Assembly (NCBI GenBank): GCA_965222605.1
Contig: OZ244960.1
Coordinates: forward strand, 4,416,001 to 4,480,000
Origin: Candidatus Latescibacterota bacterium
GTDB taxonomy: Bacteria; Latescibacterota; UBA2968
DNA length: 64,000 nucleotides
Direction of reading: 5' to 3'
The first letter of the stretch is position 1; each line of letters starts with the position of its first letter. The notes beneath the pieces are model-generated. The model ran no database searches. It worked only from the letters and a program-made list of their open reading frames with translations, and was not told where the DNA came from. This document shows positions 1 to 64,000 of this stretch, piece by piece. Position numbers and translations under genes: made by a program.

Positions 1-2
1 TG

Positions 3-86
3 TACCAGCCCAATTTGCCATCCTTTCCGAGCGAACCAGAAGAGGCCGAGGGCAAGAATGAGATCGACGATGTTCATTTGATGTGA
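3..86 (+). CDS. 3' end of a CDS running in from the left edge (partial)
   Basis: Open frame YQPNLPSFPSEPEEAEGKNEIDDVHLM* ending in TGA at 84-86, converging on the rpsU terminator. Confidence 0.4.
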   Translation, partial: YQPNLPSFPSEPEEAEGKNEIDDVHLM

Positions 87-98
87 AAGATGGATATG

Positions 99-133
99 AA
101 AAAAGCGATAGCCACCCTGAGTGATTATCGCTT
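99..133 (-). terminator. Intrinsic terminator downstream of rpsU
   Basis: Stem aagcgatagccac/gtgattatcgctt with an A-run on the left (U-tail on the minus strand). Confidence 0.6.
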
Positions 134-153
134 GATCCGAATATGCGAAAGAC

Positions 154-351
154 TTAGCGGGTGTATTGCTGGTCCAATTTGATCCGCTTGCGTCTTGCAG
201 CGGCAATTTTGCGTTTCCGACGTTCACTCGGTTTTTCGAAATGCTGATTTTTCTTCATGTCGGAAATAACACCGGCTTTTTCGCAGGCCTTTTTGAACCG
301 CTTGAGTGCTCTTTCGAACGGCTCGTCGTCACGTACGAGGACACCAGGCAT
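154..351 (-). CDS. rpsU: 30S ribosomal protein S21
   Basis: 65 aa basic protein with E.FERALKRFKK..EKAG and FEKPSERRKRK, typical of bS21. Confidence 0.97.
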   Translation of the reverse strand: MPGVLVRDDEPFERALKRFKKACEKAGVISDMKKNQHFEKPSERRKRKIAAARRKRIKLDQQYTR

Positions 352-633
352 GCCTGGATCACCCCTTTCTCTTGTGAATGTGGTGAATTACCAAAACGAA
401 TTTCAGTATAACATATAAAATGTCCCGCACTTTTGCAACCCGTTTTTCCCCATCGGCCACTCACTACGACGTATGTTATACGTCTCGAACGCGCTCGTAA
501 AAAAACGTCTTTGTTCATTTCAAGACGTTTTTTATTTTTAATGCGGGATTTTGAGGCTTTGGTTTTGAATGGGAACTGAAAAAAGCGTCGGGCGTTTTGG
601 ATGGGGGGAAAGGACCACAAAACGGAGGGGCGA

Positions 634-1944
634 ATGCAACTCAAAAATAAAAACAAGATCGGCGGCGAGATCAAGACCTTGCACTTACGCCTATCCAGTC
701 AGAGTTTTTTAACGGCTTATTTTTTTCTTTTGGCGGTTATCATCGTCATCGCATTCCTCATTTATACACAGCTTTACGTTGTGCAACCCATGCGGCAAGA
801 AGCCAGGCGCATGGGAAAATTCTACGCGTTTATGCACAGTGTGACTACGTTGGACACAATTGAGGTCAAGGGATTTTATAAGGATGTCATTTTTGATACT
901 GTCCAGAATCCCAATTTTCCGGTCGTAATCACAGACGAACAGGGTATTCCTCGATACTGGAAAGCGATTGGCATTCCCCCCTTTGGCGACCACCCCCCCG
1001 AGAAGCTGGGCAAGGTGATGGATAAAGCTTACGCTCTCGATTTAGAAAACGATCCGTTACCCTTTGAATATCCCGGATCGGAATGGGGTCCGGATAAAAA
1101 ACCCGTTAAGAGGGAACCGGAAATCTGGCAGTTGCACTGGGGTGCGTCCGCACTGGAGAAGCGTTTGAACTGGTTGCCCTGGGTTGCTTTGGGGGTGACA
1201 ATCGTATTTACTGGAGGTGGGTATCTCGGATTTCGGTATATTAAGAACAGAGAACAGCGATCTATCTGGGTGGGGATGGCGAGAGAAACAGCCCATCAGT
1301 TGGGAACGCCGCTGTCTTCGCTGTACGGTTGGTTGGCGTTGTTGAAGGACGAGTTGGATGCAGAGGGTGATGGAGAGAGTAGTCAAAGGCTTAAAAATAT
1401 TCTGGGAGAGATGGATCGGGATACGAGTCGATTGGACAAGATCGCTTCTCGCTTTAGTCTGATTGGTTCCACGCCCGAATTGCGATTGGATCAGGTGCGC
1501 GACGTGGTGGCTGAAACAGCGGGTTATCTGCGCGCGCGCTTGCCAGATAATGTGCAAATTGTAGAGGAACTGGACGATGTGCCGGTTGTTCCGCTCAATC
1601 GGGAGCTTTTGGGATGGGCGTTTGAAAATCTCTTCAGAAATGCAGCCGATGCGATGGAAGGGAGAGGGGGCCGCATTGATATATCGTCGCGCGTAGAGGA
1701 ACACCGGGTGGTTATTGAGGTGCGCGATACGGGAAAAGGCATACCTTCGCATATGTTAAAGCAGGTCTTTTTGCCGGGTATCAGCACCAAGAGACGCGGG
1801 TGGGGACTTGGTCTGGCATTTGTGAAACGCATTGTGGAAGACTATCACAGCGGAAAAGTATCTATCAAAGAAAGTGTGCCAGGTCAGGGTACGACATTTG
1901 TCATTTTACTGCCTTTGTCTCCGGCAGATTTAGATGACTCATAA
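634..1944 (+). CDS. Membrane sensor histidine kinase
   Basis: Two TM segments; H-box ETAHQLGTPLS, N-box ENLFRNAADAM, G1 DTGKGI, G2 GWGLGL. Start 634 follows GGAGGGG; the ORF is open from 601. Confidence 0.92.
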   Translation: MQLKNKNKIGGEIKTLHLRLSSQSFLTAYFFLLAVIIVIAFLIYTQLYVVQPMRQEARRMGKFYAFMHSVTTLDTIEVKGFYKDVIFDTVQNPNFPVVITDEQGIPRYWKAIGIPPFGDHPPEKLGKVMDKAYALDLENDPLPFEYPGSEWGPDKKPVKREPEIWQLHWGASALEKRLNWLPWVALGVTIVFTGGGYLGFRYIKNREQRSIWVGMARETAHQLGTPLSSLYGWLALLKDELDAEGDGESSQRLKNILGEMDRDTSRLDKIASRFSLIGSTPELRLDQVRDVVAETAGYLRARLPDNVQIVEELDDVPVVPLNRELLGWAFENLFRNAADAMEGRGGRIDISSRVEEHRVVIEVRDTGKGIPSHMLKQVFLPGISTKRRGWGLGLAFVKRIVEDYHSGKVSIKESVPGQGTTFVILLPLSPADLDDS

Positions 1945-1967
1945 TCCTTTATCAATCAACAAAAGAG

Positions 1968-3542
1968 GTGCATGTGAACCAAACGCAAGAAGCCAAGCAG
2001 ATTTTGTGGGCAGATGACGAGATCGATTTGTTGCGACCCCATCAAATTTTTCTCAAAGATCGGGGATATGATATAACCCCTGTGACCAATGGCGACGATG
2101 CCATTGCGATGATTCAGAAACGCGGATTTGATGCTGTATTGCTCGATGAAATGATGGCTGGACGAGATGGGTTGTCAACTCTGGCGGCGATTAAGGATAT
2201 CAATCCGCATATTCCGGTTATTATGATTACGAAAAACGAAGAAGAACGGTTGATGGAACAGGCCATTGGACAGCGGATTGACGATTATTTGACCAAGCCC
2301 GTGAATCCGAGTCAGATTTTGCTGGCGTGCAAAAAATTGCTCGATACACGTCAAATTCAAAAAGACCGCATGGGTCTGGACTATGCGGCTGCATCCAACA
2401 GGTTGCGCGAGTCTCTCATACTGGCTGATTCGTGGCGAGATTGGATCGATCTTCACGTGCGTCTGTCTGAGTGGGATTTGGAATTGGACCGCTTTTACGA
2501 TCCGGGCTTGCGCACTATGCACGACGATTTGCGCCGCGCCTGCAATTTGGCGTTTGGCAAGTTTATCGAGGATAATTACAGCCAGTGGGTGCAAGACGAA
2601 GAAGATTCACCCACGCTTTCTGTGGATATTGTATCCGAATTTGTCGCGCCCTGTGTGCAAGATGAGCAACAGGTGTTTTTTGTGGTGGTCGATTGTATGC
2701 GATTGGATCACTGGCTTGCCATTTTGCCGTTGTTGTCCGATATTTTTGATATTGAACAACACCACTACTACTCTATTTTGCCCACTGCGACGCCGTATTC
2801 TCGCAATGCCATTTTTAGCGGCCTTTTTCCCATTGACCTCGCGGCATTGTATCCCGATGAGTGGCAAGTTGCGCGCGACGACGACATGAGTCGCAATCGA
2901 CACGAGCACCAATTGCTTGACCAACAGCTCGAAGAAATTGATCCGACATTGAATTTGGATACGCGCTACGTCAAAATACTGGATATTGCAGAGGGCAACA
3001 GGCTGGCAAAAAAGGTGCATTCGTACCGTTCTTTTCCGCTTATGTCGGTTGTGGTCAATTTTCTGGATATGCTCACGCACGGTCGTTCCGAATCCGAATT
3101 ATTGCAAGAGATGGCGCCCAATGAGTCTGCTTATCGGTCTTTGACGCGGTCGTGGTTTTCGCATTCTTCTCTTTTTGAGATGTTGCGCAAGCTGTCCGAG
3201 ACCGACTCGACAGTGGTGTTGACGACAGATCACGGCTGTATGCTGAGTAGTCGGGCTTCTCTGGCTTATGGCAATCGGGATACTTCGACGGGGATTCGCT
3301 TCAAATACGGCAAAAATTTGCGATGCGATAACCGTCACGCGATGCATATTCGAGATCTCAAGGCTTTTGGCCTGCCGAGTGTGGGGCAAGGGACTAATTA
3401 CATTATTTGTAGGGAAGATTACTTTTTTGTGTATCCCACCAATTTCAATGAGTACCAGGCCAAATACGCCAATAGTTTTCAACACGGGGGGATCTCCCTC
3501 GAAGAGTGTATTTTGCCGGTTGCTATTATGCGCGGAAAATAA
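1968..3542 (+). CDS. PorX-like response regulator (receiver plus PglZ/alkaline-phosphatase domain)
   Basis: N-terminal receiver (LWADDEIDLL, LLDEMM, DYLTKPVNP) and C-terminal PglZ motifs (VDCMR, LPTATPYSRNAIF, TTDHG, FQHGGISLEE). Confidence 0.9.
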   Translation: MHVNQTQEAKQILWADDEIDLLRPHQIFLKDRGYDITPVTNGDDAIAMIQKRGFDAVLLDEMMAGRDGLSTLAAIKDINPHIPVIMITKNEEERLMEQAIGQRIDDYLTKPVNPSQILLACKKLLDTRQIQKDRMGLDYAAASNRLRESLILADSWRDWIDLHVRLSEWDLELDRFYDPGLRTMHDDLRRACNLAFGKFIEDNYSQWVQDEEDSPTLSVDIVSEFVAPCVQDEQQVFFVVVDCMRLDHWLAILPLLSDIFDIEQHHYYSILPTATPYSRNAIFSGLFPIDLAALYPDEWQVARDDDMSRNRHEHQLLDQQLEEIDPTLNLDTRYVKILDIAEGNRLAKKVHSYRSFPLMSVVVNFLDMLTHGRSESELLQEMAPNESAYRSLTRSWFSHSSLFEMLRKLSETDSTVVLTTDHGCMLSSRASLAYGNRDTSTGIRFKYGKNLRCDNRHAMHIRDLKAFGLPSVGQGTNYIICREDYFFVYPTNFNEYQAKYANSFQHGGISLEECILPVAIMRGK

Positions 3543-3551
3543 TCGGGCACT

Positions 3552-4025
3552 ATGTCAAATAGAACGATCACACGGGTATCTTCGTCGCCCGATCAAACAC
3601 ATCGGTTTGGACGCGATCTCGCGGCACAGCTCGATCCGGGCGATTGCGTTGCTCTGACAGGAGATTTGGGCAGTGGTAAAACCTGTTTTGTACAGGGTGT
3701 TTGCGCGGGTTTGAATGTGATCGATTATGTGACGAGTCCGACTTTTGTAATCGTTAACGAATACGCGGGGGTTTCGCCCGATGGAAGGCCGATGCCGGTG
3801 TATCACTTTGATCTTTATCGGTTGGGCAGTCCCGGCGAACTCTATGAGATTGGGTGCGATGATTTATTTTTCGGCGAGGGTGTGTGTTTGATTGAGTGGG
3901 CAGATTTGGGGGGCGATTTGATTCCCGACTATGCTATTGATGTGCATTTTGCCCATGCGGGGGAGATGATTCGGAACCTGACGATCTCGACCAGGACGAG
4001 GTTGTACACCGCTTCAGAGGGATGA
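3552..4025 (+). CDS. tsaE: tRNA threonylcarbamoyladenosine biosynthesis ATPase
   Basis: GDLGSGKT, VTSPTF, YHFDLYRL, LIEWA motifs. Confidence 0.95.
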   Translation: MSNRTITRVSSSPDQTHRFGRDLAAQLDPGDCVALTGDLGSGKTCFVQGVCAGLNVIDYVTSPTFVIVNEYAGVSPDGRPMPVYHFDLYRLGSPGELYEIGCDDLFFGEGVCLIEWADLGGDLIPDYAIDVHFAHAGEMIRNLTISTRTRLYTASEG

Positions 4026-4026
4026 C

Positions 4027-4824
4027 GTGTTAAAAAAAAGATATAATTGCAGACCCATTTGGATGTGCCGGTTCCTGCACGGTACGCTTGCCATGTGCGT
4101 TTACGTTATGGCGTTTGCACCGGTTTGGGCACAGCAAGACTTACAGCCGCGGCAATTGGTTGAAGCCCCCACGGCGGGTTTGTTGCCCAGTCGCAGTTTG
4201 GGGTTGGATCTTCGCTTTTATGGAGACGATGGCATTTTGGGCGGTGTATCGGTCGGCTTGTTCAGCCGGGGTATGGTTGGGGTGTCTTTTGGCGGAAGCG
4301 ATCTTTTGGGCAACGAGGCGGTGAATTTAAACCCGCGGGTCGAATTTTCAGGCCGCCTGCGGGTGCTTGAAGAGGGATATACAATCCCGGCTCTGGCAGT
4401 GGGTTATACATCGCAGGGATACGGTATGTACGATGATGAGTTGAAGCGCTATACCCGCAAGTCCAAGGGTGTTTATGTCGTTGCCAGCAAAAATTTCAGG
4501 TTGCCTTTGGGGCATACGGGTCTGCACATTGGCGCGAACCGAAGTTTTGAAGACGGCGATGGCGATGATGATTTTACGGGTTATGTCGGGGTAGATACAG
4601 GGGTTGGGAAATATGTGGTGGCTGTGGCGGAATACGATTTTGGATTGAACGATAATTCGGACGATAGCCTGGGTTCTGGAAAGGGATTTTTAAATGCCGG
4701 TATCAGATGGACGCTGTCTGGGACATTTGCTCTGGAATTTGATTTGAAGAATATCTTCCGCAATGGCATGCAAAATCCACATCCCGATCGGGAACTTCGC
4801 ATTGCGTATTTTGGAAAATTTTGA
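4027..4824 (+). CDS. Exported, probable outer-membrane beta-barrel protein (YjbH-like)
   Basis: Signal-peptide-like N-terminus, PTAG motif, alternating beta-strand pattern, C-terminal Phe. Confidence 0.6.
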   Translation: MLKKRYNCRPIWMCRFLHGTLAMCVYVMAFAPVWAQQDLQPRQLVEAPTAGLLPSRSLGLDLRFYGDDGILGGVSVGLFSRGMVGVSFGGSDLLGNEAVNLNPRVEFSGRLRVLEEGYTIPALAVGYTSQGYGMYDDELKRYTRKSKGVYVVASKNFRLPLGHTGLHIGANRSFEDGDGDDDFTGYVGVDTGVGKYVVAVAEYDFGLNDNSDDSLGSGKGFLNAGIRWTLSGTFALEFDLKNIFRNGMQNPHPDRELRIAYFGKF

Positions 4825-4842
4825 TTTTTTTCAGGAGAAGGT

Positions 4843-5841
4843 ATGAAACGCCTGATCGCTGTTTTGAACGTCTTTTTGTTTTTGGTTCCACTTCAAGCCG
4901 AGGAAGAAATGTCTCGCCGCCCGGTTGCAACCTATTCTATTGTCGCCCGCGATTCAACCACAGGACAACTCGGTGTGGCCGTGCAATCGCACTGGTTTTC
5001 TGTTGGGCCCATTGTCCCCTGGGTTGAACCCGGTGTGGGGGCTGTGGCTACGCAATCTCTGGTCGATCCGGCTTATGGGCCGCTCGGTCTGAATCTGATG
5101 CGGATGGGGCGCACGGCTCCCGAAGCGCTCAAAGCACTCGTTTCGACGGATGAGGGTGCCGAAATACGCCAGGTTGCAATGGTTGACGCCAATGGCAATG
5201 TTGCCGCTCATACGGGCAAGCGCGCCATTTATGCCGCCGGACATCAAACCGGTACACAGTATTCGGTGCAGGCCAATCTCATGGAAAAACCCACGGTTTG
5301 GGCTGCGATGAGCAAAGCCTATGAGTCTTCTACAGGCGACCTGGCCGAACGCATGCTTGCAGCTCTTGAAGCAGCAGAAGCCGAAGGCGGCGATATTCGC
5401 GGTCGGCAATCGGCTGCTATTCTCATTGTGGGTCCCGAAAATACAAATAGGCCATGGGCAGATCGCCTTTTTGATCTCCGCGTTGAAGACCATCCCAATC
5501 CCGTTGCCGAGTTGCGCCGGCTCGTCACCTTGCAACGCGCCTATCTCAAGCTCAACGAGGGCGATGAATGGATTGGCAAAGGCGATATCGAAAAAGCATT
5601 TGCCGCCTATCGCACGGCCACCGAGATCGTGCCCGACAAAGCCACCAATGGCGAGGCCGCCTTCTGGGTTGGCGTGACTCTTGCCGAGAAGGGCAAACCC
5701 GATCAGGCGATTCCCTATCTCGCCCGAGCATACAAACAGGACAAACGCTGGGCCGAGCTGCTCCCACGCCTTCCCGCTTCCGAACTCCTGCCCGACGATC
5801 CCGATCTCATCAACCGTCTGGTGCAGGGTATGAAAGAGTGA
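4843..5841 (+). CDS. DUF1028 Ntn-hydrolase-like protein with C-terminal TPR
   Basis: TYSIVARD..TGQLGVAVQSHWFSVG, GAVATQ, GGDIRGRQSAA, DLRVEDHP. Confidence 0.88.
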   Translation: MKRLIAVLNVFLFLVPLQAEEEMSRRPVATYSIVARDSTTGQLGVAVQSHWFSVGPIVPWVEPGVGAVATQSLVDPAYGPLGLNLMRMGRTAPEALKALVSTDEGAEIRQVAMVDANGNVAAHTGKRAIYAAGHQTGTQYSVQANLMEKPTVWAAMSKAYESSTGDLAERMLAALEAAEAEGGDIRGRQSAAILIVGPENTNRPWADRLFDLRVEDHPNPVAELRRLVTLQRAYLKLNEGDEWIGKGDIEKAFAAYRTATEIVPDKATNGEAAFWVGVTLAEKGKPDQAIPYLARAYKQDKRWAELLPRLPASELLPDDPDLINRLVQGMKE

Positions 5842-5845
5842 GTTT

Positions 5846-6304
5846 TTACCATCCCTCTCTCATCCACTCAAACATTTTGTAGTGGTTGCCATCCATTCCC
5901 ATTGCGTTATAAGTTTTTTGCGCCCGTTCGTTTTCCCGTTCGACATATAGCCTGAGTCCGCGCAAGTCGGCAGATTGCTCGACTGTGGTCTTCAGGGTTT
6001 CATACATCATCCGAAAAATACCGCGCCGCCGTACTCTGGGAATCACATAGACCGAGTGAATCCACAATACTGTTCCGTTGCGCCAGTCACTCCATTCGGG
6101 GACGGTGAGCAAGCAGCCGACGACTTCATTGTCTGACTCAGCAATCCAATACGCCCCCTTGTGCTGATCGTCAAAAACGGCGTGTACGCCTTTTTCAACG
6201 GTTGGGCGATCCAGTGCAAAGTCTTCTGTTTCTTTTGCCATCCGGATTTGAAAATCTATGATATTGGATGCGTCTTTTCGTCGCCCCCGACGAATCTCAA
6301 TCAT
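5846..6304 (-). CDS. GNAT N-acetyltransferase
   Basis: EWSDWRNG, WIHSVYV..RRRGIF, LRLYVEREN.RAQ.TY..MGM. Confidence 0.9.
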   Translation of the reverse strand: MIEIRRGRRKDASNIIDFQIRMAKETEDFALDRPTVEKGVHAVFDDQHKGAYWIAESDNEVVGCLLTVPEWSDWRNGTVLWIHSVYVIPRVRRRGIFRMMYETLKTTVEQSADLRGLRLYVERENERAQKTYNAMGMDGNHYKMFEWMREGW

Positions 6305-7038
6305 AACCCCTTCTTCCATTTGCGATATAGCGCGAATGTTTCTTCATCTGGCGGATAGTATTTGCCCGGCGAGAGGTTTTCCGTGTCCAGGCGTCTTCTG
6401 ATCCATTCTTCGAGGTCGTCGTATTCAATCGCTTTTTGAGCCATTTCCGGCGCGACTTTGCGCGGGATGACGACTACGCCGTCGTCGTCGGCCACGATGT
6501 AGTCCCCCGGTCTGACGAGGACGCCATCGACGTGTACCCAATCATTGGTCGAATAAGGCGTTCCAACGCGGGTGCCGAGGTTTGATGTTTTGCCATATCC
6601 CCACAGCATAATGCCATAGTCTGTGACGGTGTGCATGTCGCGGATGCCGCCATCGCAGATCAGACCATCTACGCCCCGCTGTTTTAAGCGAAGGAATTTG
6701 ATGTCTCCGCCAATGGACATCAATTTGGTGCGCATGGATTCCATGACGATGACGTCGCCTGGCCCGGCGAGTTCAAAAGCGGCGTATTCAGGGGATTCTT
6801 CGCCGCCCGGTTTTTCTTCGTCGGCGTCGGGGCGTGAGGGCACAAAGCGCACGGTGACTGCTCTGGCGACCAATCGCTTCCCGGGGTTCATGGTTTGCAG
6901 ATTGGGCATATACGTGTACCGCGCGTCGTAGCCATTGCGAGCGAGCACATCGACCACAGCGGTTGTGTTCACGCGCTTGAGTGCTTCTCGCGTCGCTTTG
7001 TCCAGTACGTGATCGGGGGTGGGTTGTACAATTGCCAT
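6301..7038 (-). CDS. RraA/HMG-aldolase-family protein
   Basis: ARAVTVRF, PGDVIV, DGGIRD, VRPGDYIVADDDGVVVIP. Confidence 0.85.
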   Translation of the reverse strand: MAIVQPTPDHVLDKATREALKRVNTTAVVDVLARNGYDARYTYMPNLQTMNPGKRLVARAVTVRFVPSRPDADEEKPGGEESPEYAAFELAGPGDVIVMESMRTKLMSIGGDIKFLRLKQRGVDGLICDGGIRDMHTVTDYGIMLWGYGKTSNLGTRVGTPYSTNDWVHVDGVLVRPGDYIVADDDGVVVIPRKVAPEMAQKAIEYDDLEEWIRRRLDTENLSPGKYYPPDEETFALYRKWKKGL

Positions 7039-7052
7039 ATATTCTCCTGTTT

Positions 7053-8042
7053 TTATGTCCGCGAAACGCTCTCGTTTTCGACTGCCTGGATCAACGCAAT
7101 GATGTACCCAAATTGGAATGCCCAGGCCTGGGTCACGCGGCTCGAGACGCCTTCGGGAGCCGTGTCGTCGGGGTGGCGAGGGGCGTGGTCGGGCATGAGC
7201 ATGTACGGATAGCTGGCCTGGTGTAAAGCTTTTACAATCTCGTACATGTTGACGTCGCCTTCATCTGGCCAGGTCTCGCAAAAGTCGTGCAGGCCCCCGC
7301 GGATGTTTCTGAAATGCACGTTGAAGATTTTTTTTCTTTCTGCGAAATATTTGATGATGGGCGGGAGTTCTTCGGCAGGATTTTCCAATCCTTCGGCGGC
7401 CACACCGCAGCAGAAATTGAATCCGTGATAGGGGCTGTCAACCAGTTCGCTGAATCGCTTCAGGCCTTCAAATACGGGATAATTCCACTTTTCTACGCCG
7501 TTTAGCACGGGTGCTGGCGGGTCGTTGAGGTGGCATGCTATCTGAATTTTGTATTCTTCGGCGACGGGTATCACGCGTTCCAGAAAGTACGCTGCGCGTT
7601 CAAAAGCCTCTTCTCGGCTCACGGGACCGATTTCGGTGAGGGTGTCGTTGTCGTATTCAGAGAGCACAAAGGAGCTATATGTTGTTCCGCCGCGACCCGG
7701 CCTGCGTCCGGTGCGTTGTACAAGACCGCCCGAGGGTGCGCGCAAGACGCAGAAGTTGTAGTTCAGACCGCGCAGCCCGGCTTTGTGCGCGTTTTCGATG
7801 TATTGACAGAACAGGTCGATGTCTCTGTCGCGCTGCGGGTCTTTTGCCATGGGGATGCTGTCCATTGGGGGGACGTGAACCATTTCGAGTTCGACCTCAT
7901 AAGCGGCGGCTTCTTCTCTGTGCTGCGTGAGAGTATCGGCATCCATGCCATCTACTGTGGCGTCAAAATGGGTGACGCCATGGCGCGATAGAAATTCCAT
8001 TTCTATTTTTGATGTGCCAAAATACTGTGTGCCTACATACAT
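7053..8042 (-). CDS. Mannonate dehydratase-like protein (UxuA family)
   Basis: FLERVIPVAEEY...ACHLNDPP, FNVHFRN, E.WPDEGDVNM, MPDHAP. Start set at MYVGTQ after AAAGGA. Confidence 0.8.
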   Translation of the reverse strand: MYVGTQYFGTSKIEMEFLSRHGVTHFDATVDGMDADTLTQHREEAAAYEVELEMVHVPPMDSIPMAKDPQRDRDIDLFCQYIENAHKAGLRGLNYNFCVLRAPSGGLVQRTGRRPGRGGTTYSSFVLSEYDNDTLTEIGPVSREEAFERAAYFLERVIPVAEEYKIQIACHLNDPPAPVLNGVEKWNYPVFEGLKRFSELVDSPYHGFNFCCGVAAEGLENPAEELPPIIKYFAERKKIFNVHFRNIRGGLHDFCETWPDEGDVNMYEIVKALHQASYPYMLMPDHAPRHPDDTAPEGVSSRVTQAWAFQFGYIIALIQAVENESVSRT

Positions 8043-8055
8043 GATGGGTGTCCTT

Positions 8056-9186
8056 TCAAAGGATGATTTGGGATAGGGCATCGTCGAGTTTTTGGACGGT
8101 GCGGTCGATGTTCTGGAGTTTGTCCAGGCCGAATAGGCCCAGGCGAAAGGTTTGAAAATTTTCTGGTTCGTCGCATTGCAAGGGTACGCCAGCGGCGATT
8201 TGAAGGCCCGCGTCCATAAATTTTTTTCCCGTTTGTATGTCGGGGTCTTCCGTGTAGCTGACCACCACACCCGGTGCCTGGAAACCCTCTGCTGCCACGC
8301 TTTTTATGCCTTTGCTGCTCAAGAGTGCCCGAACTTTTTCGCCGAGTTTGCGCTGTTGCGCGCATATTTTATCAAAGCCGTAATTTTCGGTTTCTTGCAT
8401 TGCGTTGCGAAAAACTGTGAGGGCATCCGTAGGCATGGTCGCGTGATACGCATGGGCGCCACCTTCATAAGCTTCCATAATTTGAAGCCATTTGTGCAAA
8501 TCGCAGGCAAAGCTGGTGCTGGTTGTCGATTCAATTCTTTCCAGTGCTGAAGAACTGAGCATGACCAGGCCACAACACGCAGAGGCGCTCCAGCCTTTTT
8601 GTGGGGCGCTGATCAGGACATCAACACCGCAGGCTTTCATATCGACCCAAATTGTTCCCGAGGCGATGCAGTCCAATACCAGGAGGCCGCCAACAGCGTG
8701 TATGGCATCTGCTACGGAACGGATGTAGTCGTCGGGGAGAATGATCCCGGATGCGGTTTCGACGTGTGGCGCGAAGACAAAGTCCGGTTTTTCTGCCGCG
8801 ATTGTTTGCACGATTTCTTCGATGGGCGGAGGTGCAAATGGGGCGTGTTTGTCATCGCCCGTGCGCCGCGCTTTGAGGACAATGGATTGGGATGGTATAT
8901 CACCCATCTCGAAAATTTGGGTCCAGCGATAACTGAACCATCCATTGCGAATTACAAGGCATTTTTTGTCTGTCGCAAATTGTCGCGCCACGGCTTCCAT
9001 GCCATAAGTGCCACTGCCGGGAACGACAATGACCGCGCTGGCGTGGTACACTTTTTTTAGTGTGACGGAAATATCTTTCATCACGCCTTGGAATGACTGC
9101 GACATGTGGTTGAGTGCGCGGTCTGTATAGACTACGGAGTATTCCAGGAGTTTATCGGGATCGTTATTGGGAAGTAAACTCGACAT
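8056..9186 (-). CDS. Class V PLP aminotransferase (serine-pyruvate/alanine-glyoxylate type)
   Basis: LLEYSVVYTDR, PGSGTYGMEAVA, HVETASG, LDCIASG, SAPQKGW. Confidence 0.9.
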   Translation of the reverse strand: MSSLLPNNDPDKLLEYSVVYTDRALNHMSQSFQGVMKDISVTLKKVYHASAVIVVPGSGTYGMEAVARQFATDKKCLVIRNGWFSYRWTQIFEMGDIPSQSIVLKARRTGDDKHAPFAPPPIEEIVQTIAAEKPDFVFAPHVETASGIILPDDYIRSVADAIHAVGGLLVLDCIASGTIWVDMKACGVDVLISAPQKGWSASACCGLVMLSSSALERIESTTSTSFACDLHKWLQIMEAYEGGAHAYHATMPTDALTVFRNAMQETENYGFDKICAQQRKLGEKVRALLSSKGIKSVAAEGFQAPGVVVSYTEDPDIQTGKKFMDAGLQIAAGVPLQCDEPENFQTFRLGLFGLDKLQNIDRTVQKLDDALSQIIL

Positions 9187-9223
9187 ATTCGCTCCTAATT
9201 AAAAAAGAGATTGGTGGTTTGGT

Positions 9224-9555
9224 CTATAGTTCCACTTCTGCGATGGCTATGCCGCTTTCTCCTGCGATGGCATATAGCAAATAGGTGTGGTTATTTTCTA
9301 CAAAAATTGCCGGGTCGCGCAACTGGTTGACGTGTCCATAAGCCACGCTGCGAATGGAGGGTTCCAGAGGTGCATCCGCGCCTTCCCAGGGATGTTCTGG
9401 GCGCAAGATTTCTATGCCTTCTGTCGCACGCCAATTTTCCTAGTCAACCGATATGTCAATGGTGCTTAGTAAAATGCGTTCGGGTACATCTCCTACTTGC
9501 GTCCAGAATATATATAGGGTCTTTTCGCGCTTTAACAAAGCCGGGTGACGCGCAT
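9224..9555 (-). pseudogene. 3' fragment of a conserved hypothetical (propeller/hydrolase-like) gene with an in-frame stop
   Basis: Frame reads RHPALLKREKTLYIFWTQVGDVPERILLSTIDISVD*ENWRATEG...LRDPAIF...LLYAIAGESGIAIA. TAG at 9440-9442; the 5' part is missing. Confidence 0.6.
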
Positions 9556-9585
9556 GTTATTTTCCTTGTGTTCAAAAGCTGTGGA

Positions 9586-10575
9586 TTACAGCCCCGGCGT
9601 GAAGAGCACCATATCTTCTTCAAAATTTCTCAATGGTGCAATGCCGAGTTTTTTGAGTGTGTCTCGATAGATTTTTACCCCTTCTTCTGGGCTGACAAGG
9701 CCATCTGCCACATCGCGCAAGACATCTACGAATGCCGGAGGGCTTTCGGCACCTTTGATGCGGCGGCCAAAGAGCGCGACGCGCGCGCCGTGTTTTTTGG
9801 CTTCGGAAATGAGCTTAAATGCATCGTAAGTCGTGCTCGTTACCCCGCCGAGAATGCCGACGATGACTGTGGAGTCGTAATTGACGAGGGCTTCCATCGC
9901 TTCTGGACCGTTGTAGGCTATTTTCAAAAATTCGGGACGCGATGCCCGGGGTATGCCGGCCAGCATCCGGGCGATCTGGTCATTTACGTATGTTGGGATA
10001 TCTTTTGGACACAACCCGGAGTCTGCAACATTGGGATTAAACACTTCGAGAAAATATCGAAATCCTTTGCGTACGGCTTCTGTTCTGAAGGCCTTGAACT
10101 GCATCAGCGAAAACCAGTCTGCATCCAGATTGTTATTGAATGTAACCGAGTACAGGCCGAGATCGATGTCTGGTTTCTGGTCGGGTTGGGGCAATAGGGT
10201 GCCGTATTGCGCTTCTTCAATTGTGGGCGAAGCAAAGGGACGGGATGGCAAAGAGGTGTATTCTGCGCCTGTTGCATCCCACAGGTCGGTTGTGTCATTG
10301 GCGCGTACGGCTGGTGTTACAGGTGATGTATCAAAAAGCCGCTTTTTTCTCGCCAGCACATCCATGCTGGAAACAGAGGTTAGCAAAATATCGATTTTTG
10401 CTTGTTCGATCAGGTCCGTAAGGTCATCGTAAAAGGCTTGTATGGATGGTGTGGCATCTGTCAGTGTTGCAAGCCCTTTTGACATGTCGGGATCAGCGGC
10501 ATACGCAATGATAAACGCATCGCTGTTGGGATTGCTGCGTATGTCGGTCAGTTTTGCGTCCAGTGATTTTTCCAT
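9586..10575 (-). CDS. Conserved hypothetical protein, aldolase-like TIM barrel
   Basis: IAYAADPDM, AVRANDTTD, YSVTFNN, FLEVFNPN, FLKIAYNG, ALFGRRI. Confidence 0.65.
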   Translation of the reverse strand: MEKSLDAKLTDIRSNPNSDAFIIAYAADPDMSKGLATLTDATPSIQAFYDDLTDLIEQAKIDILLTSVSSMDVLARKKRLFDTSPVTPAVRANDTTDLWDATGAEYTSLPSRPFASPTIEEAQYGTLLPQPDQKPDIDLGLYSVTFNNNLDADWFSLMQFKAFRTEAVRKGFRYFLEVFNPNVADSGLCPKDIPTYVNDQIARMLAGIPRASRPEFLKIAYNGPEAMEALVNYDSTVIVGILGGVTSTTYDAFKLISEAKKHGARVALFGRRIKGAESPPAFVDVLRDVADGLVSPEEGVKIYRDTLKKLGIAPLRNFEEDMVLFTPGL

Positions 10576-10600
10576 TTGTGTCCCTTTTTTTGATGAGCGC

Positions 10601-11248
10601 TTATTTGTGAATTAAAATCACATCGGTGCCGATAAACTCGATTTCTGATTGCCAGGTTTTTCCCAACCATTCGAATGTGGGTTTTGAAAAAAAACAGATG
10701 TGTGTTGGGTCTCTTTTGTAATGCCAATTTTCAAATGCAGATTTGTCGATCACGAGTTTGGTCATGATGCCGAGTATGCCGCCCGGTTCTATAATGTGAT
10801 AAAGTCTTTGCAATTCATGTTGGGGATTTTTTAGATGTTCAACGACTTCTGTTGCGGTTACAAAGTCGTATTTGCGCTGGAAGACCTCGGGATTGTGTGC
10901 GTAAAATTTGTCGTATATATCGACGGTATGTCCGTGCGCTTGAAACATAAGGGACAATGTCGGTCCGGGACCGCATCCAAAATCCAGACCGCGTGCGCGT
11001 TTGAGAAGGCGCGCTTTCATGGGATTGCAAATTCGCGATAAAAATGCCCTGTATCTCGGGTCTGCGGGATCATTTCTGTGCAGATCGTAGCGTTGTTTTC
11101 CCTCTTTTTCCGATAGGTGAAAAGTTTTGGGCACAAAGACGAGAGAACAATCCGTACAGATCAGATATTCTCTGAATGAGTCGCGGAGATAGTGGGTTGT
11201 GTTTTGGCTTTTGCAAAGCGGACAGATATCCGCAGGAGAGTTGTACAT
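10601..11248 (-). CDS. Class I SAM-dependent methyltransferase with N-terminal Zn ribbon
   Basis: CPLC...CTDC, GLDFGCGPGP, TEVVEH, WHYKRDPTHI. Confidence 0.88.
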   Translation of the reverse strand: MYNSPADICPLCKSQNTTHYLRDSFREYLICTDCSLVFVPKTFHLSEKEGKQRYDLHRNDPADPRYRAFLSRICNPMKARLLKRARGLDFGCGPGPTLSLMFQAHGHTVDIYDKFYAHNPEVFQRKYDFVTATEVVEHLKNPQHELQRLYHIIEPGGILGIMTKLVIDKSAFENWHYKRDPTHICFFSKPTFEWLGKTWQSEIEFIGTDVILIHK

Positions 11249-11379
11249 GATGATAGATTAAATGATGTGGCGTCTCAAAATCCCATTGTATTCTTTGTGC
11301 AATGAGAATATCTTTGGCTCCGACCCTGAACAAGTTAACAATTTATTCATTTTTCACAATACACAAAACGGAGAAATTC

Positions 11380-13008
11380 ATGACTGGTTACGATGCTATG
11401 GCGCGTGTGCTCAAGGCAGAAGGCGTTGAATTTTTGGTGGCATTTCCCCATCAACACCTCATTGAGGCCGCGGCCAAGGTGGGGATTACCCCTATTATTT
11501 GTCGTCAGGAGCGCGCGGGTGTCAATATGGCCGATGGTTTTAGTCGCGTGTCCAACGGAAAAAAGTTTGGCGTTTTTACGATGCAGCAAGGTCCGGGTGC
11601 GGAAAATGCGTTTGGGGGTGTGGCGCAGGCGTTTGCAGATTCGGTGCCGGTGTTGCACTTGCCCGGTGGGGAAGCGCTGTCGCGTCAGGGTATTCATCCC
11701 ACGTTTGAAGCGGTGCGGAATTACCGTCATATTACGAAGTGGGCGGCTCAAATATACGCGGTAGAGGATATTCCGGTCATGATGCGTCGCGCGGTTGTGC
11801 AGATGAAGAGCGGGCGTTTGGGGCCTGTGTTGTTGGAGATGCCGGGAGAGGCTATGGCTGCCGAATATCCAGGTGAGGATGTTGCTTATACGCCGGTTCA
11901 GATCCGGTGCTCCGCCGCTGCGTCTGAAGATGTGCGGGATATGATTACAGAACTTCTCAGGGCTTCGCGTCCGGTTATCATTGCCGGGCAGGGGGTGTTG
12001 TATGCAGAGGCGACGAAAGAATTGATTGAGTTTGCCGAGTTGACGAGTATTCCCGTGATGGCGACGCTTGCGGGCAAGAGTGCTTTTCCAGAGACGCATC
12101 CACTTTCACTGGGCACTGGCGGACACACATACACGTTGATGGTCAAGCGGTTTTTGGAGGTGATGGATTTTGGGCTGGGTATTGGAACGAGTTTTACGCG
12201 CAATACATTTACTACGCCTATGCCAGAGGGGGTTCCCCTGGGTCAGGTGACGAATTGCGCGGAGGATATGGGTAAGGATTTCGAGATTGCAGTGGGCGCG
12301 CTGGGGGATGCAAAGCTGGTGTTGAGGCAGATGATTGAAGAGGTTAAGCGACAGGTTGGTGAGGATGGGCGGGAGAACGATGCCGCGGATCGGGTTGCCG
12401 CTGTGAGCCGCGAGTTTGCCGATCTGTGGGAACCGCATTTTACGTCCGATGAAATTCCGATCAGTCCTTATCGGGTGATTCGAGAGTTGGAGAATGCGGT
12501 GGATGTGGGCAATACGATTATTACCCACGATTCGGGTTATCCGCGCGATCAACTCGTTCCGATGTGGAAGCCCGTGACTCCGCGCGGATACCTGGGGTGG
12601 GGCAAGTCAACGCAACTCGGATATGGTCTGGGGCTGTCGTTGGGCGCGAAGTTGGCGGCGCCGGAAAAACAGGTGATCAATTTGATGGGCGATGCGGCGT
12701 TTGGGATGTCGGGGCTGGATCTGGAGACCGGTGTTCGGGCAGAGATTCCGATTTTTACGGTTGTGCTCAATAATGGTGTGATGACGAAGTACGATTCGCA
12801 TATGCCGTATGCTTCAGATCGCTTTGGGAGCAATGAGATGGGCGGGAATTACGCCCAAGTGAGCGCGGGATTGGGCACACATGCCGAGCGCGTGGATACG
12901 CCGGACGAACTCGCACCCGCGATCCAACGCGCACTCGCAGCGAATAGAGAGGGCAAGCCCGCTGTTCTGGAGGTTCTGACCAAGGCCGAGCCGAATGTTC
13001 CGAATTGA
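11380..13008 (+). CDS. Thiamine pyrophosphate-requiring enzyme (acetolactate synthase-like)
   Basis: RQERAGVNMADG, QQGPGAEN, and TPP motif MGDAAFGM...VLNN. Confidence 0.9.
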   Translation: MTGYDAMARVLKAEGVEFLVAFPHQHLIEAAAKVGITPIICRQERAGVNMADGFSRVSNGKKFGVFTMQQGPGAENAFGGVAQAFADSVPVLHLPGGEALSRQGIHPTFEAVRNYRHITKWAAQIYAVEDIPVMMRRAVVQMKSGRLGPVLLEMPGEAMAAEYPGEDVAYTPVQIRCSAAASEDVRDMITELLRASRPVIIAGQGVLYAEATKELIEFAELTSIPVMATLAGKSAFPETHPLSLGTGGHTYTLMVKRFLEVMDFGLGIGTSFTRNTFTTPMPEGVPLGQVTNCAEDMGKDFEIAVGALGDAKLVLRQMIEEVKRQVGEDGRENDAADRVAAVSREFADLWEPHFTSDEIPISPYRVIRELENAVDVGNTIITHDSGYPRDQLVPMWKPVTPRGYLGWGKSTQLGYGLGLSLGAKLAAPEKQVINLMGDAAFGMSGLDLETGVRAEIPIFTVVLNNGVMTKYDSHMPYASDRFGSNEMGGNYAQVSAGLGTHAERVDTPDELAPAIQRALAANREGKPAVLEVLTKAEPNVPN

Positions 13009-13104
13009 TGCAGTGCGAGTAGGTAGTATTTCAAATTTTTGTCAGATTATAGGTGGCGGTTCAATATTACTTTGCGACACCTTTGTCCATGACAGACTTC
13101 AGGT

Positions 13105-13989
13105 TCAGGAGATGAATTCTTGGCCGATCTTCCACACCCCCTTCTCTCGAAAAGCGGGAATGGTCTGGCGACGGGCGGCGTTGGTGACAGCGGGTGCCGA
13201 AAGCCCATTCTGTCTAATATAATCCGATAGCTTGGTGATTGCCTCTCCCTTCAAATATCTCAGTCGCTTGTGCAGAGCCTCTATGAGAGCCAGTGATAGA
13301 ATCCCTTCCATCGTCCTGGTCGTTCTGCCATCTCCGTAGTCTCTGAATGCCCGATAGTAAGTCTCCTTCTCCGAGTTGCGGATAATAAGGCGCGGCAGAC
13401 GGAGTTGCAGGAGTTGAAAATTGATAATGACCCGCCCCATGCGGCCATTGCCGTCACAAAAGGGATGGATGGTCTCGAAATCCAGATGAAATCGGGCAAT
13501 TTTATCCAGGAAGTAGGCGTCGAGGTCGCTGGAATACTCGACAAGGATATGATCTATCATGCGCTCCACCTGCTCGGGTGCTGGCGCAATATGAGTGCCT
13601 ACCCGCACGTATTCTCCCTGCTGGCGAAAGCGGCCTGCAATGGCATCGTTGATGCCGCCGATAAGCATCTGATGTAAGAGTAGCATCAGGTCTTTGTTCA
13701 GTTCGCTATCTTTCGCTCTGTTGCGCTTATATTCTGTGACACGAGCCAGGTTTTTCGCCTCAAAGACTTCCCGCACAGATACATTCCGAGATATCATCTG
13801 CTCCAACAGGATTTTCTCTGTCTCATTGAGGGTGAGAGTGGAATTTTCAATCGCGTTCGAGTTGTACACGCTTTCGGGTATCTCGACTTCGTCAATCATC
13901 GACAGTAGCGATTCTTTACCCTGACGCAAGATATCGTACTCTCGTTTCAGAGCCTGGATGCGGTTTTTTGTCGGTTGTGTGCTTGCCAT
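13105..13989 (-). CDS. Fic family protein
   Basis: Fic motif HPFCDGNGRMGR; N-terminal YNSNAIENSTL. Confidence 0.92.
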   Translation of the reverse strand: MASTQPTKNRIQALKREYDILRQGKESLLSMIDEVEIPESVYNSNAIENSTLTLNETEKILLEQMISRNVSVREVFEAKNLARVTEYKRNRAKDSELNKDLMLLLHQMLIGGINDAIAGRFRQQGEYVRVGTHIAPAPEQVERMIDHILVEYSSDLDAYFLDKIARFHLDFETIHPFCDGNGRMGRVIINFQLLQLRLPRLIIRNSEKETYYRAFRDYGDGRTTRTMEGILSLALIEALHKRLRYLKGEAITKLSDYIRQNGLSAPAVTNAARRQTIPAFREKGVWKIGQEFIS

Positions 13990-14003
13990 ATCATTAGAAT
14001 ACC

Positions 14004-14114
14004 CTATTCACTGTAAATTGTCAAATTTTAGTGAATAGATGGGTAAAAATGGACTCTATTCATGATAAATTGTCAAATTTTAGTGAATAGATGGGTAAAA
14101 TGAGTTCTATTCAT
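14004..14114. repeat. Tandem ~52-bp repeat (2+ units), each unit an imperfect palindrome, upstream of fic
   Basis: ctattca..taaattgtcaaattttagtgaatagatgggtaaaa starts at 14004 and 14056; a partial third ctattca starts at 14107. Confidence 0.85.
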
Positions 14115-14152
14115 GGTTTTTTTAGGTCAAGTATGTGGTATTACGACCTGGC

Positions 14153-14935
14153 TCAAGCCATGTAGAAGGCGAACGAGATTCGCGTGGAGCGCGGCGCATC
14201 GGATTGATCGCGTTCTATATCTGGATATTCCTGCCATTGTCGCCCGTCCAGCGTGTTGCCACCGGCCTTGGGCGTGCGACCTCCCCACTGCTTAAAGAAG
14301 AAAGCGACGTTTTGCGCCTGACATTGATCGCGCAATTCACGCAACCACTCTATCTTGACCGGGCGTGCTCCTGGTCCGCTTTCGCCTCCTGCGATTACCC
14401 AGTGAATATCCGTAAGGTCCACCGAGCCAAGCGTGTCGAGCAACGGCTCGAATGAAACAAAGCGCGTTGAGGCGTTGGTCTGTTTCAAGTGCCGCAGGCG
14501 CGTCATGGCCGCAGCGTCTTCGATAGAGACACCGAGCCAGATATGTGGCGGAACGGACAGGCTCCCATAGCGTTGATGGACAAAATCGCGCATTAGCGAA
14601 CTGCGCTTGGTTAGCACTTGATAGATGTGCCAATCCGCATGCTCCATTGTGTCAAATACGCGATGGATATACTGAGTTGGAATGTCCTTATGAAACAGGT
14701 CGCTCATCGAATTGACAAAGATGAGTTGCGGACGCCGCCAGTGCATGGGTTGTTCAAGGCGTTCGGGTCGAAGCGTGAGATCAAAACCCGTCTCGAAAGG
14801 ATTGCCCTTGACGCCGCGGAAACGCTCCGATAATCGTTCGGCATAGCAATGATCGCAACCCGCACTCACTTTTGTGCAGCCGGTGACCGGGTTCCATGTG
14901 CTGTTGGTCCATTCAATAGTACTTTTGCGCGACAT
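14153..14935 (-). CDS. DUF5131 / phage Gp37-Gp68 family protein (three-Cys motif), copy 1
   Basis: IEWT..TWNPVTGCTKVSAGCDHCYA, IFVNSMSDLFH, LTKR, SFEPLL, WVIAGGESG, FFKQWGG. Confidence 0.92.
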   Translation of the reverse strand: MSRKSTIEWTNSTWNPVTGCTKVSAGCDHCYAERLSERFRGVKGNPFETGFDLTLRPERLEQPMHWRRPQLIFVNSMSDLFHKDIPTQYIHRVFDTMEHADWHIYQVLTKRSSLMRDFVHQRYGSLSVPPHIWLGVSIEDAAAMTRLRHLKQTNASTRFVSFEPLLDTLGSVDLTDIHWVIAGGESGPGARPVKIEWLRELRDQCQAQNVAFFFKQWGGRTPKAGGNTLDGRQWQEYPDIERDQSDAPRSTRISFAFYMA

Positions 14936-15417
14936 GCAATTCCCCTATGTGCCATTCGGAATAACTAAAAAAATTACTGCACATAAGTATAGTTTTTTCT
15001 TGTCCAAAGATCAAGTATGTAGTACTTTGATTTTGTAAGAGATTGAAATTTGTGTGGTCGTAGAGTTTGGAAGACCACTTTCTGAGGAAAAGAATGAGTG
15101 CTCTTGATAAATTCCACAATAAGTCTATGGAAGTAGCGTTTTTCGCTGACCAAGAACGGCGACGAGGCAATGAGGAACAGGCGGTGGAGTTGTTTGAGCA
15201 AGCACTGGACCTGGAGCTTAAAGCCTTGGCAGAGATAACCGAGCCTGTTGAACCGAGGTACTCAGTACTGCATCGCAGTGCTGGTTGGCTGGCTTTGGAC
15301 TGCAATCGGCCACGCTTGGCAGAGCAATTGGCCTGCAAAGCCCTCGCTGGCGACCCTCATCCAAAAATCGATGAGGAACTGCGCGACCTGCTGACGGAAA
15401 CCTACGCACGGATGCAC
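14216..15417. repeat. ~1.2 kb direct repeat, copy 1 (DUF5131, promoter, divergent small gene)
   Basis: Aligns by eye with 21333-22538 over its full length with scattered substitutions. Confidence 0.9.
14978..15015 (-). promoter_or_regulatory. Putative sigma70 promoter of DUF5131 overlapped by a LexA-like box
   Basis: Minus strand TTGATC-N17-TATACT; TGCAC-ATAA-GTATA at 14978-14991; conserved at 22096-22109 and 29779-29792. Confidence 0.5.
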
Positions 15418-15450
15418 CTCCAATTAGGGAAACAGGTCTTACGACCTTGA
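15094..15450 (+). CDS. Small all-helical (TPR-like) hypothetical protein, copy 1
   Basis: 118 aa; near-identical to 22215-22583 up to TYARMH, then a different tail. Confidence 0.8.
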   Translation: MSALDKFHNKSMEVAFFADQERRRGNEEQAVELFEQALDLELKALAEITEPVEPRYSVLHRSAGWLALDCNRPRLAEQLACKALAGDPHPKIDEELRDLLTETYARMHLQLGKQVLRP

Positions 15451-15461
15451 CAAATTGTCAA
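15447..15461. promoter_or_regulatory. Palindrome TTGACAA-A-TTGTCAA containing a consensus -35, upstream of the MTase
   Basis: Perfect 7-1-7 inverted repeat with an AT-rich -10-like region downstream. Confidence 0.5.
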
Positions 15462-15513
15462 TCTCAATCTAATTATATATGTCAACCTTTAATTGTACAT
15501 TGGTGGTGATTGT

Positions 15514-16608
15514 ATGAGTGAATCTCTTAATCAAGAGGTGTACAACTGCGATAGCAGTTCATTCAATGCACAAGTGTTTGATCTGTTTTGTAGCATTGGA
15601 GGTTTGACCTATGGACTAAAACGGGCTGGAATGGCGGTCAACGCAGGTCTGGATATTGATGGTTCGTGCCATTATGCTTATGAAAATAACTGCAAAGCGA
15701 CTTTTATTGAAGCGGATATTAGGGAAATCTCTTTTTCGGATATTTCAAGGTATTTTAATGATGCGGAATATCGCGTGCTTGTCGGTTGCGCGCCTTGTCA
15801 ACCGTTCTCCAGCCATACGGCCAAAATGAAGTCTTATGAGTCGGATTCGAGATGGAATCTGATTGATGAATTTCTGAGAATAATTCTTGAGGGCAGACCA
15901 GAGATTATCTCAATGGAGAATGTGCCTCAACTCATGGACAAGCCGATTTATAATAATTTTAAGCGCGAGTTAGCCGATGCAGGGTATCGTGTTTCTGATG
16001 GGGTTATATCCTGTGCCGACTTCGGGGTTCCGCAAAGTCGAAGCCGTTTGGTTATGTTTGCGTCTTTGTTGGGTAGGATTGATATGCCGAAACCCGCCCC
16101 CCAAAAGCCTAAAACGGTTAGACAAGCAATTGGGCACCTCGCACCTCTTGATCAGGGGCAATCAAACGAGGATGATTCTCTACATGTTTGTTCTCGATTA
16201 GAGCCAATCAACCTGAAACGCATCCGGTGCTCTAAGCCCGGTGGAAGTTGGCGAGATTGGCCTACTGAATTATTGCCAGATTGCTACAAGAAAGATAGTG
16301 GCTTAAGCTATGGTAGCGTTTACGGGCGTATGCAGTGGGATAAGCCAGCACCTACGCTGACCACGCAGTTTTATCGTTATGGAACCGGGCGCTATGGGCA
16401 TCCAGAACAAGACAGGGCTCTGAGCTTGAGAGAAGGGGCAATTCTCCAAACTTTCCCCGAGGAGTATCAGTTTGTTGCTCCCGGTGAAAAAGCGTCATTT
16501 TTGAGAATTGGCCGTCAAATCGGCAATGCTGTTCCACCATCTTTGGCTTATGCTATCGGGAAAGCAATTACAGGTCATTTAAAAAAGAGGGGCAACAAAA
16601 ATGCCTGA
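15514..16608 (+). CDS. DNA (cytosine-5) methyltransferase, HgiDII-like type II system
   Basis: Motif I DLFCSIGG, motif IV GCAPCQPFS, ENV, Q.R.R, RALSLREGAILQTFP, IGNAVPP. Confidence 0.92.
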   Translation: MSESLNQEVYNCDSSSFNAQVFDLFCSIGGLTYGLKRAGMAVNAGLDIDGSCHYAYENNCKATFIEADIREISFSDISRYFNDAEYRVLVGCAPCQPFSSHTAKMKSYESDSRWNLIDEFLRIILEGRPEIISMENVPQLMDKPIYNNFKRELADAGYRVSDGVISCADFGVPQSRSRLVMFASLLGRIDMPKPAPQKPKTVRQAIGHLAPLDQGQSNEDDSLHVCSRLEPINLKRIRCSKPGGSWRDWPTELLPDCYKKDSGLSYGSVYGRMQWDKPAPTLTTQFYRYGTGRYGHPEQDRALSLREGAILQTFPEEYQFVAPGEKASFLRIGRQIGNAVPPSLAYAIGKAITGHLKKRGNKNA

Positions 16609-18574
16609 AAGACTTAAGCTGGCTATGGACTTGAATGTGCTCAATCACCTGGGGCTAAACCTGTATAGCAATGTCCCCGCAGTTCTATCTGAATTGATTG
16701 CCAATGCTTGGGATGCTGATGCCTCTCGGGTAGATGTATCCGTAAAAGAGCGAGGTGAAGGTAAGGAAATTAACATTCAAGACAATGGTTGCGGGATGAA
16801 TTACGAAGATTTGCGTACAAAATTTCTAACTGTTGGTTATCGGCGCCGTACGAAAGAAAGTGAAGACTTTACACCAAATAAGAAACGACCCGTTATGGGG
16901 AGAAAGGGCATTGGCAAGTTGTCTGTCTTGTCTATTGCCCGGAAAGTATATGTCTATACAAAAAAGGAGGACACCGATCCTCTGGCAATTGAGTTAGACG
17001 TTGAAGAAATCCAGAAAGCAATAGAAAAAAACGAAGACTATTATCCTCCTATCATTGATATGCCAGAAGACATTAATCTCAGAAGTTCTGGCACGGCACT
17101 CGTTTTGAGCGATCTGAAAAAAAGGGTTAATGCATCACTTGACGCCCATCTGCGCCAGCGCGTAGCACGCCGCTTTTCGATTATTTCCAAAGACTTTCAA
17201 GTGTTCGTTAATGATGATGAGATTACAATAAATGACAGGAACTACTTCGGGAAGTTGGAATATGCATTGGTGTACGGCGATTTCGAAAAGTCCAATTTTA
17301 AGCACGATAAGAGATATGTGGTTCAACGAGCGGAAAATACAGTAGATGAGCAGGGACAATATTCTGTTAGCGGCTGGATTGGTTTGGTCAAAGAATCAGG
17401 AGCATTACAAGAGGGCGCGGATAATCTGAACAAAATATCCATACTCGCCAGGGGAAAGGTTGCGTTGGAAGATATCCTGGATTCATATCGAGAAGGTGGA
17501 CTATATACAAAGTACATCATAGGCGAACTGGAGGCGGATTTTCTTGATTTAACAGATGAAGACGATATTGCCACATCCAGTAGGCAGGATTTTATTCAGA
17601 GCGATGAGCGATTTGTTCAACTGAGGGCATTTGTCGAACAGGAACTAAAATATTTGGCAAACGAACGAGTAAAACTAAAGGATGAAGAAGGAGCGAAGAA
17701 AGCCAGTGAAATTCCCGCTGTCAAGGAATGGTACGAGTCATTGAAAGGAGATTCTAAAACCTCCGCCAAAAAATTATTCGGCAGGATTAACCAAATAGCA
17801 ACTGACGAAGACCACAGAAAAACGCTTTACAAACATGGGGTTTTGGCGTTCGAACACTTGCATCATAAGGAAAAGTTAAACGAGTTGGAACAGCTCGACA
17901 TCGAAAATCTTGAGATTGCCGTAAAGCTCTTTTCCGAGTTAGATGATATAGAAGCATCATGGTATTATCAAATTACGGAAGGTCGCTTGGATGTAATTCG
18001 GAAGTTGTCTGACGACATTGATGAAGATGTACTGGAAAAGATTATTCAAAAGCATATTTATAACCATCTCTGGCTACTGGACCCATCGTGGGATAGAGCT
18101 ACAGAAACGCCCACCTTAGAACAGTCTGTTACGACGACTTTTGAGAAAATTTCCGACAAATTGAGTGAAGAGGAAAAAAAGGGGCGTCTGGATATTAGAT
18201 ACAAGAAAACATCGGGTAAGCATGTGATCGTTGAATTGAAGAGAGGATCTGTTCCTGTTTCAAGCGATAGCCTTTCGGGGCAAGTTTATAAGTACATACG
18301 AGCATTGAGGAAACAGTTACGTGAAGCTAATGAGGATGGGGCAGTTGAAGCGATTTGTCTGGTAGGGAAAGAACTCAGTGATGGGGAAGATTCAGAAAGC
18401 CGACAAGAGATAGAACGGTCTTTGGCAGCAAAAAATATTCGAGTGATTACTTACAAGCAACTGATTCGAGATGCAGAGGCAAGTTACCAACATTACCTTG
18501 AAAAGAGCAAAGATATAGGCCGGATCCGACGGCTATTAGATGAGATTGAAACATTTGATGGCTCTACATTCTGA
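16601..18574 (+). CDS. GHKL/MORC ATPase-fused restriction endonuclease (HgiDII-like)
   Basis: ELIANAWDADA, DNGCGM, MGRKGIGKLS; C-terminal PD-(D/E)xK-like GRLDI...IVELKR; overlaps the MTase stop. Confidence 0.82.
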   Translation: MPERLKLAMDLNVLNHLGLNLYSNVPAVLSELIANAWDADASRVDVSVKERGEGKEINIQDNGCGMNYEDLRTKFLTVGYRRRTKESEDFTPNKKRPVMGRKGIGKLSVLSIARKVYVYTKKEDTDPLAIELDVEEIQKAIEKNEDYYPPIIDMPEDINLRSSGTALVLSDLKKRVNASLDAHLRQRVARRFSIISKDFQVFVNDDEITINDRNYFGKLEYALVYGDFEKSNFKHDKRYVVQRAENTVDEQGQYSVSGWIGLVKESGALQEGADNLNKISILARGKVALEDILDSYREGGLYTKYIIGELEADFLDLTDEDDIATSSRQDFIQSDERFVQLRAFVEQELKYLANERVKLKDEEGAKKASEIPAVKEWYESLKGDSKTSAKKLFGRINQIATDEDHRKTLYKHGVLAFEHLHHKEKLNELEQLDIENLEIAVKLFSELDDIEASWYYQITEGRLDVIRKLSDDIDEDVLEKIIQKHIYNHLWLLDPSWDRATETPTLEQSVTTTFEKISDKLSEEEKKGRLDIRYKKTSGKHVIVELKRGSVPVSSDSLSGQVYKYIRALRKQLREANEDGAVEAICLVGKELSDGEDSESRQEIERSLAAKNIRVITYKQLIRDAEASYQHYLEKSKDIGRIRRLLDEIETFDGSTF

Positions 18575-18588
18575 TTTCTCTCCACCCC

Positions 18589-18840
18589 TCACTCACGGTT
18601 TACTTCCTCCGCTATTTCATCTACGTCGTATTGGAATGCTGAAACCTTGAACCGACCCAGTGCCGCGATAAATTCACTACGGGATAGACCCGAAATTTCA
18701 GCCGCTCGGCTTTGGGAAACCACCTCCATCTCATACCATTTCACAGCGGCAGCCAAACGCAATTCTTGGGCGAAATGATCCGGGTCTTTTCGCACCGAAG
18801 AAAGCGCGTCTTCTGGTAGTTCAAAAGTGACTGTTACCAT
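18589..18840 (-). CDS. UPF0175 family (antitoxin-like) protein
   Basis: ELRLAAAVKWYE...SQSRAAEISGLSRSEF. Confidence 0.85.
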   Translation of the reverse strand: MVTVTFELPEDALSSVRKDPDHFAQELRLAAAVKWYEMEVVSQSRAAEISGLSRSEFIAALGRFKVSAFQYDVDEIAEEVNRE

Positions 18841-18965
18841 GTGATTCTCTCCTGATAGACCAATCTATGTTGCGTGTAATCGCCCTACTACAGTCGTGTG
18901 GTTTTTTACAATATATGAGAACGCAATTGTTGAATCAAACCATTACTGCTACTTCACTTCACTCG

Positions 18966-19035
18966 CTCTCCACACCCTTCCCACCGCATCCTGTATCTTC
19001 TTCTCAAATTGCTCAATCAACTCCCGGTTAGCGGC
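18966..19035 (-). repeat. Orphan copy A of the hsdS 3' end
   Basis: ccacacccttcccaccgcatcctgtatcttcttctcaaattgctcaatcaactccc matches 32428-32483 with 2 mismatches; encodes AANRELIEQFEKKIQDAVGRVW. Confidence 0.9.
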
Positions 19036-19181
19036 CGCCCCCACCTGCAGGAAGCCAAACCAGTTTGCAACTCGTTCCATCCTCCTATCAGTTTGACCCG
19101 TTTTTTCACTGAAAAAAGTGAGTTGTACAGCAACAAAGGATGAGGTTTTGATTCTGGCAGGGAATGGGTTATATTTGGCTT

Positions 19182-19214
19182 ATGATCCTCAGTTTCCGCC
19201 ACAAAGGTCTCAAA
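19182..19214 (+). pseudogene. 5' stub of a HigB toxin gene (rest deleted)
   Basis: atgatcctcagtttccgccacaaaggtctcaaa = [11 protein letters not shown], a typical HigB N-terminus, directly before higA. Confidence 0.7.
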
Positions 19215-19215
19215 T

Positions 19216-19488
19216 ATGTCAATGAAGAATCCCCCGCATCCGGGGCTATCAGTACGCTGCGATTGCCTGGAGCCACTCGGTCTGAGTATGGCTGAAGCCG
19301 CGCAAAAACTCGGCGTTGACTACAAGGAGTTATCGGATATCGTGAATGGCCGGGCTGGCATATCGCCCGAGATGGCGATTCGCCTGGACAAAGCCTTCGG
19401 CGGTGGCGCGATCACATGGTACCGCATGCAGGCGGCCTACGATTTGGCCCAGGCCATGCAGAAGGCTGATGAGATTCGGGCTTCTTAA
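19216..19488 (+). CDS. higA: HigA family antitoxin
   Basis: [33 protein letters not shown]. Confidence 0.88.
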
Positions 19489-19587
19489 AGGTGAACTGAA
19501 TAGAATGAAGAAAGATAAGCAGAAGTGGCGAGAAATATGCCCCCTTTTTTTTATAGAAGCAAATTGAGCAAGTTACAGGGATAGGCA

Positions 19588-20373
19588 ATGTCAAACAGAA
19601 GAAGATGGACACGACAGGAGTTGCTTGTAGCATTTGGACTGTACGATCAAATACCATTCGGCCAATTCCATGCAGGAAATCCAGAAATCATTAAATTCGC
19701 TGAACTTATTGGGAGAACGCCGGGCGCATTGGCAATGAAATTATCGAATATAGCGCACCTTGATCCAGAGATAACTTCGACTGGTCGCAAAGGGTTATCA
19801 GGTGCATCTTATGCGGATAGAGAAATGTGGCAAGAAATGCAAAATAATTGCAATAATTTTGCAATAGAGGTAGAAAGGGCTATCAATTCTATTCTGCAAG
19901 GTAGCGAGTCTTACGTTGCAGAAAGTGAAAGTGCATCTGAATACCAGGATTACACTGGTCAGGATAGGATTGTTCCAGCCAAAACACGGATTGGTCAGAA
20001 TTTTTTCAGGAAATCGGTGCTTAGTGCTTATAGATATAGATGCTGTATCACTGGCCTTGCCATTCCCAAACTCTTGGTAGCCAGTCATATCGTGCCGTGG
20101 CGTGATGATCCAGCGAATAGACTTAACCCAAGGAATGGATTGGCTTTGTCAACACTCCACGACAAGGCGTTTGATCTCGGAATGATCACCATAAATCATG
20201 ATATGACAGTTCGGTTATCACAGAAGGAATTTAGTGTGAAAGATAAATTTTTTATCACTGCTTTGAGAAATTATGACGGAAAATCGATAGAATTACCAGA
20301 TAAGTTTCAGCCACATAAAGACTTTCTTGCATATCATCGTGAGAATATATTCCTGGAAAATCGCTGCTTATAG
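19588..20373 (+). CDS. HNH endonuclease (putative restriction nuclease)
   Basis: RIGQNFFR..VL.AY...CCITG, LVASHIVPW, NPRNGLAL..LHDKAFD. Confidence 0.88.
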   Translation: MSNRRRWTRQELLVAFGLYDQIPFGQFHAGNPEIIKFAELIGRTPGALAMKLSNIAHLDPEITSTGRKGLSGASYADREMWQEMQNNCNNFAIEVERAINSILQGSESYVAESESASEYQDYTGQDRIVPAKTRIGQNFFRKSVLSAYRYRCCITGLAIPKLLVASHIVPWRDDPANRLNPRNGLALSTLHDKAFDLGMITINHDMTVRLSQKEFSVKDKFFITALRNYDGKSIELPDKFQPHKDFLAYHRENIFLENRCL

Positions 20374-20381
20374 AGATAGTC

Positions 20382-22052
20382 TCATCGAATACGTCTTGCA
20401 CCTTGTTTCAACACGTAATTCGCTATTTTTGCACCCGTCTCATTTGGTCCGGCAAAGATGAGATAGTACAGCGGACGGCCTCTGGTGCTTTGGATTTCTC
20501 TTGCTAAAGAAACAAAGGGAAAAACACTTTGGAGTCGTTGGCGATACCACTTTACGAGAACATCCCCTGCCTCTTGAATTTTAGTAGTGTTTTCACCAAA
20601 TAAATCCTGTCCAGGCTCGTAGAGCAGGTCGTACCATTCGTCGGTTCCAAAGTACTGATCGAGTTTGTTGCGTTCCGCTGGTGTGAATTTCCCACTCCTT
20701 TTGAGTAAGCGCTGGATGGCCATGCCCACGGGGAAATTTATGAAAACCTCTATTGCCTTGGTCCTGCCTATTTCGGCAATGGTATCCCACGGGACCTGCA
20801 TGCCAAAAGGATCCATAAAAATAACTCCTCGCCACTGTTTCCACTGAATGTCCTTTAGCAATTCACGCAGATAGTCATTGCAATCTCTCTTACGCAGGTA
20901 AATCCGCCGACTTTTACTATCATAGTTATTCTTTAGCTCTTTAAGTTGATTTAGACGGTTTTGGTCAACTTCAATGAATATGTAGTCTGTAAAAGGGATT
21001 TCGAGTTCCAAGGCGACATGTGGAGACCCGCTAATGTATTCGGTTGCATCGGTATCCTCTGTAGCATACTCGGCGATTTCAAATAGTGATTGTTGGGTGG
21101 AATCGCTTGTTTGTTGTTGGCGGACTTTAAGCATTCCCGGTCCTGCAAAGGCATCAATGTAGAAATATCCCTCGAAATTCTGTCTGCTGAGAATGGTAGT
21201 GTAGGCCTGGAGATACTTTCGAAGACATTCCAGCTTCTCTTTTGCCCAGGGACCGACCTCCATGGGGGTATTTGAATTATCACTTGGCGCGCCAGCCACT
21301 TGTAATGAAGTGCCGAGCATTTGATTGTGTTTTATATCGGGATATTCCTGCCATTGCCTTCCATCCAGCGTATTTCCGCCTGCCTTGGGCGTGCGACCTC
21401 CCCACTGCTTAAAGAAGAAAGCGACGTTTTGCGCCTGACACTGATCGCGCAATTCACGCAGCCACTCTACTTTAACCGGACGCGCTCCTGGTCCGCTCTC
21501 ACCTCCGGCAATTACCCAATGAATATCCGTAAGATCCAACGATCCAAGCGCGCCGAGCAACGGCTCGAATGAAACAAAGCGCGTTGAGGCGTTGGTCTGT
21601 TTCAAGTGCCGCAGGCGCGTCAGGGCTGCAGCGTTTTCGATGGAAACACCGAGCCAGATATGCGGCGGAGCGGACAGGCTCTCATAGCGTTGATGGACAA
21701 AATCGCGCATCAGCGAACTGCGTTTGGTCAGCACTTGATAGATGTGCCAATCCGCCTGTTCCATTGTATCAAATACACGGTGGATGTACTGAGTGGGTAT
21801 GTCCTTATGGAACAGATCGCTCATCGAATTGACAAAGATGAGTTGCGGACGTCGCCAGTGCTTGGGTTCCTCAAGGCGTTTGGGACGAAGCGTGAGATCA
21901 AAGCCCGTCTCAAAAGGATGTCCCTTGACGCCACGGAAACGCTCCGATAATCGCTCGGCATAGCAATGATCGCAACCCGAACTCACTTTTGTGCAGCCGG
22001 TGACCGGATTCCAGGTGCTGTTGGTCCACTCAATAGTGCTTTTGCGCGACAT
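20382..22052 (-). CDS. DUF5131 (copy 2) fused in frame to a three-Cys-motif partner (TcmP-like) domain
   Basis: Residues 1-~240 are DUF5131; then VGPWAKEKL, YIDAFAGPG, DCN, FMDPFGMQVPW, PLYYLIFA. Confidence 0.85.
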   Translation of the reverse strand: MSRKSTIEWTNSTWNPVTGCTKVSSGCDHCYAERLSERFRGVKGHPFETGFDLTLRPKRLEEPKHWRRPQLIFVNSMSDLFHKDIPTQYIHRVFDTMEQADWHIYQVLTKRSSLMRDFVHQRYESLSAPPHIWLGVSIENAAALTRLRHLKQTNASTRFVSFEPLLGALGSLDLTDIHWVIAGGESGPGARPVKVEWLRELRDQCQAQNVAFFFKQWGGRTPKAGGNTLDGRQWQEYPDIKHNQMLGTSLQVAGAPSDNSNTPMEVGPWAKEKLECLRKYLQAYTTILSRQNFEGYFYIDAFAGPGMLKVRQQQTSDSTQQSLFEIAEYATEDTDATEYISGSPHVALELEIPFTDYIFIEVDQNRLNQLKELKNNYDSKSRRIYLRKRDCNDYLRELLKDIQWKQWRGVIFMDPFGMQVPWDTIAEIGRTKAIEVFINFPVGMAIQRLLKRSGKFTPAERNKLDQYFGTDEWYDLLYEPGQDLFGENTTKIQEAGDVLVKWYRQRLQSVFPFVSLAREIQSTRGRPLYYLIFAGPNETGAKIANYVLKQGARRIR

Positions 22053-22538
22053 GTAATTCCCCTGTGTGTCATTTGGACTAACAAAACATAATTACTGCAC
22101 ATAAGTATAGTTTATTCTTGCATAAAGGACAAGTATGGAGTATTTTGATTTTGTAAGGAATTGAAAATTTACGTGGTCGTTGCGGAGTTTGGAAGACCAC
22201 TTTCTGAGGACAAAATGGGCGCTCTTGATAAATTCCACAATAAGGCTATGGAAGTAGCGTTTTTCGCTGACCAAGAACGGCGACGAGGCAATGAGAAACA
22301 GGCGGCAGAGTTGTTTGAGCAGGCACTGGAGTTGGAGCTTAAGGCTCTTGAGGAGATAACCGAGCCTGTGGAACCAACATACTCCATACTGCACCGCAGT
22401 GCCGGATGGCTGGCTTTGGACTGCAATAAACCACGCTTAGCAGAGCAACTGGCCTGCAAAGCCCTTGCTGGAGAACCTTATCCAAAAATCGCTGAGGAAC
22501 TGCGCGATCTGCTGGCGGAAACCTATGCACGGATGCAC
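21333..22538. repeat. ~1.2 kb direct repeat, copy 2
   Basis: Homologous to 14216-15417. Confidence 0.9.
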
Positions 22539-22583
22539 GGCAAACCTAAGGGTGCTGCTGTGACCGAAACCGCTGATGACTAA
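22215..22583 (+). CDS. Small all-helical (TPR-like) hypothetical protein, copy 2
   Basis: Paralogue of 15094-15450. Confidence 0.8.
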   Translation: MGALDKFHNKAMEVAFFADQERRRGNEKQAAELFEQALELELKALEEITEPVEPTYSILHRSAGWLALDCNKPRLAEQLACKALAGEPYPKIAEELRDLLAETYARMHGKPKGAAVTETADD

Positions 22584-22683
22584 CTGCCCTTACATGCGAG
22601 TTACTCGCGTGCGTGTCCAGATTTCTACAACGACAAGCGTTTTCTCTGAATTCTATCACTCCAAAAATTCAGGAGATTAATCA

Positions 22684-24336
22684 ATGTGGATGTACTCCCA
22701 TTGTAATGGAATGGACATATATAGCCGCTACTTAAACGTGAGTCTCTACAGGGATAAGCCTCACTCCACCGGGAGTTTTGCGAAGGTCTGTAATGGGCGT
22801 TTCGGCCACTATCTTAAAGACAGATTGGAAATCCAGCGGATACCTTATGACCTTTCAATCACAGATATGATTGTCAAGCGTGCGCTAATTCCTGATCTAT
22901 TTGTAGAGTTGCCTTCCGAATATTTTGTAAGTTGGGATAACTATCCGCTTACAGGAGGCTCCGAAACGCCAGAAAACTTGATACCGGCTGATAACAATAG
23001 CATTTCTATTCTTACTTGGGGTGGCTGGTCACTTGAATCTCTCTTGCACCCTTATGATGAAGAACTGAAGAGCGATTTTGTCGATCGGTTCTCAGGAGAA
23101 GTCCCTCGAACTCTGAAGATACAGGAGCACCCTAATGGAGATTATTTTCGACCGTATGAAGCATATTTTTCCTATTGGAAAGGCTACATTTTTGTCGAAG
23201 CTCTCGACGGCTATGAACATATTGATAAATTCCTATCGCGGGAGATAGGTCAAGCAACTTTGATATCGCGATTTGCCGACGTGAGCCAGCAATGGGAAGA
23301 GAAGTACAAGGGTGTTTTCACACGACTCTCCTTTTACAGAACAGCAAAAACAATTTTGACCCTATGGGAAGCCCCTCGCCCTCCAACGACTTATAAGGAA
23401 CTTTCAGAGTTCATCCAAAAGGTAACGAATTGTAATTCTGAATTGCTGGAACAGGATATGGAAAAGCTCTTGATTTTGTTTGGAGACTGGAAAAAACGAC
23501 AGAAAGAGGGAGGACGGTATTATCCACAGGCGATAGAGCTTCTCAGGCAGGATATATATTTTCTCCTTGAGTGGCTCTGTACCCTGAATAGAAAGCCTCA
23601 AAAAGTCTATTTTGAGAAATGGAGCTATAATATAGAACCACATGATATTTGGGTACAACTCAAAGAAGTAATTTCTTATGAAGAATTTGAATTAGAAAGG
23701 AGATTTATTAGATATGTACCAAGCTATGCTGAGATTTTAAAAAAAGAGGGATATATAACGGATGTCAAAAGCGTTTATGCAAGGCTCGCTGAACACGAAA
23801 GTTTTTGGCCTTGGATTCGTGCTTTCTCCGATTTGCATGACCAACTGAGACACACCAGTTCTAAAAGACCACTGGTTTTCAAACAATCCCGAATTCTTGA
23901 TCATCTTCTTGTATTGGCAATTCGAACGGAGATATTGATTCGGGAGTTCTTTAGAAAAGCCACTCAGTTTGAAGAAAATCGGGACCTGCGTCTCGTATTC
24001 AATGAGTTCTCGCAAAAGTTACCTAAGGGGTCGCAGGAGCACAGTATTTTGTATGCAGTTTCGGATAAAACGAAATGGAAAAAAACCGAACTAAGCGGAA
24101 AACCTAACAAAATTTTTGGGAACATAGACCAGATTCCTCGACCAAAGAAATGGAGTAAATTTCAGCATCATATCTTTTTATCCATACTGCGTTTTGTAAC
24201 TGCACGGAATTATTTTGCTCACCACTCGTTCAAAGATGGAACGTTAAATAGCCAAGTAGAAGAACTGACGGGACAAATTTTGGTTTCTTGTTTGGAAAGT
24301 GTGATTTATATGGATTATGTTGTTCAGAAAATCTAG
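22684..24336 (+). CDS. Hypothetical protein with a C-terminal HEPN-like RxxxxH motif
   Basis: 550 aa, AT-rich, AGGAG RBS; RNYFAHH near the C-terminus. Confidence 0.7.
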   Translation: MWMYSHCNGMDIYSRYLNVSLYRDKPHSTGSFAKVCNGRFGHYLKDRLEIQRIPYDLSITDMIVKRALIPDLFVELPSEYFVSWDNYPLTGGSETPENLIPADNNSISILTWGGWSLESLLHPYDEELKSDFVDRFSGEVPRTLKIQEHPNGDYFRPYEAYFSYWKGYIFVEALDGYEHIDKFLSREIGQATLISRFADVSQQWEEKYKGVFTRLSFYRTAKTILTLWEAPRPPTTYKELSEFIQKVTNCNSELLEQDMEKLLILFGDWKKRQKEGGRYYPQAIELLRQDIYFLLEWLCTLNRKPQKVYFEKWSYNIEPHDIWVQLKEVISYEEFELERRFIRYVPSYAEILKKEGYITDVKSVYARLAEHESFWPWIRAFSDLHDQLRHTSSKRPLVFKQSRILDHLLVLAIRTEILIREFFRKATQFEENRDLRLVFNEFSQKLPKGSQEHSILYAVSDKTKWKKTELSGKPNKIFGNIDQIPRPKKWSKFQHHIFLSILRFVTARNYFAHHSFKDGTLNSQVEELTGQILVSCLESVIYMDYVVQKI

Positions 24337-24384
24337 GCGGTAAAAGTATAAAGTAATTGTACTCGGTGCATCTGTATCTTTTTT

Positions 24385-24633
24385 TTGGTTGCGGTTCTGT
24401 CCCGATCTACCCATCTTTTACCGACACGACAATTCAAACGAGGCTTGAAAGAGGATAAGGTGATACTTATATCGTGGTGGGTTTTTGTAATCATTGTGAT
24501 TGTGGGGGTCTGCATTTTGGTTTGGAAAGGTATTATTGATCTCATCATTATCCTGGTCGCTGGTGAAAAATGGGAACGAATTATTTTTGCTGTGTTGGCC
24601 CTTGTGTTTATTTTGTTTATTCGGTCAAGGTAA
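24385..24633 (+). CDS. Small two-TM membrane protein (start uncertain)
   Basis: Two hydrophobic stretches; likely start at GTG after GAGGATAAG. Confidence 0.45.
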   Translation: MVAVLSRSTHLLPTRQFKRGLKEDKVILISWWVFVIIVIVGVCILVWKGIIDLIIILVAGEKWERIIFAVLALVFILFIRSR

Positions 24634-24714
24634 TCTTCGAAAAAGAAAGGCCGTGCAGGGTCGAAACCACACGGCCAAAGTGTCTTGATTTCCACACGGA
24701 AAGGAAAAAAGACG

Positions 24715-25011
24715 ATGCCATACACACAGAAAAGTGACGCTTCTGGCAACCAAATAATTTGCACCTATTTCTCTGGCTAGGATGATTGGCTTGCCCACAA
24801 AGAGAGGTATCATTGGGTTGTGCGGGATATTCTCACTGGCGAGAAGATTATTGAATCACCGCAGGACTATCGTTCACAAGAAGAATGCGATCTGTCTATC
24901 GCTATATTTCAACACGAGGGTTCTCTGCCACCAGGCAAGCACGTTTGGGAGGGGATCAGGAACAGAAAACCGAAACCTTTTCCGCCGATAGGTCTCCATG
25001 GAAGGAGTTAA
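24715..25011 (+). pseudogene. YegP/DUF1508-like ORF interrupted by an in-frame TAG
   Basis: ATG at 24715 after AAGGA, TAG at 24778-24780, then YHWVVRDILTGEKIIESPQDYRSQEECDLSI in the same frame. Confidence 0.45.
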
Positions 25012-25013
25012 AA

Positions 25014-25238
25014 ATGCCAGTACCAGACACATTAGAACCAATTTCTCATTTTGTTTTTTTTGAAGAAAGCTCAGGTGTTTGGAAAGTGGAATTTAGAGAT
25101 ATACAAGGAATTCCGATTTTTCAGTTTCCGAAAGAGTATGTTTCATCTGCCGGGTGTAAACGAGCTATACGAATTCTCAAAGAAGCCCTTGTATTTGAAG
25201 AAAAGAGAGAGTTGGTTGATGGTTCACATGACCAGTAA
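25014..25238 (+). CDS. Small YegP/DUF1508-like protein
   Basis: AAGGAG RBS; GVWKVEFRDIQGIPIFQFPKEYVSSAGCKRAI. Confidence 0.5.
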   Translation: MPVPDTLEPISHFVFFEESSGVWKVEFRDIQGIPIFQFPKEYVSSAGCKRAIRILKEALVFEEKRELVDGSHDQ

Positions 25239-25263
25239 CACATTACAGAGAAGGTGGTAAAAA

Positions 25264-25482
25264 ATGATACTGCGACAACCTGATATCCGGGATCATTTAA
25301 ATCGTTTTATGGAACTTGGGCGGGAGTATCATTTGCAAGAAATATACGATTATTTTTTAGCGATAAACCACACGGCCTTAAAACACAATATAAGGGCGAC
25401 TTTGCAAACTGCGAAACGCAAGGGGCAAGTCAAGAATATAGCCCGTTCGGGTTGGCATACCAGAATTGATTATATACAATGA
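25264..25482 (+). CDS. Small hypothetical protein, possibly winged-helix
   Basis: AAGGTGG RBS; LQEIYDY...KHNIRATLQ...G.W pattern. Confidence 0.5.
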   Translation: MILRQPDIRDHLNRFMELGREYHLQEIYDYFLAINHTALKHNIRATLQTAKRKGQVKNIARSGWHTRIDYIQ

Positions 25483-25495
25483 GAGGGGAAAAACA

Positions 25496-25675
25496 ATGAA
25501 TCGAGAACAAGTTGAAAACGTTATAGAAACTCTTGAAACATTTAGTGCTCCACACGTTCACGTAGGCTCTCATTCTTTCAAACAAAGAATATTGGATTCA
25601 GATTTTACGGAAGATCAAATTATTTTAATCATATCAATTGCCGCGTGTATTGCAGACAGAAAAACTCGTTTGTGA
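25496..25675 (+). CDS. Small hypothetical protein
   Basis: GAGGGG RBS, MNREQVENVIE; tightly packed in the operon. Confidence 0.5.
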   Translation: MNREQVENVIETLETFSAPHVHVGSHSFKQRILDSDFTEDQIILIISIAACIADRKTRL

Positions 25676-25689
25676 AAGGGGGTGAAAAA

Positions 25690-25896
25690 ATGTGGGTTCA
25701 GTTTTTAAATTCAACAACAGAGATGTCTCAGCACACTTTATACAATCTTACAGGAGTAACCATCAGATTAGACCATGATTCTATACTACTACTCAACAGC
25801 GACAACTCCCACGAAGTCATTAAGTTTAAGGATACGGACACGGCCTATGACACATTCTTAGAATTGCAAAAAAAAATAAATCTGATTATCATATAA
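25690..25896 (+). CDS. Small hypothetical protein
   Basis: AGGGGGTG RBS, MWVQFLN; followed by a terminator. Confidence 0.5.
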   Translation: MWVQFLNSTTEMSQHTLYNLTGVTIRLDHDSILLLNSDNSHEVIKFKDTDTAYDTFLELQKKINLIII

Positions 25897-25918
25897 GATT
25901 GTCTCCATATCCAACTTT

Positions 25919-25952
25919 AAGGGCGTCAGAAGTCATTTCTGGCGTCTTTTTT
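25919..25952 (+). terminator. Intrinsic terminator
   Basis: gggcgtcagaa-gtcat-ttctggcgtc followed by a T-run. Confidence 0.7.
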
Positions 25953-26076
25953 ACATTTATAAGTCTCTCTCTTTCAGTGATTTACGCGAGTTGGGTGTAC
26001 AAAGTATATAATTCCCTTTTTTTGAATCGCGTAATTTGTGTAGCAAACCTTGCCAGTGTCTCTGCTTCCCTTATTC

Positions 26077-26472
26077 TCATAAATTCTGAGCCTCGCGCAG
26101 CCGCTCAAAACAGTAATTCACAAATTGCGGCAGCATGCCTTCCCGCGGTTCGCAACCGCTCAAGCGTGCGCCATGAAACAACCCAGCGAATGCAATCTCT
26201 TTTGAGGGACCAACGCTGACAGTAAGCATCACGTTTCGGTCAATGATCCAATCGAAATCCACTTCGCCGTGTGGTGTAGCGACAATATCTGGCCTACCGA
26301 TATGAGGCGGGAATTCGTCGATAAGTTTCTGGGCAATATCTACTGTCTCCGGAGCAAGTGCCATAGCACCTTCGCCATCCCAGTCTTCGGTTCCAGCATC
26401 TTCAAGTAGACTATGAACTGCACCCTTGAGAGCAGTTCGCTCCATATCCGGATACATGTGTGTCAGTGCCAT
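26077..26472 (-). CDS. Hypothetical protein
   Basis: GGAGAA RBS; DWDGEGA...P.IVATPHGEVDFDW pattern. Confidence 0.7.
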   Translation of the reverse strand: MALTHMYPDMERTALKGAVHSLLEDAGTEDWDGEGAMALAPETVDIAQKLIDEFPPHIGRPDIVATPHGEVDFDWIIDRNVMLTVSVGPSKEIAFAGLFHGARLSGCEPREGMLPQFVNYCFERLREAQNL

Positions 26473-26569
26473 TTGTCAGTTCTCCATCGCAGACTTACTG
26501 TCTCCAAATGCTTGATTATGTATGAAGACCACTTTTAGCATCGTTCATTCCTCCGGCCCAGCTTGCTTG

Positions 26570-26616
26570 TTCTCTCCCACATCCTTCTCACCGTATCCTT
26601 TATCTTCTTCTCCAAT
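26570..26616 (-). repeat. Orphan copy B of the hsdS 3' end
   Basis: ttctctcccacatccttctcaccgtatcctttatcttcttctccaat versus hsdS ttctccccacacccttcccaccgtatcctgtatcttcttctcaaat; encodes LEKKIKDTVRRMW. Confidence 0.8.
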
Positions 26617-26632
26617 GTCCTACCATCTTCCT

Positions 26633-28009
26633 CTATTCACGCTTCCTATGTGGCGGGGCGTTTGTGTTTCCGTTTTTGTAGTGTGGCCTGCTCGGAAATA
26701 TCCAGAAACGATTCGTGTCTTCGGGCTGCCTTTGTTCTAAGTATTCCACTTGATCCTTGCGGAGAATATGAAGCCTGCGGTTCTGGTCAAGGAAAAAGAA
26801 GAAACCACTGTTGGCAGCAATCAGTACAAAATCTGATGTTGACAATGAAAGACTGTCCTTGAGCTTGACGTCATATGCATTTATGCTATGTAGTTCTTCA
26901 TATCTAAACTCGTCTATTGTACTTCCCAACGAAGCCCACAGATGTGCAAAGAAACAAAAAATGAAGATAAGAATATATTGAGCTGGAATCGGTTTCTTGA
27001 AGTACTTCTGACACATATTGGGTAGCAAGAACATAGATAGGAAGATAGCTGTAAAGTATCCGAATGAATAAAAAAGCTGAATATTCTGAAAATATTCTAC
27101 TATAGTACCAATCAATGCCGTTGCTATTATAATAAGGCTATGAATTCGTCTCCCTTTGTGCCCATAGCTGATTTGGGCAATAGACTTTCGTGAGGCACTA
27201 TGATCACCAAGAAAGAAGAAGATTGTGCCCCAGACCGTAGCGGAGAAAGTATAGCCGATTCTGGAAATACTTGAGGAAATGTAATCTGAAAGGGTGAAGA
27301 ATTTAGACACATCAACACCAAACTCCCCGAGTAACAGATAGTTATACAGGTAGCCTGAAATTAGAAAAAGTGAAGATGCAGCAGAGATCAGAACTACGAT
27401 TTCTGAAGCCGAGATGTCAATCTTCAAGGCTTTGCGGTCAGCAATCGTATCTCTCAACTTTGCAATATCTTTTTTTAGTTTACGCTTCAACTGGCGTATA
27501 TCTCTATTTGTTAGAGGGGTAACCCCCAATCCCATTTTCTTAGCACGAGAAAGATGGTATTGGGCAAAGGAATCGTTCTCCAGTCCGATTTCTACAAAAT
27601 GCTGAATTAGACAATAATCACTCAAAATCTGTTTGACGCTCTGTTCCTCTTCTATTTTTTCCACTATCGAATCTACATCCTTCTTAAATTTGGAATATAA
27701 GGCATTTGGTTTGTCATAAGTTTCTCGATGTTCGTCCGGAATATCTTCTGTAGGGAAATTGTCATCTATCCCGAATATCTCTGGTTTGAGCAACCTAAGA
27801 GCAGCTACATGGACGACCCCATCGAAAGCCTCATCATCGCCCTCAAGACGGGCTTCTAATGTCATTTTCCTGATTAGGTTCTTCATTTTTAGTAATAGCA
27901 GAGAACCTACATCTATAGCCCGCTTAAACCTTAGTTGTTTTATCTTATATGCAAGCTTTAAAAAAAATAGAAGCAGATGTAATCGGTGTTTTTGAAGAAG
28001 TTTTCGCAT
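26633..28009 (-). CDS. Hypothetical multi-pass membrane protein with soluble N-terminal domain
   Basis: About 5 hydrophobic segments in the C-terminal half; the upstream in-frame extension is DUF5131 remnant sequence; start uncertain. Confidence 0.7.
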   Translation of the reverse strand: MRKLLQKHRLHLLLFFLKLAYKIKQLRFKRAIDVGSLLLLKMKNLIRKMTLEARLEGDDEAFDGVVHVAALRLLKPEIFGIDDNFPTEDIPDEHRETYDKPNALYSKFKKDVDSIVEKIEEEQSVKQILSDYCLIQHFVEIGLENDSFAQYHLSRAKKMGLGVTPLTNRDIRQLKRKLKKDIAKLRDTIADRKALKIDISASEIVVLISAASSLFLISGYLYNYLLLGEFGVDVSKFFTLSDYISSSISRIGYTFSATVWGTIFFFLGDHSASRKSIAQISYGHKGRRIHSLIIIATALIGTIVEYFQNIQLFYSFGYFTAIFLSMFLLPNMCQKYFKKPIPAQYILIFIFCFFAHLWASLGSTIDEFRYEELHSINAYDVKLKDSLSLSTSDFVLIAANSGFFFFLDQNRRLHILRKDQVEYLEQRQPEDTNRFWIFPSRPHYKNGNTNAPPHRKRE

Positions 28010-28058
28010 GTTGAAATAACCATTATGCCTGCAAAAGTTTGTTGGAACAGGCACTATA

Positions 28059-28424
28059 TCAATTGAACCAAGTGTGCCGAGTAACGGCTCGAATGAAACA
28101 AATCGTGTTGAGGCGTTGGTCTGTTTTAAGTGCCGCAGGCGTGTCATGGCCGCAGCGTTTTCGATGGAGACACCAAGCCAGATGTGTGACGGGGAAGATA
28201 GGCTCTAATAGCGTTGATGGACAAAATCGTGCATTAGCGAACTGTGCTTGGTCAGCACTTGATAGGTGTGCCAATCCGCATGTTCCATCGTGTCAAATAC
28301 GCGATGGATATATTGAGTTGGTATGTCCTTATGGAACAGATCGCTCATCGAACTGACGAAGGTGAGTTGAGGTCGCCGCCAGTGCTTAGGTTGCTCAAGG
28401 CATTCGAGGCGAAGGGTTAGATCA
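28059..28424 (-). pseudogene. Internal fragment of DUF5131 (copy 3)
   Basis: DLTLR...[22 protein letters not shown]...SFEPLLGTLGSID with an in-frame TAG at 28205-28207. Confidence 0.88.
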
Positions 28425-28480
28425 GCAAAGGTAATACCTGCTGATAATCCCGCAGCACGATGAATTCTGATATAGGCTCT

Positions 28481-29488
28481 TCAATAGAGTGTCCGTTGTG
28501 CTGAAATGAGGTAGGAATAGACGCCAACTTCGTCCGACTGACTAGGTAGCAGTCCGAAAGTCGCGCCAGCACCTGCAATAGCCGCACCAATAGGATCCCC
28601 AGTGTGGTAAGTCCACGCCGCACCAGCCAAGCTGATTCCAAAGGAGATCGATTTTTTCCAAGCAAGACGATGTACCTTCTTTAACGCACTTGCTGCGTCG
28701 TCAAGTTCTTCTTGGCGTTGTTCGAATATAGCTTGACGTTCTTCCGCTGGCATGAGGCTCAATTCACGCGCGAATTTACGTATCGATAGACTATAATTTC
28801 GATGTTGGGAATAGTTCTGTCGCCGAAAATCGAGTATTTCTTCCATGGGAACGCTCCCTAAATCTACACCGACCATAGCCATGTCAAACGAAACAATGTC
28901 GCCAATTGACGGGGAGGAAGCACCCGGCTTCGAAATGATCTCGTTCAAGGCGTTGACAAGATCCCATCGATCGGTTGCTGGAGAAAGCGTCAGACCCATA
29001 TCCACACCTTTATTCCTGATGATCTGGGCAAGCAGAACCAAGATCAACGTGCGCACGGTTCTATGCATTGGAATGGTAACTCCATCCTCTGAATCATCAG
29101 CCAAACCACGAGCTTTAAGCTCTTGGAAGATAAAGTCAGCGAGTTGTTTATCGCCATGGTACCCAAGCCTCGACATTGATAAAGATCCAAAGGCGGAGCG
29201 TTTTGGATCCTTTAGATGGTCTAATCTTCCAGAGGCGATTATTTCGACAAGTGCCTCCGCTAATACCTCGGTTTCTTTTGCACCGACATTTTTTTCTGGA
29301 CGGATCACATGAAACAATTCGTGGTCCTTAAGAGACGATATGATCGCGTAGTCATCGAATGTGCTGTGATCTTCCATATAGTCAGGAATTAACATGGCGA
29401 TTCCATCAAAAAAAAGAATGAGGTTCTTGATCCAATCTGCGTCGTGCCAATATTGACCAGGGTAATAAAAAGCAACGTCTGGTTTCAT
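28481..29488 (-). CDS. Hypothetical protein (DUF6236-like)
   Basis: AFYYP....DADWIKNLILFFDGIA N-terminus, VPMEEILDFR, hydrophobic Gly/Ala tail; AGGAG RBS. Confidence 0.7.
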   Translation of the reverse strand: MKPDVAFYYPGQYWHDADWIKNLILFFDGIAMLIPDYMEDHSTFDDYAIISSLKDHELFHVIRPEKNVGAKETEVLAEALVEIIASGRLDHLKDPKRSAFGSLSMSRLGYHGDKQLADFIFQELKARGLADDSEDGVTIPMHRTVRTLILVLLAQIIRNKGVDMGLTLSPATDRWDLVNALNEIISKPGASSPSIGDIVSFDMAMVGVDLGSVPMEEILDFRRQNYSQHRNYSLSIRKFARELSLMPAEERQAIFEQRQEELDDAASALKKVHRLAWKKSISFGISLAGAAWTYHTGDPIGAAIAGAGATFGLLPSQSDEVGVYSYLISAQRTLY

Positions 29489-29544
29489 GGTTTACGTCTC
29501 CTGTAGTATGGGTGAATTTTTGTTTTTTTAGTTATGTAGTGGAC

Positions 29545-29605
29545 ACCTGAATTTTTCTCCCCATCCGCTCTACCAACTTTCGGTTGGCGGCAACGAGGGC
29601 TTGTT
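29545..29605 (-). repeat. Orphan, diverged copy C of the hsdS 3' end
   Basis: Encodes QQALVAANRKLVERMGRKIQ versus HsdS EQELVDANWELIERFEKKIQ. Confidence 0.65.
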
Positions 29606-29656
29606 GGATTGCCAAAGATAGGAGCAGGCTTTTGTAATTTTCTATTACTAACCTCG

Positions 29657-29836
29657 GAACTCGCACTCCCCTTTGTGCATCTGGCGACCGGATTCCAGGT
29701 ACTGTTGGGCCACTCAATAGTGTTTTTGCGCGACATGCAATTCTCTTGTGTGCCATTCGGAATAACTAAAAAAATTACTACACATAAGTATATTATATTT
29801 TCGCGCAAAGATCAAGTATGTGATATTTTGATTCTG
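29657..29836 (-). pseudogene. DUF5131 promoter and first ~26 codons (copy 4)
   Basis: ATG at 29736: MSRKNTIEWPNSTWNPVARCTKGSAS; upstream region matches 14936-15035. Confidence 0.85.
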
Positions 29837-29854
29837 GAAGAAGAAAGGGTATAT

Positions 29855-30008
29855 TGTGAAAGAGAGAATGCTTGTAACGTGGGTCTGATTGACTACCACT
29901 AAGCAAGAGAAGAATAAAGATAAAGAATCCACCCCATCCGGAGCTGTCGATACGCTACGATTGCCTGGAGCTACTTGGGCTGAGTGTGGCTGACTCCCCG
30001 CAAAAACG
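29855..30008 (+). pseudogene. higB 3' end plus higA 5' end remnant
   Basis: ENACNVGLIDYH* (HigB-type C-terminus), then KNPPHPELSIRYDCLELLGLSVA, matching the start of 19216-19488. Confidence 0.75.
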
Positions 30009-30073
30009 GTGATATTCAAATGGCTCGTCTCAACGTGGGGCGAGCTACTATTATGGAGGTTTTAATAAATAAG

Positions 30074-31705
30074 ATGTATCTAAAGAAAGTTCATATCGAC
30101 AATTACGGTGCGATCAAAAGCATCAATATTGATTTATCGTTTGATGATACTGGTAATCCGAAACCAGTTTTGTTGGTAGGTTCAAATGGTTCAGGAAAAA
30201 CTCTTTTTTTAGCGTCTATCGTGAACAGTCTTATAGAGGCGATTAACAGTTTTCATTCTGGAGATTCCCAATATCAATTTATGTCTCCTAACTATATTAG
30301 AGATAGTGCTGATTATGCGTGGCGACGGGTAGAATTTACGCATGACTATTCTTTTTATTCATTAGTTCTCCATTCACCCAAAACGAGCGAATCATCCCTT
30401 CAGGTTGATGATGAGACAATACAAAAGTTTTATGACGAGATAGTGGAGGGGGGCGATTCAGGAAGCATTCGGAATTTTGATGGTGTTCAATCTGTTTTTC
30501 GTGAAAATTGTCTGTTATATCTTCCTGTCAATCGGTTTGAACACCCTTTTTGGCTTGTGACAGATTGGGAATCACGAAAATCCCAATGGATACAAATGTC
30601 AGATGGAGGGGACATTCAGGATCACAGGTATAGCATTATAGAGTACTCATCTCTTCAAAAAAACAAGGAATGGGTAGCAAGCGTTTTGAGTAATCAAACA
30701 AGCGTATCTTCGGATATTCATAAATTTGTCAGACACCTTGAAAACGAAATCGTATCAGGCAAGGACACGGGGCTCTTAAAAGAAAACATTTTATCCAGAA
30801 GTGACGACTATCTCACTGATTATTTTCAACTATCATCAGGAGAAGCTATGGTCGCCAATATTTGTTTCTCTATATTAAGAAGGTTTGGTTCGCATAAGCG
30901 GAATACACGTATATCTGATATTTCTGGGATTGTGATGGTTGATGAGATAGATCTCCACCTTCATACATCTTATCAGCATCAAAATCTCCCTAAACTAATG
31001 AAACTATTTCCCGGTATTCAGTTTATAGTCACAACGCATTCTCCATTTTTTGTCCTTGGAATGGACGAAGTGTTTGGGGCAGATGGTTTTGATATTTACG
31101 AGTTCCCGTCGGGATGCCAAATAAGTGCCGAAGATTTTGGTGAATTTAGAAGTGCCTTTCAATCCATGAAACAGACAGACACTTTCAAAAAAGAAATCAA
31201 AGATGCCCAAAAACCTGTTGTGATATTGGAAGGGAAAACGGACAAAAAATATTTACTGAAGGCAGCTAAATTTTTGAAAAAAGAGGATGTGATTGCAAAG
31301 GTTGAATTAAAATGCGGAGAGGGTTTTCCTGGTTTAGATAGTATTTGGAAGAGATGGAAGAATGACTCTATCCGAATGATCCTCCTTTATGATTGCGATT
31401 GCGAGAGAAACGACGAGACTGATTCTGTGTTCAGACGAAACATTCCCAAGCAAGATGGGCATCCTGTCGAGAAGGGTATAGAGAATTTGTTTAGTGAAGA
31501 GATATTGGATAAAGCTGCCAAAGGAGTTGGTAAGAACCAAATTGAAGATTTGGTCAACCGTCAGAACGGAAGTCTTGGGAAGAAAGTAGAGATTTGTGAT
31601 TGGATATGCGAAAATGGCGGGGAAGACGATTTTAAGTATTTTGAGGATGTATTTAGCATTTTGGAGGATGCCTTTCAGTTCTTTGAAGTGCAGGAGAATA
31701 TATAA
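30074..31705 (+). CDS. ABC/AAA ATPase with C-terminal TOPRIM-like domain (OLD-like candidate defence protein)
   Basis: Walker A GSNGSGKT, LSSGE, Walker B VDEIDLHLH, TTHSPF; ILEGKTD and LYDCD TOPRIM-like motifs. Confidence 0.82.
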   Translation: MYLKKVHIDNYGAIKSINIDLSFDDTGNPKPVLLVGSNGSGKTLFLASIVNSLIEAINSFHSGDSQYQFMSPNYIRDSADYAWRRVEFTHDYSFYSLVLHSPKTSESSLQVDDETIQKFYDEIVEGGDSGSIRNFDGVQSVFRENCLLYLPVNRFEHPFWLVTDWESRKSQWIQMSDGGDIQDHRYSIIEYSSLQKNKEWVASVLSNQTSVSSDIHKFVRHLENEIVSGKDTGLLKENILSRSDDYLTDYFQLSSGEAMVANICFSILRRFGSHKRNTRISDISGIVMVDEIDLHLHTSYQHQNLPKLMKLFPGIQFIVTTHSPFFVLGMDEVFGADGFDIYEFPSGCQISAEDFGEFRSAFQSMKQTDTFKKEIKDAQKPVVILEGKTDKKYLLKAAKFLKKEDVIAKVELKCGEGFPGLDSIWKRWKNDSIRMILLYDCDCERNDETDSVFRRNIPKQDGHPVEKGIENLFSEEILDKAAKGVGKNQIEDLVNRQNGSLGKKVEICDWICENGGEDDFKYFEDVFSILEDAFQFFEVQENI

Positions 31706-31758
31706 GCGATCCCCATTCTCCGCGGGATCCATGTCCACTACAGGGGTAGTGAGAGCTA

Positions 31759-32349
31759 CTATTCTGGCATATTGACACTCATTGTAAATAGGACCTCGTT
31801 GGAGGAATTACGTTCATCGGCTTTTATATTTTTATTTTTTTTCTTCACACTTACTGCCTCAGATAGAGCAACACGCATTCCATTGGTCAAATCTGTTGCC
31901 CTTTCTAACTCTTTTTGGATGCCTACCAACTCCTTCAGCATTTCCATCCGGCCTTTCTCTGTTTGAAACTTTTTCTTCCTTTGTCCGAAGAAGTGGTGAA
32001 TCAGGAAATTTCTTTTTTTAAGGGCATTATCCAAGTACTGTTCAATAGTATTATCATGGATTGTTACATACTTTCTGAATTCAAAAAGTAATGCTCCCAT
32101 CGTCTTTTTTTGGATCTTTGTCTCAATAGTTTCCAAATCCTGTAGGGTTAAAGACGTTTTTAAAATTTTGTTGTAAACCAATAGAAATTCACCAAGTGCA
32201 GCCTCGAAAAAATAACTGTGCTGTGCTGCTGATCCAAAACACGCAAAAACGGCATTGAGTTGTCCTTCTTTGGTTTTTAGCATTCTCAGTGACTCACTCG
32301 TGTATCCTACTTGATCGTCAAGAGTACGGTGTCTTAATTTATTTTTCAT
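31759..32349 (-). CDS. Hypothetical protein with HEPN-like motif
   Basis: Helical; KTMGALL and RNFLIHHFF (RxxxxH). Confidence 0.7.
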   Translation of the reverse strand: MKNKLRHRTLDDQVGYTSESLRMLKTKEGQLNAVFACFGSAAQHSYFFEAALGEFLLVYNKILKTSLTLQDLETIETKIQKKTMGALLFEFRKYVTIHDNTIEQYLDNALKKRNFLIHHFFGQRKKKFQTEKGRMEMLKELVGIQKELERATDLTNGMRVALSEAVSVKKKNKNIKADERNSSNEVLFTMSVNMPE

Positions 32350-32418
32350 TTCAAGTATTCCATTTCAAGGATAAAAAAATTCCATAGGATTTTCTGGTCT
32401 GAGACCAAATTTTTGGCT

Positions 32419-34670
32419 TTATTCTCCCCACACCCTTCCCACCGTATCCTGTATCTTCTTCTCAAATCGCTCAATCAACTCCCAGTTCGCATCCACCAGT
32501 TCCTGCTCTGCTTCGATCTCAGCGACAATAGCTTGCTGAGTTTCGAGGGGTGGTAGAGGTATTTCAATGGATAGATAATTCTTTTGATATAGAGCTGCAA
32601 CACTGGTTGTCCCATCCACGTAGGTACGAATTTTATCTTTTCCGTATTCACTATTCATTACCACATTGACGAAGTCAGAAAGAGCACGGGGGCCAAATCG
32701 AATCCGCAAAATGTTGTTGTTAAATAGATAGCTTCCATCTTTACCATGGAATACTGTGGACTTGCCTACAAGCTCAGGGGAATTCCGAGTGTTATAAATG
32801 AAGTCGCCATTATGTAGAGCATAGCGATTCAATTCCTCAGGCGTGGCATTGATGTACACCATATCTGAAAGATCAAGTGTTCCATTACTCGTAATGTTGT
32901 TCATTTTAATATAGGGATAACAGAATGTAGGATCTTGCTCCGCTTTGTTTCTGACAAGCCCTGTAAGAACATTTTTCACTATATCGCCAATCGGAATACG
33001 TGGCCATTCAGGATCAACCGCAATGTGTGGTCGATAGTTCTCCACCACTGCCCGCGCTCCGTCAATCACTCGCTGATAGCCCTCTATTTCCGAGACGATT
33101 TCTCGCTGCACTTCAAGTGATGGTAGGGGAATTGTAATTGACTTCACATCAGACTGATTAATGCTTGGATAAGAGCCTTTACCCATCATCCTAACCATCT
33201 GATCAACCGATTTATCATGCCTCAGCATGTGGATTAAGAATTTGGAGATCACTCGGTCTTTTTTTGAGCGCAAAACAGCAAATCCAGTTGAAGCGATTGC
33301 TCGTTCCGGTATCTCTGTGAGAATGGTAAATGCACGTAAATTCGGTCGAACAGTTGAAAGCAGAATATCGTTTTTTATAACTGACCTTCGTGCCCGACTG
33401 GGGGCATTATCAGTTTCAATTTTATTTGCACCGAGGAATCGGCCAGACTCATTTTCAACACAAGAGATGTCGATATAATCAAAGTATGAACCAGCATACA
33501 GATCCGATGGTCTTTTAACTTCTGGGTTGATCTCACAAATTTCAGACAATTTAACTTGAGGATAATCTAAAGATCGCATATCTCCAACCCGATACCGCTC
33601 TCCGCTCAGATTGTATTCCCCGCCCTCTGCTACTTTTGTTTTTTCAACGATCAGTCCTCGTGTGGTGGATTCGTCCGTTGTGTACTGCGCCTTAGGTTCT
33701 GCGGCCATTGGTGTGGGCTGAGGATCATTTACTGCTTCGCCTGCTCGCAGTCGCGTGAGATATTCACAAAGCTCATCTGCCACTTGTGGCAGGTCGTTCT
33801 TGTCAATCTCCCGTCGTTGTGCGCCCAAATCAAAGCCGTCGTTTTCTACCTTAAAAAAGGCGATATGGTCTGTCTTTTTCGCCAGTACTTTGTCCAGTAT
33901 GAGAATGGAAGTTTTGACGCCTGAGTATGGATTGAACACGCCAGCGGGAAGCGAGATGACGGCGACGAGAAATTCTTCCACCAGTATTTTGCGGAGTTGT
34001 TTGTGGGCGTTCTGGCTCTGGAAAATGATGCCTTCGGGTACGATGATACCGGCGCGTCCCGCGGGTGTCAGATGTTCGGCCATATAATCGACAAATAGCA
34101 CTTCGCTGCGTTTGGATTGTACGGAGAAGCGGTTGTGCGGGCGGATGCCTCCTTTTGGCGACATGAATGGCGGGTTGGCGAGAATTACATCGGCGTATTC
34201 GTTCCAATTTTCCTCACTGGTGAGGGTGTCGTATTCAGAAATATGCGGATCGGCAAAGCCGTGCAGGTACATATTCACGAGTGATAGGCGCACCATATCG
34301 GGCGATATGTCGTAGCCCTTAAAATTGCCCGCCAGTTTCCCTCGCTCGTCTGGTGTAAGCGTAATTTGGCCCTGTTCGTTGGTATTGGCTTTGAGTATGT
34401 GCTTGTAGGAGGAGATTAAAAACCCGGCGGTACCGCAGGCCGGGTCGAGTACGCTTTCGTCCTTTTTCGGGTCAATGACAGCGACCATGAAGTCGATAAT
34501 ATGGCGTGGCGTGCGGAATTGGCCTGCATCTCCCTGCGAACCGAGTACAGAGAGCAAATATTCGAAAGCGTCGCCGAGTCGCTCGGAGTGGTCGTACTCA
34601 AATTCGTCAATGATTTTGAGAAAGGCGCGCAGGGTCTCGGGGTCGCGGTAAGGCAAAAAGGCATTCTTAA
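32419..34670 (-). pseudogene. hsdM: 3' part of the type I RM HsdM-HsdS fusion, interrupted by an IS
   Basis: GQFRTP, DPACGTAGFL, NPPF (m6A), two TRD/conserved-region repeats (IPLPSLEVQ, IPLPPLETQ); frame continues across the IS. Confidence 0.9.
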
Positions 34671-36377
34671 CCCGACTAATTCATGAACTGTAATGGTTGG
34701 GGTTGTTTGTCAGGCGGCATCGGTTCCAAGCATCAAAATGAGGGTGCTTTCTATCTTGTCTGCCGTCATAGGCGTCTTCATAGAGTTCAAGCAGCCCAAA
34801 TCGTCCCCTGACAGGCTCTGCCAGTGTCAAAAGTACAGACCGGTCCCTTGCCAGTCCTGTCTGTGGATAAGTCCGTGTATTTGTAAAGTCAGCAAGTGAT
34901 GGGACAGACCCCTATTCCTTCCCCGTTGATGGGTTATGGCACCGCCTTTGCCAGATTGCACAGGATTTTATCAAAAAGGTGTGGCAATGGAAATGACATA
35001 GGCAGATGGAAGGTGATCTTTGTTTTCAACTCACAGACGCGTCCGGCGACTTTAAGGAAACGATTTTGGAGGGTATTGACCTGTGCGTTTATCCACGTTG
35101 TGCCTTGTAATCCGATGTGCGCTAAGGTGTGCAACAAGACATAGGCAGCCGAATGGAGGAAGAGGCGGAACTGATTGGCTCCAAAAGCGTGACAGGACGT
35201 GCGGTCTGAGTGGAGAAAGGTTTTGTGATTTTTAATGAAGTTTTCCATCTGTCCGCGCGCACAATAGATATTTTGGTAGATAAAGGAGGCCCTTGAACTT
35301 TCAAGGTTGGTCACGACAAAGCGTGTGTTTTGGCCTCGGGTGGTGATTTCAGCTTTGCATAAGATGCGTCTGGCACAGGCCCAAGTCTGGGCTTGGTAAT
35401 AAAATGAGGTAAAAAGTCGCACGGGCTTGCCGGTTTGTGCATAAAGGCTTTTGGTCTGATCCATCAGGGGCTTTGAAAGGGCTAAGAGTCGGGTATTGGC
35501 ACTTTGTCCGAGGATAAAAAAGAGGTCCTTTGTCGCACAAAAGTCCTGGACTTCTGGACTTGAGAAGTGGGCATCGCCTCGCAAAAAGAGTGCCACCTTT
35601 GGCCAAGCCTGACGAATATAAGCGACTAACCGCTTGAGAATGGTGACAATCTGTTTGCCATCAGGACGCACACCCGGACGTAAAATCGTCGTGATTAGCT
35701 TGCCCGATTGCCCTTCATAAATATGCAAAGGCTGGTAGGAGTAGGCACCCAAATACCCATTGAATAAGGACAACTGCTGCGTCCCATAAACCCTATCCTG
35801 CGTATCATCAATATCTAAGATGATCGACGAAGGCGGCTTTTTATACGAAGCAATAAAACAATCGACAAAGGCACGAGCAACGCGATACAAATCGCTTCTG
35901 CTCATCTGATTCTCAAACCGACTCATCGTGGGTTGACTGGCCAAGTTCTCACCACTTATGGGCAAGCGATCACAGGCAACCTTGAAGCCGGGATCGCTGC
36001 GTAAGGCATTGCAATCATTGGCATCTTCATACCCACAGGCAATTTGAAACACGCGCTGTTTGATCAACTCTGCCGTGCTATGCGCCACATAACTTTGATG
36101 CCGATGGTCTTTAATCGCGCGACTCAAACGTGATAAAATACCCGTTTTGGCCTCCACTTCTCGAAGCAATAAGGCTCCGCTATCGCTGGTGAGAATACCC
36201 CCATCAAAGGCGAGGTTGAGACGTTTGCCGAAAATGCTTGCCAAAGGAACCTTGCAATGATTATCTTGTGTGCTCACGGTAGTTTCTCCCAAGTTCATTG
36301 TTCAATGGTTATGCGTATAACCTAATATAATACAATAACTTGAATAGGGAAACTACCTTTTTTATGAATTTTTCGGG
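34671..36377 (-). mobile_element. IS1380-family insertion sequence
   Basis: Terminal inverted repeats cccgactaattcat / cccgaaaaattcat; TTAA duplicated at 34667-34670 and 36378-36381. Confidence 0.92.
34934..36298 (-). CDS. IS1380 family DDE transposase
   Basis: FDGG.LTSDSG, GYEDANDC..LR.DP, LASQPTMSRFEN, LDIDDT, RGDAHF, Y..RGQMENFIK. Confidence 0.93.
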   Translation of the reverse strand: MNLGETTVSTQDNHCKVPLASIFGKRLNLAFDGGILTSDSGALLLREVEAKTGILSRLSRAIKDHRHQSYVAHSTAELIKQRVFQIACGYEDANDCNALRSDPGFKVACDRLPISGENLASQPTMSRFENQMSRSDLYRVARAFVDCFIASYKKPPSSIILDIDDTQDRVYGTQQLSLFNGYLGAYSYQPLHIYEGQSGKLITTILRPGVRPDGKQIVTILKRLVAYIRQAWPKVALFLRGDAHFSSPEVQDFCATKDLFFILGQSANTRLLALSKPLMDQTKSLYAQTGKPVRLFTSFYYQAQTWACARRILCKAEITTRGQNTRFVVTNLESSRASFIYQNIYCARGQMENFIKNHKTFLHSDRTSCHAFGANQFRLFLHSAAYVLLHTLAHIGLQGTTWINAQVNTLQNRFLKVAGRVCELKTKITFHLPMSFPLPHLFDKILCNLAKAVP

Positions 36378-36691
36378 TTAAAAATGTCCCGAAATAGAAG
36401 TGGAATGCCGGGGTTTTCTGGCATCCTGGTAATGGCCTCGGCGTAGAGGTTGAGCATTTCGTATCCACCCAGGCCAGAGCGCATCAGTTTTGCCCAACCG
36501 AAACGGGCGAACTCCTCAGCGAAGAAGTCCCGCTTTCCCCCGAGTTCTTCACTCTCGGCGTCCAGGTCGTCCATGAATTTGTAGATCAGCGCAATGGTGA
36601 TCTGCTCAACTTGACTCTTGGGATCGGGTACCTTGCCCACCAAGATATCGCGGGCAGTGTCAATACGGCGTTTGGTGTCTGTATCGAGCAT
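36378..36691 (-). pseudogene. hsdM: 5' part of hsdM-S
   Basis: MLDTDTKRRIDTARDILVGKVPDPKSQVEQITIALIYKF...LFRDIF; rejoins KNAFLPYRDPETL when the IS is removed. Confidence 0.9.
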
Positions 36692-36715
36692 GGGTAGGAC
36701 TTTCTTTAAAGAGTT

Positions 36716-36858
36716 ATCCACGAAGGGCACGAAGGACACGAAGGGTTATGAAGGTTTATGAAGGGGCCAAAGAGTCATTACGGGTTTTTCTTCGTGCATG
36801 TGAACTGCTGTTGAGGCGTCGCAGTTGTACACCGCCCGCGTCCTTAGTGGATCATTTT
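36716..36858. repeat. Short-period repeats and hairpin downstream of the GxxExxY gene
   Basis: atccacgaagggcacgaaggacacgaaggg (36716-36745); gggtttttcttcgtgcat (36782-36799); gtccttagtggatcatttt (36840-36858). Confidence 0.75.
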
Positions 36859-37235
36859 ACAAATCGTTTCCATTCCAGTTTACCATGGCTGCCAAAGTTG
36901 ATAAGAACACCCACTTTGAAGCCGGTTGCTTTCAGATAGTTGAGAATTTGAGCGTGTTCATTTCCAGAGAGACGATTAAGTGCTTTGAGTTCAACAATAA
37001 TCAGGTCAAAACAGACCAGGTCTGCAACGTATTGCTTATTGAGTATCTGGCCTTTGTACCGAACCTGAATTGGTTTCTGAGCATCAAATGGTATTCCTCT
37101 CGCACTCAATTCGATTTCCATTGCTTCTTGATAGACCGCTTCCAGAAACCCGGGGCCAAGGTTGCGATGCACTTCAATAGCAGCACCCACGATGGCATAC
37201 ACTTCCTCTTTTAGAATCAACTCTTTCATCTTCAT
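36852..37235 (-). CDS. GxxExxY protein (PD-(D/E)xK-like)
   Basis: LGPGFLEAVYQEA, YVADLV....IIVELKA, QILNYLKATG..VG.LINFG. Confidence 0.93.
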   Translation of the reverse strand: MKMKELILKEEVYAIVGAAIEVHRNLGPGFLEAVYQEAMEIELSARGIPFDAQKPIQVRYKGQILNKQYVADLVCFDLIIVELKALNRLSGNEHAQILNYLKATGFKVGVLINFGSHGKLEWKRFVK

Positions 37236-37266
37236 GTCTCTCCACTACATGCATAAGGGGTACTTA

Positions 37267-37320
37267 GGGTTTTTCTTCGTGCATCTTTGTGTCCTTCGTG
37301 GATCATTTTTTGTGGATCAT
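37267..37320. repeat. Repeat upstream of GxxExxY: direct copy of 36782-36858, inverted to 36716-36745
   Basis: gggtttttcttcgtgcatctttgtgtccttcgtggatcatttt. Confidence 0.75.
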
Positions 37321-39833
37321 TAGGCTACAAACTGATTCAATGACACATAATCTTTGACATACTCGGGGACGAGTGCGCGATACTTCTCTGGCACGGCGCG
37401 GAAGTCGCGGATGGAGAAGACCGGGTTGGTGGCGAGTTCGGTGTATGCGCGGTTTTCGATGATGTGACGAGTCTGATCGCTGGTGAGGTACGCCTTGAAG
37501 TAGGTCTTGAGGGCGGGGATGGAATGGGCGTCTTCCGGTTTGTTATCGGCGACAAATTTGTTGAATTCCTCTTCCAATAATTCGTCCTTAGACTTGAAAT
37601 GCGGGATGAGGTCAAAGACTTTTTCCAATATCTCGCGCAGGGTCAGGCGACGATCTACGGCTGCTGCCTGGCGGAGTTTGTTGAGGGTGTAGTATTCTTC
37701 GGGCTTGTCAAAGACTTCGCTGTTCACATAGTCAATCACGCGATCCCACTGTCCGGCTTCAACAGCTTTTACAATAGTTTCATCTTCACGCACTGTGTCT
37801 GCGAATTTGTCGAAGAACATGCGGTCAATTTTCATGCCGTCGTAGCCGATGTGCTCTTCCGTGATTGTTGACAGAATATCCCTACCCAGATGCTCATACC
37901 CGTAGCGTGTCGTTGGCCCGGGATCGCCTTCGCCCTCATTTCTGTGCTTGTACGCAGGCAGTTCCAATATCTCGTCGTAGTTGAATTCGGTTTCGAAGTA
38001 TTCGCAGTTGCCGAAGAAATCAAAGAGTTTGAAGGCGGTTTTCTCAGGGTGCGCGATGCGGTCCTTGTGGCTGTCGTCTAAGAGCAGATCGCGGAAATCG
38101 TGCTTCCGCGTGCCGCGCCCTTTGATCTGGATAAAATCGGTGGGTGAGAAGATGGGGCGGAATAAGCCGAGGTTGAGGATGTCTGGACAGTCGTAGCCGG
38201 TGGTCATCATGCCGACGGTGACGCATACGCGGGCTTTACTCGTGCGGTATTGGGGCAGGAAGTTGGCGGTGCCGAGCAGGTTGTTATTGGCAAAGTTGAT
38301 GGTGAATTGTTGCGCTTCCGGTATGAATGATGTGACCTGTACGGCGAAGTCGGACTGGTATTTGCCGGGAAATATCTGATGAGCCATTTCGTTGAGTATG
38401 TTGGTCAAGTGGGCGGCGTGGTTCTGGCTGACGGCGAAGATAATGGATTTGCCAATTTCACCGCTGACGGGGTCGCGCAGGGCGTTTTTGAGAAAAGTCT
38501 CGCAGAAAAGCACGTTGGTGGCATCAGAAAAGAATCGCTTCTCGAACTCGCGCTGTTTGTAGGTTTCGTCGTGATCTTCGCCCTCGGCATCGGTGAACGA
38601 GACGACGAAGCCCTGCTCAGAGAGGAGTTGTGTTGTGACATCGGTGCGGGCATCAACAACGGTTGGGTTGATCAAGACGCGGTCTTTTACGCCGTCGAGC
38701 AGCGAATAGCGAAAGGTGGGGTGTCCGCTCTCGCATCCAAAGGTGCGGTAGGTATCGAGCAGCAGGCGTCGTTCAACCTCGCGCGGGTCGCGTACCGCTG
38801 GGTCAGATGTTTTGACGCCGCGCAGGTAGTCGCGGGGCGTTGCGGTCAGGCCGAGTTTGTACCCGACGAAATAGTCGAATACCGCACGGGCATTGCCGGA
38901 GATGGAGCGATGTGCCTCATCGGAGATTACGAAATCGAAATCCGTGGGCGAGAAGATTTTCTGGTACTTGTTGTCGAATAAGAAGGATTGGACCGTGCTG
39001 ACTACGATCTCGGCACGCCGCCAGTCGTCGCGGTTCTCTTTGTAAATGATTGTCTCAAAGTCGGCTGAGAGCAATTCTGTGAAGACCTTTTTGGCCTGGT
39101 CCTCCAATTCGAGGCGATCCACCAGGAAGAGCACGCGGCTGGCATTGCCAGAACGGAGGAATAGCTTGATGATGGCGGCAGCGGTGAGGGTTTTTCCCGT
39201 GCCAGTAGCCATTTCAAATAGGAAGCGATCCTTGCCGTCCTTCACAGCGCGTTGCAGGGCGTGGACAGCTTGTAATTGATATGAACGGAGGAAGCGCAGT
39301 TTGTTGGCATTGATGAAGCGGGGGCGTTCGGCTTCGTTCTTCCACGCGGCTTCTGACGCATAATTGGGTCGTTGGGTGAGGACGATGTAGTCGTCGCTGA
39401 CACGCTCATCCACCAGACGCTGCGGATTGGGGGCTGTCTTTTGGTAGCCAGCGACTGAATCTGGCGTTGGGAATGCGGTGATGATGTAGGGGTTGCCCCG
39501 CTCGAGGTCCCAGAAGTAGTGGAGATTTCCGTTGGAAAGGATAACGAAGCGGCAGTTCTGTGAGCGGGCATACTTTCGCGCCTGTTCCTTGCCCACCAGC
39601 GGTTGCTTTTCCTCTGCCTTGGCTTCCAGAACGATGAGCGGAAATCCCCTGTCATCCAGCAGTAGAAAGTCGATAAATCCTTTGCGGGTCTTCTCAAAGT
39701 TGTCGCCGAGGGTGTTAATCTCTACACCTGCTTCGAGACGAATATTGGCGGGTTTGTCTCCTTCGTCGAAAAAACGCCATCCCGCTGACTCGAGTAGTTT
39801 ATTGATCTTTAGCCGTGCAGTAGCTTCGTTCAT
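37320..39833 (-). CDS. hsdR: Type I restriction enzyme R subunit (EcoEI-like)
   Basis: Nuclease DFLL...VLEAK; helicase MATGTGKT, DEAH, GLTATP, MTTGYD, QIKGRGTR. Confidence 0.92.
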   Translation of the reverse strand: MNEATARLKINKLLESAGWRFFDEGDKPANIRLEAGVEINTLGDNFEKTRKGFIDFLLLDDRGFPLIVLEAKAEEKQPLVGKEQARKYARSQNCRFVILSNGNLHYFWDLERGNPYIITAFPTPDSVAGYQKTAPNPQRLVDERVSDDYIVLTQRPNYASEAAWKNEAERPRFINANKLRFLRSYQLQAVHALQRAVKDGKDRFLFEMATGTGKTLTAAAIIKLFLRSGNASRVLFLVDRLELEDQAKKVFTELLSADFETIIYKENRDDWRRAEIVVSTVQSFLFDNKYQKIFSPTDFDFVISDEAHRSISGNARAVFDYFVGYKLGLTATPRDYLRGVKTSDPAVRDPREVERRLLLDTYRTFGCESGHPTFRYSLLDGVKDRVLINPTVVDARTDVTTQLLSEQGFVVSFTDAEGEDHDETYKQREFEKRFFSDATNVLFCETFLKNALRDPVSGEIGKSIIFAVSQNHAAHLTNILNEMAHQIFPGKYQSDFAVQVTSFIPEAQQFTINFANNNLLGTANFLPQYRTSKARVCVTVGMMTTGYDCPDILNLGLFRPIFSPTDFIQIKGRGTRKHDFRDLLLDDSHKDRIAHPEKTAFKLFDFFGNCEYFETEFNYDEILELPAYKHRNEGEGDPGPTTRYGYEHLGRDILSTITEEHIGYDGMKIDRMFFDKFADTVREDETIVKAVEAGQWDRVIDYVNSEVFDKPEEYYTLNKLRQAAAVDRRLTLREILEKVFDLIPHFKSKDELLEEEFNKFVADNKPEDAHSIPALKTYFKAYLTSDQTRHIIENRAYTELATNPVFSIRDFRAVPEKYRALVPEYVKDYVSLNQFVA

Positions 39834-39854
39834 CCTGTTCTCTGTAGGAGTATA

Positions 39855-40736
39855 TTATCTATCACCCGATAACTTCACATAATCAATTTCCAGTGGTTGC
39901 TTGATCCGATTCGCAAGTTGCAGGAGATCTGGCCGGTCGGGTGGGACGTCTTTCTCCATCTTTCCGTCGGGATAGACTGTTACTGTGTCTATCCTTTTCA
40001 TGAATCCCTTCCTGGCTATAGCTCGATTGATCTGGAGGCCATCTTTTGAAATTGCCATGCGAGTCTGTAAAACGCGTCCCTCGCCGATAATGCGAAAAAG
40101 AAAACCCAGGATGCCGGATGTTGGGCGCCCTGTAAGCCCTTTGATCTCATCATAGATAACCCAATCCCCAAAATCTACCAATCGATAGGTCATCACCCGC
40201 TGATTGGTCACTTTCAATTTTGGCGTCGAAAGCGTATCCTGGTACGAATACCGATCCGGCTTGCCGGGCTGGTCCTTCCACCAAATTCTCACATTTACTG
40301 CCAGTTCTGGCGTTGGGGCTTTCTTTACCTCGCGGATGACCCGATCTACCCGATAATCTACTTCCGTAATCTGTTTGTATTGATAGGATAACTGCGCGTA
40401 CTGGGGCATCGCGTCTTCCGCGCGTGCGGTCACTTCCATAAATGCCTGAAACCAGTTCTCGTACCCGATAAATAGCGGTAACCCCTGCGGATCGCGCGCT
40501 CTTGCCTTTTGCGCGAGATAAAGTATCATATCCCCCTGAAATCGCGCGCCATTGGTCGTGGCTGTCGGGTCGTAATCACCACACTGCCGCATCGCCTCTA
40601 TTGTCTCTTCCCGACTCACGACCTGATACCCCGGACGCACTTCGTCTGCTTCGACACATGCTGGTCGATCCAGTAAGAAGAAAAAACAAAGGAGGGTTGC
40701 GATTCTCAACCCTCCTTTGTAGTGAAGGCGCGTCAT
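39855..40736 (-). CDS. Exported hypothetical protein
   Basis: Signal-peptide-like N-terminus; 293 aa ORF. Confidence 0.65.
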   Translation of the reverse strand: MTRLHYKGGLRIATLLCFFFLLDRPACVEADEVRPGYQVVSREETIEAMRQCGDYDPTATTNGARFQGDMILYLAQKARARDPQGLPLFIGYENWFQAFMEVTARAEDAMPQYAQLSYQYKQITEVDYRVDRVIREVKKAPTPELAVNVRIWWKDQPGKPDRYSYQDTLSTPKLKVTNQRVMTYRLVDFGDWVIYDEIKGLTGRPTSGILGFLFRIIGEGRVLQTRMAISKDGLQINRAIARKGFMKRIDTVTVYPDGKMEKDVPPDRPDLLQLANRIKQPLEIDYVKLSGDR

Positions 40737-40765
40737 ATTATTCCTTGATTCCTGTAATCCGCGAT

Positions 40766-41620
40766 CTAATTTTTCAATACAATGAGGACGCGCTGGCCGA
40801 CGAGCAGGGGGTCGGAAAAGGAGATGCTGAGGGTTTGGGCTTCTTTATCCTCGCTGAGTGCGTATTCTTTATCTTTGCCCAGTTTGCCATGGTCGTCGCA
40901 CACGGCGGCGAGTTCACCCTGTACGCTGAAGGCTTTGCCAATCTCAACTTTCATAACGTCGGTGTTGTCAACATCGGGGAAATTTATAATCTTGTAGTTT
41001 TTGCGAATCCTTCGCCATGTATGGAGATACCCCTGTTCTTTCAGTTTATCCTCGGTACCGACATAGACGAGGACTGAACTGATAATTTCCTTGGCATCCT
41101 GAAGGTCTTCTTTGGTGACCTGAAGGTCTTCTTTGGTGACCTGAAGATCTTGTTGCGTGACCTGAAGGTCTGCGCGCAATTTTTCGCTTTCCCGATGGGC
41201 TTTTTCGAGGGCTTCTGTTACGCGTTGAAGGCGATTGGTTTGTTCGAAGAGGCTGTTGCGAAGGCTGTCGCGGGCAGCCTGGACCATTGCGAGATCACCT
41301 TTCAGACTGGTGGTGAGACGGCGATATTCTTTCATCTCATTGGTAACGCGGTGGAGAGTGGTCAGCAAAACTTTATTCGATGTGCTGGTACTATCCATTT
41401 GCGTACGCACGGAATCAATGCGGACATTTAAGTTGTTGACCACCTGATTCAGAGAGTCTATCAGTGCTTCATCGTGTTTGGCTTCTTCTTCTATTTGCAT
41501 GACGTAGGGACTTTCTTTAATAATTTCCTCTTCGCTGGGCAAAAACGCGATGTACAAAAGAAGGGCTACTGCGATGGCGGCAATGCCAACCACCAGGATG
41601 ATTTGCTTGTTGTTCTGCAT
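40766..41620 (-). CDS. Membrane-anchored coiled-coil protein
   Basis: GGAGG RBS before MQNNKQ; one TM, long heptad region, small beta C-domain. Confidence 0.75.
   Translation of the reverse strand: MQNNKQIILVVGIAAIAVALLLYIAFLPSEEEIIKESPYVMQIEEEAKHDEALIDSLNQVVNNLNVRIDSVRTQMDSTSTSNKVLLTTLHRVTNEMKEYRRLTTSLKGDLAMVQAARDSLRNSLFEQTNRLQRVTEALEKAHRESEKLRADLQVTQQDLQVTKEDLQVTKEDLQDAKEIISSVLVYVGTEDKLKEQGYLHTWRRIRKNYKIINFPDVDNTDVMKVEIGKAFSVQGELAAVCDDHGKLGKDKEYALSEDKEAQTLSISFSDPLLVGQRVLIVLKN
41098..41170. repeat. In-frame 21-bp tandem repeat (DLQVTKE, ~3.5 copies)
   Basis: cctgaaggtcttctttggtga repeated. Confidence 0.85.
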
Positions 41621-41744
41621 GATTCCTCCAAAAGAGAGACGGTTGCAAGAAATGAGGACTGTAGGTGTTGGAGAGCAGGGGATTTTCTGTGGGGCTGCCC
41701 CGATCTGGATTAGTTGCATGGTGAAACTGCGTGATCCTCCCTTT

Positions 41745-43172
41745 TTATGGTGTTGTTATAGTTTCGCGGTCGGGGAACCCGCCGCCCAATGCGAGGTGAA
41801 GGTCAATGCGCGCCTGGAGTCGTTGTTGGCGCACAACGAGCAATTGGCTTTCGGCGATGTAAGCCGTGTTGCGCGTTTGAAGCACGGTCAACATGTCTAT
41901 AAGCCCTCTGTAATATCTATCTTCTGCCAATCTACGCGCTTCCCGCGCTTGTTCAGCGGCGGTTTCCAGAGCGGTCTGGCGTTTTGCCAGATGCGCTTCT
42001 GCAGAGAGGGCATTTTCAACTTCGCTATATGCTTGCAAAACGGTTTGGGCAAATATTGCGGCGGCTTCGTTTTTTCTGGCACTGGCCAGGTCGATATTGC
42101 CCTGTATGCGCCCGCCCTGGAAGAGGGGTTGTGTGAGGTTGCCGATCAGGCTCCACACGCTGAAGTCTCCGTTGAGCAGGCTGCCCAATGCGTCGCTGCT
42201 GGTTCCGCTCGAAGCGGTCAGGCTGATGCGCGGATAACGCAGGCGTTTGGCAGCTTTGTGATTGGCCTGAGACGCGGCAAATTGGCGTTCAACTGCAATG
42301 AGGTCGGGGCGTCGAGAAATGAGATCTGCCGGAAGGCCCGCGGGCACTGGATGTGGCACCTGGGGGAGGTCTCCGGCAATGGAGAATGTGCCTGAGGGAT
42401 AGCGACCGATGATTACTTCGAGCTGGCGAATAGCCATTTCATAGCGTTGTTCGCGCTGATGCAGGCGGTCTTGCGATAATGCGAGTTCGGATTGGCTTTG
42501 GCGCATGTCGAGTGAGGGCCGCACCCCCCGTTCGTAGCGCGTGCGTACCTGTTTGTGGCTGGTGAGGCTGTTTTCGTATGTCGCCTGCGCGAGTTCGAGT
42601 TGTCGCCTGGCTTCGATGGTGGCAAACCAGGCTTTGGCGGTTTGTGCAGCCAGTGACATGCGCGCGCCTCGATATGTGGCCTGTGTTGCCTGATAGGTGG
42701 CCTGTGCAGCCGCAGCACTTGCGCCGAGCCGCCCCCAGAGGTCGATTTCCCACGCGGCATTGATGGAAACGCCGTAGGTGGTGCTGGTGTTTGAGAGCAC
42801 CTCACCATCCGCCTGACCGGGGATGGGAAATCCGATGAAGTTTTGTTTGCGTTTTAATCCCGATGATCCCGCGCTGATTTGCGGGTATAGTGGTGCGCCG
42901 GCCATTTTGGCCTGGGCGCGTGCGGCTTTGAGACGCGCTGCAGCAGCGTGCAAGTTGTGGTTGTACGCCAGTGCCTGCGCGATCAAGCTGTCGAGATGGC
43001 TATCGTTAAATGTCGCCCACCAGAGGGTGTCTGCGGGTGTTGTGGTGGCGGGCTTCGTCTGATAAGTTTGAGGTGGCGGAATGGGGGTTTGTTGGACGCG
43101 AGGCGCGGATGCACAAGAGGTTATAAGTGCAAAGCAGAGTGCAAAAAAGTGCCATGTCGCGTGGGTACTCAT
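41745..43172 (-). CDS. Outer-membrane efflux lipoprotein (NodT/OprM family)
   Basis: Lipobox ITSC, WW.TFND..L..LI..AL..N, WEIDLWGRL, RRPDL, PLFQGGR, LALGGG. Confidence 0.92.
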   Translation of the reverse strand: MSTHATWHFFALCFALITSCASAPRVQQTPIPPPQTYQTKPATTTPADTLWWATFNDSHLDSLIAQALAYNHNLHAAAARLKAARAQAKMAGAPLYPQISAGSSGLKRKQNFIGFPIPGQADGEVLSNTSTTYGVSINAAWEIDLWGRLGASAAAAQATYQATQATYRGARMSLAAQTAKAWFATIEARRQLELAQATYENSLTSHKQVRTRYERGVRPSLDMRQSQSELALSQDRLHQREQRYEMAIRQLEVIIGRYPSGTFSIAGDLPQVPHPVPAGLPADLISRRPDLIAVERQFAASQANHKAAKRLRYPRISLTASSGTSSDALGSLLNGDFSVWSLIGNLTQPLFQGGRIQGNIDLASARKNEAAAIFAQTVLQAYSEVENALSAEAHLAKRQTALETAAEQAREARRLAEDRYYRGLIDMLTVLQTRNTAYIAESQLLVVRQQRLQARIDLHLALGGGFPDRETITTP

Positions 43173-43282
43173 TCTCGATCTCCTGAAAGAAACGGACTGC
43201 TGATCGCTATTTGCCGACCGCGCTTATCATAAAGAAAGTTTTATTTTTGTCAATATATATCGCAATCGGAGAGGATTAGATC

Positions 43283-44230
43283 ATGGCGGCGCATTGTTTT
43301 GAGGGCAGACTCGAGAGCACGTCGGTTAATATAGGATTGACATTGGGATCGGGACAAGTGTTTCGGTGGGGGCGAGATGTCGATGGGTGGTGGAAGGGTA
43401 TTGCTTATGGCGTGGTTGTGCATTTGAAGCAAAAGGGAGACCAGATCGCGTATCGCGCATCATCTGAGCGGGTGGCTACGTACTGTGGCGAGATGGCGAT
43501 TGATGATTTTTTAAGGTGGTATTTAAGGCTGGATCACATGCCCCAGATCAGAGTGCCGCGTGGGGATACCTATTTGCGAAGAGCGCGGGATTTGTTGAAG
43601 GGGCTGCAATTTGTCCGCCAGGATCCTTTCGAGTGTATTATTTCTTATGTTCTCTCGGTTCAAGCACATATGTCGTTGACCAAAAAGCGGATCGGATTTA
43701 TTGCGCGAACCCTGGGCGAGAGACGGATTTTTGAGGGCGAGACGTACTGGACATTTCCAGAACCCGATGCCCTATCTGAGTTGGACGGCGGTTTTTACAG
43801 GCGCCACCGTTTTGGCTGGCGTTCGGAGCGGGTGGCCGAAACTGCGCGTTTTATCGCCGAGGCGGTGCGCGATGGGGCAGATCTGGACACATGGCGGTGT
43901 GTTTCTGATGATTTGCACGCGCTGTCCGGCAGTGGGGTTGGTATTAAGGTGGCGCGGTGTATCGATCTGTTCGCGCTGGATCGGCTCTATGCGGTTCCCG
44001 TTGATACCTGGGTGCGAAAATTTGCCCAAGAATGGTATGGTGTAACGGGTTCAGATGCGAAGATATGCCGGTGGGGCGAGGCGCGATGGGGCAAGTGGGC
44101 GGGCTATTGCAACGAGTATTTGTTCGCGTATTATCGCGAGTTGTATGGCCCAACGCTGTACGATCGGGTGCTTTCTTTTGATGCATCAGATGAAGCGTCA
44201 GCGGTGATGCCGTTTGAAGATACGGGATGA
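43283..44230 (+). CDS. 8-oxoguanine DNA glycosylase-like (HhH-GPD)
   Basis: TLGSGQVFRW, RQDPFECIIS, GVGIKVARCI.LF.L....AVPVDTWV. Confidence 0.85.
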   Translation: MAAHCFEGRLESTSVNIGLTLGSGQVFRWGRDVDGWWKGIAYGVVVHLKQKGDQIAYRASSERVATYCGEMAIDDFLRWYLRLDHMPQIRVPRGDTYLRRARDLLKGLQFVRQDPFECIISYVLSVQAHMSLTKKRIGFIARTLGERRIFEGETYWTFPEPDALSELDGGFYRRHRFGWRSERVAETARFIAEAVRDGADLDTWRCVSDDLHALSGSGVGIKVARCIDLFALDRLYAVPVDTWVRKFAQEWYGVTGSDAKICRWGEARWGKWAGYCNEYLFAYYRELYGPTLYDRVLSFDASDEASAVMPFEDTG

Positions 44231-44236
44231 TTGTTT

Positions 44237-45508
44237 TTACTCCCTCGCGTATTTGGGGTTGCCAAAGCCGTCGTTGACGATGTGGGAACGGGCGGGGATT
44301 TCGGATTTGTCGGGAATGATGAGATCCAGTTCGGTGCTGTTTTCAACGACCGTGCCGTCGCCTACGCGTACGTGATCCCCAAGGATGATTTTTCCCGGAT
44401 TTCGGGAACCAGAACGCACGGTGCCGAGCACGACTGATGACGCGATTTGACAGCCGGTGCCCGTTTCGACAAAACCGTAGATGTCTGTGCCACTGCCGAT
44501 CGTGGAGCGATCGCCTATGACGACGGGGCCGAGCAGGATGGCGTCTGTGCCGATTTTTACAAAATTGCCGATCGTGGGATGTCTTTGTCGCGCTCTTCCT
44601 GTCAATCCGCCGAGTGTGCAGGGATAGATGATGCACCCGTAGCCTATGACACCTGTTTGACCCGTTGTGAGGCCGCGGTGCGGGTGTTCGAGAAAGTTGG
44701 CGTCTGCGATGATGGTTTCTGGATGAATATCTGCCTGATAATAGCGTCCGCCAAGTTCTGAAATGGCACGGGGCAGGAGGGGGATGGGCGTGCAGTCGAA
44801 ATTTTCAACCTCGCCGGTTTGCGTGAGGGCATTGGCGATGTCGTGATAAAACAAAACGCGCCATCCGGGATACGCACTGGCGACGAGTTGCATCTGATAT
44901 GCAAAGGCAGATTGCACGCCCTTTTCGGCCAGAAATACTTCGTAGAGATCAAAGGTGCGCGCTTCAATGGCTTTGTCAATGACGGGCGCAAATGCGAGGG
45001 CGGCGAGGTCGCTGTTATCCAGATTGTGTAATTTGCGTAAATACGCATCCCACACGGCGGGGTCTTTGAGCGATGCAAAGCGGTTCCAGAGTGCGCGGGT
45101 TTTGAGTTGGGGCAGCCGAGAGATGAGCGCGAAGGCCGATTGTAGTGCCACATCTTCTATCGGGCCGTTTTCGCCCTGCGCGGCTTGAAGTGATTGGTAG
45201 ATCATGGCGTAGAGCTGGTCGGCGATTTCTTCGATATTTTCAGTCAGGGTCGCCTGCGCGGCTTCAGACGCATTGTGGGAGCCGGGGGCGACGCATTCGA
45301 GCAGGTTGCCGAGGACGGTTTCGAGCAGATCGCGATTGACAAAACCGCGGCCTGAACGCTGTGAAAGAATCGCGCGATTGATGGGGTCGATGCGAAGAGC
45401 GGTCAGTTCCTCCTCTGTGTAAATCGGTCGAATTTGATCGACGACTTTTTTGAGGAGCGGGCGTTTGCGGTTTGCATACGCGGTGTCGAATAAGGTGGTG
45501 TTGTTCAA
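44237..45508 (-). CDS. Hexapeptide-repeat acyltransferase, serine acetyltransferase-like
   Basis: DIHPET.I, TLGG.......RHPTIG..V.IG..A.LLGPV.IGD. Confidence 0.75.
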   Translation of the reverse strand: MNNTTLFDTAYANRKRPLLKKVVDQIRPIYTEEELTALRIDPINRAILSQRSGRGFVNRDLLETVLGNLLECVAPGSHNASEAAQATLTENIEEIADQLYAMIYQSLQAAQGENGPIEDVALQSAFALISRLPQLKTRALWNRFASLKDPAVWDAYLRKLHNLDNSDLAALAFAPVIDKAIEARTFDLYEVFLAEKGVQSAFAYQMQLVASAYPGWRVLFYHDIANALTQTGEVENFDCTPIPLLPRAISELGGRYYQADIHPETIIADANFLEHPHRGLTTGQTGVIGYGCIIYPCTLGGLTGRARQRHPTIGNFVKIGTDAILLGPVVIGDRSTIGSGTDIYGFVETGTGCQIASSVVLGTVRSGSRNPGKIILGDHVRVGDGTVVENSTELDLIIPDKSEIPARSHIVNDGFGNPKYARE

Positions 45509-45535
45509 AGAAAATTCCTTTGTGATTCTGTTTGT

Positions 45536-46339
45536 TCAACTTCCGGTGGAGCGATAATGGCGCACACCGATTTTCCATATTTGGAGGGCGACTATGAGAA
45601 ATATAACGCAAATTAAGGGCGCGACCCACTGCAAAGCAATGGGAAATCCCATGGGGTCGCCGCGTTCGAGGATTGCCAGTGCTGGAAGATAATTTACACA
45701 CGCGAGGGGTACGATGTAAGTAAAAAATTTGCGAAAATAGGTGCGGTAGATGGGCAAGGGGTACTGTGCGGTCTCCACGCCGCCATAAGTCATGGTGTTC
45801 ATGAGTTCGAGCGATTCGGTGGTCCAAAACGCAATGGTGGCTTGAATGACCATGAGGCCGATGAAGAGGCAAGCCCCTCCAAATATGGCGATTAAGACGA
45901 GATAGACTTTTGGTGCGGACCATGCGATGTCGAGGGTATAACTTGCCCAGGAGAAGACTGCGAGGCCCTGAAGCAGACGGCCGACGCGGCGGAGAGTGAG
46001 TTCATGGCCTGCGAGTTGCAGGGCGGTGCTGCGGGGGCGAAGCAGGAGGCGGTCGAAGTCGCCGCTTTTGACCATGGTGCCGAATATGTCGAAGCCGCGC
46101 GAGGCAGCGTCGGCAAAAGCGAAGGAGATGTTGATGAGGCCGTAGAGAAAGGCTACTTCGGGGAGCGTCCAACCCTGAATGTGTTTGAATCGCGCAAAGA
46201 GGGAGGCGATGGCGAGAAATTCGATGCCGGTAACGAGAAAATGACCAAATGAGAGCATGATGAATGATGCGCGATATTGCATTTGGCTGCGAATAGATTG
46301 GCTGAGATAGTGCATGTAAAGGCGAAGCGCGTTGGTCAT
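45536..46339 (-). CDS. ABC-2 type transporter permease
   Basis: YRASF, GDFDRLLLRP, YPL.IY; 6 TM. Confidence 0.9.
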   Translation of the reverse strand: MTNALRLYMHYLSQSIRSQMQYRASFIMLSFGHFLVTGIEFLAIASLFARFKHIQGWTLPEVAFLYGLINISFAFADAASRGFDIFGTMVKSGDFDRLLLRPRSTALQLAGHELTLRRVGRLLQGLAVFSWASYTLDIAWSAPKVYLVLIAIFGGACLFIGLMVIQATIAFWTTESLELMNTMTYGGVETAQYPLPIYRTYFRKFFTYIVPLACVNYLPALAILERGDPMGFPIALQWVAPLICVIFLIVALQIWKIGVRHYRSTGS

Positions 46340-46343
46340 CGCA

Positions 46344-47171
46344 TTATCCTCCTTGCGCGACGAGGCGGTGAATGCCGCGTGTGAGGACGAGGTGTCCGAC
46401 GGTGATCAGCGCAATCAGATAGGCGATTTGAAACGGCAGATGATACCAGATTTGTTCTGGTGGGATGTGGCCCAGATAGAAGCGAAAGGGGATGTCCATG
46501 ATGTATCTGAATGGGAGGATGTTGATGGTTGCCTGTGCCCAGTCGGGAAAAAAGAGCAAGGGGATTGTGACGCCGCTCAAGAGCCAGGTCAGGGCGGTTA
46601 AGAGGTAGCCTATGCCTTCGCCAGATATGGTCCACAAGAGGGAGATGTTCAGGAGATTGGTAATGGCTGCGCTGATGAGGACGGCAAAGAGCATCGATAC
46701 GAGCCAGGCACATGTAGCCGAAATATTGGGGGGCATTTGAAGGTTAAAGAAAAGACTGGCTGTGATGAACATGGGGAGGGCGCGGAAGACGCCGGGCGCA
46801 GTGCGCTGCGCTATGGCGCGGCTGTACCAGAAGAAATACAGGTTGGCCGGGCGCACGAGTTCATATACGATATTGCCCGAACGCACCATGTCGCGCACGT
46901 CGGGATCGGCATGGATGATTATGAGAACGAGAAATGCCTGGCCGAGCCATATATAGGTGACGACTTCATCGACGGTCATGGGTTGGGGCGCTGTTGTCGA
47001 TCTGTAGAAGGCTTCAAAGATCATGACGCGGATGAGGCCCCAGAAGAGTTGGGTGCCGAATCCCGCGAATGCCGCGGCGCGGTATTGCAGGAGCGCGCGA
47101 AATCTGGCGGAGAGGACGGCTATGTACGATTTGATGGCAAATGATGATGTGCGCTTAGTGATTTTCGGCAT
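46344..47171 (-). CDS. ABC-2 type transporter permease
   Basis: LQYRAA, G.IVYELVRP, LSG..IPL.FFP.W; start uncertain. Confidence 0.88.
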   Translation of the reverse strand: MPKITKRTSSFAIKSYIAVLSARFRALLQYRAAAFAGFGTQLFWGLIRVMIFEAFYRSTTAPQPMTVDEVVTYIWLGQAFLVLIIIHADPDVRDMVRSGNIVYELVRPANLYFFWYSRAIAQRTAPGVFRALPMFITASLFFNLQMPPNISATCAWLVSMLFAVLISAAITNLLNISLLWTISGEGIGYLLTALTWLLSGVTIPLLFFPDWAQATINILPFRYIMDIPFRFYLGHIPPEQIWYHLPFQIAYLIALITVGHLVLTRGIHRLVAQGG

Positions 47172-48132
47172 AGAGACGCGAGATGATTTCTTCGATGGGG
47201 GTGTTTTCGACAAAGAGGTCGCGCACGGGGTGCTGCGCCGTGATGCGGGCGATCAAATCAGCCGTGGCAATGCGGTCGGGATCAAATGTGAGATGTACGC
47301 GGTGTCCGTCGCGCAATACGACAGATGCGTCGGGGTCAGTGATGTCTTCTGTGCCTTCGAGATCGACGATGAGGCGGCGCTCTGTTGTGACGCGGGCGCG
47401 AAGGCTTTCGAGCGGGCCGTCGGATAGTATCTGGCCCTGTCCTATGACCATTACCCGCGTGCAGAGGGCTTCGATGTCGTCCATGTCGTGGGTGGTGAGG
47501 ATGACGGTGACATCGCGCTCTCGGTTGAGGCGTTTGATAAAGTCGCGCACGGCGAGTTTGGCGACGACGTCGAGACCAATAGTCGGTTCATCTAAGAAGA
47601 GGATTGATGGACGGTGAAGAAGGGCAGCGGCGAGGTCACAGCGCATGCGCTGGCCCAGGCTGAGCTGGCGTACGGGTATGTCGAGAAGCGATTCGAGGTC
47701 GAGAATGGCGATCATTTCATCGCGGGTTTGCGCGTATTGGTGCTGATCGACGCGATAGATATCGCGGAGTAGATCGAAAGATTCGATGACGGGCAGGTCC
47801 CACCACAATTGCGTGCGTTGCCCAAAGACCACGCCGATTTGTGCGACGTGGGCGATGCGTTCTTTCCAGGGGACGCGGCCGAGGATTTCACAGCGGCCAG
47901 AATCGGGAACGAGGATGCCGGACAAGACTTTGACGGTGGTGGATTTGCCCGCGCCATTGGGGCCGATATAACCGATGAGTTCGCCGGGTTCAATGGTGAA
48001 GGAGATGCCGTCGAGGGCAGATATCTGGCGGTAGTTGCGGTGCATGACGCCGCGCAGAGCACCCCATACACCGGGCTGGCGTTGGGCGATTTGGAAGGCT
48101 TTGACGAGGTTTTCGACAATGATGTAGGGCAT
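47155..48132 (-). CDS. ABC transporter ATP-binding protein
   Basis: GPNGAGKST, LSLGQRMR, FLDEPTIGLD, TTHDM. Confidence 0.93.
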   Translation of the reverse strand: MPYIIVENLVKAFQIAQRQPGVWGALRGVMHRNYRQISALDGISFTIEPGELIGYIGPNGAGKSTTVKVLSGILVPDSGRCEILGRVPWKERIAHVAQIGVVFGQRTQLWWDLPVIESFDLLRDIYRVDQHQYAQTRDEMIAILDLESLLDIPVRQLSLGQRMRCDLAAALLHRPSILFLDEPTIGLDVVAKLAVRDFIKRLNRERDVTVILTTHDMDDIEALCTRVMVIGQGQILSDGPLESLRARVTTERRLIVDLEGTEDITDPDASVVLRDGHRVHLTFDPDRIATADLIARITAQHPVRDLFVENTPIEEIISRLYAENH

Positions 48133-48261
48133 GGAAGATCGCAATGTGCAGGGTTACAGGCAGGGGCTTACGTCTTTATTAGACGGGTATCTCGGCAAGT
48201 GTGTTTTGGTTTGTGGGAATTTTTTTGGATTGGACGAATCACGCAAGATGTGGTTTTGCAT

Positions 48262-48302
48262 AAAAATAGAGTGCCCGATTCTGTTATGAGAATCGGGCAC
48301 TC
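48262..48302 (-). terminator. Intrinsic terminator of the suf operon
   Basis: Perfect stem gagtgcccgattct/agaatcgggcactc. Confidence 0.75.
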
Positions 48303-48329
48303 ACTTTTGTAGGGATGGCGTCCAAAGTT

Positions 48330-48914
48330 TTACTGCGTGGTCTGGTAATACGGGTTGGTGCCTTCGGCGTGGTCTGTGATATCGCGGATGTTTGCGATTT
48401 CGGGAACGGCTTCTTTGATCATGACTTCCACACCCTGTTTGAGGGTGACATCGACCATGCCACAGCCCTGACATCCACCGCCAAATTGAAGATAGGCCGT
48501 GTCTTCTTTTACATCGATTAATGACACCTGACCGCCGTGTGCAGCAATGCCCGGGTTGATTTTTTCATCGATTATCATTTGGATTTTTTCTGCCACACTG
48601 CCTTTGAGATGCGGGGGCACTTTGTGTGGGTTGTCAATTTTGAAGCCGCGGCCCATCAGGCCATCGACAAAATCGAGCGTGATGTCCTGGGCATAAGGCA
48701 CGCTGTTTTCGTCAATGTAAACATCGAAGCCGTCGTATGGTATCGCGGTGTCGCGGTCGGTGTCCTGTCCCTCGGCTACAAAAGCGAGGCGGTAGTTGGC
48801 CTGTAAGGGCGATGTTGCTTCGGCAGAGATGCGCACGCCTGTAATCACCTGTTCTTGATCGTGTATCAAGCGGGTGATTTCTGTTTGTGCAATGTCTGTG
48901 ACGGTGATTTCCAT
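48330..48914 (-). CDS. nfuA: Fe-S biogenesis protein NfuA
   Basis: Degenerate A-type N-domain plus NifU-C domain HGG, GGCQGCG, TDH..G.NPYY. Confidence 0.88.
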   Translation of the reverse strand: MEITVTDIAQTEITRLIHDQEQVITGVRISAEATSPLQANYRLAFVAEGQDTDRDTAIPYDGFDVYIDENSVPYAQDITLDFVDGLMGRGFKIDNPHKVPPHLKGSVAEKIQMIIDEKINPGIAAHGGQVSLIDVKEDTAYLQFGGGCQGCGMVDVTLKQGVEVMIKEAVPEIANIRDITDHAEGTNPYYQTTQ

Positions 48915-48933
48915 GAAGTTTCTCCTATGTCAA

Positions 48934-49416
48934 TTACGGCATTGTGACTTGCAAGAGTTCGTCTGCTTTATGCGCGAGATGATTTTCGAGTTGGTGTTCA
49001 TCTCCCATCAGGTCTTGCAATGTAATGCGGTCGAGCATCTGGTCAACCACAAATTGGATGGCGTTCCATAGGGAGCGAATTGAGCAATCGACAGAATGTG
49101 TGCAGCAGGTTTCATAACCGGTGTGTTCGTCGCAAAAGCCGTCGTTGAAGAACGGGTCACCGAGGGCACCGAGTACATCGGAGACCAGGATTTCACTGGC
49201 GGGCCGAGCCAATTTATACCCTCCGGCTTGACCTCGCACACTTTCGACGAGGTTGCCCAGGCGCAAGAGGCGGACGAGTTTGCCGACATGAGCGGTGGAT
49301 AATCCTTCGGCGCGGCTGATTTCAGGAATTGCAATGCTGCCACCGGTTTCAGATGCGCGCTGTGCTACCTGCATGAGACAGCGAAGGCCGTATTCTTCTT
49401 GTGTACTCAATTTCAT
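48934..49416 (-). CDS. Rrf2 family transcriptional regulator (IscR/SufR-like)
   Basis: EEYGLR, SVRGQAGGY.L, three-Cys C-terminal cluster. Confidence 0.9.
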   Translation of the reverse strand: MKLSTQEEYGLRCLMQVAQRASETGGSIAIPEISRAEGLSTAHVGKLVRLLRLGNLVESVRGQAGGYKLARPASEILVSDVLGALGDPFFNDGFCDEHTGYETCCTHSVDCSIRSLWNAIQFVVDQMLDRITLQDLMGDEHQLENHLAHKADELLQVTMP

Positions 49417-49444
49417 ACCAAAACCTTTTCAGTAAGAGGCATTG

Positions 49445-49885
49445 TTAAAACATGCCCAATTCGAGTTTGGCCGCTTCTGACATGCGTTCTGGCGTCCAGG
49501 GGGGGTCGAATACGAGGTCGAGTTTGACATCGTAAACGCCTTCGACAGATCGGGCTGAAGATTCGACCTGTCCGGGCAAAATACCCGCGGCGGGACAATT
49601 GGGTGCTGTGAGTGTCATTTGAACGTAGGTATTGCCATCTTCTTCTACTTTGATTTCGTAGATGAGGCCCAGTTCGTAAATGTCAACGGGGATTTCTGGA
49701 TCATATACTGTTTTGAATGCTTTTACGATTTCTTCTTTTATGGCTTCGGTGTCGATGGGTCCTTCCGACGAGGGGTTTTCTGCGGGTGTTTCCGGTGTTT
49801 CAATATTGTGAATTTCTTCAGCATGGTTGGCGTCATCGCTGGGCTGTGCATTTGTATCTTTGCGGAAGATGTTCAGGAGGCTCAT
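49445..49885 (-). CDS. sufT: DUF59 Fe-S assembly protein
   Basis: VYDPEIPVDIYELGLIY, MTLTAPNCP, FDPPW. Confidence 0.9.
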   Translation of the reverse strand: MSLLNIFRKDTNAQPSDDANHAEEIHNIETPETPAENPSSEGPIDTEAIKEEIVKAFKTVYDPEIPVDIYELGLIYEIKVEEDGNTYVQMTLTAPNCPAAGILPGQVESSARSVEGVYDVKLDLVFDPPWTPERMSEAAKLELGMF

Positions 49886-49902
49886 GTGTCATCTCTCTGT
49901 GG

Positions 49903-50340
49903 TTATGGGGTTTGGACATTTTCTATGGCTGCCCGAAGCGCGTGCCACGATAGGGTCGCGCATTTGATGCGGGTGGGATAGTCGCGCACGCCGGCAAAAA
50001 CGAATAGTTTGCCCATCTGGTCGAGGCCGAGGTTGCTGGATGGGTCGGTGAGCATCGCTTGAAAGTCTTTGAAATAGGTTTCCGATTCGCCGAGGGTTTT
50101 GCCTTTGATGGTTTCGGTCATTAGAGAAGCCGACGCTTTGGAAATGGCGCATCCCGAACCCTGAAAGCCAATGTCTTTTATGCGGTCGCCGTGGAGTTGG
50201 AGATAAACCTGCACTTTATCGCCGCACAGTGGATTGTAGCCTTCGGCAAAGCGGTCTGCTGGATCGAGTACGCGAAAATTTCTGGGGCTTTTGTTGTGAT
50301 CCAGAATGAGTTGCTGGTAGAGTTCGCGCAAATCTGACAT
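49903..50340 (-). CDS. sufU: SUF system NifU-like protein
   Basis: LY...ILDH, NPLCGD, GCAISKAS, RIKCATL.W. Confidence 0.93.
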   Translation of the reverse strand: MSDLRELYQQLILDHNKSPRNFRVLDPADRFAEGYNPLCGDKVQVYLQLHGDRIKDIGFQGSGCAISKASASLMTETIKGKTLGESETYFKDFQAMLTDPSSNLGLDQMGKLFVFAGVRDYPTRIKCATLSWHALRAAIENVQTP

Positions 50341-51620
50341 CAGCCAAAAATCTTTCGCACGGTGTGAAGGCCAGAGACCAGCGCGTCAATGTCTTCACGT
50401 GTGTTGTAAAATGCTAAGGAAGCGCGCGTTGCTGCGGGTATGTCGTAGTGTTTCATAATGGGTTGCGCGCAGTGGTGCCCGGCGCGAACGGCGACACCGG
50501 CCTGGTCGAGAATGGTGCCCACATCGTGGGGGTGAATATCGGAGAGGGTAAATGAGAGCACGCCTACTTTACACTCGGCTGTGCCGAGCATTTTCAGGTC
50601 CGGCACACCGCGCAGGACATCGTGTGCATATTCCAGCAAATTGGCTTCGTATTTTGCCGCGCCATCAAAGTCGATGCTGTTGAGGTAATCAATGGCGGCA
50701 CCCAGGCCAATACTGCCCGCGATATTGGGCGTTCCCGCTTCAAATTTGTTGGGCAAGTTTCCGTACGTAATATTGTCAAAGTCAACGCTCTGGATCATGC
50801 TGCCCCCACCCTGGTAGGGCGGCATGGTATCGAGGTATGTTTCGCAGCCGTACAGGACGCCAATGCCTGTGGGCGCGAACATTTTGTGTCCCGAAAAGGT
50901 GTAAAACTCGCAGCCCAGGGCGCGCACATCCACGCGCTGATGGGGCACGGCCTGTGCGCCATCGATATGTACGGGTACGCCGTGTGCGTGCGCGATTTGC
51001 ACGATTTCACGCACGGGATTGACTGTGCCCAGCACATTGGAGATGTGTACGACGGAGACGAGTTTTGTGCGCGAGGAAAAAAGGGTTTGATATGTGTCCA
51101 AACAGAGTTCACCCCGGTCGTTCATGGGGATGACGCGCAGTTTGGCTCCCTTTTCCCGACAGAGCATCCACCAGGGAACGATGTTGGAATGGTGCTCCAT
51201 TTCGGTGATGATGATTTCGTCGCCCTCGCCGATTTGTTCGCGTCCAAAGGTCTGAGCAATGAGATTGATGCCTTCGGTGGTTCCGCGCACAAAGATGATT
51301 TCTCTGTCTGAGGCCGCGTTGATAAAGGTCGCCACTTTTCTTCTGGCGGCTTCATAAGCATCGGTCGCTATTTGCGAGAGGTGGTGTACGCCTCTGTGTA
51401 CATTGGCATTTTGGTCGGTGTAATAATGCGAGAGGGCATCGATGACCGCGCGGGGTTTTTGGGCTGTGGCACCATTGTCGAGGTACACGAGAGGTTGCCC
51501 CTGCACTTGTTGACCCAAAATGGGAAAGTCCGCGCGGACGCGGCGCACGTCAAAGGGCGGTGCCGGGCGCGCGGCTGGCTCGGGCGGTTGAAGTGTTAAT
51601 ATGTCCAGGGGCGAACTCAT
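50340..51620 (-). CDS. sufS: Cysteine desulfurase
   Basis: YLDNGAT.QKP, EHHSN, FSGHKM, FEAGTP, RAGHHCA. Confidence 0.95.
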   Translation of the reverse strand: MSSPLDILTLQPPEPAARPAPPFDVRRVRADFPILGQQVQGQPLVYLDNGATAQKPRAVIDALSHYYTDQNANVHRGVHHLSQIATDAYEAARRKVATFINAASDREIIFVRGTTEGINLIAQTFGREQIGEGDEIIITEMEHHSNIVPWWMLCREKGAKLRVIPMNDRGELCLDTYQTLFSSRTKLVSVVHISNVLGTVNPVREIVQIAHAHGVPVHIDGAQAVPHQRVDVRALGCEFYTFSGHKMFAPTGIGVLYGCETYLDTMPPYQGGGSMIQSVDFDNITYGNLPNKFEAGTPNIAGSIGLGAAIDYLNSIDFDGAAKYEANLLEYAHDVLRGVPDLKMLGTAECKVGVLSFTLSDIHPHDVGTILDQAGVAVRAGHHCAQPIMKHYDIPAATRASLAFYNTREDIDALVSGLHTVRKIFG

Positions 51621-52942
51621 GCCATGTCCTTTGCATAGATGTGTTCGAGGCGCGTGTCGATTAAATCGCTGAGGTGCGACCGCACGGGGGCGAAGGTCAC
51701 GCGCTCGATAATGTCATCGGCAAAAGCGCGGAGCAATATCCGTCTTGCCGCGGCTTTGGGTATGCCGCGCGCTTGCAGGTAAAAGAGCGCGTTTTCATCG
51801 AGCTGGCCTATTGTTGCGCCATGCGAGCATTTGACTTCATCGGCGTAGATTTCGAGTTGTGGTTTGGTATTGACGCGCGCATTGTCCGAAAGCAGGATAT
51901 TTTCGTTTTGCTGGTAGGCATCTGTGTGTTGTGCTTTTTGGTGTACGTGAATTTTCCCCCGGAAAATTGCGCGAGATGAACCTCCCAGAATCCCTTTGTA
52001 GAGTTCGTGGCTGGGGCAATGGGGTTCTGCGTGCTCCAACAGGGTATAATTATCGACTTGTTGCGATCCTTCGAGGGCATAAAATCCATTGATGGTGGCT
52101 TCACTGCCTTCGCCGCGCAGGTACGCGCTTACGTCGTTGCGAACAAATGCTCCGCCGAGTGTAAAATCGTGAAAGGTCATCCTGCTGCTGCGCCCGAGTT
52201 GGGCCTGAAAATTGGCGACGTGCAAACCCTTTGTGTTTTGCAATTCGAGGCGGATACAATTCACGCTGGCATTGTCGCGGGCGATGATTTCTGTGACCGC
52301 ATTGGTAAGATAAGTCTCTGTACCCGTTCCCGCATAGGTTTCAATTAGCGAAAGCTGACTGTTCTCATCTGCGATGATCAGGTTGCGCGGATGAGATATT
52401 GTGGGGATTTCTGACGCCGTTGTGAAAAAGAGGATATGCACGGGGGCTTCGACGGTGACATTCGGCTGAACATGGATGAATACGCCGTCGCGCATGAATG
52501 CCGTGTTGAGGGCGGTGAATGCCAAATCTGTGGTTTGTGCGAGTTTTCCCAGGTGCGCTTTGACGAGTGGATGGTCGTAAACGTCGGCGAGGTTGGCGAT
52601 GGTTATGCCTTCTGGTATGTCAGATGCGCGTTCTGGCGCGTAATGCCCATTTACGAATACGAGGCGGATGCCTTGCAGGTCGGGATAGATGAAGGGGGCC
52701 AGCTCTGCATCCATAAGGGTGGCAGGGATAGCAGGCTCAAAATCGGGTCTGATAAGCGCTGATGGATTCACGCTTTTCCAGGCTTCATCTGCGGTGGTGG
52801 GATATCCCAGGCGGTCAAAGTCGGCTATTGCTTGTTGACGCAATGCTCGCAATGACTGGCCATTGAGGCTGGATTCAAATTTTTGAACCCAGGATGCGTG
52901 ATTAGACGCTGTGTGTCGCGTGTTCTTCTTTGATCCAGTCAT
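51617..52942 (-). CDS. sufD: Fe-S cluster assembly protein SufD
   Basis: [32 protein letters not shown]. Confidence 0.93.
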
Positions 52943-53663
52943 AGCCTTTTTCTTCCAGTTCCATGGCGAGTGTTTTGTCGCCCGATTGTACGATGCGTCC
53001 GTCGATCATAACGTGGACTACGTCGGGTATGACATTGTTGAGCAAGCGCTGATAGTGCGTGACCACAATGGTTGCTTTGTCCGCGCTGTGCAGTGTATTG
53101 ACGCCGTCGGCGACAATGCGCAGGGCGTCGATATCGAGTCCAGAATCGGTTTCGTCGAGTATGGCGAGGCGGGGTTCCAGAACAGCCATTTGCAGAATTT
53201 CATGGCGTTTTTTTTCGCCGCCAGAAAAGCCTTCGTTGACCGGACGTTTGAGGAATTTTTCGTCCATTTCGACCAGTTTGAGTTTGTTGCGAATCAGCGC
53301 GAGAAAGTCTATGGCATCGACTTCTTCTTCATCTCGGGCCGTTCGAATGGCGTTGAGTGCTGTGCGCAAGAAGTACGCGCTGTTGACACCGGGTATTTCT
53401 ACCGGGTACTGAAAGGCGAGGAAGACGCCGTGTACCGCGCGTTCATCTGGATCCATATCGAGCAGGTCCTGGCCCTCGTAGATGACCTCGCCCGCTGTAA
53501 TACTATAGGCTTCGTGACCCGCGAGCACCTGAGCCAATGTGCTTTTGCCGGACCCATTGGGTCCCATAATGGCGTGGATTTCTCCCGCATTGACCACGAG
53601 ATCAATACCGTGAAGAATTTCCGCGCCTTCCACACCTGCGTGCAGATTCCGAATTTCGAGCAT
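52902..53663 (-). CDS. sufC: Fe-S cluster assembly ATPase SufC
   Basis: [37 protein letters not shown]. Confidence 0.96.
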
Positions 53664-53688
53664 GTTATTTCTTTCCTTAAATTGAGAC

Positions 53689-55158
53689 CTACCCGACGCT
53701 GCCTTCGAGGCTGATGCCGAGGAGTTTTTGGGCTTCGACTGCAAATTCCATGGGCAATTCTGCCATCACTTCTTTGCAGAACCCGTTGACGATCATTGAA
53801 ACGGCGTCTTCTGTGGAGATACCGCGCTGGTTGCAATAGAAGATCTGGTCTTCGCCTATTTTGGATGTGGTTGCTTCGTGTTCGACATGCGCGGATGGAT
53901 TGCGCACGTCGATATAGGGAAAGGTGTGTGCGCCGCACTGGTCGCCGATGAGTATGGAATCGCATTGGGTAAAGTTTCTGGCGTTGTGCGCGCCTTTGAG
54001 CACTTGCACGGCACCGCGATAGGTGTTTTGTCCGCGCATGGCGGATATGCCTTTGGAGATGATGGTACTTCGGGTGTTTTTGCCAATGTGGATCATTTTT
54101 GTGCCGGTATCGGCCTGTTGTTTGAGGGAGGTTACGGCGACAGAGTAAAATTCGCCAACCGAGTTGTCACCCTGGAGAATGCAACTCGGATATTTCCAGG
54201 TGATGGCCGATCCGGTTTCGACTTGTGTCCATGAGATTTTGGAATTTGCGCCCCGGCAGGCGCCGCGTTTGGTGACAAAGTTGTAGATGCCACCCTTGCC
54301 GTCTATGTCGCCGGGATACCAGTTTTGGACGGTGGAGTATTTGATCTGTGCATTGTCGAGTGCGATGAGCTCGACCACAGCCGCGTGAAGCTGATTTTCG
54401 TCGCGCATGGGCGCTGTGCAGCCTTCCAAATACGATACATAAGCACCTTCTTCAGCGATGAGGAGCGTGCGCTCAAATTGCCCGGTGTTGGCGGCGTTGA
54501 TGCGAAAATAAGTCGATAATTCCATTGGGCAACGCACGCCTTTGGGAATATAGCAGAACGACCCATCGCTAAAGACAGCCGAGTTGAGGGCTGCAAAATA
54601 ATTATCGGTGTGGGGGACGACAGAACCGAGATACTTGCGCACGAGGTCGGGATGATCTTGCACCGCTTCTGAAAAGGAGCAAAATATAACGCCTGATTCA
54701 GCCAGTGTTTCCTTAAAGGTGGTCGCAACTGAGACACTGTCGAAGACCGCATCGACAGCCACACCAGTCAGCATTTTTTGCTCTACGAGGGAAATGCCGA
54801 GTTTTTCATAAGTGGCGAGCAGTTCGGGATCGACTTCGTCCAGACTTTCGGGGCCATCGCCAGCTTTTTTCGGTGCTGAGTAATACACGATGCTTTGATA
54901 GTCGATATCGGGATAGGTAACCATGGTCCACTGTTCGCTTTTTTTGCGTTTGAGCGGGTCGGTCATGGTCAGCCAGTGGCGATAGGCTTTTAAGCGCCAT
55001 TCGAGCAGCCAGTCAGGTTCATTCTTTTTTTCAGAAATAAATCGAATAATGTCTTCATTCAGACCTGGGGGGGCAGATTCTTGCTCGATATCTGTCACCC
55101 ATCCAAATTTGTAATCGCTCGTTGCGAGCGTTTCAAGCTCCTGGGCTTGTGAACTCAT
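53689..55158 (-). CDS. sufB: Fe-S cluster assembly protein SufB
   Basis: [43 protein letters not shown]. Confidence 0.97.
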
Positions 55159-55379
55159 TGTAGAACTCCTTTTGAGGTCGAAAAAGTAGCCGTGTAGTTA
55201 CAAACTTACCTTAAGCATACAAAAATGTCAAGATTAAAGATAAACAAAAAAGTCAAAAATAATTCGTTGTAAAGTAACATATTAGAGGCCATAAAGGTCG
55301 ATGTTAGTTTGGGAAGAATGCCGTGTCTCTCGCGAGATGAACACATGCAGGGTGAGTGAAAAATAGAAGTCTGAATACA

Positions 55380-55802
55380 CTATCCCCATGCCTTGCCGCT
55401 GGCGCGCCTGCGACGCTTGCTGCCGGGCAGGTCTTTTTTTTCAACGGCAAAACCGAGCAGTCCTTTTTGCCCGAGTTTTTTGAGATAGGCGAGGAGTGAT
55501 ATTTCGGCTTCTTTCACATTGAGTTGGTGGGTTTGGCTCAGGCGTTTGATGATGGCTTCGACGGTTGTGCGCCCATCGCACATATCCCAGACCTGTGCGC
55601 CAATTTCGTCGAGTACCAGTGTTTTTCGTTGGGGAATCCAAAAAATTTTAGATAGAGTGCGCACTTTCCACGAATCGCCGCGGGTGAGTGTGACGTGGAT
55701 CTCGCCATCGTCATTTTTTCCCCATTCGACCTGATTGTTGCGAACGGGTTTGGATTTGAACATGGCTTCGCGGCCAATTTTGGGTTGTTTTTTGAATAGC
55801 AT
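55380..55802 (-). CDS. PqqD family (RRE-fold) protein
   Basis: LDEIGAQVWDMCDG..TV..II..L...........L..L...GL. Confidence 0.8.
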   Translation of the reverse strand: MLFKKQPKIGREAMFKSKPVRNNQVEWGKNDDGEIHVTLTRGDSWKVRTLSKIFWIPQRKTLVLDEIGAQVWDMCDGRTTVEAIIKRLSQTHQLNVKEAEISLLAYLKKLGQKGLLGFAVEKKDLPGSKRRRRASGKAWG

Positions 55803-55849
55803 AACAGGACTCCACTTGCGGGCGAATAGACAGGATGGGTAATATTCTG

Positions 55850-56791
55850 TCAGGAAATGGCTGTTACATCCTTGCAATAGGCATCGAGGTTTGGGGCACC
55901 TTCGGATTTTTTCCAGAAAGTCTGTACGACGAAAATTTTATTGGTTTCCATATCGGTCCAAACTCGTCCCGAAAGATTCTGACGGGGGCGCATATTCCAA
56001 AAGGGCAAGGGTTGAAGAAGGCCCTGCCATCGACTTTTGGGGTATCCATTGACCGAGAGCACGATGTTGGTGTCCTGGGTTTGGATATCGGTTTCAACGT
56101 GAATATGTCGGAGGTCTTTTGTAAAAAATTCAACGTACCATTCATCGAGATCTTTGCTATTGAGGATTGTGCGCGCCAGGCTGAAGCGGTCAATATTGAG
56201 CCGCGTGCTGTCTTTTTGAAATCTCAAGCCTATATGTCCGGATTTGAGTTCAAAATTTTCGAGTTCGTATTCTGGGGGGGATTGGCAGATCATGTCGTAG
56301 AGTGCCCAGGTCAGGGGATCGCCGGGCGGAGTGTCCCGAAGGGTGTTGAAGACGAGGGGCAGAACGGCGTCGAGGTTTTCATCTGTGCGGCTCATAATTC
56401 GAATAAAAATGAGACGGTCCGAGGCGGGACTATATGTTGCAAGCGTGTGTACTGTGTAACGCGATTCCCACACAAAATACTGGGTGTTTTGCATGGCGGG
56501 TAGGTCGAGGTCAATGGCTTTGGGGTTGCGTTCAACGCGCAGGCGACTTTTTTGTTTTTTTGCATTTTTTGCCAGGCCCTCGATGTAGCGATCCACAATT
56601 TGTTCCACGCGGTCGTCTCCCCGCGCTTCTTTCCATTCGAGTTCGATGCGCGCAATTTGAGAATCGTCGAGGCGCACTTCGCCCGAGTTGGCCTCTCCCG
56701 ATATTTTGCCCGGGTTCCATTCTGATGGAATGGTCAGGCCAATGCCATGCCAGGCAAAGGGCACGTATTCGTCAAATATGAGATTTTTCAT
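55850..56791 (-). CDS. Conserved hypothetical protein upstream of PqqD
   Basis: 313 aa ORF with two W.(L/I)...P repeats; GGAAAG RBS. Confidence 0.7.
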   Translation of the reverse strand: MKNLIFDEYVPFAWHGIGLTIPSEWNPGKISGEANSGEVRLDDSQIARIELEWKEARGDDRVEQIVDRYIEGLAKNAKKQKSRLRVERNPKAIDLDLPAMQNTQYFVWESRYTVHTLATYSPASDRLIFIRIMSRTDENLDAVLPLVFNTLRDTPPGDPLTWALYDMICQSPPEYELENFELKSGHIGLRFQKDSTRLNIDRFSLARTILNSKDLDEWYVEFFTKDLRHIHVETDIQTQDTNIVLSVNGYPKSRWQGLLQPLPFWNMRPRQNLSGRVWTDMETNKIFVVQTFWKKSEGAPNLDAYCKDVTAIS

Positions 56792-56977
56792 GGTGTTCTT
56801 TCCATTCAGAGTTCGTGCGAAGGTTGGTGATACACCGCTTGTCTGTGATCGCTAAAGATAAGATACAAGGGGGTATTTGCGGTGTCAAGCAGAGATATGT
56901 AGATGTATTTACGGTGTTTAGAACGGATGAGATGGAGAAAAATAATACATTTTTTGAGAATTATTTGAGATGAAAAC

Positions 56978-57016
56978 TTGACGGATGCACGAACGTTCAC
57001 TATATTCAAATGTGCA
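56978..57016 (+). promoter_or_regulatory. lexA promoter with putative LexA operators
   Basis: TTGACG-N17-TATATT; TGCAC-GAAC-GTTCA (56986-56999) in the spacer; TATTC-AAAT-GTGCA overlapping the -10. Confidence 0.65.
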
Positions 57017-57062
57017 GGTTATGGATGCACGCGTTTTTGAAAAATAAATAAGGAGGTATGTT

Positions 57063-57692
57063 ATGCGAAAAAAACTAACTGCGCGCCAACAGGAGATATA
57101 CGATTTTATTGCTCAGGTGATTCGCAACCAGAGATATCCGCCTACGATCCGAGAAATTATGGAGGCTTTTGGCATTGCTTCAACCAATGGTGTGCGAACC
57201 ACGCTGTCTGCATTGGAAAAAAAAGGGTATATTCGGCGAACTGCCATGTTGTCGCGCAGCATTGAGTTGACGGATTATCAGGCACGCGATGCATCGCTTT
57301 CAGGCGATGTGCGCGAAGTGCCAGTGATTGGGCGCGTTGCTGCCGGTGAACCGATCCTGGCGATGGAAAATATCGAGAGTACGCTTGCGGTTGATTCTGG
57401 GTTTGTGCCGCGAGGCGATGTTTTTGCCCTTCAGGTTGAGGGTGATAGTATGCGCGATGCAGGGATATTAGATGGCGATTTTGTGCTCGCGCGCCATCAA
57501 GAATCTGCCCTTCAAGGTGAGATTGTCGTGGCTGTAATCGGCGAAGAAGCAACGGTTAAGCGCTACTATCGAGAGGGGTCGCAAGTCAAGTTGATGCCCG
57601 AAAATGAAGCCTATCAACCCATTGTGGTGGGTGAAAGCCACGAGCCATTCCGAATTGCCGGCAAAATTGTGGGTTTGATGCGGTCTTTTTAG
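57063..57692 (+). CDS. lexA: SOS repressor LexA
   Basis: LT.RQ, PPTIREI, cleavage site VAAGEP, GDSM, ATVKR; AAGGAGG RBS. Confidence 0.96.
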   Translation: MRKKLTARQQEIYDFIAQVIRNQRYPPTIREIMEAFGIASTNGVRTTLSALEKKGYIRRTAMLSRSIELTDYQARDASLSGDVREVPVIGRVAAGEPILAMENIESTLAVDSGFVPRGDVFALQVEGDSMRDAGILDGDFVLARHQESALQGEIVVAVIGEEATVKRYYREGSQVKLMPENEAYQPIVVGESHEPFRIAGKIVGLMRSF

Positions 57693-57732
57693 ACGATGTG
57701 GGATGTATCGGGGTAGGATGTTTAATAGAAGC

Positions 57733-57763
57733 AAAGAGAGGCCTTAACAGGTCTCTCTTTTTT
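57733..57763. terminator. Bidirectional terminator between lexA and dprA
   Basis: aaagagaggcct-taac-aggtctctcttt. Confidence 0.7.
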
Positions 57764-58859
57764 ATGTGAGGCCCCTAAAATGCATGCCCGGCAGTTGTTC
57801 GACACTGCCCTTGATTTCGAGACTCAAGAGGATGTTGAGGGTTTCTCCAGAAGAGAATCCCGCGGTTTTGGCGAGGGTGTCAATATGTACCGGGTTCGCA
57901 TCGGCAGACAGGTTGGCAAGGGCGTCCCATACGCGTTGTTCTCGGTCGGATAGCGCAGGTTGCTCAGAAGGTTGAGCGGGGAGTGCTGACCGATGTTCAA
58001 TTTCATTCAAGATGTCTTGCGTCGTCTGCACGAGAATGGCTCCCTGGCTGAGAAGGCCATTTGTGCCCTGACTTTTGCCCGAGTAAATTGGACCGGGTAC
58101 GGCAAAGACATCGCGGTTCTGGTCAAGTGCAAATTGGGCAGTGATGAGTGCGCCGCTCTGTTTGCCCGCTTCAACAACGACTGTGCCGAGGCTTAAGCCA
58201 CTGATAATGCGGTTGCGTCTTGGAAAGTTGTGGGCTTCTGGGGGAGTGCCCAGAGGAAATTCTGAGAAAACCACACCGCGTTCACATATTTGTTCAAATA
58301 GGGTGCGATTTTCAGGTGGATAGGGGCAATCTAAACCGCTGCCAAGCACTGCTGCTGTTGCGCCGTGTTCGAGTGCCCCTCGGTGTGCATGGGTGTCTAT
58401 GCCAACAGCCATGCCGCTGACCACTGTGATCCCCGCTCTGGCGAGATCTCTTCCCAGGCGATGCGCGGTCTCTCGTCCATAAGCCGTGAAAGAGCGCGAA
58501 CCGACGATGCTGATGGTGGGGCTGTGACACAGGCTTATATCGCCTTTTGCAAAGAGCAGAGGTGGCGGGGCGTAGATTTGGGATAGAATTTCGGGGTAGA
58601 GGGGATCGGTGAGCGTGCAGATTTGGATGTCGAGGTCTTTTGCGCGTGCGACTTGGTCCCGCGCCCATGCCCAGTCCCGATTGGTAGAGATAGATTGCGC
58701 GGTACTGGGACCAATGCCGGGGATCTCGCACAGTGCTCTGGGAGATTGGGAGAGAATATTTTCCGGCGTTTCAAAATGCTCGAGAAGAGCGCAATAGGCA
58801 GCGGGTCCCAGGCCTGGTACTGCGTAGAGTACCAGCCAGGGTAGAGCGTGATCGCACAT
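57762..58859 (-). CDS. dprA: DNA-processing protein DprA
   Basis: IVGSR, VVSGMAVGID..AH, FPRRNRIISGLS, VVEA...SGALITA, VFAVPG. Confidence 0.95.
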   Translation of the reverse strand: MCDHALPWLVLYAVPGLGPAAYCALLEHFETPENILSQSPRALCEIPGIGPSTAQSISTNRDWAWARDQVARAKDLDIQICTLTDPLYPEILSQIYAPPPLLFAKGDISLCHSPTISIVGSRSFTAYGRETAHRLGRDLARAGITVVSGMAVGIDTHAHRGALEHGATAAVLGSGLDCPYPPENRTLFEQICERGVVFSEFPLGTPPEAHNFPRRNRIISGLSLGTVVVEAGKQSGALITAQFALDQNRDVFAVPGPIYSGKSQGTNGLLSQGAILVQTTQDILNEIEHRSALPAQPSEQPALSDREQRVWDALANLSADANPVHIDTLAKTAGFSSGETLNILLSLEIKGSVEQLPGMHFRGLT

Positions 58860-59065
58860 AATGCCTCGTTTGAGATGAACGTTTTTAGAAACATATAAAG
58901 CAATGATTATGCCAGAAAAAAAGCCCGTAAAATGGGCTTTTTTTCTGTTTGATGTGAAACTTTTGTTCATAAGGCGGCTGATTGCATGAAATATTTGAAA
59001 GCGGTAAGAGGTGAGACGTTAAACGTGAGAGGGGCTACCCAGCCCCAGTCTCCAGTTCCTGCCTC

Positions 59066-60556
59066 TCACTTCTCGCCTCTCGACACTGAATATCCGGGAA
59101 TATCGTAGAGAGGAACTGCCCATCCCGCATCCTGAATTAACAAATTTGCATCCACGCTTTTGGGTTCAGCAATCGCGCCAAAGTCTTTCCATTGGTCGCC
59201 ATCCAGAGGTTCGGTATAGCCTTCGTTTTGGAAAAAGCCAATTAGATTTTCGCGCATTGTTTTTATCTCTGAGGCGTACAGGACATTGTACGCACAGTTG
59301 CGCGTTTCCTCTGCATCCACGCGGTGATCGAGCAGGTATTCCTTTTGATCGCCCGCCGAATAGATGTATTTCAAATTGCCATCATAAGCCATGTACATAC
59401 CGCGTTGTCCGCGCTGAATCTGACCGTAAATCATTCGCTCTTGCCCATTGCCGACGAGATCTGCCATGTCCAGGCCGTCTAAATCTGCGTTGTGACGAGA
59501 AATACTTGCGGCGCCCAAAAAGGTTGGTATCAGGTCCATCAATCCACACGGTGTTTCTTCTTCAACACCGCAAGGGAAGCGCTCGGGATAGCGCACCAGC
59601 ATGGGCACTCGGGCTGCTGCATCGAGAAAGCTGCGCTTGCCAAAACAGTTGTAATCCCCCAGTAGTTCACCGTGATCCGATGACCAGGCAATAAGAGTAT
59701 TGTCCAGTTCGCCCTGTTGCTCGAGTTCGTCAATGATCCGGCCCACGCTGTAATCGATAAACGATATGCACGCCCAGTAATACCCGCGCATGACCTGCAA
59801 CATGCGATTATCCAATCCCGCATCGCGGTACTTGTATCGGTTCTGATGGCGGTTGAAATGCGTCCACAGATCTTCCATGTTATCGGGGCGTTTGGGAATG
59901 GGCATCAGGGAACCGCGATAGAGTTTGTTCCAGGGCGTTGGCGGTGAAAAGGGTGGGTGCGGATGGATAAAACTCGACCACAGGAAAAATGGTTTGGATG
60001 TGTCGCGGTTTTTCAGAAAGTCAATGCTGCGGTCTGCGACCCAGGCCGTTGGATGGTGGCGTGCGGGAAGTTGCGAAATTTGCGGGATATAATACATTTC
60101 TCCTCTTGCGCCCATCGGATCGTGTACATGGTCAAATCCCTGTGCGTGCAGATATTTTAGATAATCGTCTGTATCAGCAGCGCCCGAAAGTTCCTCCTGT
60201 ACATCTCGTGCGTGAAACCCTCGCAGTCCTCTTCGATCACCCGTAAAGTGCATTTTGCCCACCCCGTGGCAAGAATACCCGCCCTGTGCGAGAAGATCTA
60301 TCAGCGACGGGCGATCTATCGGTTGTGGAAACCCATTGTCAAAGCACCCATTTTTGTGCGGATACTGCCCGGTAATAATGGATGCACGCGCGGATACACA
60401 AACGGGTGATGGGGTGTATCCCCTGGTAAAATTCACCCCTTCATGACACAATCGATCCATCACTGGTGTGCGAATATGCGGATTGCCAGCCGCATGAATG
60501 GTATCCCAGCGTTGCTGGTCGGTCAATACGAACAGAATATTGGGTTGTTTGGGCAT
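59066..60556 (-). CDS. Sulfatase (Cys-type)
   Basis: PNILF..TDQQR, CVSARAS.ITG, GKMH, SDHG. Confidence 0.92.
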   Translation of the reverse strand: MPKQPNILFVLTDQQRWDTIHAAGNPHIRTPVMDRLCHEGVNFTRGYTPSPVCVSARASIITGQYPHKNGCFDNGFPQPIDRPSLIDLLAQGGYSCHGVGKMHFTGDRRGLRGFHARDVQEELSGAADTDDYLKYLHAQGFDHVHDPMGARGEMYYIPQISQLPARHHPTAWVADRSIDFLKNRDTSKPFFLWSSFIHPHPPFSPPTPWNKLYRGSLMPIPKRPDNMEDLWTHFNRHQNRYKYRDAGLDNRMLQVMRGYYWACISFIDYSVGRIIDELEQQGELDNTLIAWSSDHGELLGDYNCFGKRSFLDAAARVPMLVRYPERFPCGVEEETPCGLMDLIPTFLGAASISRHNADLDGLDMADLVGNGQERMIYGQIQRGQRGMYMAYDGNLKYIYSAGDQKEYLLDHRVDAEETRNCAYNVLYASEIKTMRENLIGFFQNEGYTEPLDGDQWKDFGAIAEPKSVDANLLIQDAGWAVPLYDIPGYSVSRGEK

Positions 60557-60767
60557 TCTTTACTCCTCCCCACAATAAAGTTGAACCGCGCATTGTCTTT
60601 TTCAGGTAAGAATTTCATTTAATGAATTAAGAATTAAAAATTGAGAGTACAACTGCATAGCAGTTATACGCTGTTCCACAATATAAATGTGCAATGCTTC
60701 TTGACAATCGAAAAACTCGTTTCTATATCTTAGTTACAGATCAACTTTTCAGTACAAGGAGAATTCT

Positions 60768-61238
60768 ATGTCCAAAATTATTTATCTCGCCAGTCCCTAC
60801 GGTTTTTCGTCTCAACAGAAACAGAAACTTTTGCCCGAGTTTGTTCATGTGCTCGAGTCTCTCGGCGCGGAAGTGTGGGAACCCTTTGAACGCAATAACC
60901 AGATTGATAAGGCACAGCCCGGATGGGCGTATCAAATTGGGCAGGCAGATGTGCGCGATGTCAAAGAATCAGACGCGATATTTGCCATTGTCAATGGCAC
61001 GCCACCCGATGAAGGCGTGATGGTTGAGCTTGGCGTTGCCATTGCTTTGGGCAAAAAGACCTTTCTCTTTCGAGACGATTTCCGCCGCTGTACCGATTCA
61101 GAAGACTATGCCCTCAATCTCATGCTTTTTACGGGCCTGCCAGAACACGGCTGGGAAGATTATTATTACACCTCTTTGAATGAAATTGCCGATCCGGATA
61201 AAGCTCTGGTGCGCTGGCTAAATGGAGAGATGGATTGA
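60768..61238 (+). CDS. Nucleoside 2-deoxyribosyltransferase family protein
   Basis: IYLASPYGF, PDEGVMVELG.A.A..K, NLM. Confidence 0.88.
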   Translation: MSKIIYLASPYGFSSQQKQKLLPEFVHVLESLGAEVWEPFERNNQIDKAQPGWAYQIGQADVRDVKESDAIFAIVNGTPPDEGVMVELGVAIALGKKTFLFRDDFRRCTDSEDYALNLMLFTGLPEHGWEDYYYTSLNEIADPDKALVRWLNGEMD

Positions 61239-61309
61239 CAGACCTTTTATTCCTGAGTATTATATTTTATTGACGATCATCATTTCACCCAAACAAAACA
61301 GGTTCAGGT

Positions 61310-61858
61310 ATGGCCCTACAAACCGTTGCCACCATGACAGCAGATGAGCTTCTGGTGATGCCGCACAATGGCTATCGCTATGAACTCATAAAGGGAGAAT
61401 TGCGCCAGATGGCTCCAGCGGGAAGTCAGCACGGACGAATTGCAGCAACAATCGGTATCCGCCTTGGATTATTTGTCGAAAACAATGACCTTGGCACAAC
61501 TTATGCCGCCGAAACCGGATTTATTATCGACACTGCGCCCGATACGGTGCGCGCATCCGATGCGAGTTTTGTGTCGAAAGAACGTGCGGAAGCCATAGAC
61601 GAAGAAGGGTTCTTCCCCGGCGCACCCGACCTCGCCGTTGAAGTCGTCTCGCCAAATGATCGCGCATCCGAAGTGACAGAAAAAGCATTTAATTGGTTGG
61701 AGGCAGGTGCGAAGATGGTTATTGTACTCGATCCCAAAACGCGTACAGCAACCGTCTATCGCGGGTTCGATGATGTTCGCGTTCTCACAGAGGACGATAC
61801 AATTGACGGTGGCGATGTCGTGCCCAGGTGGCAATTGCCACTTGCAGATGTATTTTAA
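61310..61858 (+). CDS. Uma2 family endonuclease
   Basis: YELIKGEL, H, DASFVS, APDLAVEVVSP. Confidence 0.9.
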   Translation: MALQTVATMTADELLVMPHNGYRYELIKGELRQMAPAGSQHGRIAATIGIRLGLFVENNDLGTTYAAETGFIIDTAPDTVRASDASFVSKERAEAIDEEGFFPGAPDLAVEVVSPNDRASEVTEKAFNWLEAGAKMVIVLDPKTRTATVYRGFDDVRVLTEDDTIDGGDVVPRWQLPLADVF

Positions 61859-61892
61859 AAAAAGGGGCAACCAGAAAAGGTCGCCCCTTTTT
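61857..61892. terminator. Bidirectional terminator
   Basis: aaaaaaggggcaacc-agaaaa-ggtcgcccctttt. Confidence 0.7.
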
Positions 61893-61911
61893 AATATCTA
61901 TTTGCTGTGTC

Positions 61912-63273
61912 TTACCGTGCCGCCTCTATGGCCTCGGCTTTCATCTTTTCCCTCTCCACATCGTCTTGCCATCGCGCTTGTATATCTTCGCCCAAACGCC
62001 AGAGTGGATCAAAATAAAAGAAAAATGTATCGGGTTTTACGACGGGACTGATATAAACGGCGATTCCGGTTTCCCTGTTGTAATATTCATAAGAGTGCGC
62101 GTCTCGTTTTCCGCCGCCGCCCAATGTATCTACGATAAATGTGGGCATGTTGAACCCGGATGTGGTGCCGCGTATGGCTTTTTCAATGGCGATTCCATCG
62201 TCGAGTGTTGTTCGCAGATCTTCAACGCCGCGTACGAGGTCGTGAAAATACACATAATAGGGTTGCACGTTTAAGTAACTCAACCGCTTGACCAGAAGCC
62301 TCATTGTCTCGGCACTGTTATTCACACCGCTTTGAAGTACTGCCTGGTTGCGTATTGTTATTCCGCGCGATTGTAGCCGATTAAGCCCGTCCTGTGTAAT
62401 GCCGGTGATTTCGGCAGGGTGATTAAAATGGGTATGTAGCACCACTTCTTTGTGTATTTTTCGCCCGCGATCCACCACGCGCGTCAGCGCATCTACCCAG
62501 GCATCATCTGTGACGAGTTTTTGAGGCATGACCGCCGGGCCTTTGGTCGCAAAGCGAAATCGCCGAATGTGGTCAATATCCAGCAGGCGATTGCCCAATT
62601 CTTCGAGTTGATCGGCTTTGAGCTGATACATGTCGCCGCCGCTGACCACTACGTCTTCCACTTCTGGGCGCGATTGAATATACTCAATCGCATTGTCCCA
62701 TCGCGCGCGATTGACCCGAAGATTTACCTTTTCCACATCTTCTGTATCCAGCCCCACGGCATAGCTGCGGGTGCAAAATCGACAATATACGGGACAGGTG
62801 TCCAGTACGAGGAATAACACGCGGTCTGGATAGCGATGTGTCAATCCCGCAACGGGGGCATCCCCCAATTCATTGAGCGAATCGAGGTGCAGTTCGGGGT
62901 GATCGTGTTCTTGCTCGCATCTGAGAGACAAAAATTGTTTGCGGAGCGGGTCGCGATACGGGTCATCCCAATTGATCAAGCTCAAGATATACGGCGAAAT
63001 CCGCACGCTCATGGGCGCGTGTTGCAGGCCCGCTGCGACCTCTTGATAAAAGTCATTGGATACCCGATTCTCAAGGACTCGCATCAATTTACCGACACTG
63101 GTTATTGAATGGCGCATCTGAAAGATGTGCGAGTGAAAGGTGTGCGCGTCTATGTCTGCAAATGCGGGAATGTGTCGCCAAAATTCGTCCCGGCGCAACT
63201 CGCGATGCACGAGAGCCTCGGGATCGACGGGCGGTTTTGTGCGGGGGGCATAAACTTCTTCGATAACGTCCAT
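61912..63273 (-). CDS. KamA family radical SAM protein (lysine 2,3-aminomutase-like)
   Basis: HRYPDRVL, CPVYCRFCTR, SGGD, HFNHP.EI, NQAVL, GGGGK. Confidence 0.9.
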   Translation of the reverse strand: MDVIEEVYAPRTKPPVDPEALVHRELRRDEFWRHIPAFADIDAHTFHSHIFQMRHSITSVGKLMRVLENRVSNDFYQEVAAGLQHAPMSVRISPYILSLINWDDPYRDPLRKQFLSLRCEQEHDHPELHLDSLNELGDAPVAGLTHRYPDRVLFLVLDTCPVYCRFCTRSYAVGLDTEDVEKVNLRVNRARWDNAIEYIQSRPEVEDVVVSGGDMYQLKADQLEELGNRLLDIDHIRRFRFATKGPAVMPQKLVTDDAWVDALTRVVDRGRKIHKEVVLHTHFNHPAEITGITQDGLNRLQSRGITIRNQAVLQSGVNNSAETMRLLVKRLSYLNVQPYYVYFHDLVRGVEDLRTTLDDGIAIEKAIRGTTSGFNMPTFIVDTLGGGGKRDAHSYEYYNRETGIAVYISPVVKPDTFFFYFDPLWRLGEDIQARWQDDVEREKMKAEAIEAAR

Positions 63274-63468
63274 CTTTCTGCCTTTTTAAGTTAAATGCAA
63301 AGTAAGGTATGGCTACGCCTGCCTACAGCCTGCGCCTGTGCACAGGCTATCTATAATACACCCACAGTATATGTCTGTCAAGTCTGGGCGCGGACAAAAA
63401 CCTTGTTCAACCTGTTTGTTTATTTTACTTTAGGAAATCCATTACCATCATTCTGAACGGAATTTTCC

Positions 63469-64000
63469 ATGCCAAAACGCGCGTTTATTATCCTCATTCT
63501 GGGTTTTACTGTTTTTGCAGCTTTTGTTGGGCTGAGGCTGCTCTCGGTGATTTATACCGATTATCTCTGGTTTTTAGAACTCGGCTTTCACAATGCATTT
63601 ATCACCATTATACGCACTAAGACCCTCGCCCTTTTCGCATTTGGAAGTGTTTTTGCACTGATTTGCGGTATTAGTATTGCCGCTGCCCGGCGCTATGGAC
63701 AGCCCACGCGCATCATGGCGCTTGAGGTTATTATCGATGGCGATATTTCCATACCGCCTGATCACTCCCTCCGACAGCGCTACGCCTGGATCGGGATTGT
63801 TGCGCTGTTGTCCTTTTTTATGGGTGTTGCGGGCACCTCGGCCTGGTCAGTTGTTCTCAAATACGCCAATCCCACTTCTTTTGACCTGGCCGATCCCATA
63901 TTTGGGCACGACATAGGATTTTATGTTTTTAGCCTGCCGCTGTACAATTTTCTGCAGGGTTGGTTTATTTCTGCAATTATTGTGACGGGGATTGCTACGG
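63469..64000 (+). CDS. UPF0182 family membrane protein (partial, runs off the edge)
   Basis: YTDYLWF.ELG and F...DPIFGHDIGFYVFSLP motifs. Confidence 0.88.
   Translation, partial: MPKRAFIILILGFTVFAAFVGLRLLSVIYTDYLWFLELGFHNAFITIIRTKTLALFAFGSVFALICGISIAAARRYGQPTRIMALEVIIDGDISIPPDHSLRQRYAWIGIVALLSFFMGVAGTSAWSVVLKYANPTSFDLADPIFGHDIGFYVFSLPLYNFLQGWFISAIIVTGIAT

Follow-up and report, generated by a model that had tools for sequence, protein, structure and literature searches.

An integrase-free defence hotspot that probably grew by recombination at shared gene ends, with hsdS tails at its cassette joints

Gene arrays that grow by displacement and by recombination at shared gene ends are already known from the T6SS, Rhs and CDI systems and from the E. 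coli ICR. In the tvr locus, direct repeats at the ends of hsdS segments guide excision and reintegration via circles, as PMC6265443 sets out. Our literature search found no description of growth by displacement and gene-end recombination for hsdS. The window analysed here is the whole stretch of 64,000 nucleotides from genome G000. We consider it fairly probable that its 13.1-39.8 kb region is a genus-wide, integrase-free hotspot and that G000 carries three stacked island variants there, which recombination between shared frame sequences likely added, leaving displaced hsdS tails at the joints.

On its left, the hotspot borders on a core TPP-enzyme gene (11302..13008, plus strand; Pfam TPP_enzyme_N/M/C), which was found in 31 of 31 genomes searched; each of the other 18 genus genomes drawn carries an ortholog (83-94% amino acid identity). 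The right flank is c2, a conserved 293-aa gene (39855..40736, minus strand) that also adjoins the island in G007, G017, G015, G003 and G031. The earlier note had proposed comparing this locus between relatives, and in 12 congeneric genomes the same anchors indeed recurred, with variable number and order and with different cargo, which favours the proposal. The interval from the TPP gene to the right flank ranged from 4.2 to 26.8 kb where the locus lay on one contig, and hsdRMS was present in the island of seven of these 12 genomes and absent from four. In G000, G014, G004, G005, G002 and G009, hsdR lies at most 13-24 kb from the TPP gene. Relatives' islands at the TPP-c2 site carry differing cargo (including SIR2, TIR, NACHT, RT, AAA_21+DUF3226, a second C5-MTase system and MmeI-like genes) assembled from one common set of small modules. 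G031, the closest relative, has flanks of 94-95% identity and interior modules of just 87-90%.

A tandem array had been read from the sequence before, and this observation holds, as self-BLASTN of 10-42 kb gave direct repeats only, with strong statistics. The longest pairs 14204-15417 with 21321-22538 (89.3%, 1219 bp, E=0) and covers DUF5131 and its neighbour gene. Further DUF5131 matches pair 14424-14783 with 28065-28424 (88%, 360 bp) and 14853-15040 with 29654-29841 (84%, 188 bp). The hsdS end at 32424-32490 recurs at 18966-19032 (92.5%, 67 bp, E 2e-21), 32419-32467 recurs at 26567-26616 (88%, 50 bp, E 5e-10), and the higBA remnants 19222-19309 and 29920-30007 are 83% identical. Each copy of the DUF5131, higBA and hsdS-end repeats precedes distinct defence genes, as had been claimed. 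Instead of the four units proposed, we count three, because the middle and start pieces of DUF5131 are probably a single copy that a 1.2-kb insert has divided; the pieces are collinear but for a gap of 70 bp, and an hsdS end (tail C) and a DUF6236-like gene lie between them. Each unit combines a left frame of higBA, DUF5131 and usually a helical gene with a right frame, in which UPF0175 or a 131-aa gene is followed by 50-120 bp from the end of hsdS; between the frames lies cargo particular to that unit. The anchors listed before are joined by UPF0175, the 131-aa gene and higBA. Pfam, PADLOC and NCBIfam confirmed the calls of Fic, DUF5131, C5-MTase, GHKL REase, UPF0175, HigA, HNH, DUF5131-TcmP, ATPase and hsdM-S.

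Unit 1 runs from Fic through the C5-MTase/REase cargo to tail A. The Fic gene (13105..13989, minus strand; Pfam Fic 2e-20, PADLOC PDC-S04/SoFic) belongs to the left frame and occurs at 91-94% DNA identity in nine relatives. Between it and DUF5131, an operator-like palindrome of about 35 bp stands twice in tandem (14004..14091, no strand), and G007 has three copies. A higA 3'-end remnant (14142..14196, plus strand) resembles 19420-19478 and G000 2109852-2109906, and a whole higA occupies this site in G014 and G003. DUF5131 copy 1 (14153..14935, minus strand; 260 aa; Pfam DUF5131 5e-98, PADLOC PDC-M41B/M30B) is intact. The helical, TPR-like gene copy 1 (15067..15450) heads the plus-strand cargo operon; translated, it matches paralogs both at G000 1816281-1816715 and in relatives. 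As a correction to the earlier reading, both copies (15067-15450 and 22161-22583) lie on the plus strand. Cargo 1 (15493..18574, plus strand) is a C5 cytosine methyltransferase (Pfam DNA_methylase 7e-54) with a GHKL restriction enzyme of the BbrUII/HgiDII family (NCBIfam NF050001, 757 bits where the cut-off is 550). The UPF0175 gene c7 (18589..18840, minus strand; Pfam UPF0175 1e-24) is a small recurring module with seven copies among the islands, two of them in G002. Orphan hsdS tail A (18966..19032, minus strand), the last 22 or so codons, is 92.5% identical to 32424-32490.

Unit 2 extends from higB'A to tail B. Its higB', which has an internal deletion common to G000 and G005, is followed by an intact higA (19146..19488, plus strand; NCBIfam HigA 1.7e-27), and the DNA matches an intact higBA at G000 5829024-5829647. 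An HNH endonuclease gene (19588..20373, plus strand; Pfam HNH_2, PADLOC HNH 1e-121) precedes DUF5131 copy 2, a 556-aa DUF5131-TcmP fusion (20382..22052, minus strand; Pfam DUF5131 6e-97, NCBIfam TcmP 8e-61) that also matches PADLOC PDC-M41B plus M41A, and the helical gene copy 2 (22161..22583, plus strand). Cargo 2 (22684..24336, plus strand), also found in G002, G015 and G006, is a 550-aa protein with a C-terminal HEPN-type RNxxxHH motif at residue 508. Its nearest Atlas cluster, 'ApeA N-terminal domain' (score 0.94), is a lead only; the HEPN-like calls made before rest on RNxxxHH motifs and, for this protein, on that ApeA-like lead. Three small ORFs of 117, 72 and 83 aa (24885..25896, plus strand) gave no family match and, among the genomes compared, occur in G000 only. 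The 131-aa gene c8 (26077..26472, minus strand) is another small recurring module with six copies among the islands, two of them in G005; family searches gave no family. Orphan tail B (26567..26616, minus strand) is 88% identical to 32419-32467.

Unit 3 begins with an ORF with C-terminal hydrophobic stretches (26633..28147, minus strand), whose first 32 codons derive from the DUF5131 fragment (Pfam DUF5131 on residues 2-32 only). DUF5131 copy 3 follows as a middle fragment (28065..28424, minus strand; 88% identity to 14424-14783) and a 5' fragment with upstream region (29654..29841, minus strand; 84% identity to 14853-15040). Between them lies the DUF6236-like gene (28481..29488, minus strand), for which the family named before does match in Pfam (2e-5), yet below threshold, at 24.3 versus 26.2 bits. 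It is accompanied by orphan tail C (29547..29666, minus strand), a diverged remnant of about 40 codons found by tblastn with HsdS C-termini. The six queries that gave hits, relatives' and own, scored E 4e-9 to 7e-5 at 32-41% amino acid identity, and self-BLASTN gave no DNA-level match. Next comes a higB'A' remnant (29817..30007, plus strand) matching G000 5829230-5829656 and 19222-19309; its joint with the DUF5131 5' fragment also occurs in G003 and G031. Cargo 3 (29984..31705, plus strand) is an ABC-type, PtuA/OLD-like ATPase; of the earlier ATPase-TOPRIM call, the ATPase part is borne out (Pfam AAA_15/AAA_21, PADLOC PtuA 5e-33), and the TOPRIM-like C-terminus rests on motifs seen by eye. A 196-aa protein with an RNxxxHH motif (31759..32349, minus strand) matched no family in Pfam, PADLOC or NCBIfam. 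The unit ends with the resident hsdS-hsdM, PDDEXK_3 (36852..37235, minus strand; Pfam 1e-43) and hsdR (37320..39833, minus strand; Pfam ResIII/HSDR_N), the last at 94-97% amino acid identity in seven genus genomes.

The orphan tails are likely to mark where integrase-free recombination added and swapped cassettes. Their core is the last ~52 bp of the resident hsdS (32423-32474), which recurs at cassette joints in always the same orientation. Among 16 island sequences, 8 contained tails (14 orphan and 6 resident copies), all in plus orientation and all intergenic, and the number rises to 30 when more genomes are included; G000 has three matches genome-wide, all within this island. The left-flank class L1 (four copies) is paired with three right-flank classes (c7 twice, c8 and DUF2442), the right-flank class R2 (six copies) is paired with five left classes, and an L1-specific base change sits within the tail whichever right flank follows. 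Because left and right neighbours reassort around the tail, the crossovers fall inside it, in agreement with the earlier proposal that homology in gene ends drives the process. As a stretch of homology for efficient recombination by RecA, 52 bp is short. Displacement is seen directly in two cases. In G014, a G009-type hsdS, cut at 140 bp from the stop, forms the orphan and is still attached to G009's downstream gene c38; upstream of it come SIR2, a 290-aa gene and the resident hsdS. In G000, the c8 and tail B block is collinear with c8 and the resident hsdS of G005. Remnants A and B have intact contexts in relatives, namely c7-c38-hsdS in G009/G014 and c8-hsdS in G005.

DUF5131 copies of units 1 and 2 are 90.2% identical (dS 0.43), and both differ similarly from other species' copies (89-92%, dS 0.29-0.50), in a tree that is an unresolved star. 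Since their mutual divergence equals between-species values, the full copies look like imports or old alleles and not like recent duplicates. Both full DUF5131 copies are intact and under purifying selection (dN/dS 0.06-0.12 for copy 1). The helical gene (0.14-0.32), c7 (about 0.1) and c8 (0.25-0.44) are intact as well, and with dN/dS of 0.06-0.44 over all these genes the idea that units had eroded to anchors does not hold. No relative holds a near-identical donor unit; identities of the shared modules are all 82-96%, which dates no event and names no donor.

Our best reading is an integrase-free hotspot whose growth comes from sequential displacement together with recombination where gene ends are shared. 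Island variants of congeneric genomes would supply the incoming DNA, which would pair through a frame piece, either the conserved hsdM/hsdS side or a different one. If the far end were resolved illegitimately or in a non-allelic frame-piece copy, the incoming variant would be added and the old one not replaced, and the old hsdS end would be pushed away with its downstream genes. Orphan tails with the ~52-bp core and small frame genes could then serve as portable homology for cassette swap, duplication and deletion. Of the earlier suggestion that type I RM-linked variants were added serially in an integron-like manner, the variable locus and the role of gene ends are retained and erosion is dropped. 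Integron-likeness survives as an analogy and not literally, as neither intI nor a hairpin or attC-type site was found at the island and cargo lies on both strands. Transformation, named before as a possible route, may have brought the DNA in; ComEC and DprA are encoded, but both also occur in 10-11 of 14 control genomes.

Instead of general recombination, a site-specific system encoded elsewhere in the genome might act in trans, recognise the tail and insert or excise cassettes, in the manner of an integron or of the pneumococcal tvr locus; for tvr, PMC6265443 describes direct repeats at hsdS segment ends that guide excision and reintegration. The tails do share one orientation at cassette joints, two classes with different right flanks stop at exactly the same base, as a site-specific cut would also give, and c7 and c8 are bordered by tails on both sides in G015, G006 and G005. 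We nevertheless regard this as unlikely. The earlier report of no integrase or recombinase is upheld, with no such Pfam family in the 40 G000 ORFs scanned and none in 33 ORFs of relatives' islands; the window has no tRNA or Rfam match. The remaining tails are truncated at points tens of bases apart (about 20, 45-52, 67, 87, 120 and 140 bp over all tails), and many module joints, such as REase/c7 and c8/higB', have no tail. No recurrent hairpin, inverted repeat, dyad symmetry or stable fold was found in the tail (z-scores +1.1, -0.06 and +1.1; -2.9 only for region B with flanks). It is improbable to a greater degree that the tails are kept as terminators or regulatory elements of adjacent small genes; indeed, we give this very little credence. 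They lie in convergent intergenic regions beside c7, c8 or DUF2442 genes with a conservation of 88-98%, but this does not exceed that of adjoining modules, and their folding is not beyond shuffles. Terminator-like sites, of which the region has 23 versus 18.3 +/- 4.8 in shuffles, overlap neither tail A nor tail B, and the longer remnants (140 bp in G014, 120 bp in tail C) are plainly truncated genes.

In-place duplication of an ancestral unit, followed by divergence and cargo replacement through homologous exchange with nothing added from outside, would suit the star-like DUF5131 tree and the tandem copies seen elsewhere (c2 three times in G003 and twice in G008, c8 twice in G005, c7 twice in G002). 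We find it quite unlikely. More than one DUF5131 copy was found only in G000, as against the hotspots of G001-G010 (G006 included), G013-G018 and G031, so an old duplication would need many losses. Junction A (tail, 105-bp filler, higB') differs from junction B (tail, membrane ORF), and thus the two are not copies of one duplication joint; the filler also leaves no microhomology or crossover readable at junction A. Moreover, tail C comes from a far more divergent hsdS. A slightly smaller chance still attaches to an assembly chimera, at least at the unit 1-unit 2 join, in which hotspot variants of co-occurring strains were strung together. The runs resemble mixed samples (10-14 million contigs), CheckM-type contamination is 5.4%, and X9/X10 contigs leave the G000 path at module borders (14690, 18914 and 32426) into sequence that G000 lacks, which indicates a second related genome in the sample. 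Summed contig depth over unit 1 cargo is 1.2-1.7 times that over units 2-3 (in X9, 40-51 versus 25-31), and none of the listed contigs bridges junction A (18847-19374) or the DUF5131-copy joints. However, G000 is one closed 6.34-Mb contig, its repeats are 84-92% and not fully identical and give little reason for a graph mis-join, and like arrays exist in the independent genomes G002, G005, G014, G015 and G031. X9/X10 k-mer contigs cover 22266-28310, 28823-29778 and 29750-32463 with zero mismatches, thereby bridging both junction B and the tail C joints; these runs are probably the assembly's own source data.

At the right side of the array, an IS splits hsdM just beyond the region described earlier and had not been recorded. 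The element (34667..36382, minus strand; DDE_Tnp_1_4 transposase, Pfam 4e-150) separates a fused ORF of the C-terminal part of hsdM with hsdS (32419..34656, minus strand; Pfam N6_Mtase + Methylase_S) from the N-terminal hsdM piece (36362..36739, minus strand; Pfam HsdM_N). Relatives' hsdM is uninterrupted across this site, and nine more copies of the IS are present in the genome at an identity of at least 98.9%.

The island, which extends from 13.1 to 39.8 kb between a TPP-enzyme gene and c2 (a gene of 293 aa), lies in a genome, G000, that is assembled as one closed 6.34-Mb contig. Weak HmpF/DUF2808 hits had at first suggested a cyanobacterium, a reading that was given up because the genome contains no Photo_RC gene. 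Self-comparison of 10-42 kb yielded only direct repeats. One of 1219 bp (89% identity) links 14204-15417 with 21321-22538 and spans DUF5131 and a small helical gene together with the divergent intergenic stretch between them. Further DUF5131 fragments are found at 28065-28424 (88%) and 29654-29841 (84%), and a piece of higBA is present at both 19222-19309 and 29920-30007. Three orphan 3' ends repeat the last codons of hsdS; all lie downstream of the resident gene and share its orientation: tail A (18966-19032, 92.5% over 67 bp), tail B (26567-26616, 88% over 50 bp) and the much more diverged tail C (29547-29666), which is recognizable at the protein level only, in comparison with six HsdS C-termini (best E value 4e-9). 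The middle and start pieces of DUF5131 are collinear with 70 bp missing between them, and the 1.23 kb separating them consists of tail C followed by a DUF6236-like gene, a piece of a type I locus of foreign origin. Hence, a single split copy of DUF5131 is the economical reading. The repeated anchors with differing cargo that the earlier note had described are therefore present as direct repeats, but its four units are probably to be reduced to three: unit 1 from Fic to tail A, unit 2 from higB'A, HNH and a DUF5131-TcmP fusion to tail B, and unit 3 from there through the resident hsdS-hsdM to PDDEXK_3 and hsdR. As a 3' remnant of higA is left at 14142-14196, unit 1 must formerly have carried higBA, which is still there in the related genomes G014 and G003.

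The helical gene is encoded on the plus strand, and the ORF on the opposite strand is a low-complexity shadow of it. The plus-strand product matches paralogs elsewhere in the genome (dN/dS 0.08-0.32), and the gene is the first of the cargo operon, divergent from DUF5131. One paralog is located within a three-gene operon (170, 144 and 254 aa) at G000:C1:1815517-1817224, and a degraded copy at 3180633-3181011 (3.18 Mb). Thus, this anchor gene belongs to a small family that reaches beyond the island.

Family scans bore out the gene names first assigned by eye, with the exception of DUF6236, whose match falls under the Pfam threshold. They identified Fic, DUF5131 (PADLOC candidate PDC-M41B/M30B), a C5 methyltransferase with a GHKL restriction enzyme of the BbrUII/HgiDII family, UPF0175 (c7), HigA, HNH, the DUF5131-TcmP fusion and an ABC-type ATPase of the PtuA/OLD kind, followed at the right end by a fused hsdM-hsdS ORF, PDDEXK_3 and hsdR. 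Both proteins described as HEPN-like bear RNxxxHH motifs. In one of them, of 550 aa (22684-24336), the motif is C-terminal, and the nearest Atlas cluster is named 'ApeA N-terminal domain-containing protein' (score 0.94); judging from these matches, this protein is possibly a remote relative of ApeA-type HEPN defence proteins. The Atlas look-up for c8, the 131-aa gene, gave unnamed clusters only. The DUF5131-TcmP fusion of unit 2 (20382-22052) combines PDC-M41B and M41A within one protein, while DUF5131 of unit 1 and of all relatives is a stand-alone protein of 251-289 aa with no TcmP partner nearby; the repeat shared by units 1 and 2 stops at the DUF5131-TcmP domain border. Two tandem copies of a near-palindrome of about 35 bp, three in G007, lie between Fic and DUF5131 (14004-14091) and have the look of an operator serving the promoter region of Fic.

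No recombinase family, Phage_integrase included, was detected in 40 ORFs of G000 (11.3-41.7 kb) or in 33 ORFs from the islands of relatives, no attC-like fold was seen, and the window gave no tRNA or Rfam match. The absence of integrase, recombinase and attC sites reported earlier is thus upheld. The island is without an integrase, yet it is not without mobile elements. An insertion sequence of 1716 bp with a DDE_Tnp_1_4 transposase (34667-36382) splits hsdM, so that the resident type I system is probably inactive. Ten further copies are found in G000, nine at 98.9-99.9% and one at 85.7%. Eight relatives lack it at the corresponding hsdM site, and G031 carries that IS at two other places of its island. 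The element has been active recently. It should be further pointed out that hsdM and hsdS form one ORF of about 830-895 aa in the genus and its sister family (window 32419-34656 and 36362-36739), and are thus predicted to encode a fused M-S polypeptide rather than two separate proteins.

The locus was compared among 15 genomes of the genus, and then with six further regions. All 18 other genus genomes drawn carry the TPP-enzyme gene, and five of these have hsdR at 94-97% identity 13-24 kb away from it. In the 12 genomes with the locus on one contig, the interval between the TPP gene and c2 varies from 4.2 to 26.8 kb; seven contain hsdRMS in it and four contain none. The TPP gene and a block of c2, c12 and c10 flank the locus in G007, G017, G015, G003 and G031, and the flanks are conserved together with hsdR in G014, G004, G005, G002 and G009. 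Between these flanks the islands are rich in defence genes, comprising RM systems of types I, II and IIG-like, SIR2, TIR, NACHT, RT, OLD/PtuA-like ATPases, HEPN and TA genes. The cargo of relatives includes a second C5-MTase/HATPase system, SIR2, TIR, a 2102-aa NACHT protein, AAA_21 with DUF3226, a reverse transcriptase, TnpB, transposases, FRG-TPR, DUF4365 and MmeI-like genes; IS elements and a TnpB are passengers in G000, G014, G004, G031 and G013.

Small modules (Fic, higBA, DUF5131, the helical gene, c7, c8 and the hsdS end) recur in varied order and number, with two copies of c7 in G002, two of c8 in G005 and three of c2 in G003, and DUF5131 is present in more than one copy only in G000 among the genus genomes compared. 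For unit 1, similar islands are found in G007, G017, G005 and G031; DUF5131, the helical gene and the 550-aa gene, which make up the core of unit 2, stand side by side in G002, G006 and G015; and the joint from the DUF5131 start to higB'A in unit 3 occurs also in G003 and G031. Anchors are thus constant while units and cargo vary, as the earlier note had anticipated, and the one fixed arrangement that would have contradicted it was not found in relatives.

When the last 144 bp of hsdS were searched in 21 genus genomes, 15 gave matches, many of them covering only about positions 5-61. Eight of the 16 fetched island sequences carry 14 orphan and six resident copies, all intergenic and in one orientation (+), and the copies amount to 30 once five more regions are included. 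They share a core of about 52 bp (window 32423-32474), and the orphans are about 20, 45-52, 67, 87, 120 or 140 bp long. The orphans form classes in which the right flank is common, continuing into c7, c8 or a DUF2442 gene, and the left flanks vary, and the reverse is also seen: left class L1 (four copies) joins three right classes, and right class R2 (six copies) joins five left classes. A base change typical of L1 sits inside the tail regardless of the right neighbour. Taken together, this reassortment and the L1 change indicate that crossovers fell within the tail.

Displacement of an hsdS end was seen directly in G014, where an hsdS of the G009 type is cut 140 bp before its stop and still adjoins c38, the gene downstream of hsdS in G009; upstream of the orphan end are SIR2, a gene of 290 aa and the resident hsdS. 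Similarly, tail B with c8 in G000 equals the resident hsdS with c8 in G005, and tail C has kept the DUF6236-like gene as its downstream neighbour. Many 52-bp orphans are tied to the upstream neighbour instead, whereas their downstream neighbours differ, a pattern that suggests subsequent exchange inside the tail.

Across the order, the C-terminal 45 residues of HsdS, searched in six frames, matched 23 of 53 genomes, and orphans in short open frames occurred in 11, nearly all of this genus. A local check placed orphan tails near hsdS in G020 and G023 of the sister family. A metagenome scan with a 30-base degenerate tail pattern returned 0 matches. In G023 (L036, oriented), a direct repeat of 622 bp (94%; 9729-10350 and 16239-16849) flanks the hsdM-S gene and contains small ORFs and hsdS-tail-like ends, and the stretch immediately behind hsdS also recurs there in shorter repeats, so that the resident hsdMS of G023 itself looks cassette-like.

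The repeated modules do not appear to be products of local duplication, but of different lineages. The two DUF5131 copies of G000 are 90.2% identical with a dS of 0.43, against 0.29-0.50 between species, and they are more diverged than Fic (dS 0.21-0.27); tail C is from a distant hsdS type. Both DUF5131 copies are under purifying selection (dN/dS about 0.1), so the previous description of the copies as eroded is replaced by that of live genes of different descent rather than decaying scars of a recent duplication. The closest relative, G031, is 94-95% identical in the flanks and only 87-90% in the interior modules, which fits exchange of the interior among lineages. Assignment of donors was abandoned, as nine full DUF5131 segments gave a star tree with 0 of 6 inner branches supported. 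The comparisons neither yielded a near-identical donor nor allowed an event to be dated, and microhomology was not seen at a junction; at junction A (tail A to higB'), alignment with the resident hsdS and with regions upstream of higB left 105 bp of unmatched filler.

A chimeric assembly could in principle give a similar picture, and k-mer contigs from two sequencing runs of one sample (X9 and X10), probably the assembly's own source and holding 98-99% of the sampled words, were compared with G000; the small-share runs X1-X8 were left out. Junction B and the joints around tail C are crossed by these contigs with no mismatch, whereas none among the 16 pieces listed out of 206 bridges 18847-19374 (junction A) or the DUF5131 copies. 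Contig depth is higher over the cargo of unit 1, and some contigs leave the G000 path at the module borders 14690, 18914 and 32426 into sequence absent from G000. At a further such border, 26024, a contig reads a tail fragment ahead of c8, as in G002, G005 and G014. The sample thus also contains a second relative, in which these modules are arranged differently.

Chromosomal integrons carry an ordered cassette array with a recurring short site, older cassettes being further from the entry point. The island likewise shows ordered cassettes separated by a recurring short site, but it has no intI and no attC-type imperfect palindrome, the boundaries of its site vary, and its cargo operons stand on both strands with their own promoters, not as promoterless cassettes of one orientation behind Pc. 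The label 'integron-like' used in the earlier note is therefore retained only as an analogy. The tail folds no better than shuffled sequences and has no dyad symmetry, and no inverted repeat recurs at the cassette joints, which speaks against an attC or hairpin function; a role as terminator was dismissed as well, since no terminator site lies on the tails. Had islands with their own integrases accreted in tandem at the 3' end of a gene, each unit would be expected to hold an integrase gene or its remnant, and the att cores would be identical; here the units hold no integrase family and the tail boundaries vary. The tvr (SpnIV) locus of S. pneumoniae (Kwun et al. 2018, PMC6265443) is a type I RM locus in which direct repeats of consistent orientation at hsdS segment ends guide circle excision and reintegration, some excision proceeding without recombinase or RecA. 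The direct repeats at hsdS ends and the TA-like genes within the locus are alike; however, tvr shuffles hsdS segments coding for TRDs and carries the recombinase TvrR, and here the locus has no recombinase, Methylase_S is found only in the resident ORF and the orphan tails are ends of 20-140 bp without TRDs, unlike an ivr/tvr shufflon.

The closest parallels are of two kinds, and the best reading of the locus combines them as a core-anchored defence hotspot with a sequential-displacement array. In the V. cholerae T6SS effector-immunity arrays described by Kirchberger et al. (2017; PMC5361080), who also cite Rhs/CDI orphan 3' modules, new modules enter behind a gene that has a conserved anchor part, and the old 3' end with its downstream gene is pushed back and kept, in one orientation and without integrase; the copies come from other lineages, not from duplication, and homology-facilitated illegitimate recombination followed by spread through homologous recombination is proposed. 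The truncated same-orientation ends downstream of the resident hsdS and the modules of different lineages agree with these T6SS and Rhs/CDI arrays. The differences are that the anchor gene here is the hsdS of a type I RM system, that entire defence systems and small TA-like genes, encoded on either strand, are carried along instead of immunity genes, that a second anchor set (DUF5131, the helical gene and higBA) repeats, and that a short tail reassorts the flanks. The hotspot part corresponds to the E. coli immigration control region (yjiA-yjiN; PMC12707154), the classic integrase-free, anchor-bounded RM island, and to core-flanked defence hotspots in P. aeruginosa (cDHS, PMC10250203) and in an E. 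coli survey (PMC10121019). In these texts, conserved chromosomal anchors enclose a variable set of hsdRMS and other defence genes and the borders lack an integrase; some strains have an empty or shortened form, and homologous recombination serves to exchange the content. The present locus has the same shared flanks, defence-rich variable content and borders free of integrase and tRNA. What those texts describe is replacement between boundary anchors, not internal arrays of gene-end scars or stacked island variants.

The sequences themselves show that variants are stacked, that gene ends have been displaced and that flanks reassort at the tail. As for the mechanism, which follows the model proposed for the T6SS and Rhs/CDI arrays, incoming congeneric DNA would pair through hsdM/hsdS or another frame piece, and the far end might be resolved illegitimately or in a non-allelic repeat, thereby adding a variant. 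The old hsdS end and its neighbours would be pushed downstream, where scars and small frame genes could then serve as portable homology for swaps, duplications and deletions. With regard to the entry of DNA, ComEC and DprA (window 58026-58640) are present, but both are near-universal. A bolder and rather improbable possibility is that the hsdS end of about 52 bp is itself a portable cassette-exchange site, cassettes with two tails looping out as circles and re-entering at any tail in the same or another cell. If true, the type I RM loci of this lineage, and perhaps of others, would be an integrase-free platform for defence capture, integron-like but derived from a gene end.

How defence islands gain and shuffle genes without integrase or transposase is an open question, for which papers offer 'presumably homologous recombination'. 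The hotspot with its displacement array provides a concrete picture, in which island variants are stacked behind hsdS and a 52-bp scar is the site at which left and right neighbours recombine across the genus. From this picture one would expect circles or deletions between tails, a dependence on the length of homology, and the newest cassettes next to hsdS. Within the openly accessible literature searched, no published description of hsdS-tail arrays was found, DUF5131 is barely mentioned, and homology-facilitated illegitimate recombination and defence islands come together only in the V. cholerae T6SS work. Orphan gene ends behind hsdS could simply serve to locate cassette borders in other genomes. 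Candidate defence cargo comprises the DUF5131-TcmP fusion, the ApeA-like 550-aa HEPN protein and the DUF6236-like gene, and the OLD-like ATPase with a 196-aa HEPN-motif protein is a candidate pair.

At the right flank, c2, which belongs to no family, is tandemly triplicated in G003 (L025, 7924-10660) and duplicated in G008 (L028, about 5289-7095). The right flank of G008, accompanied by a tail and c8, is about 0.74 Mb from the TPP gene, hence the hotspot is split there. The coiled-coil gene to the right of c2 in the window (40766-41719) contains short in-frame tandem repeats in a 21-bp register at 41056-41533, as revealed by tblastx self-matches.
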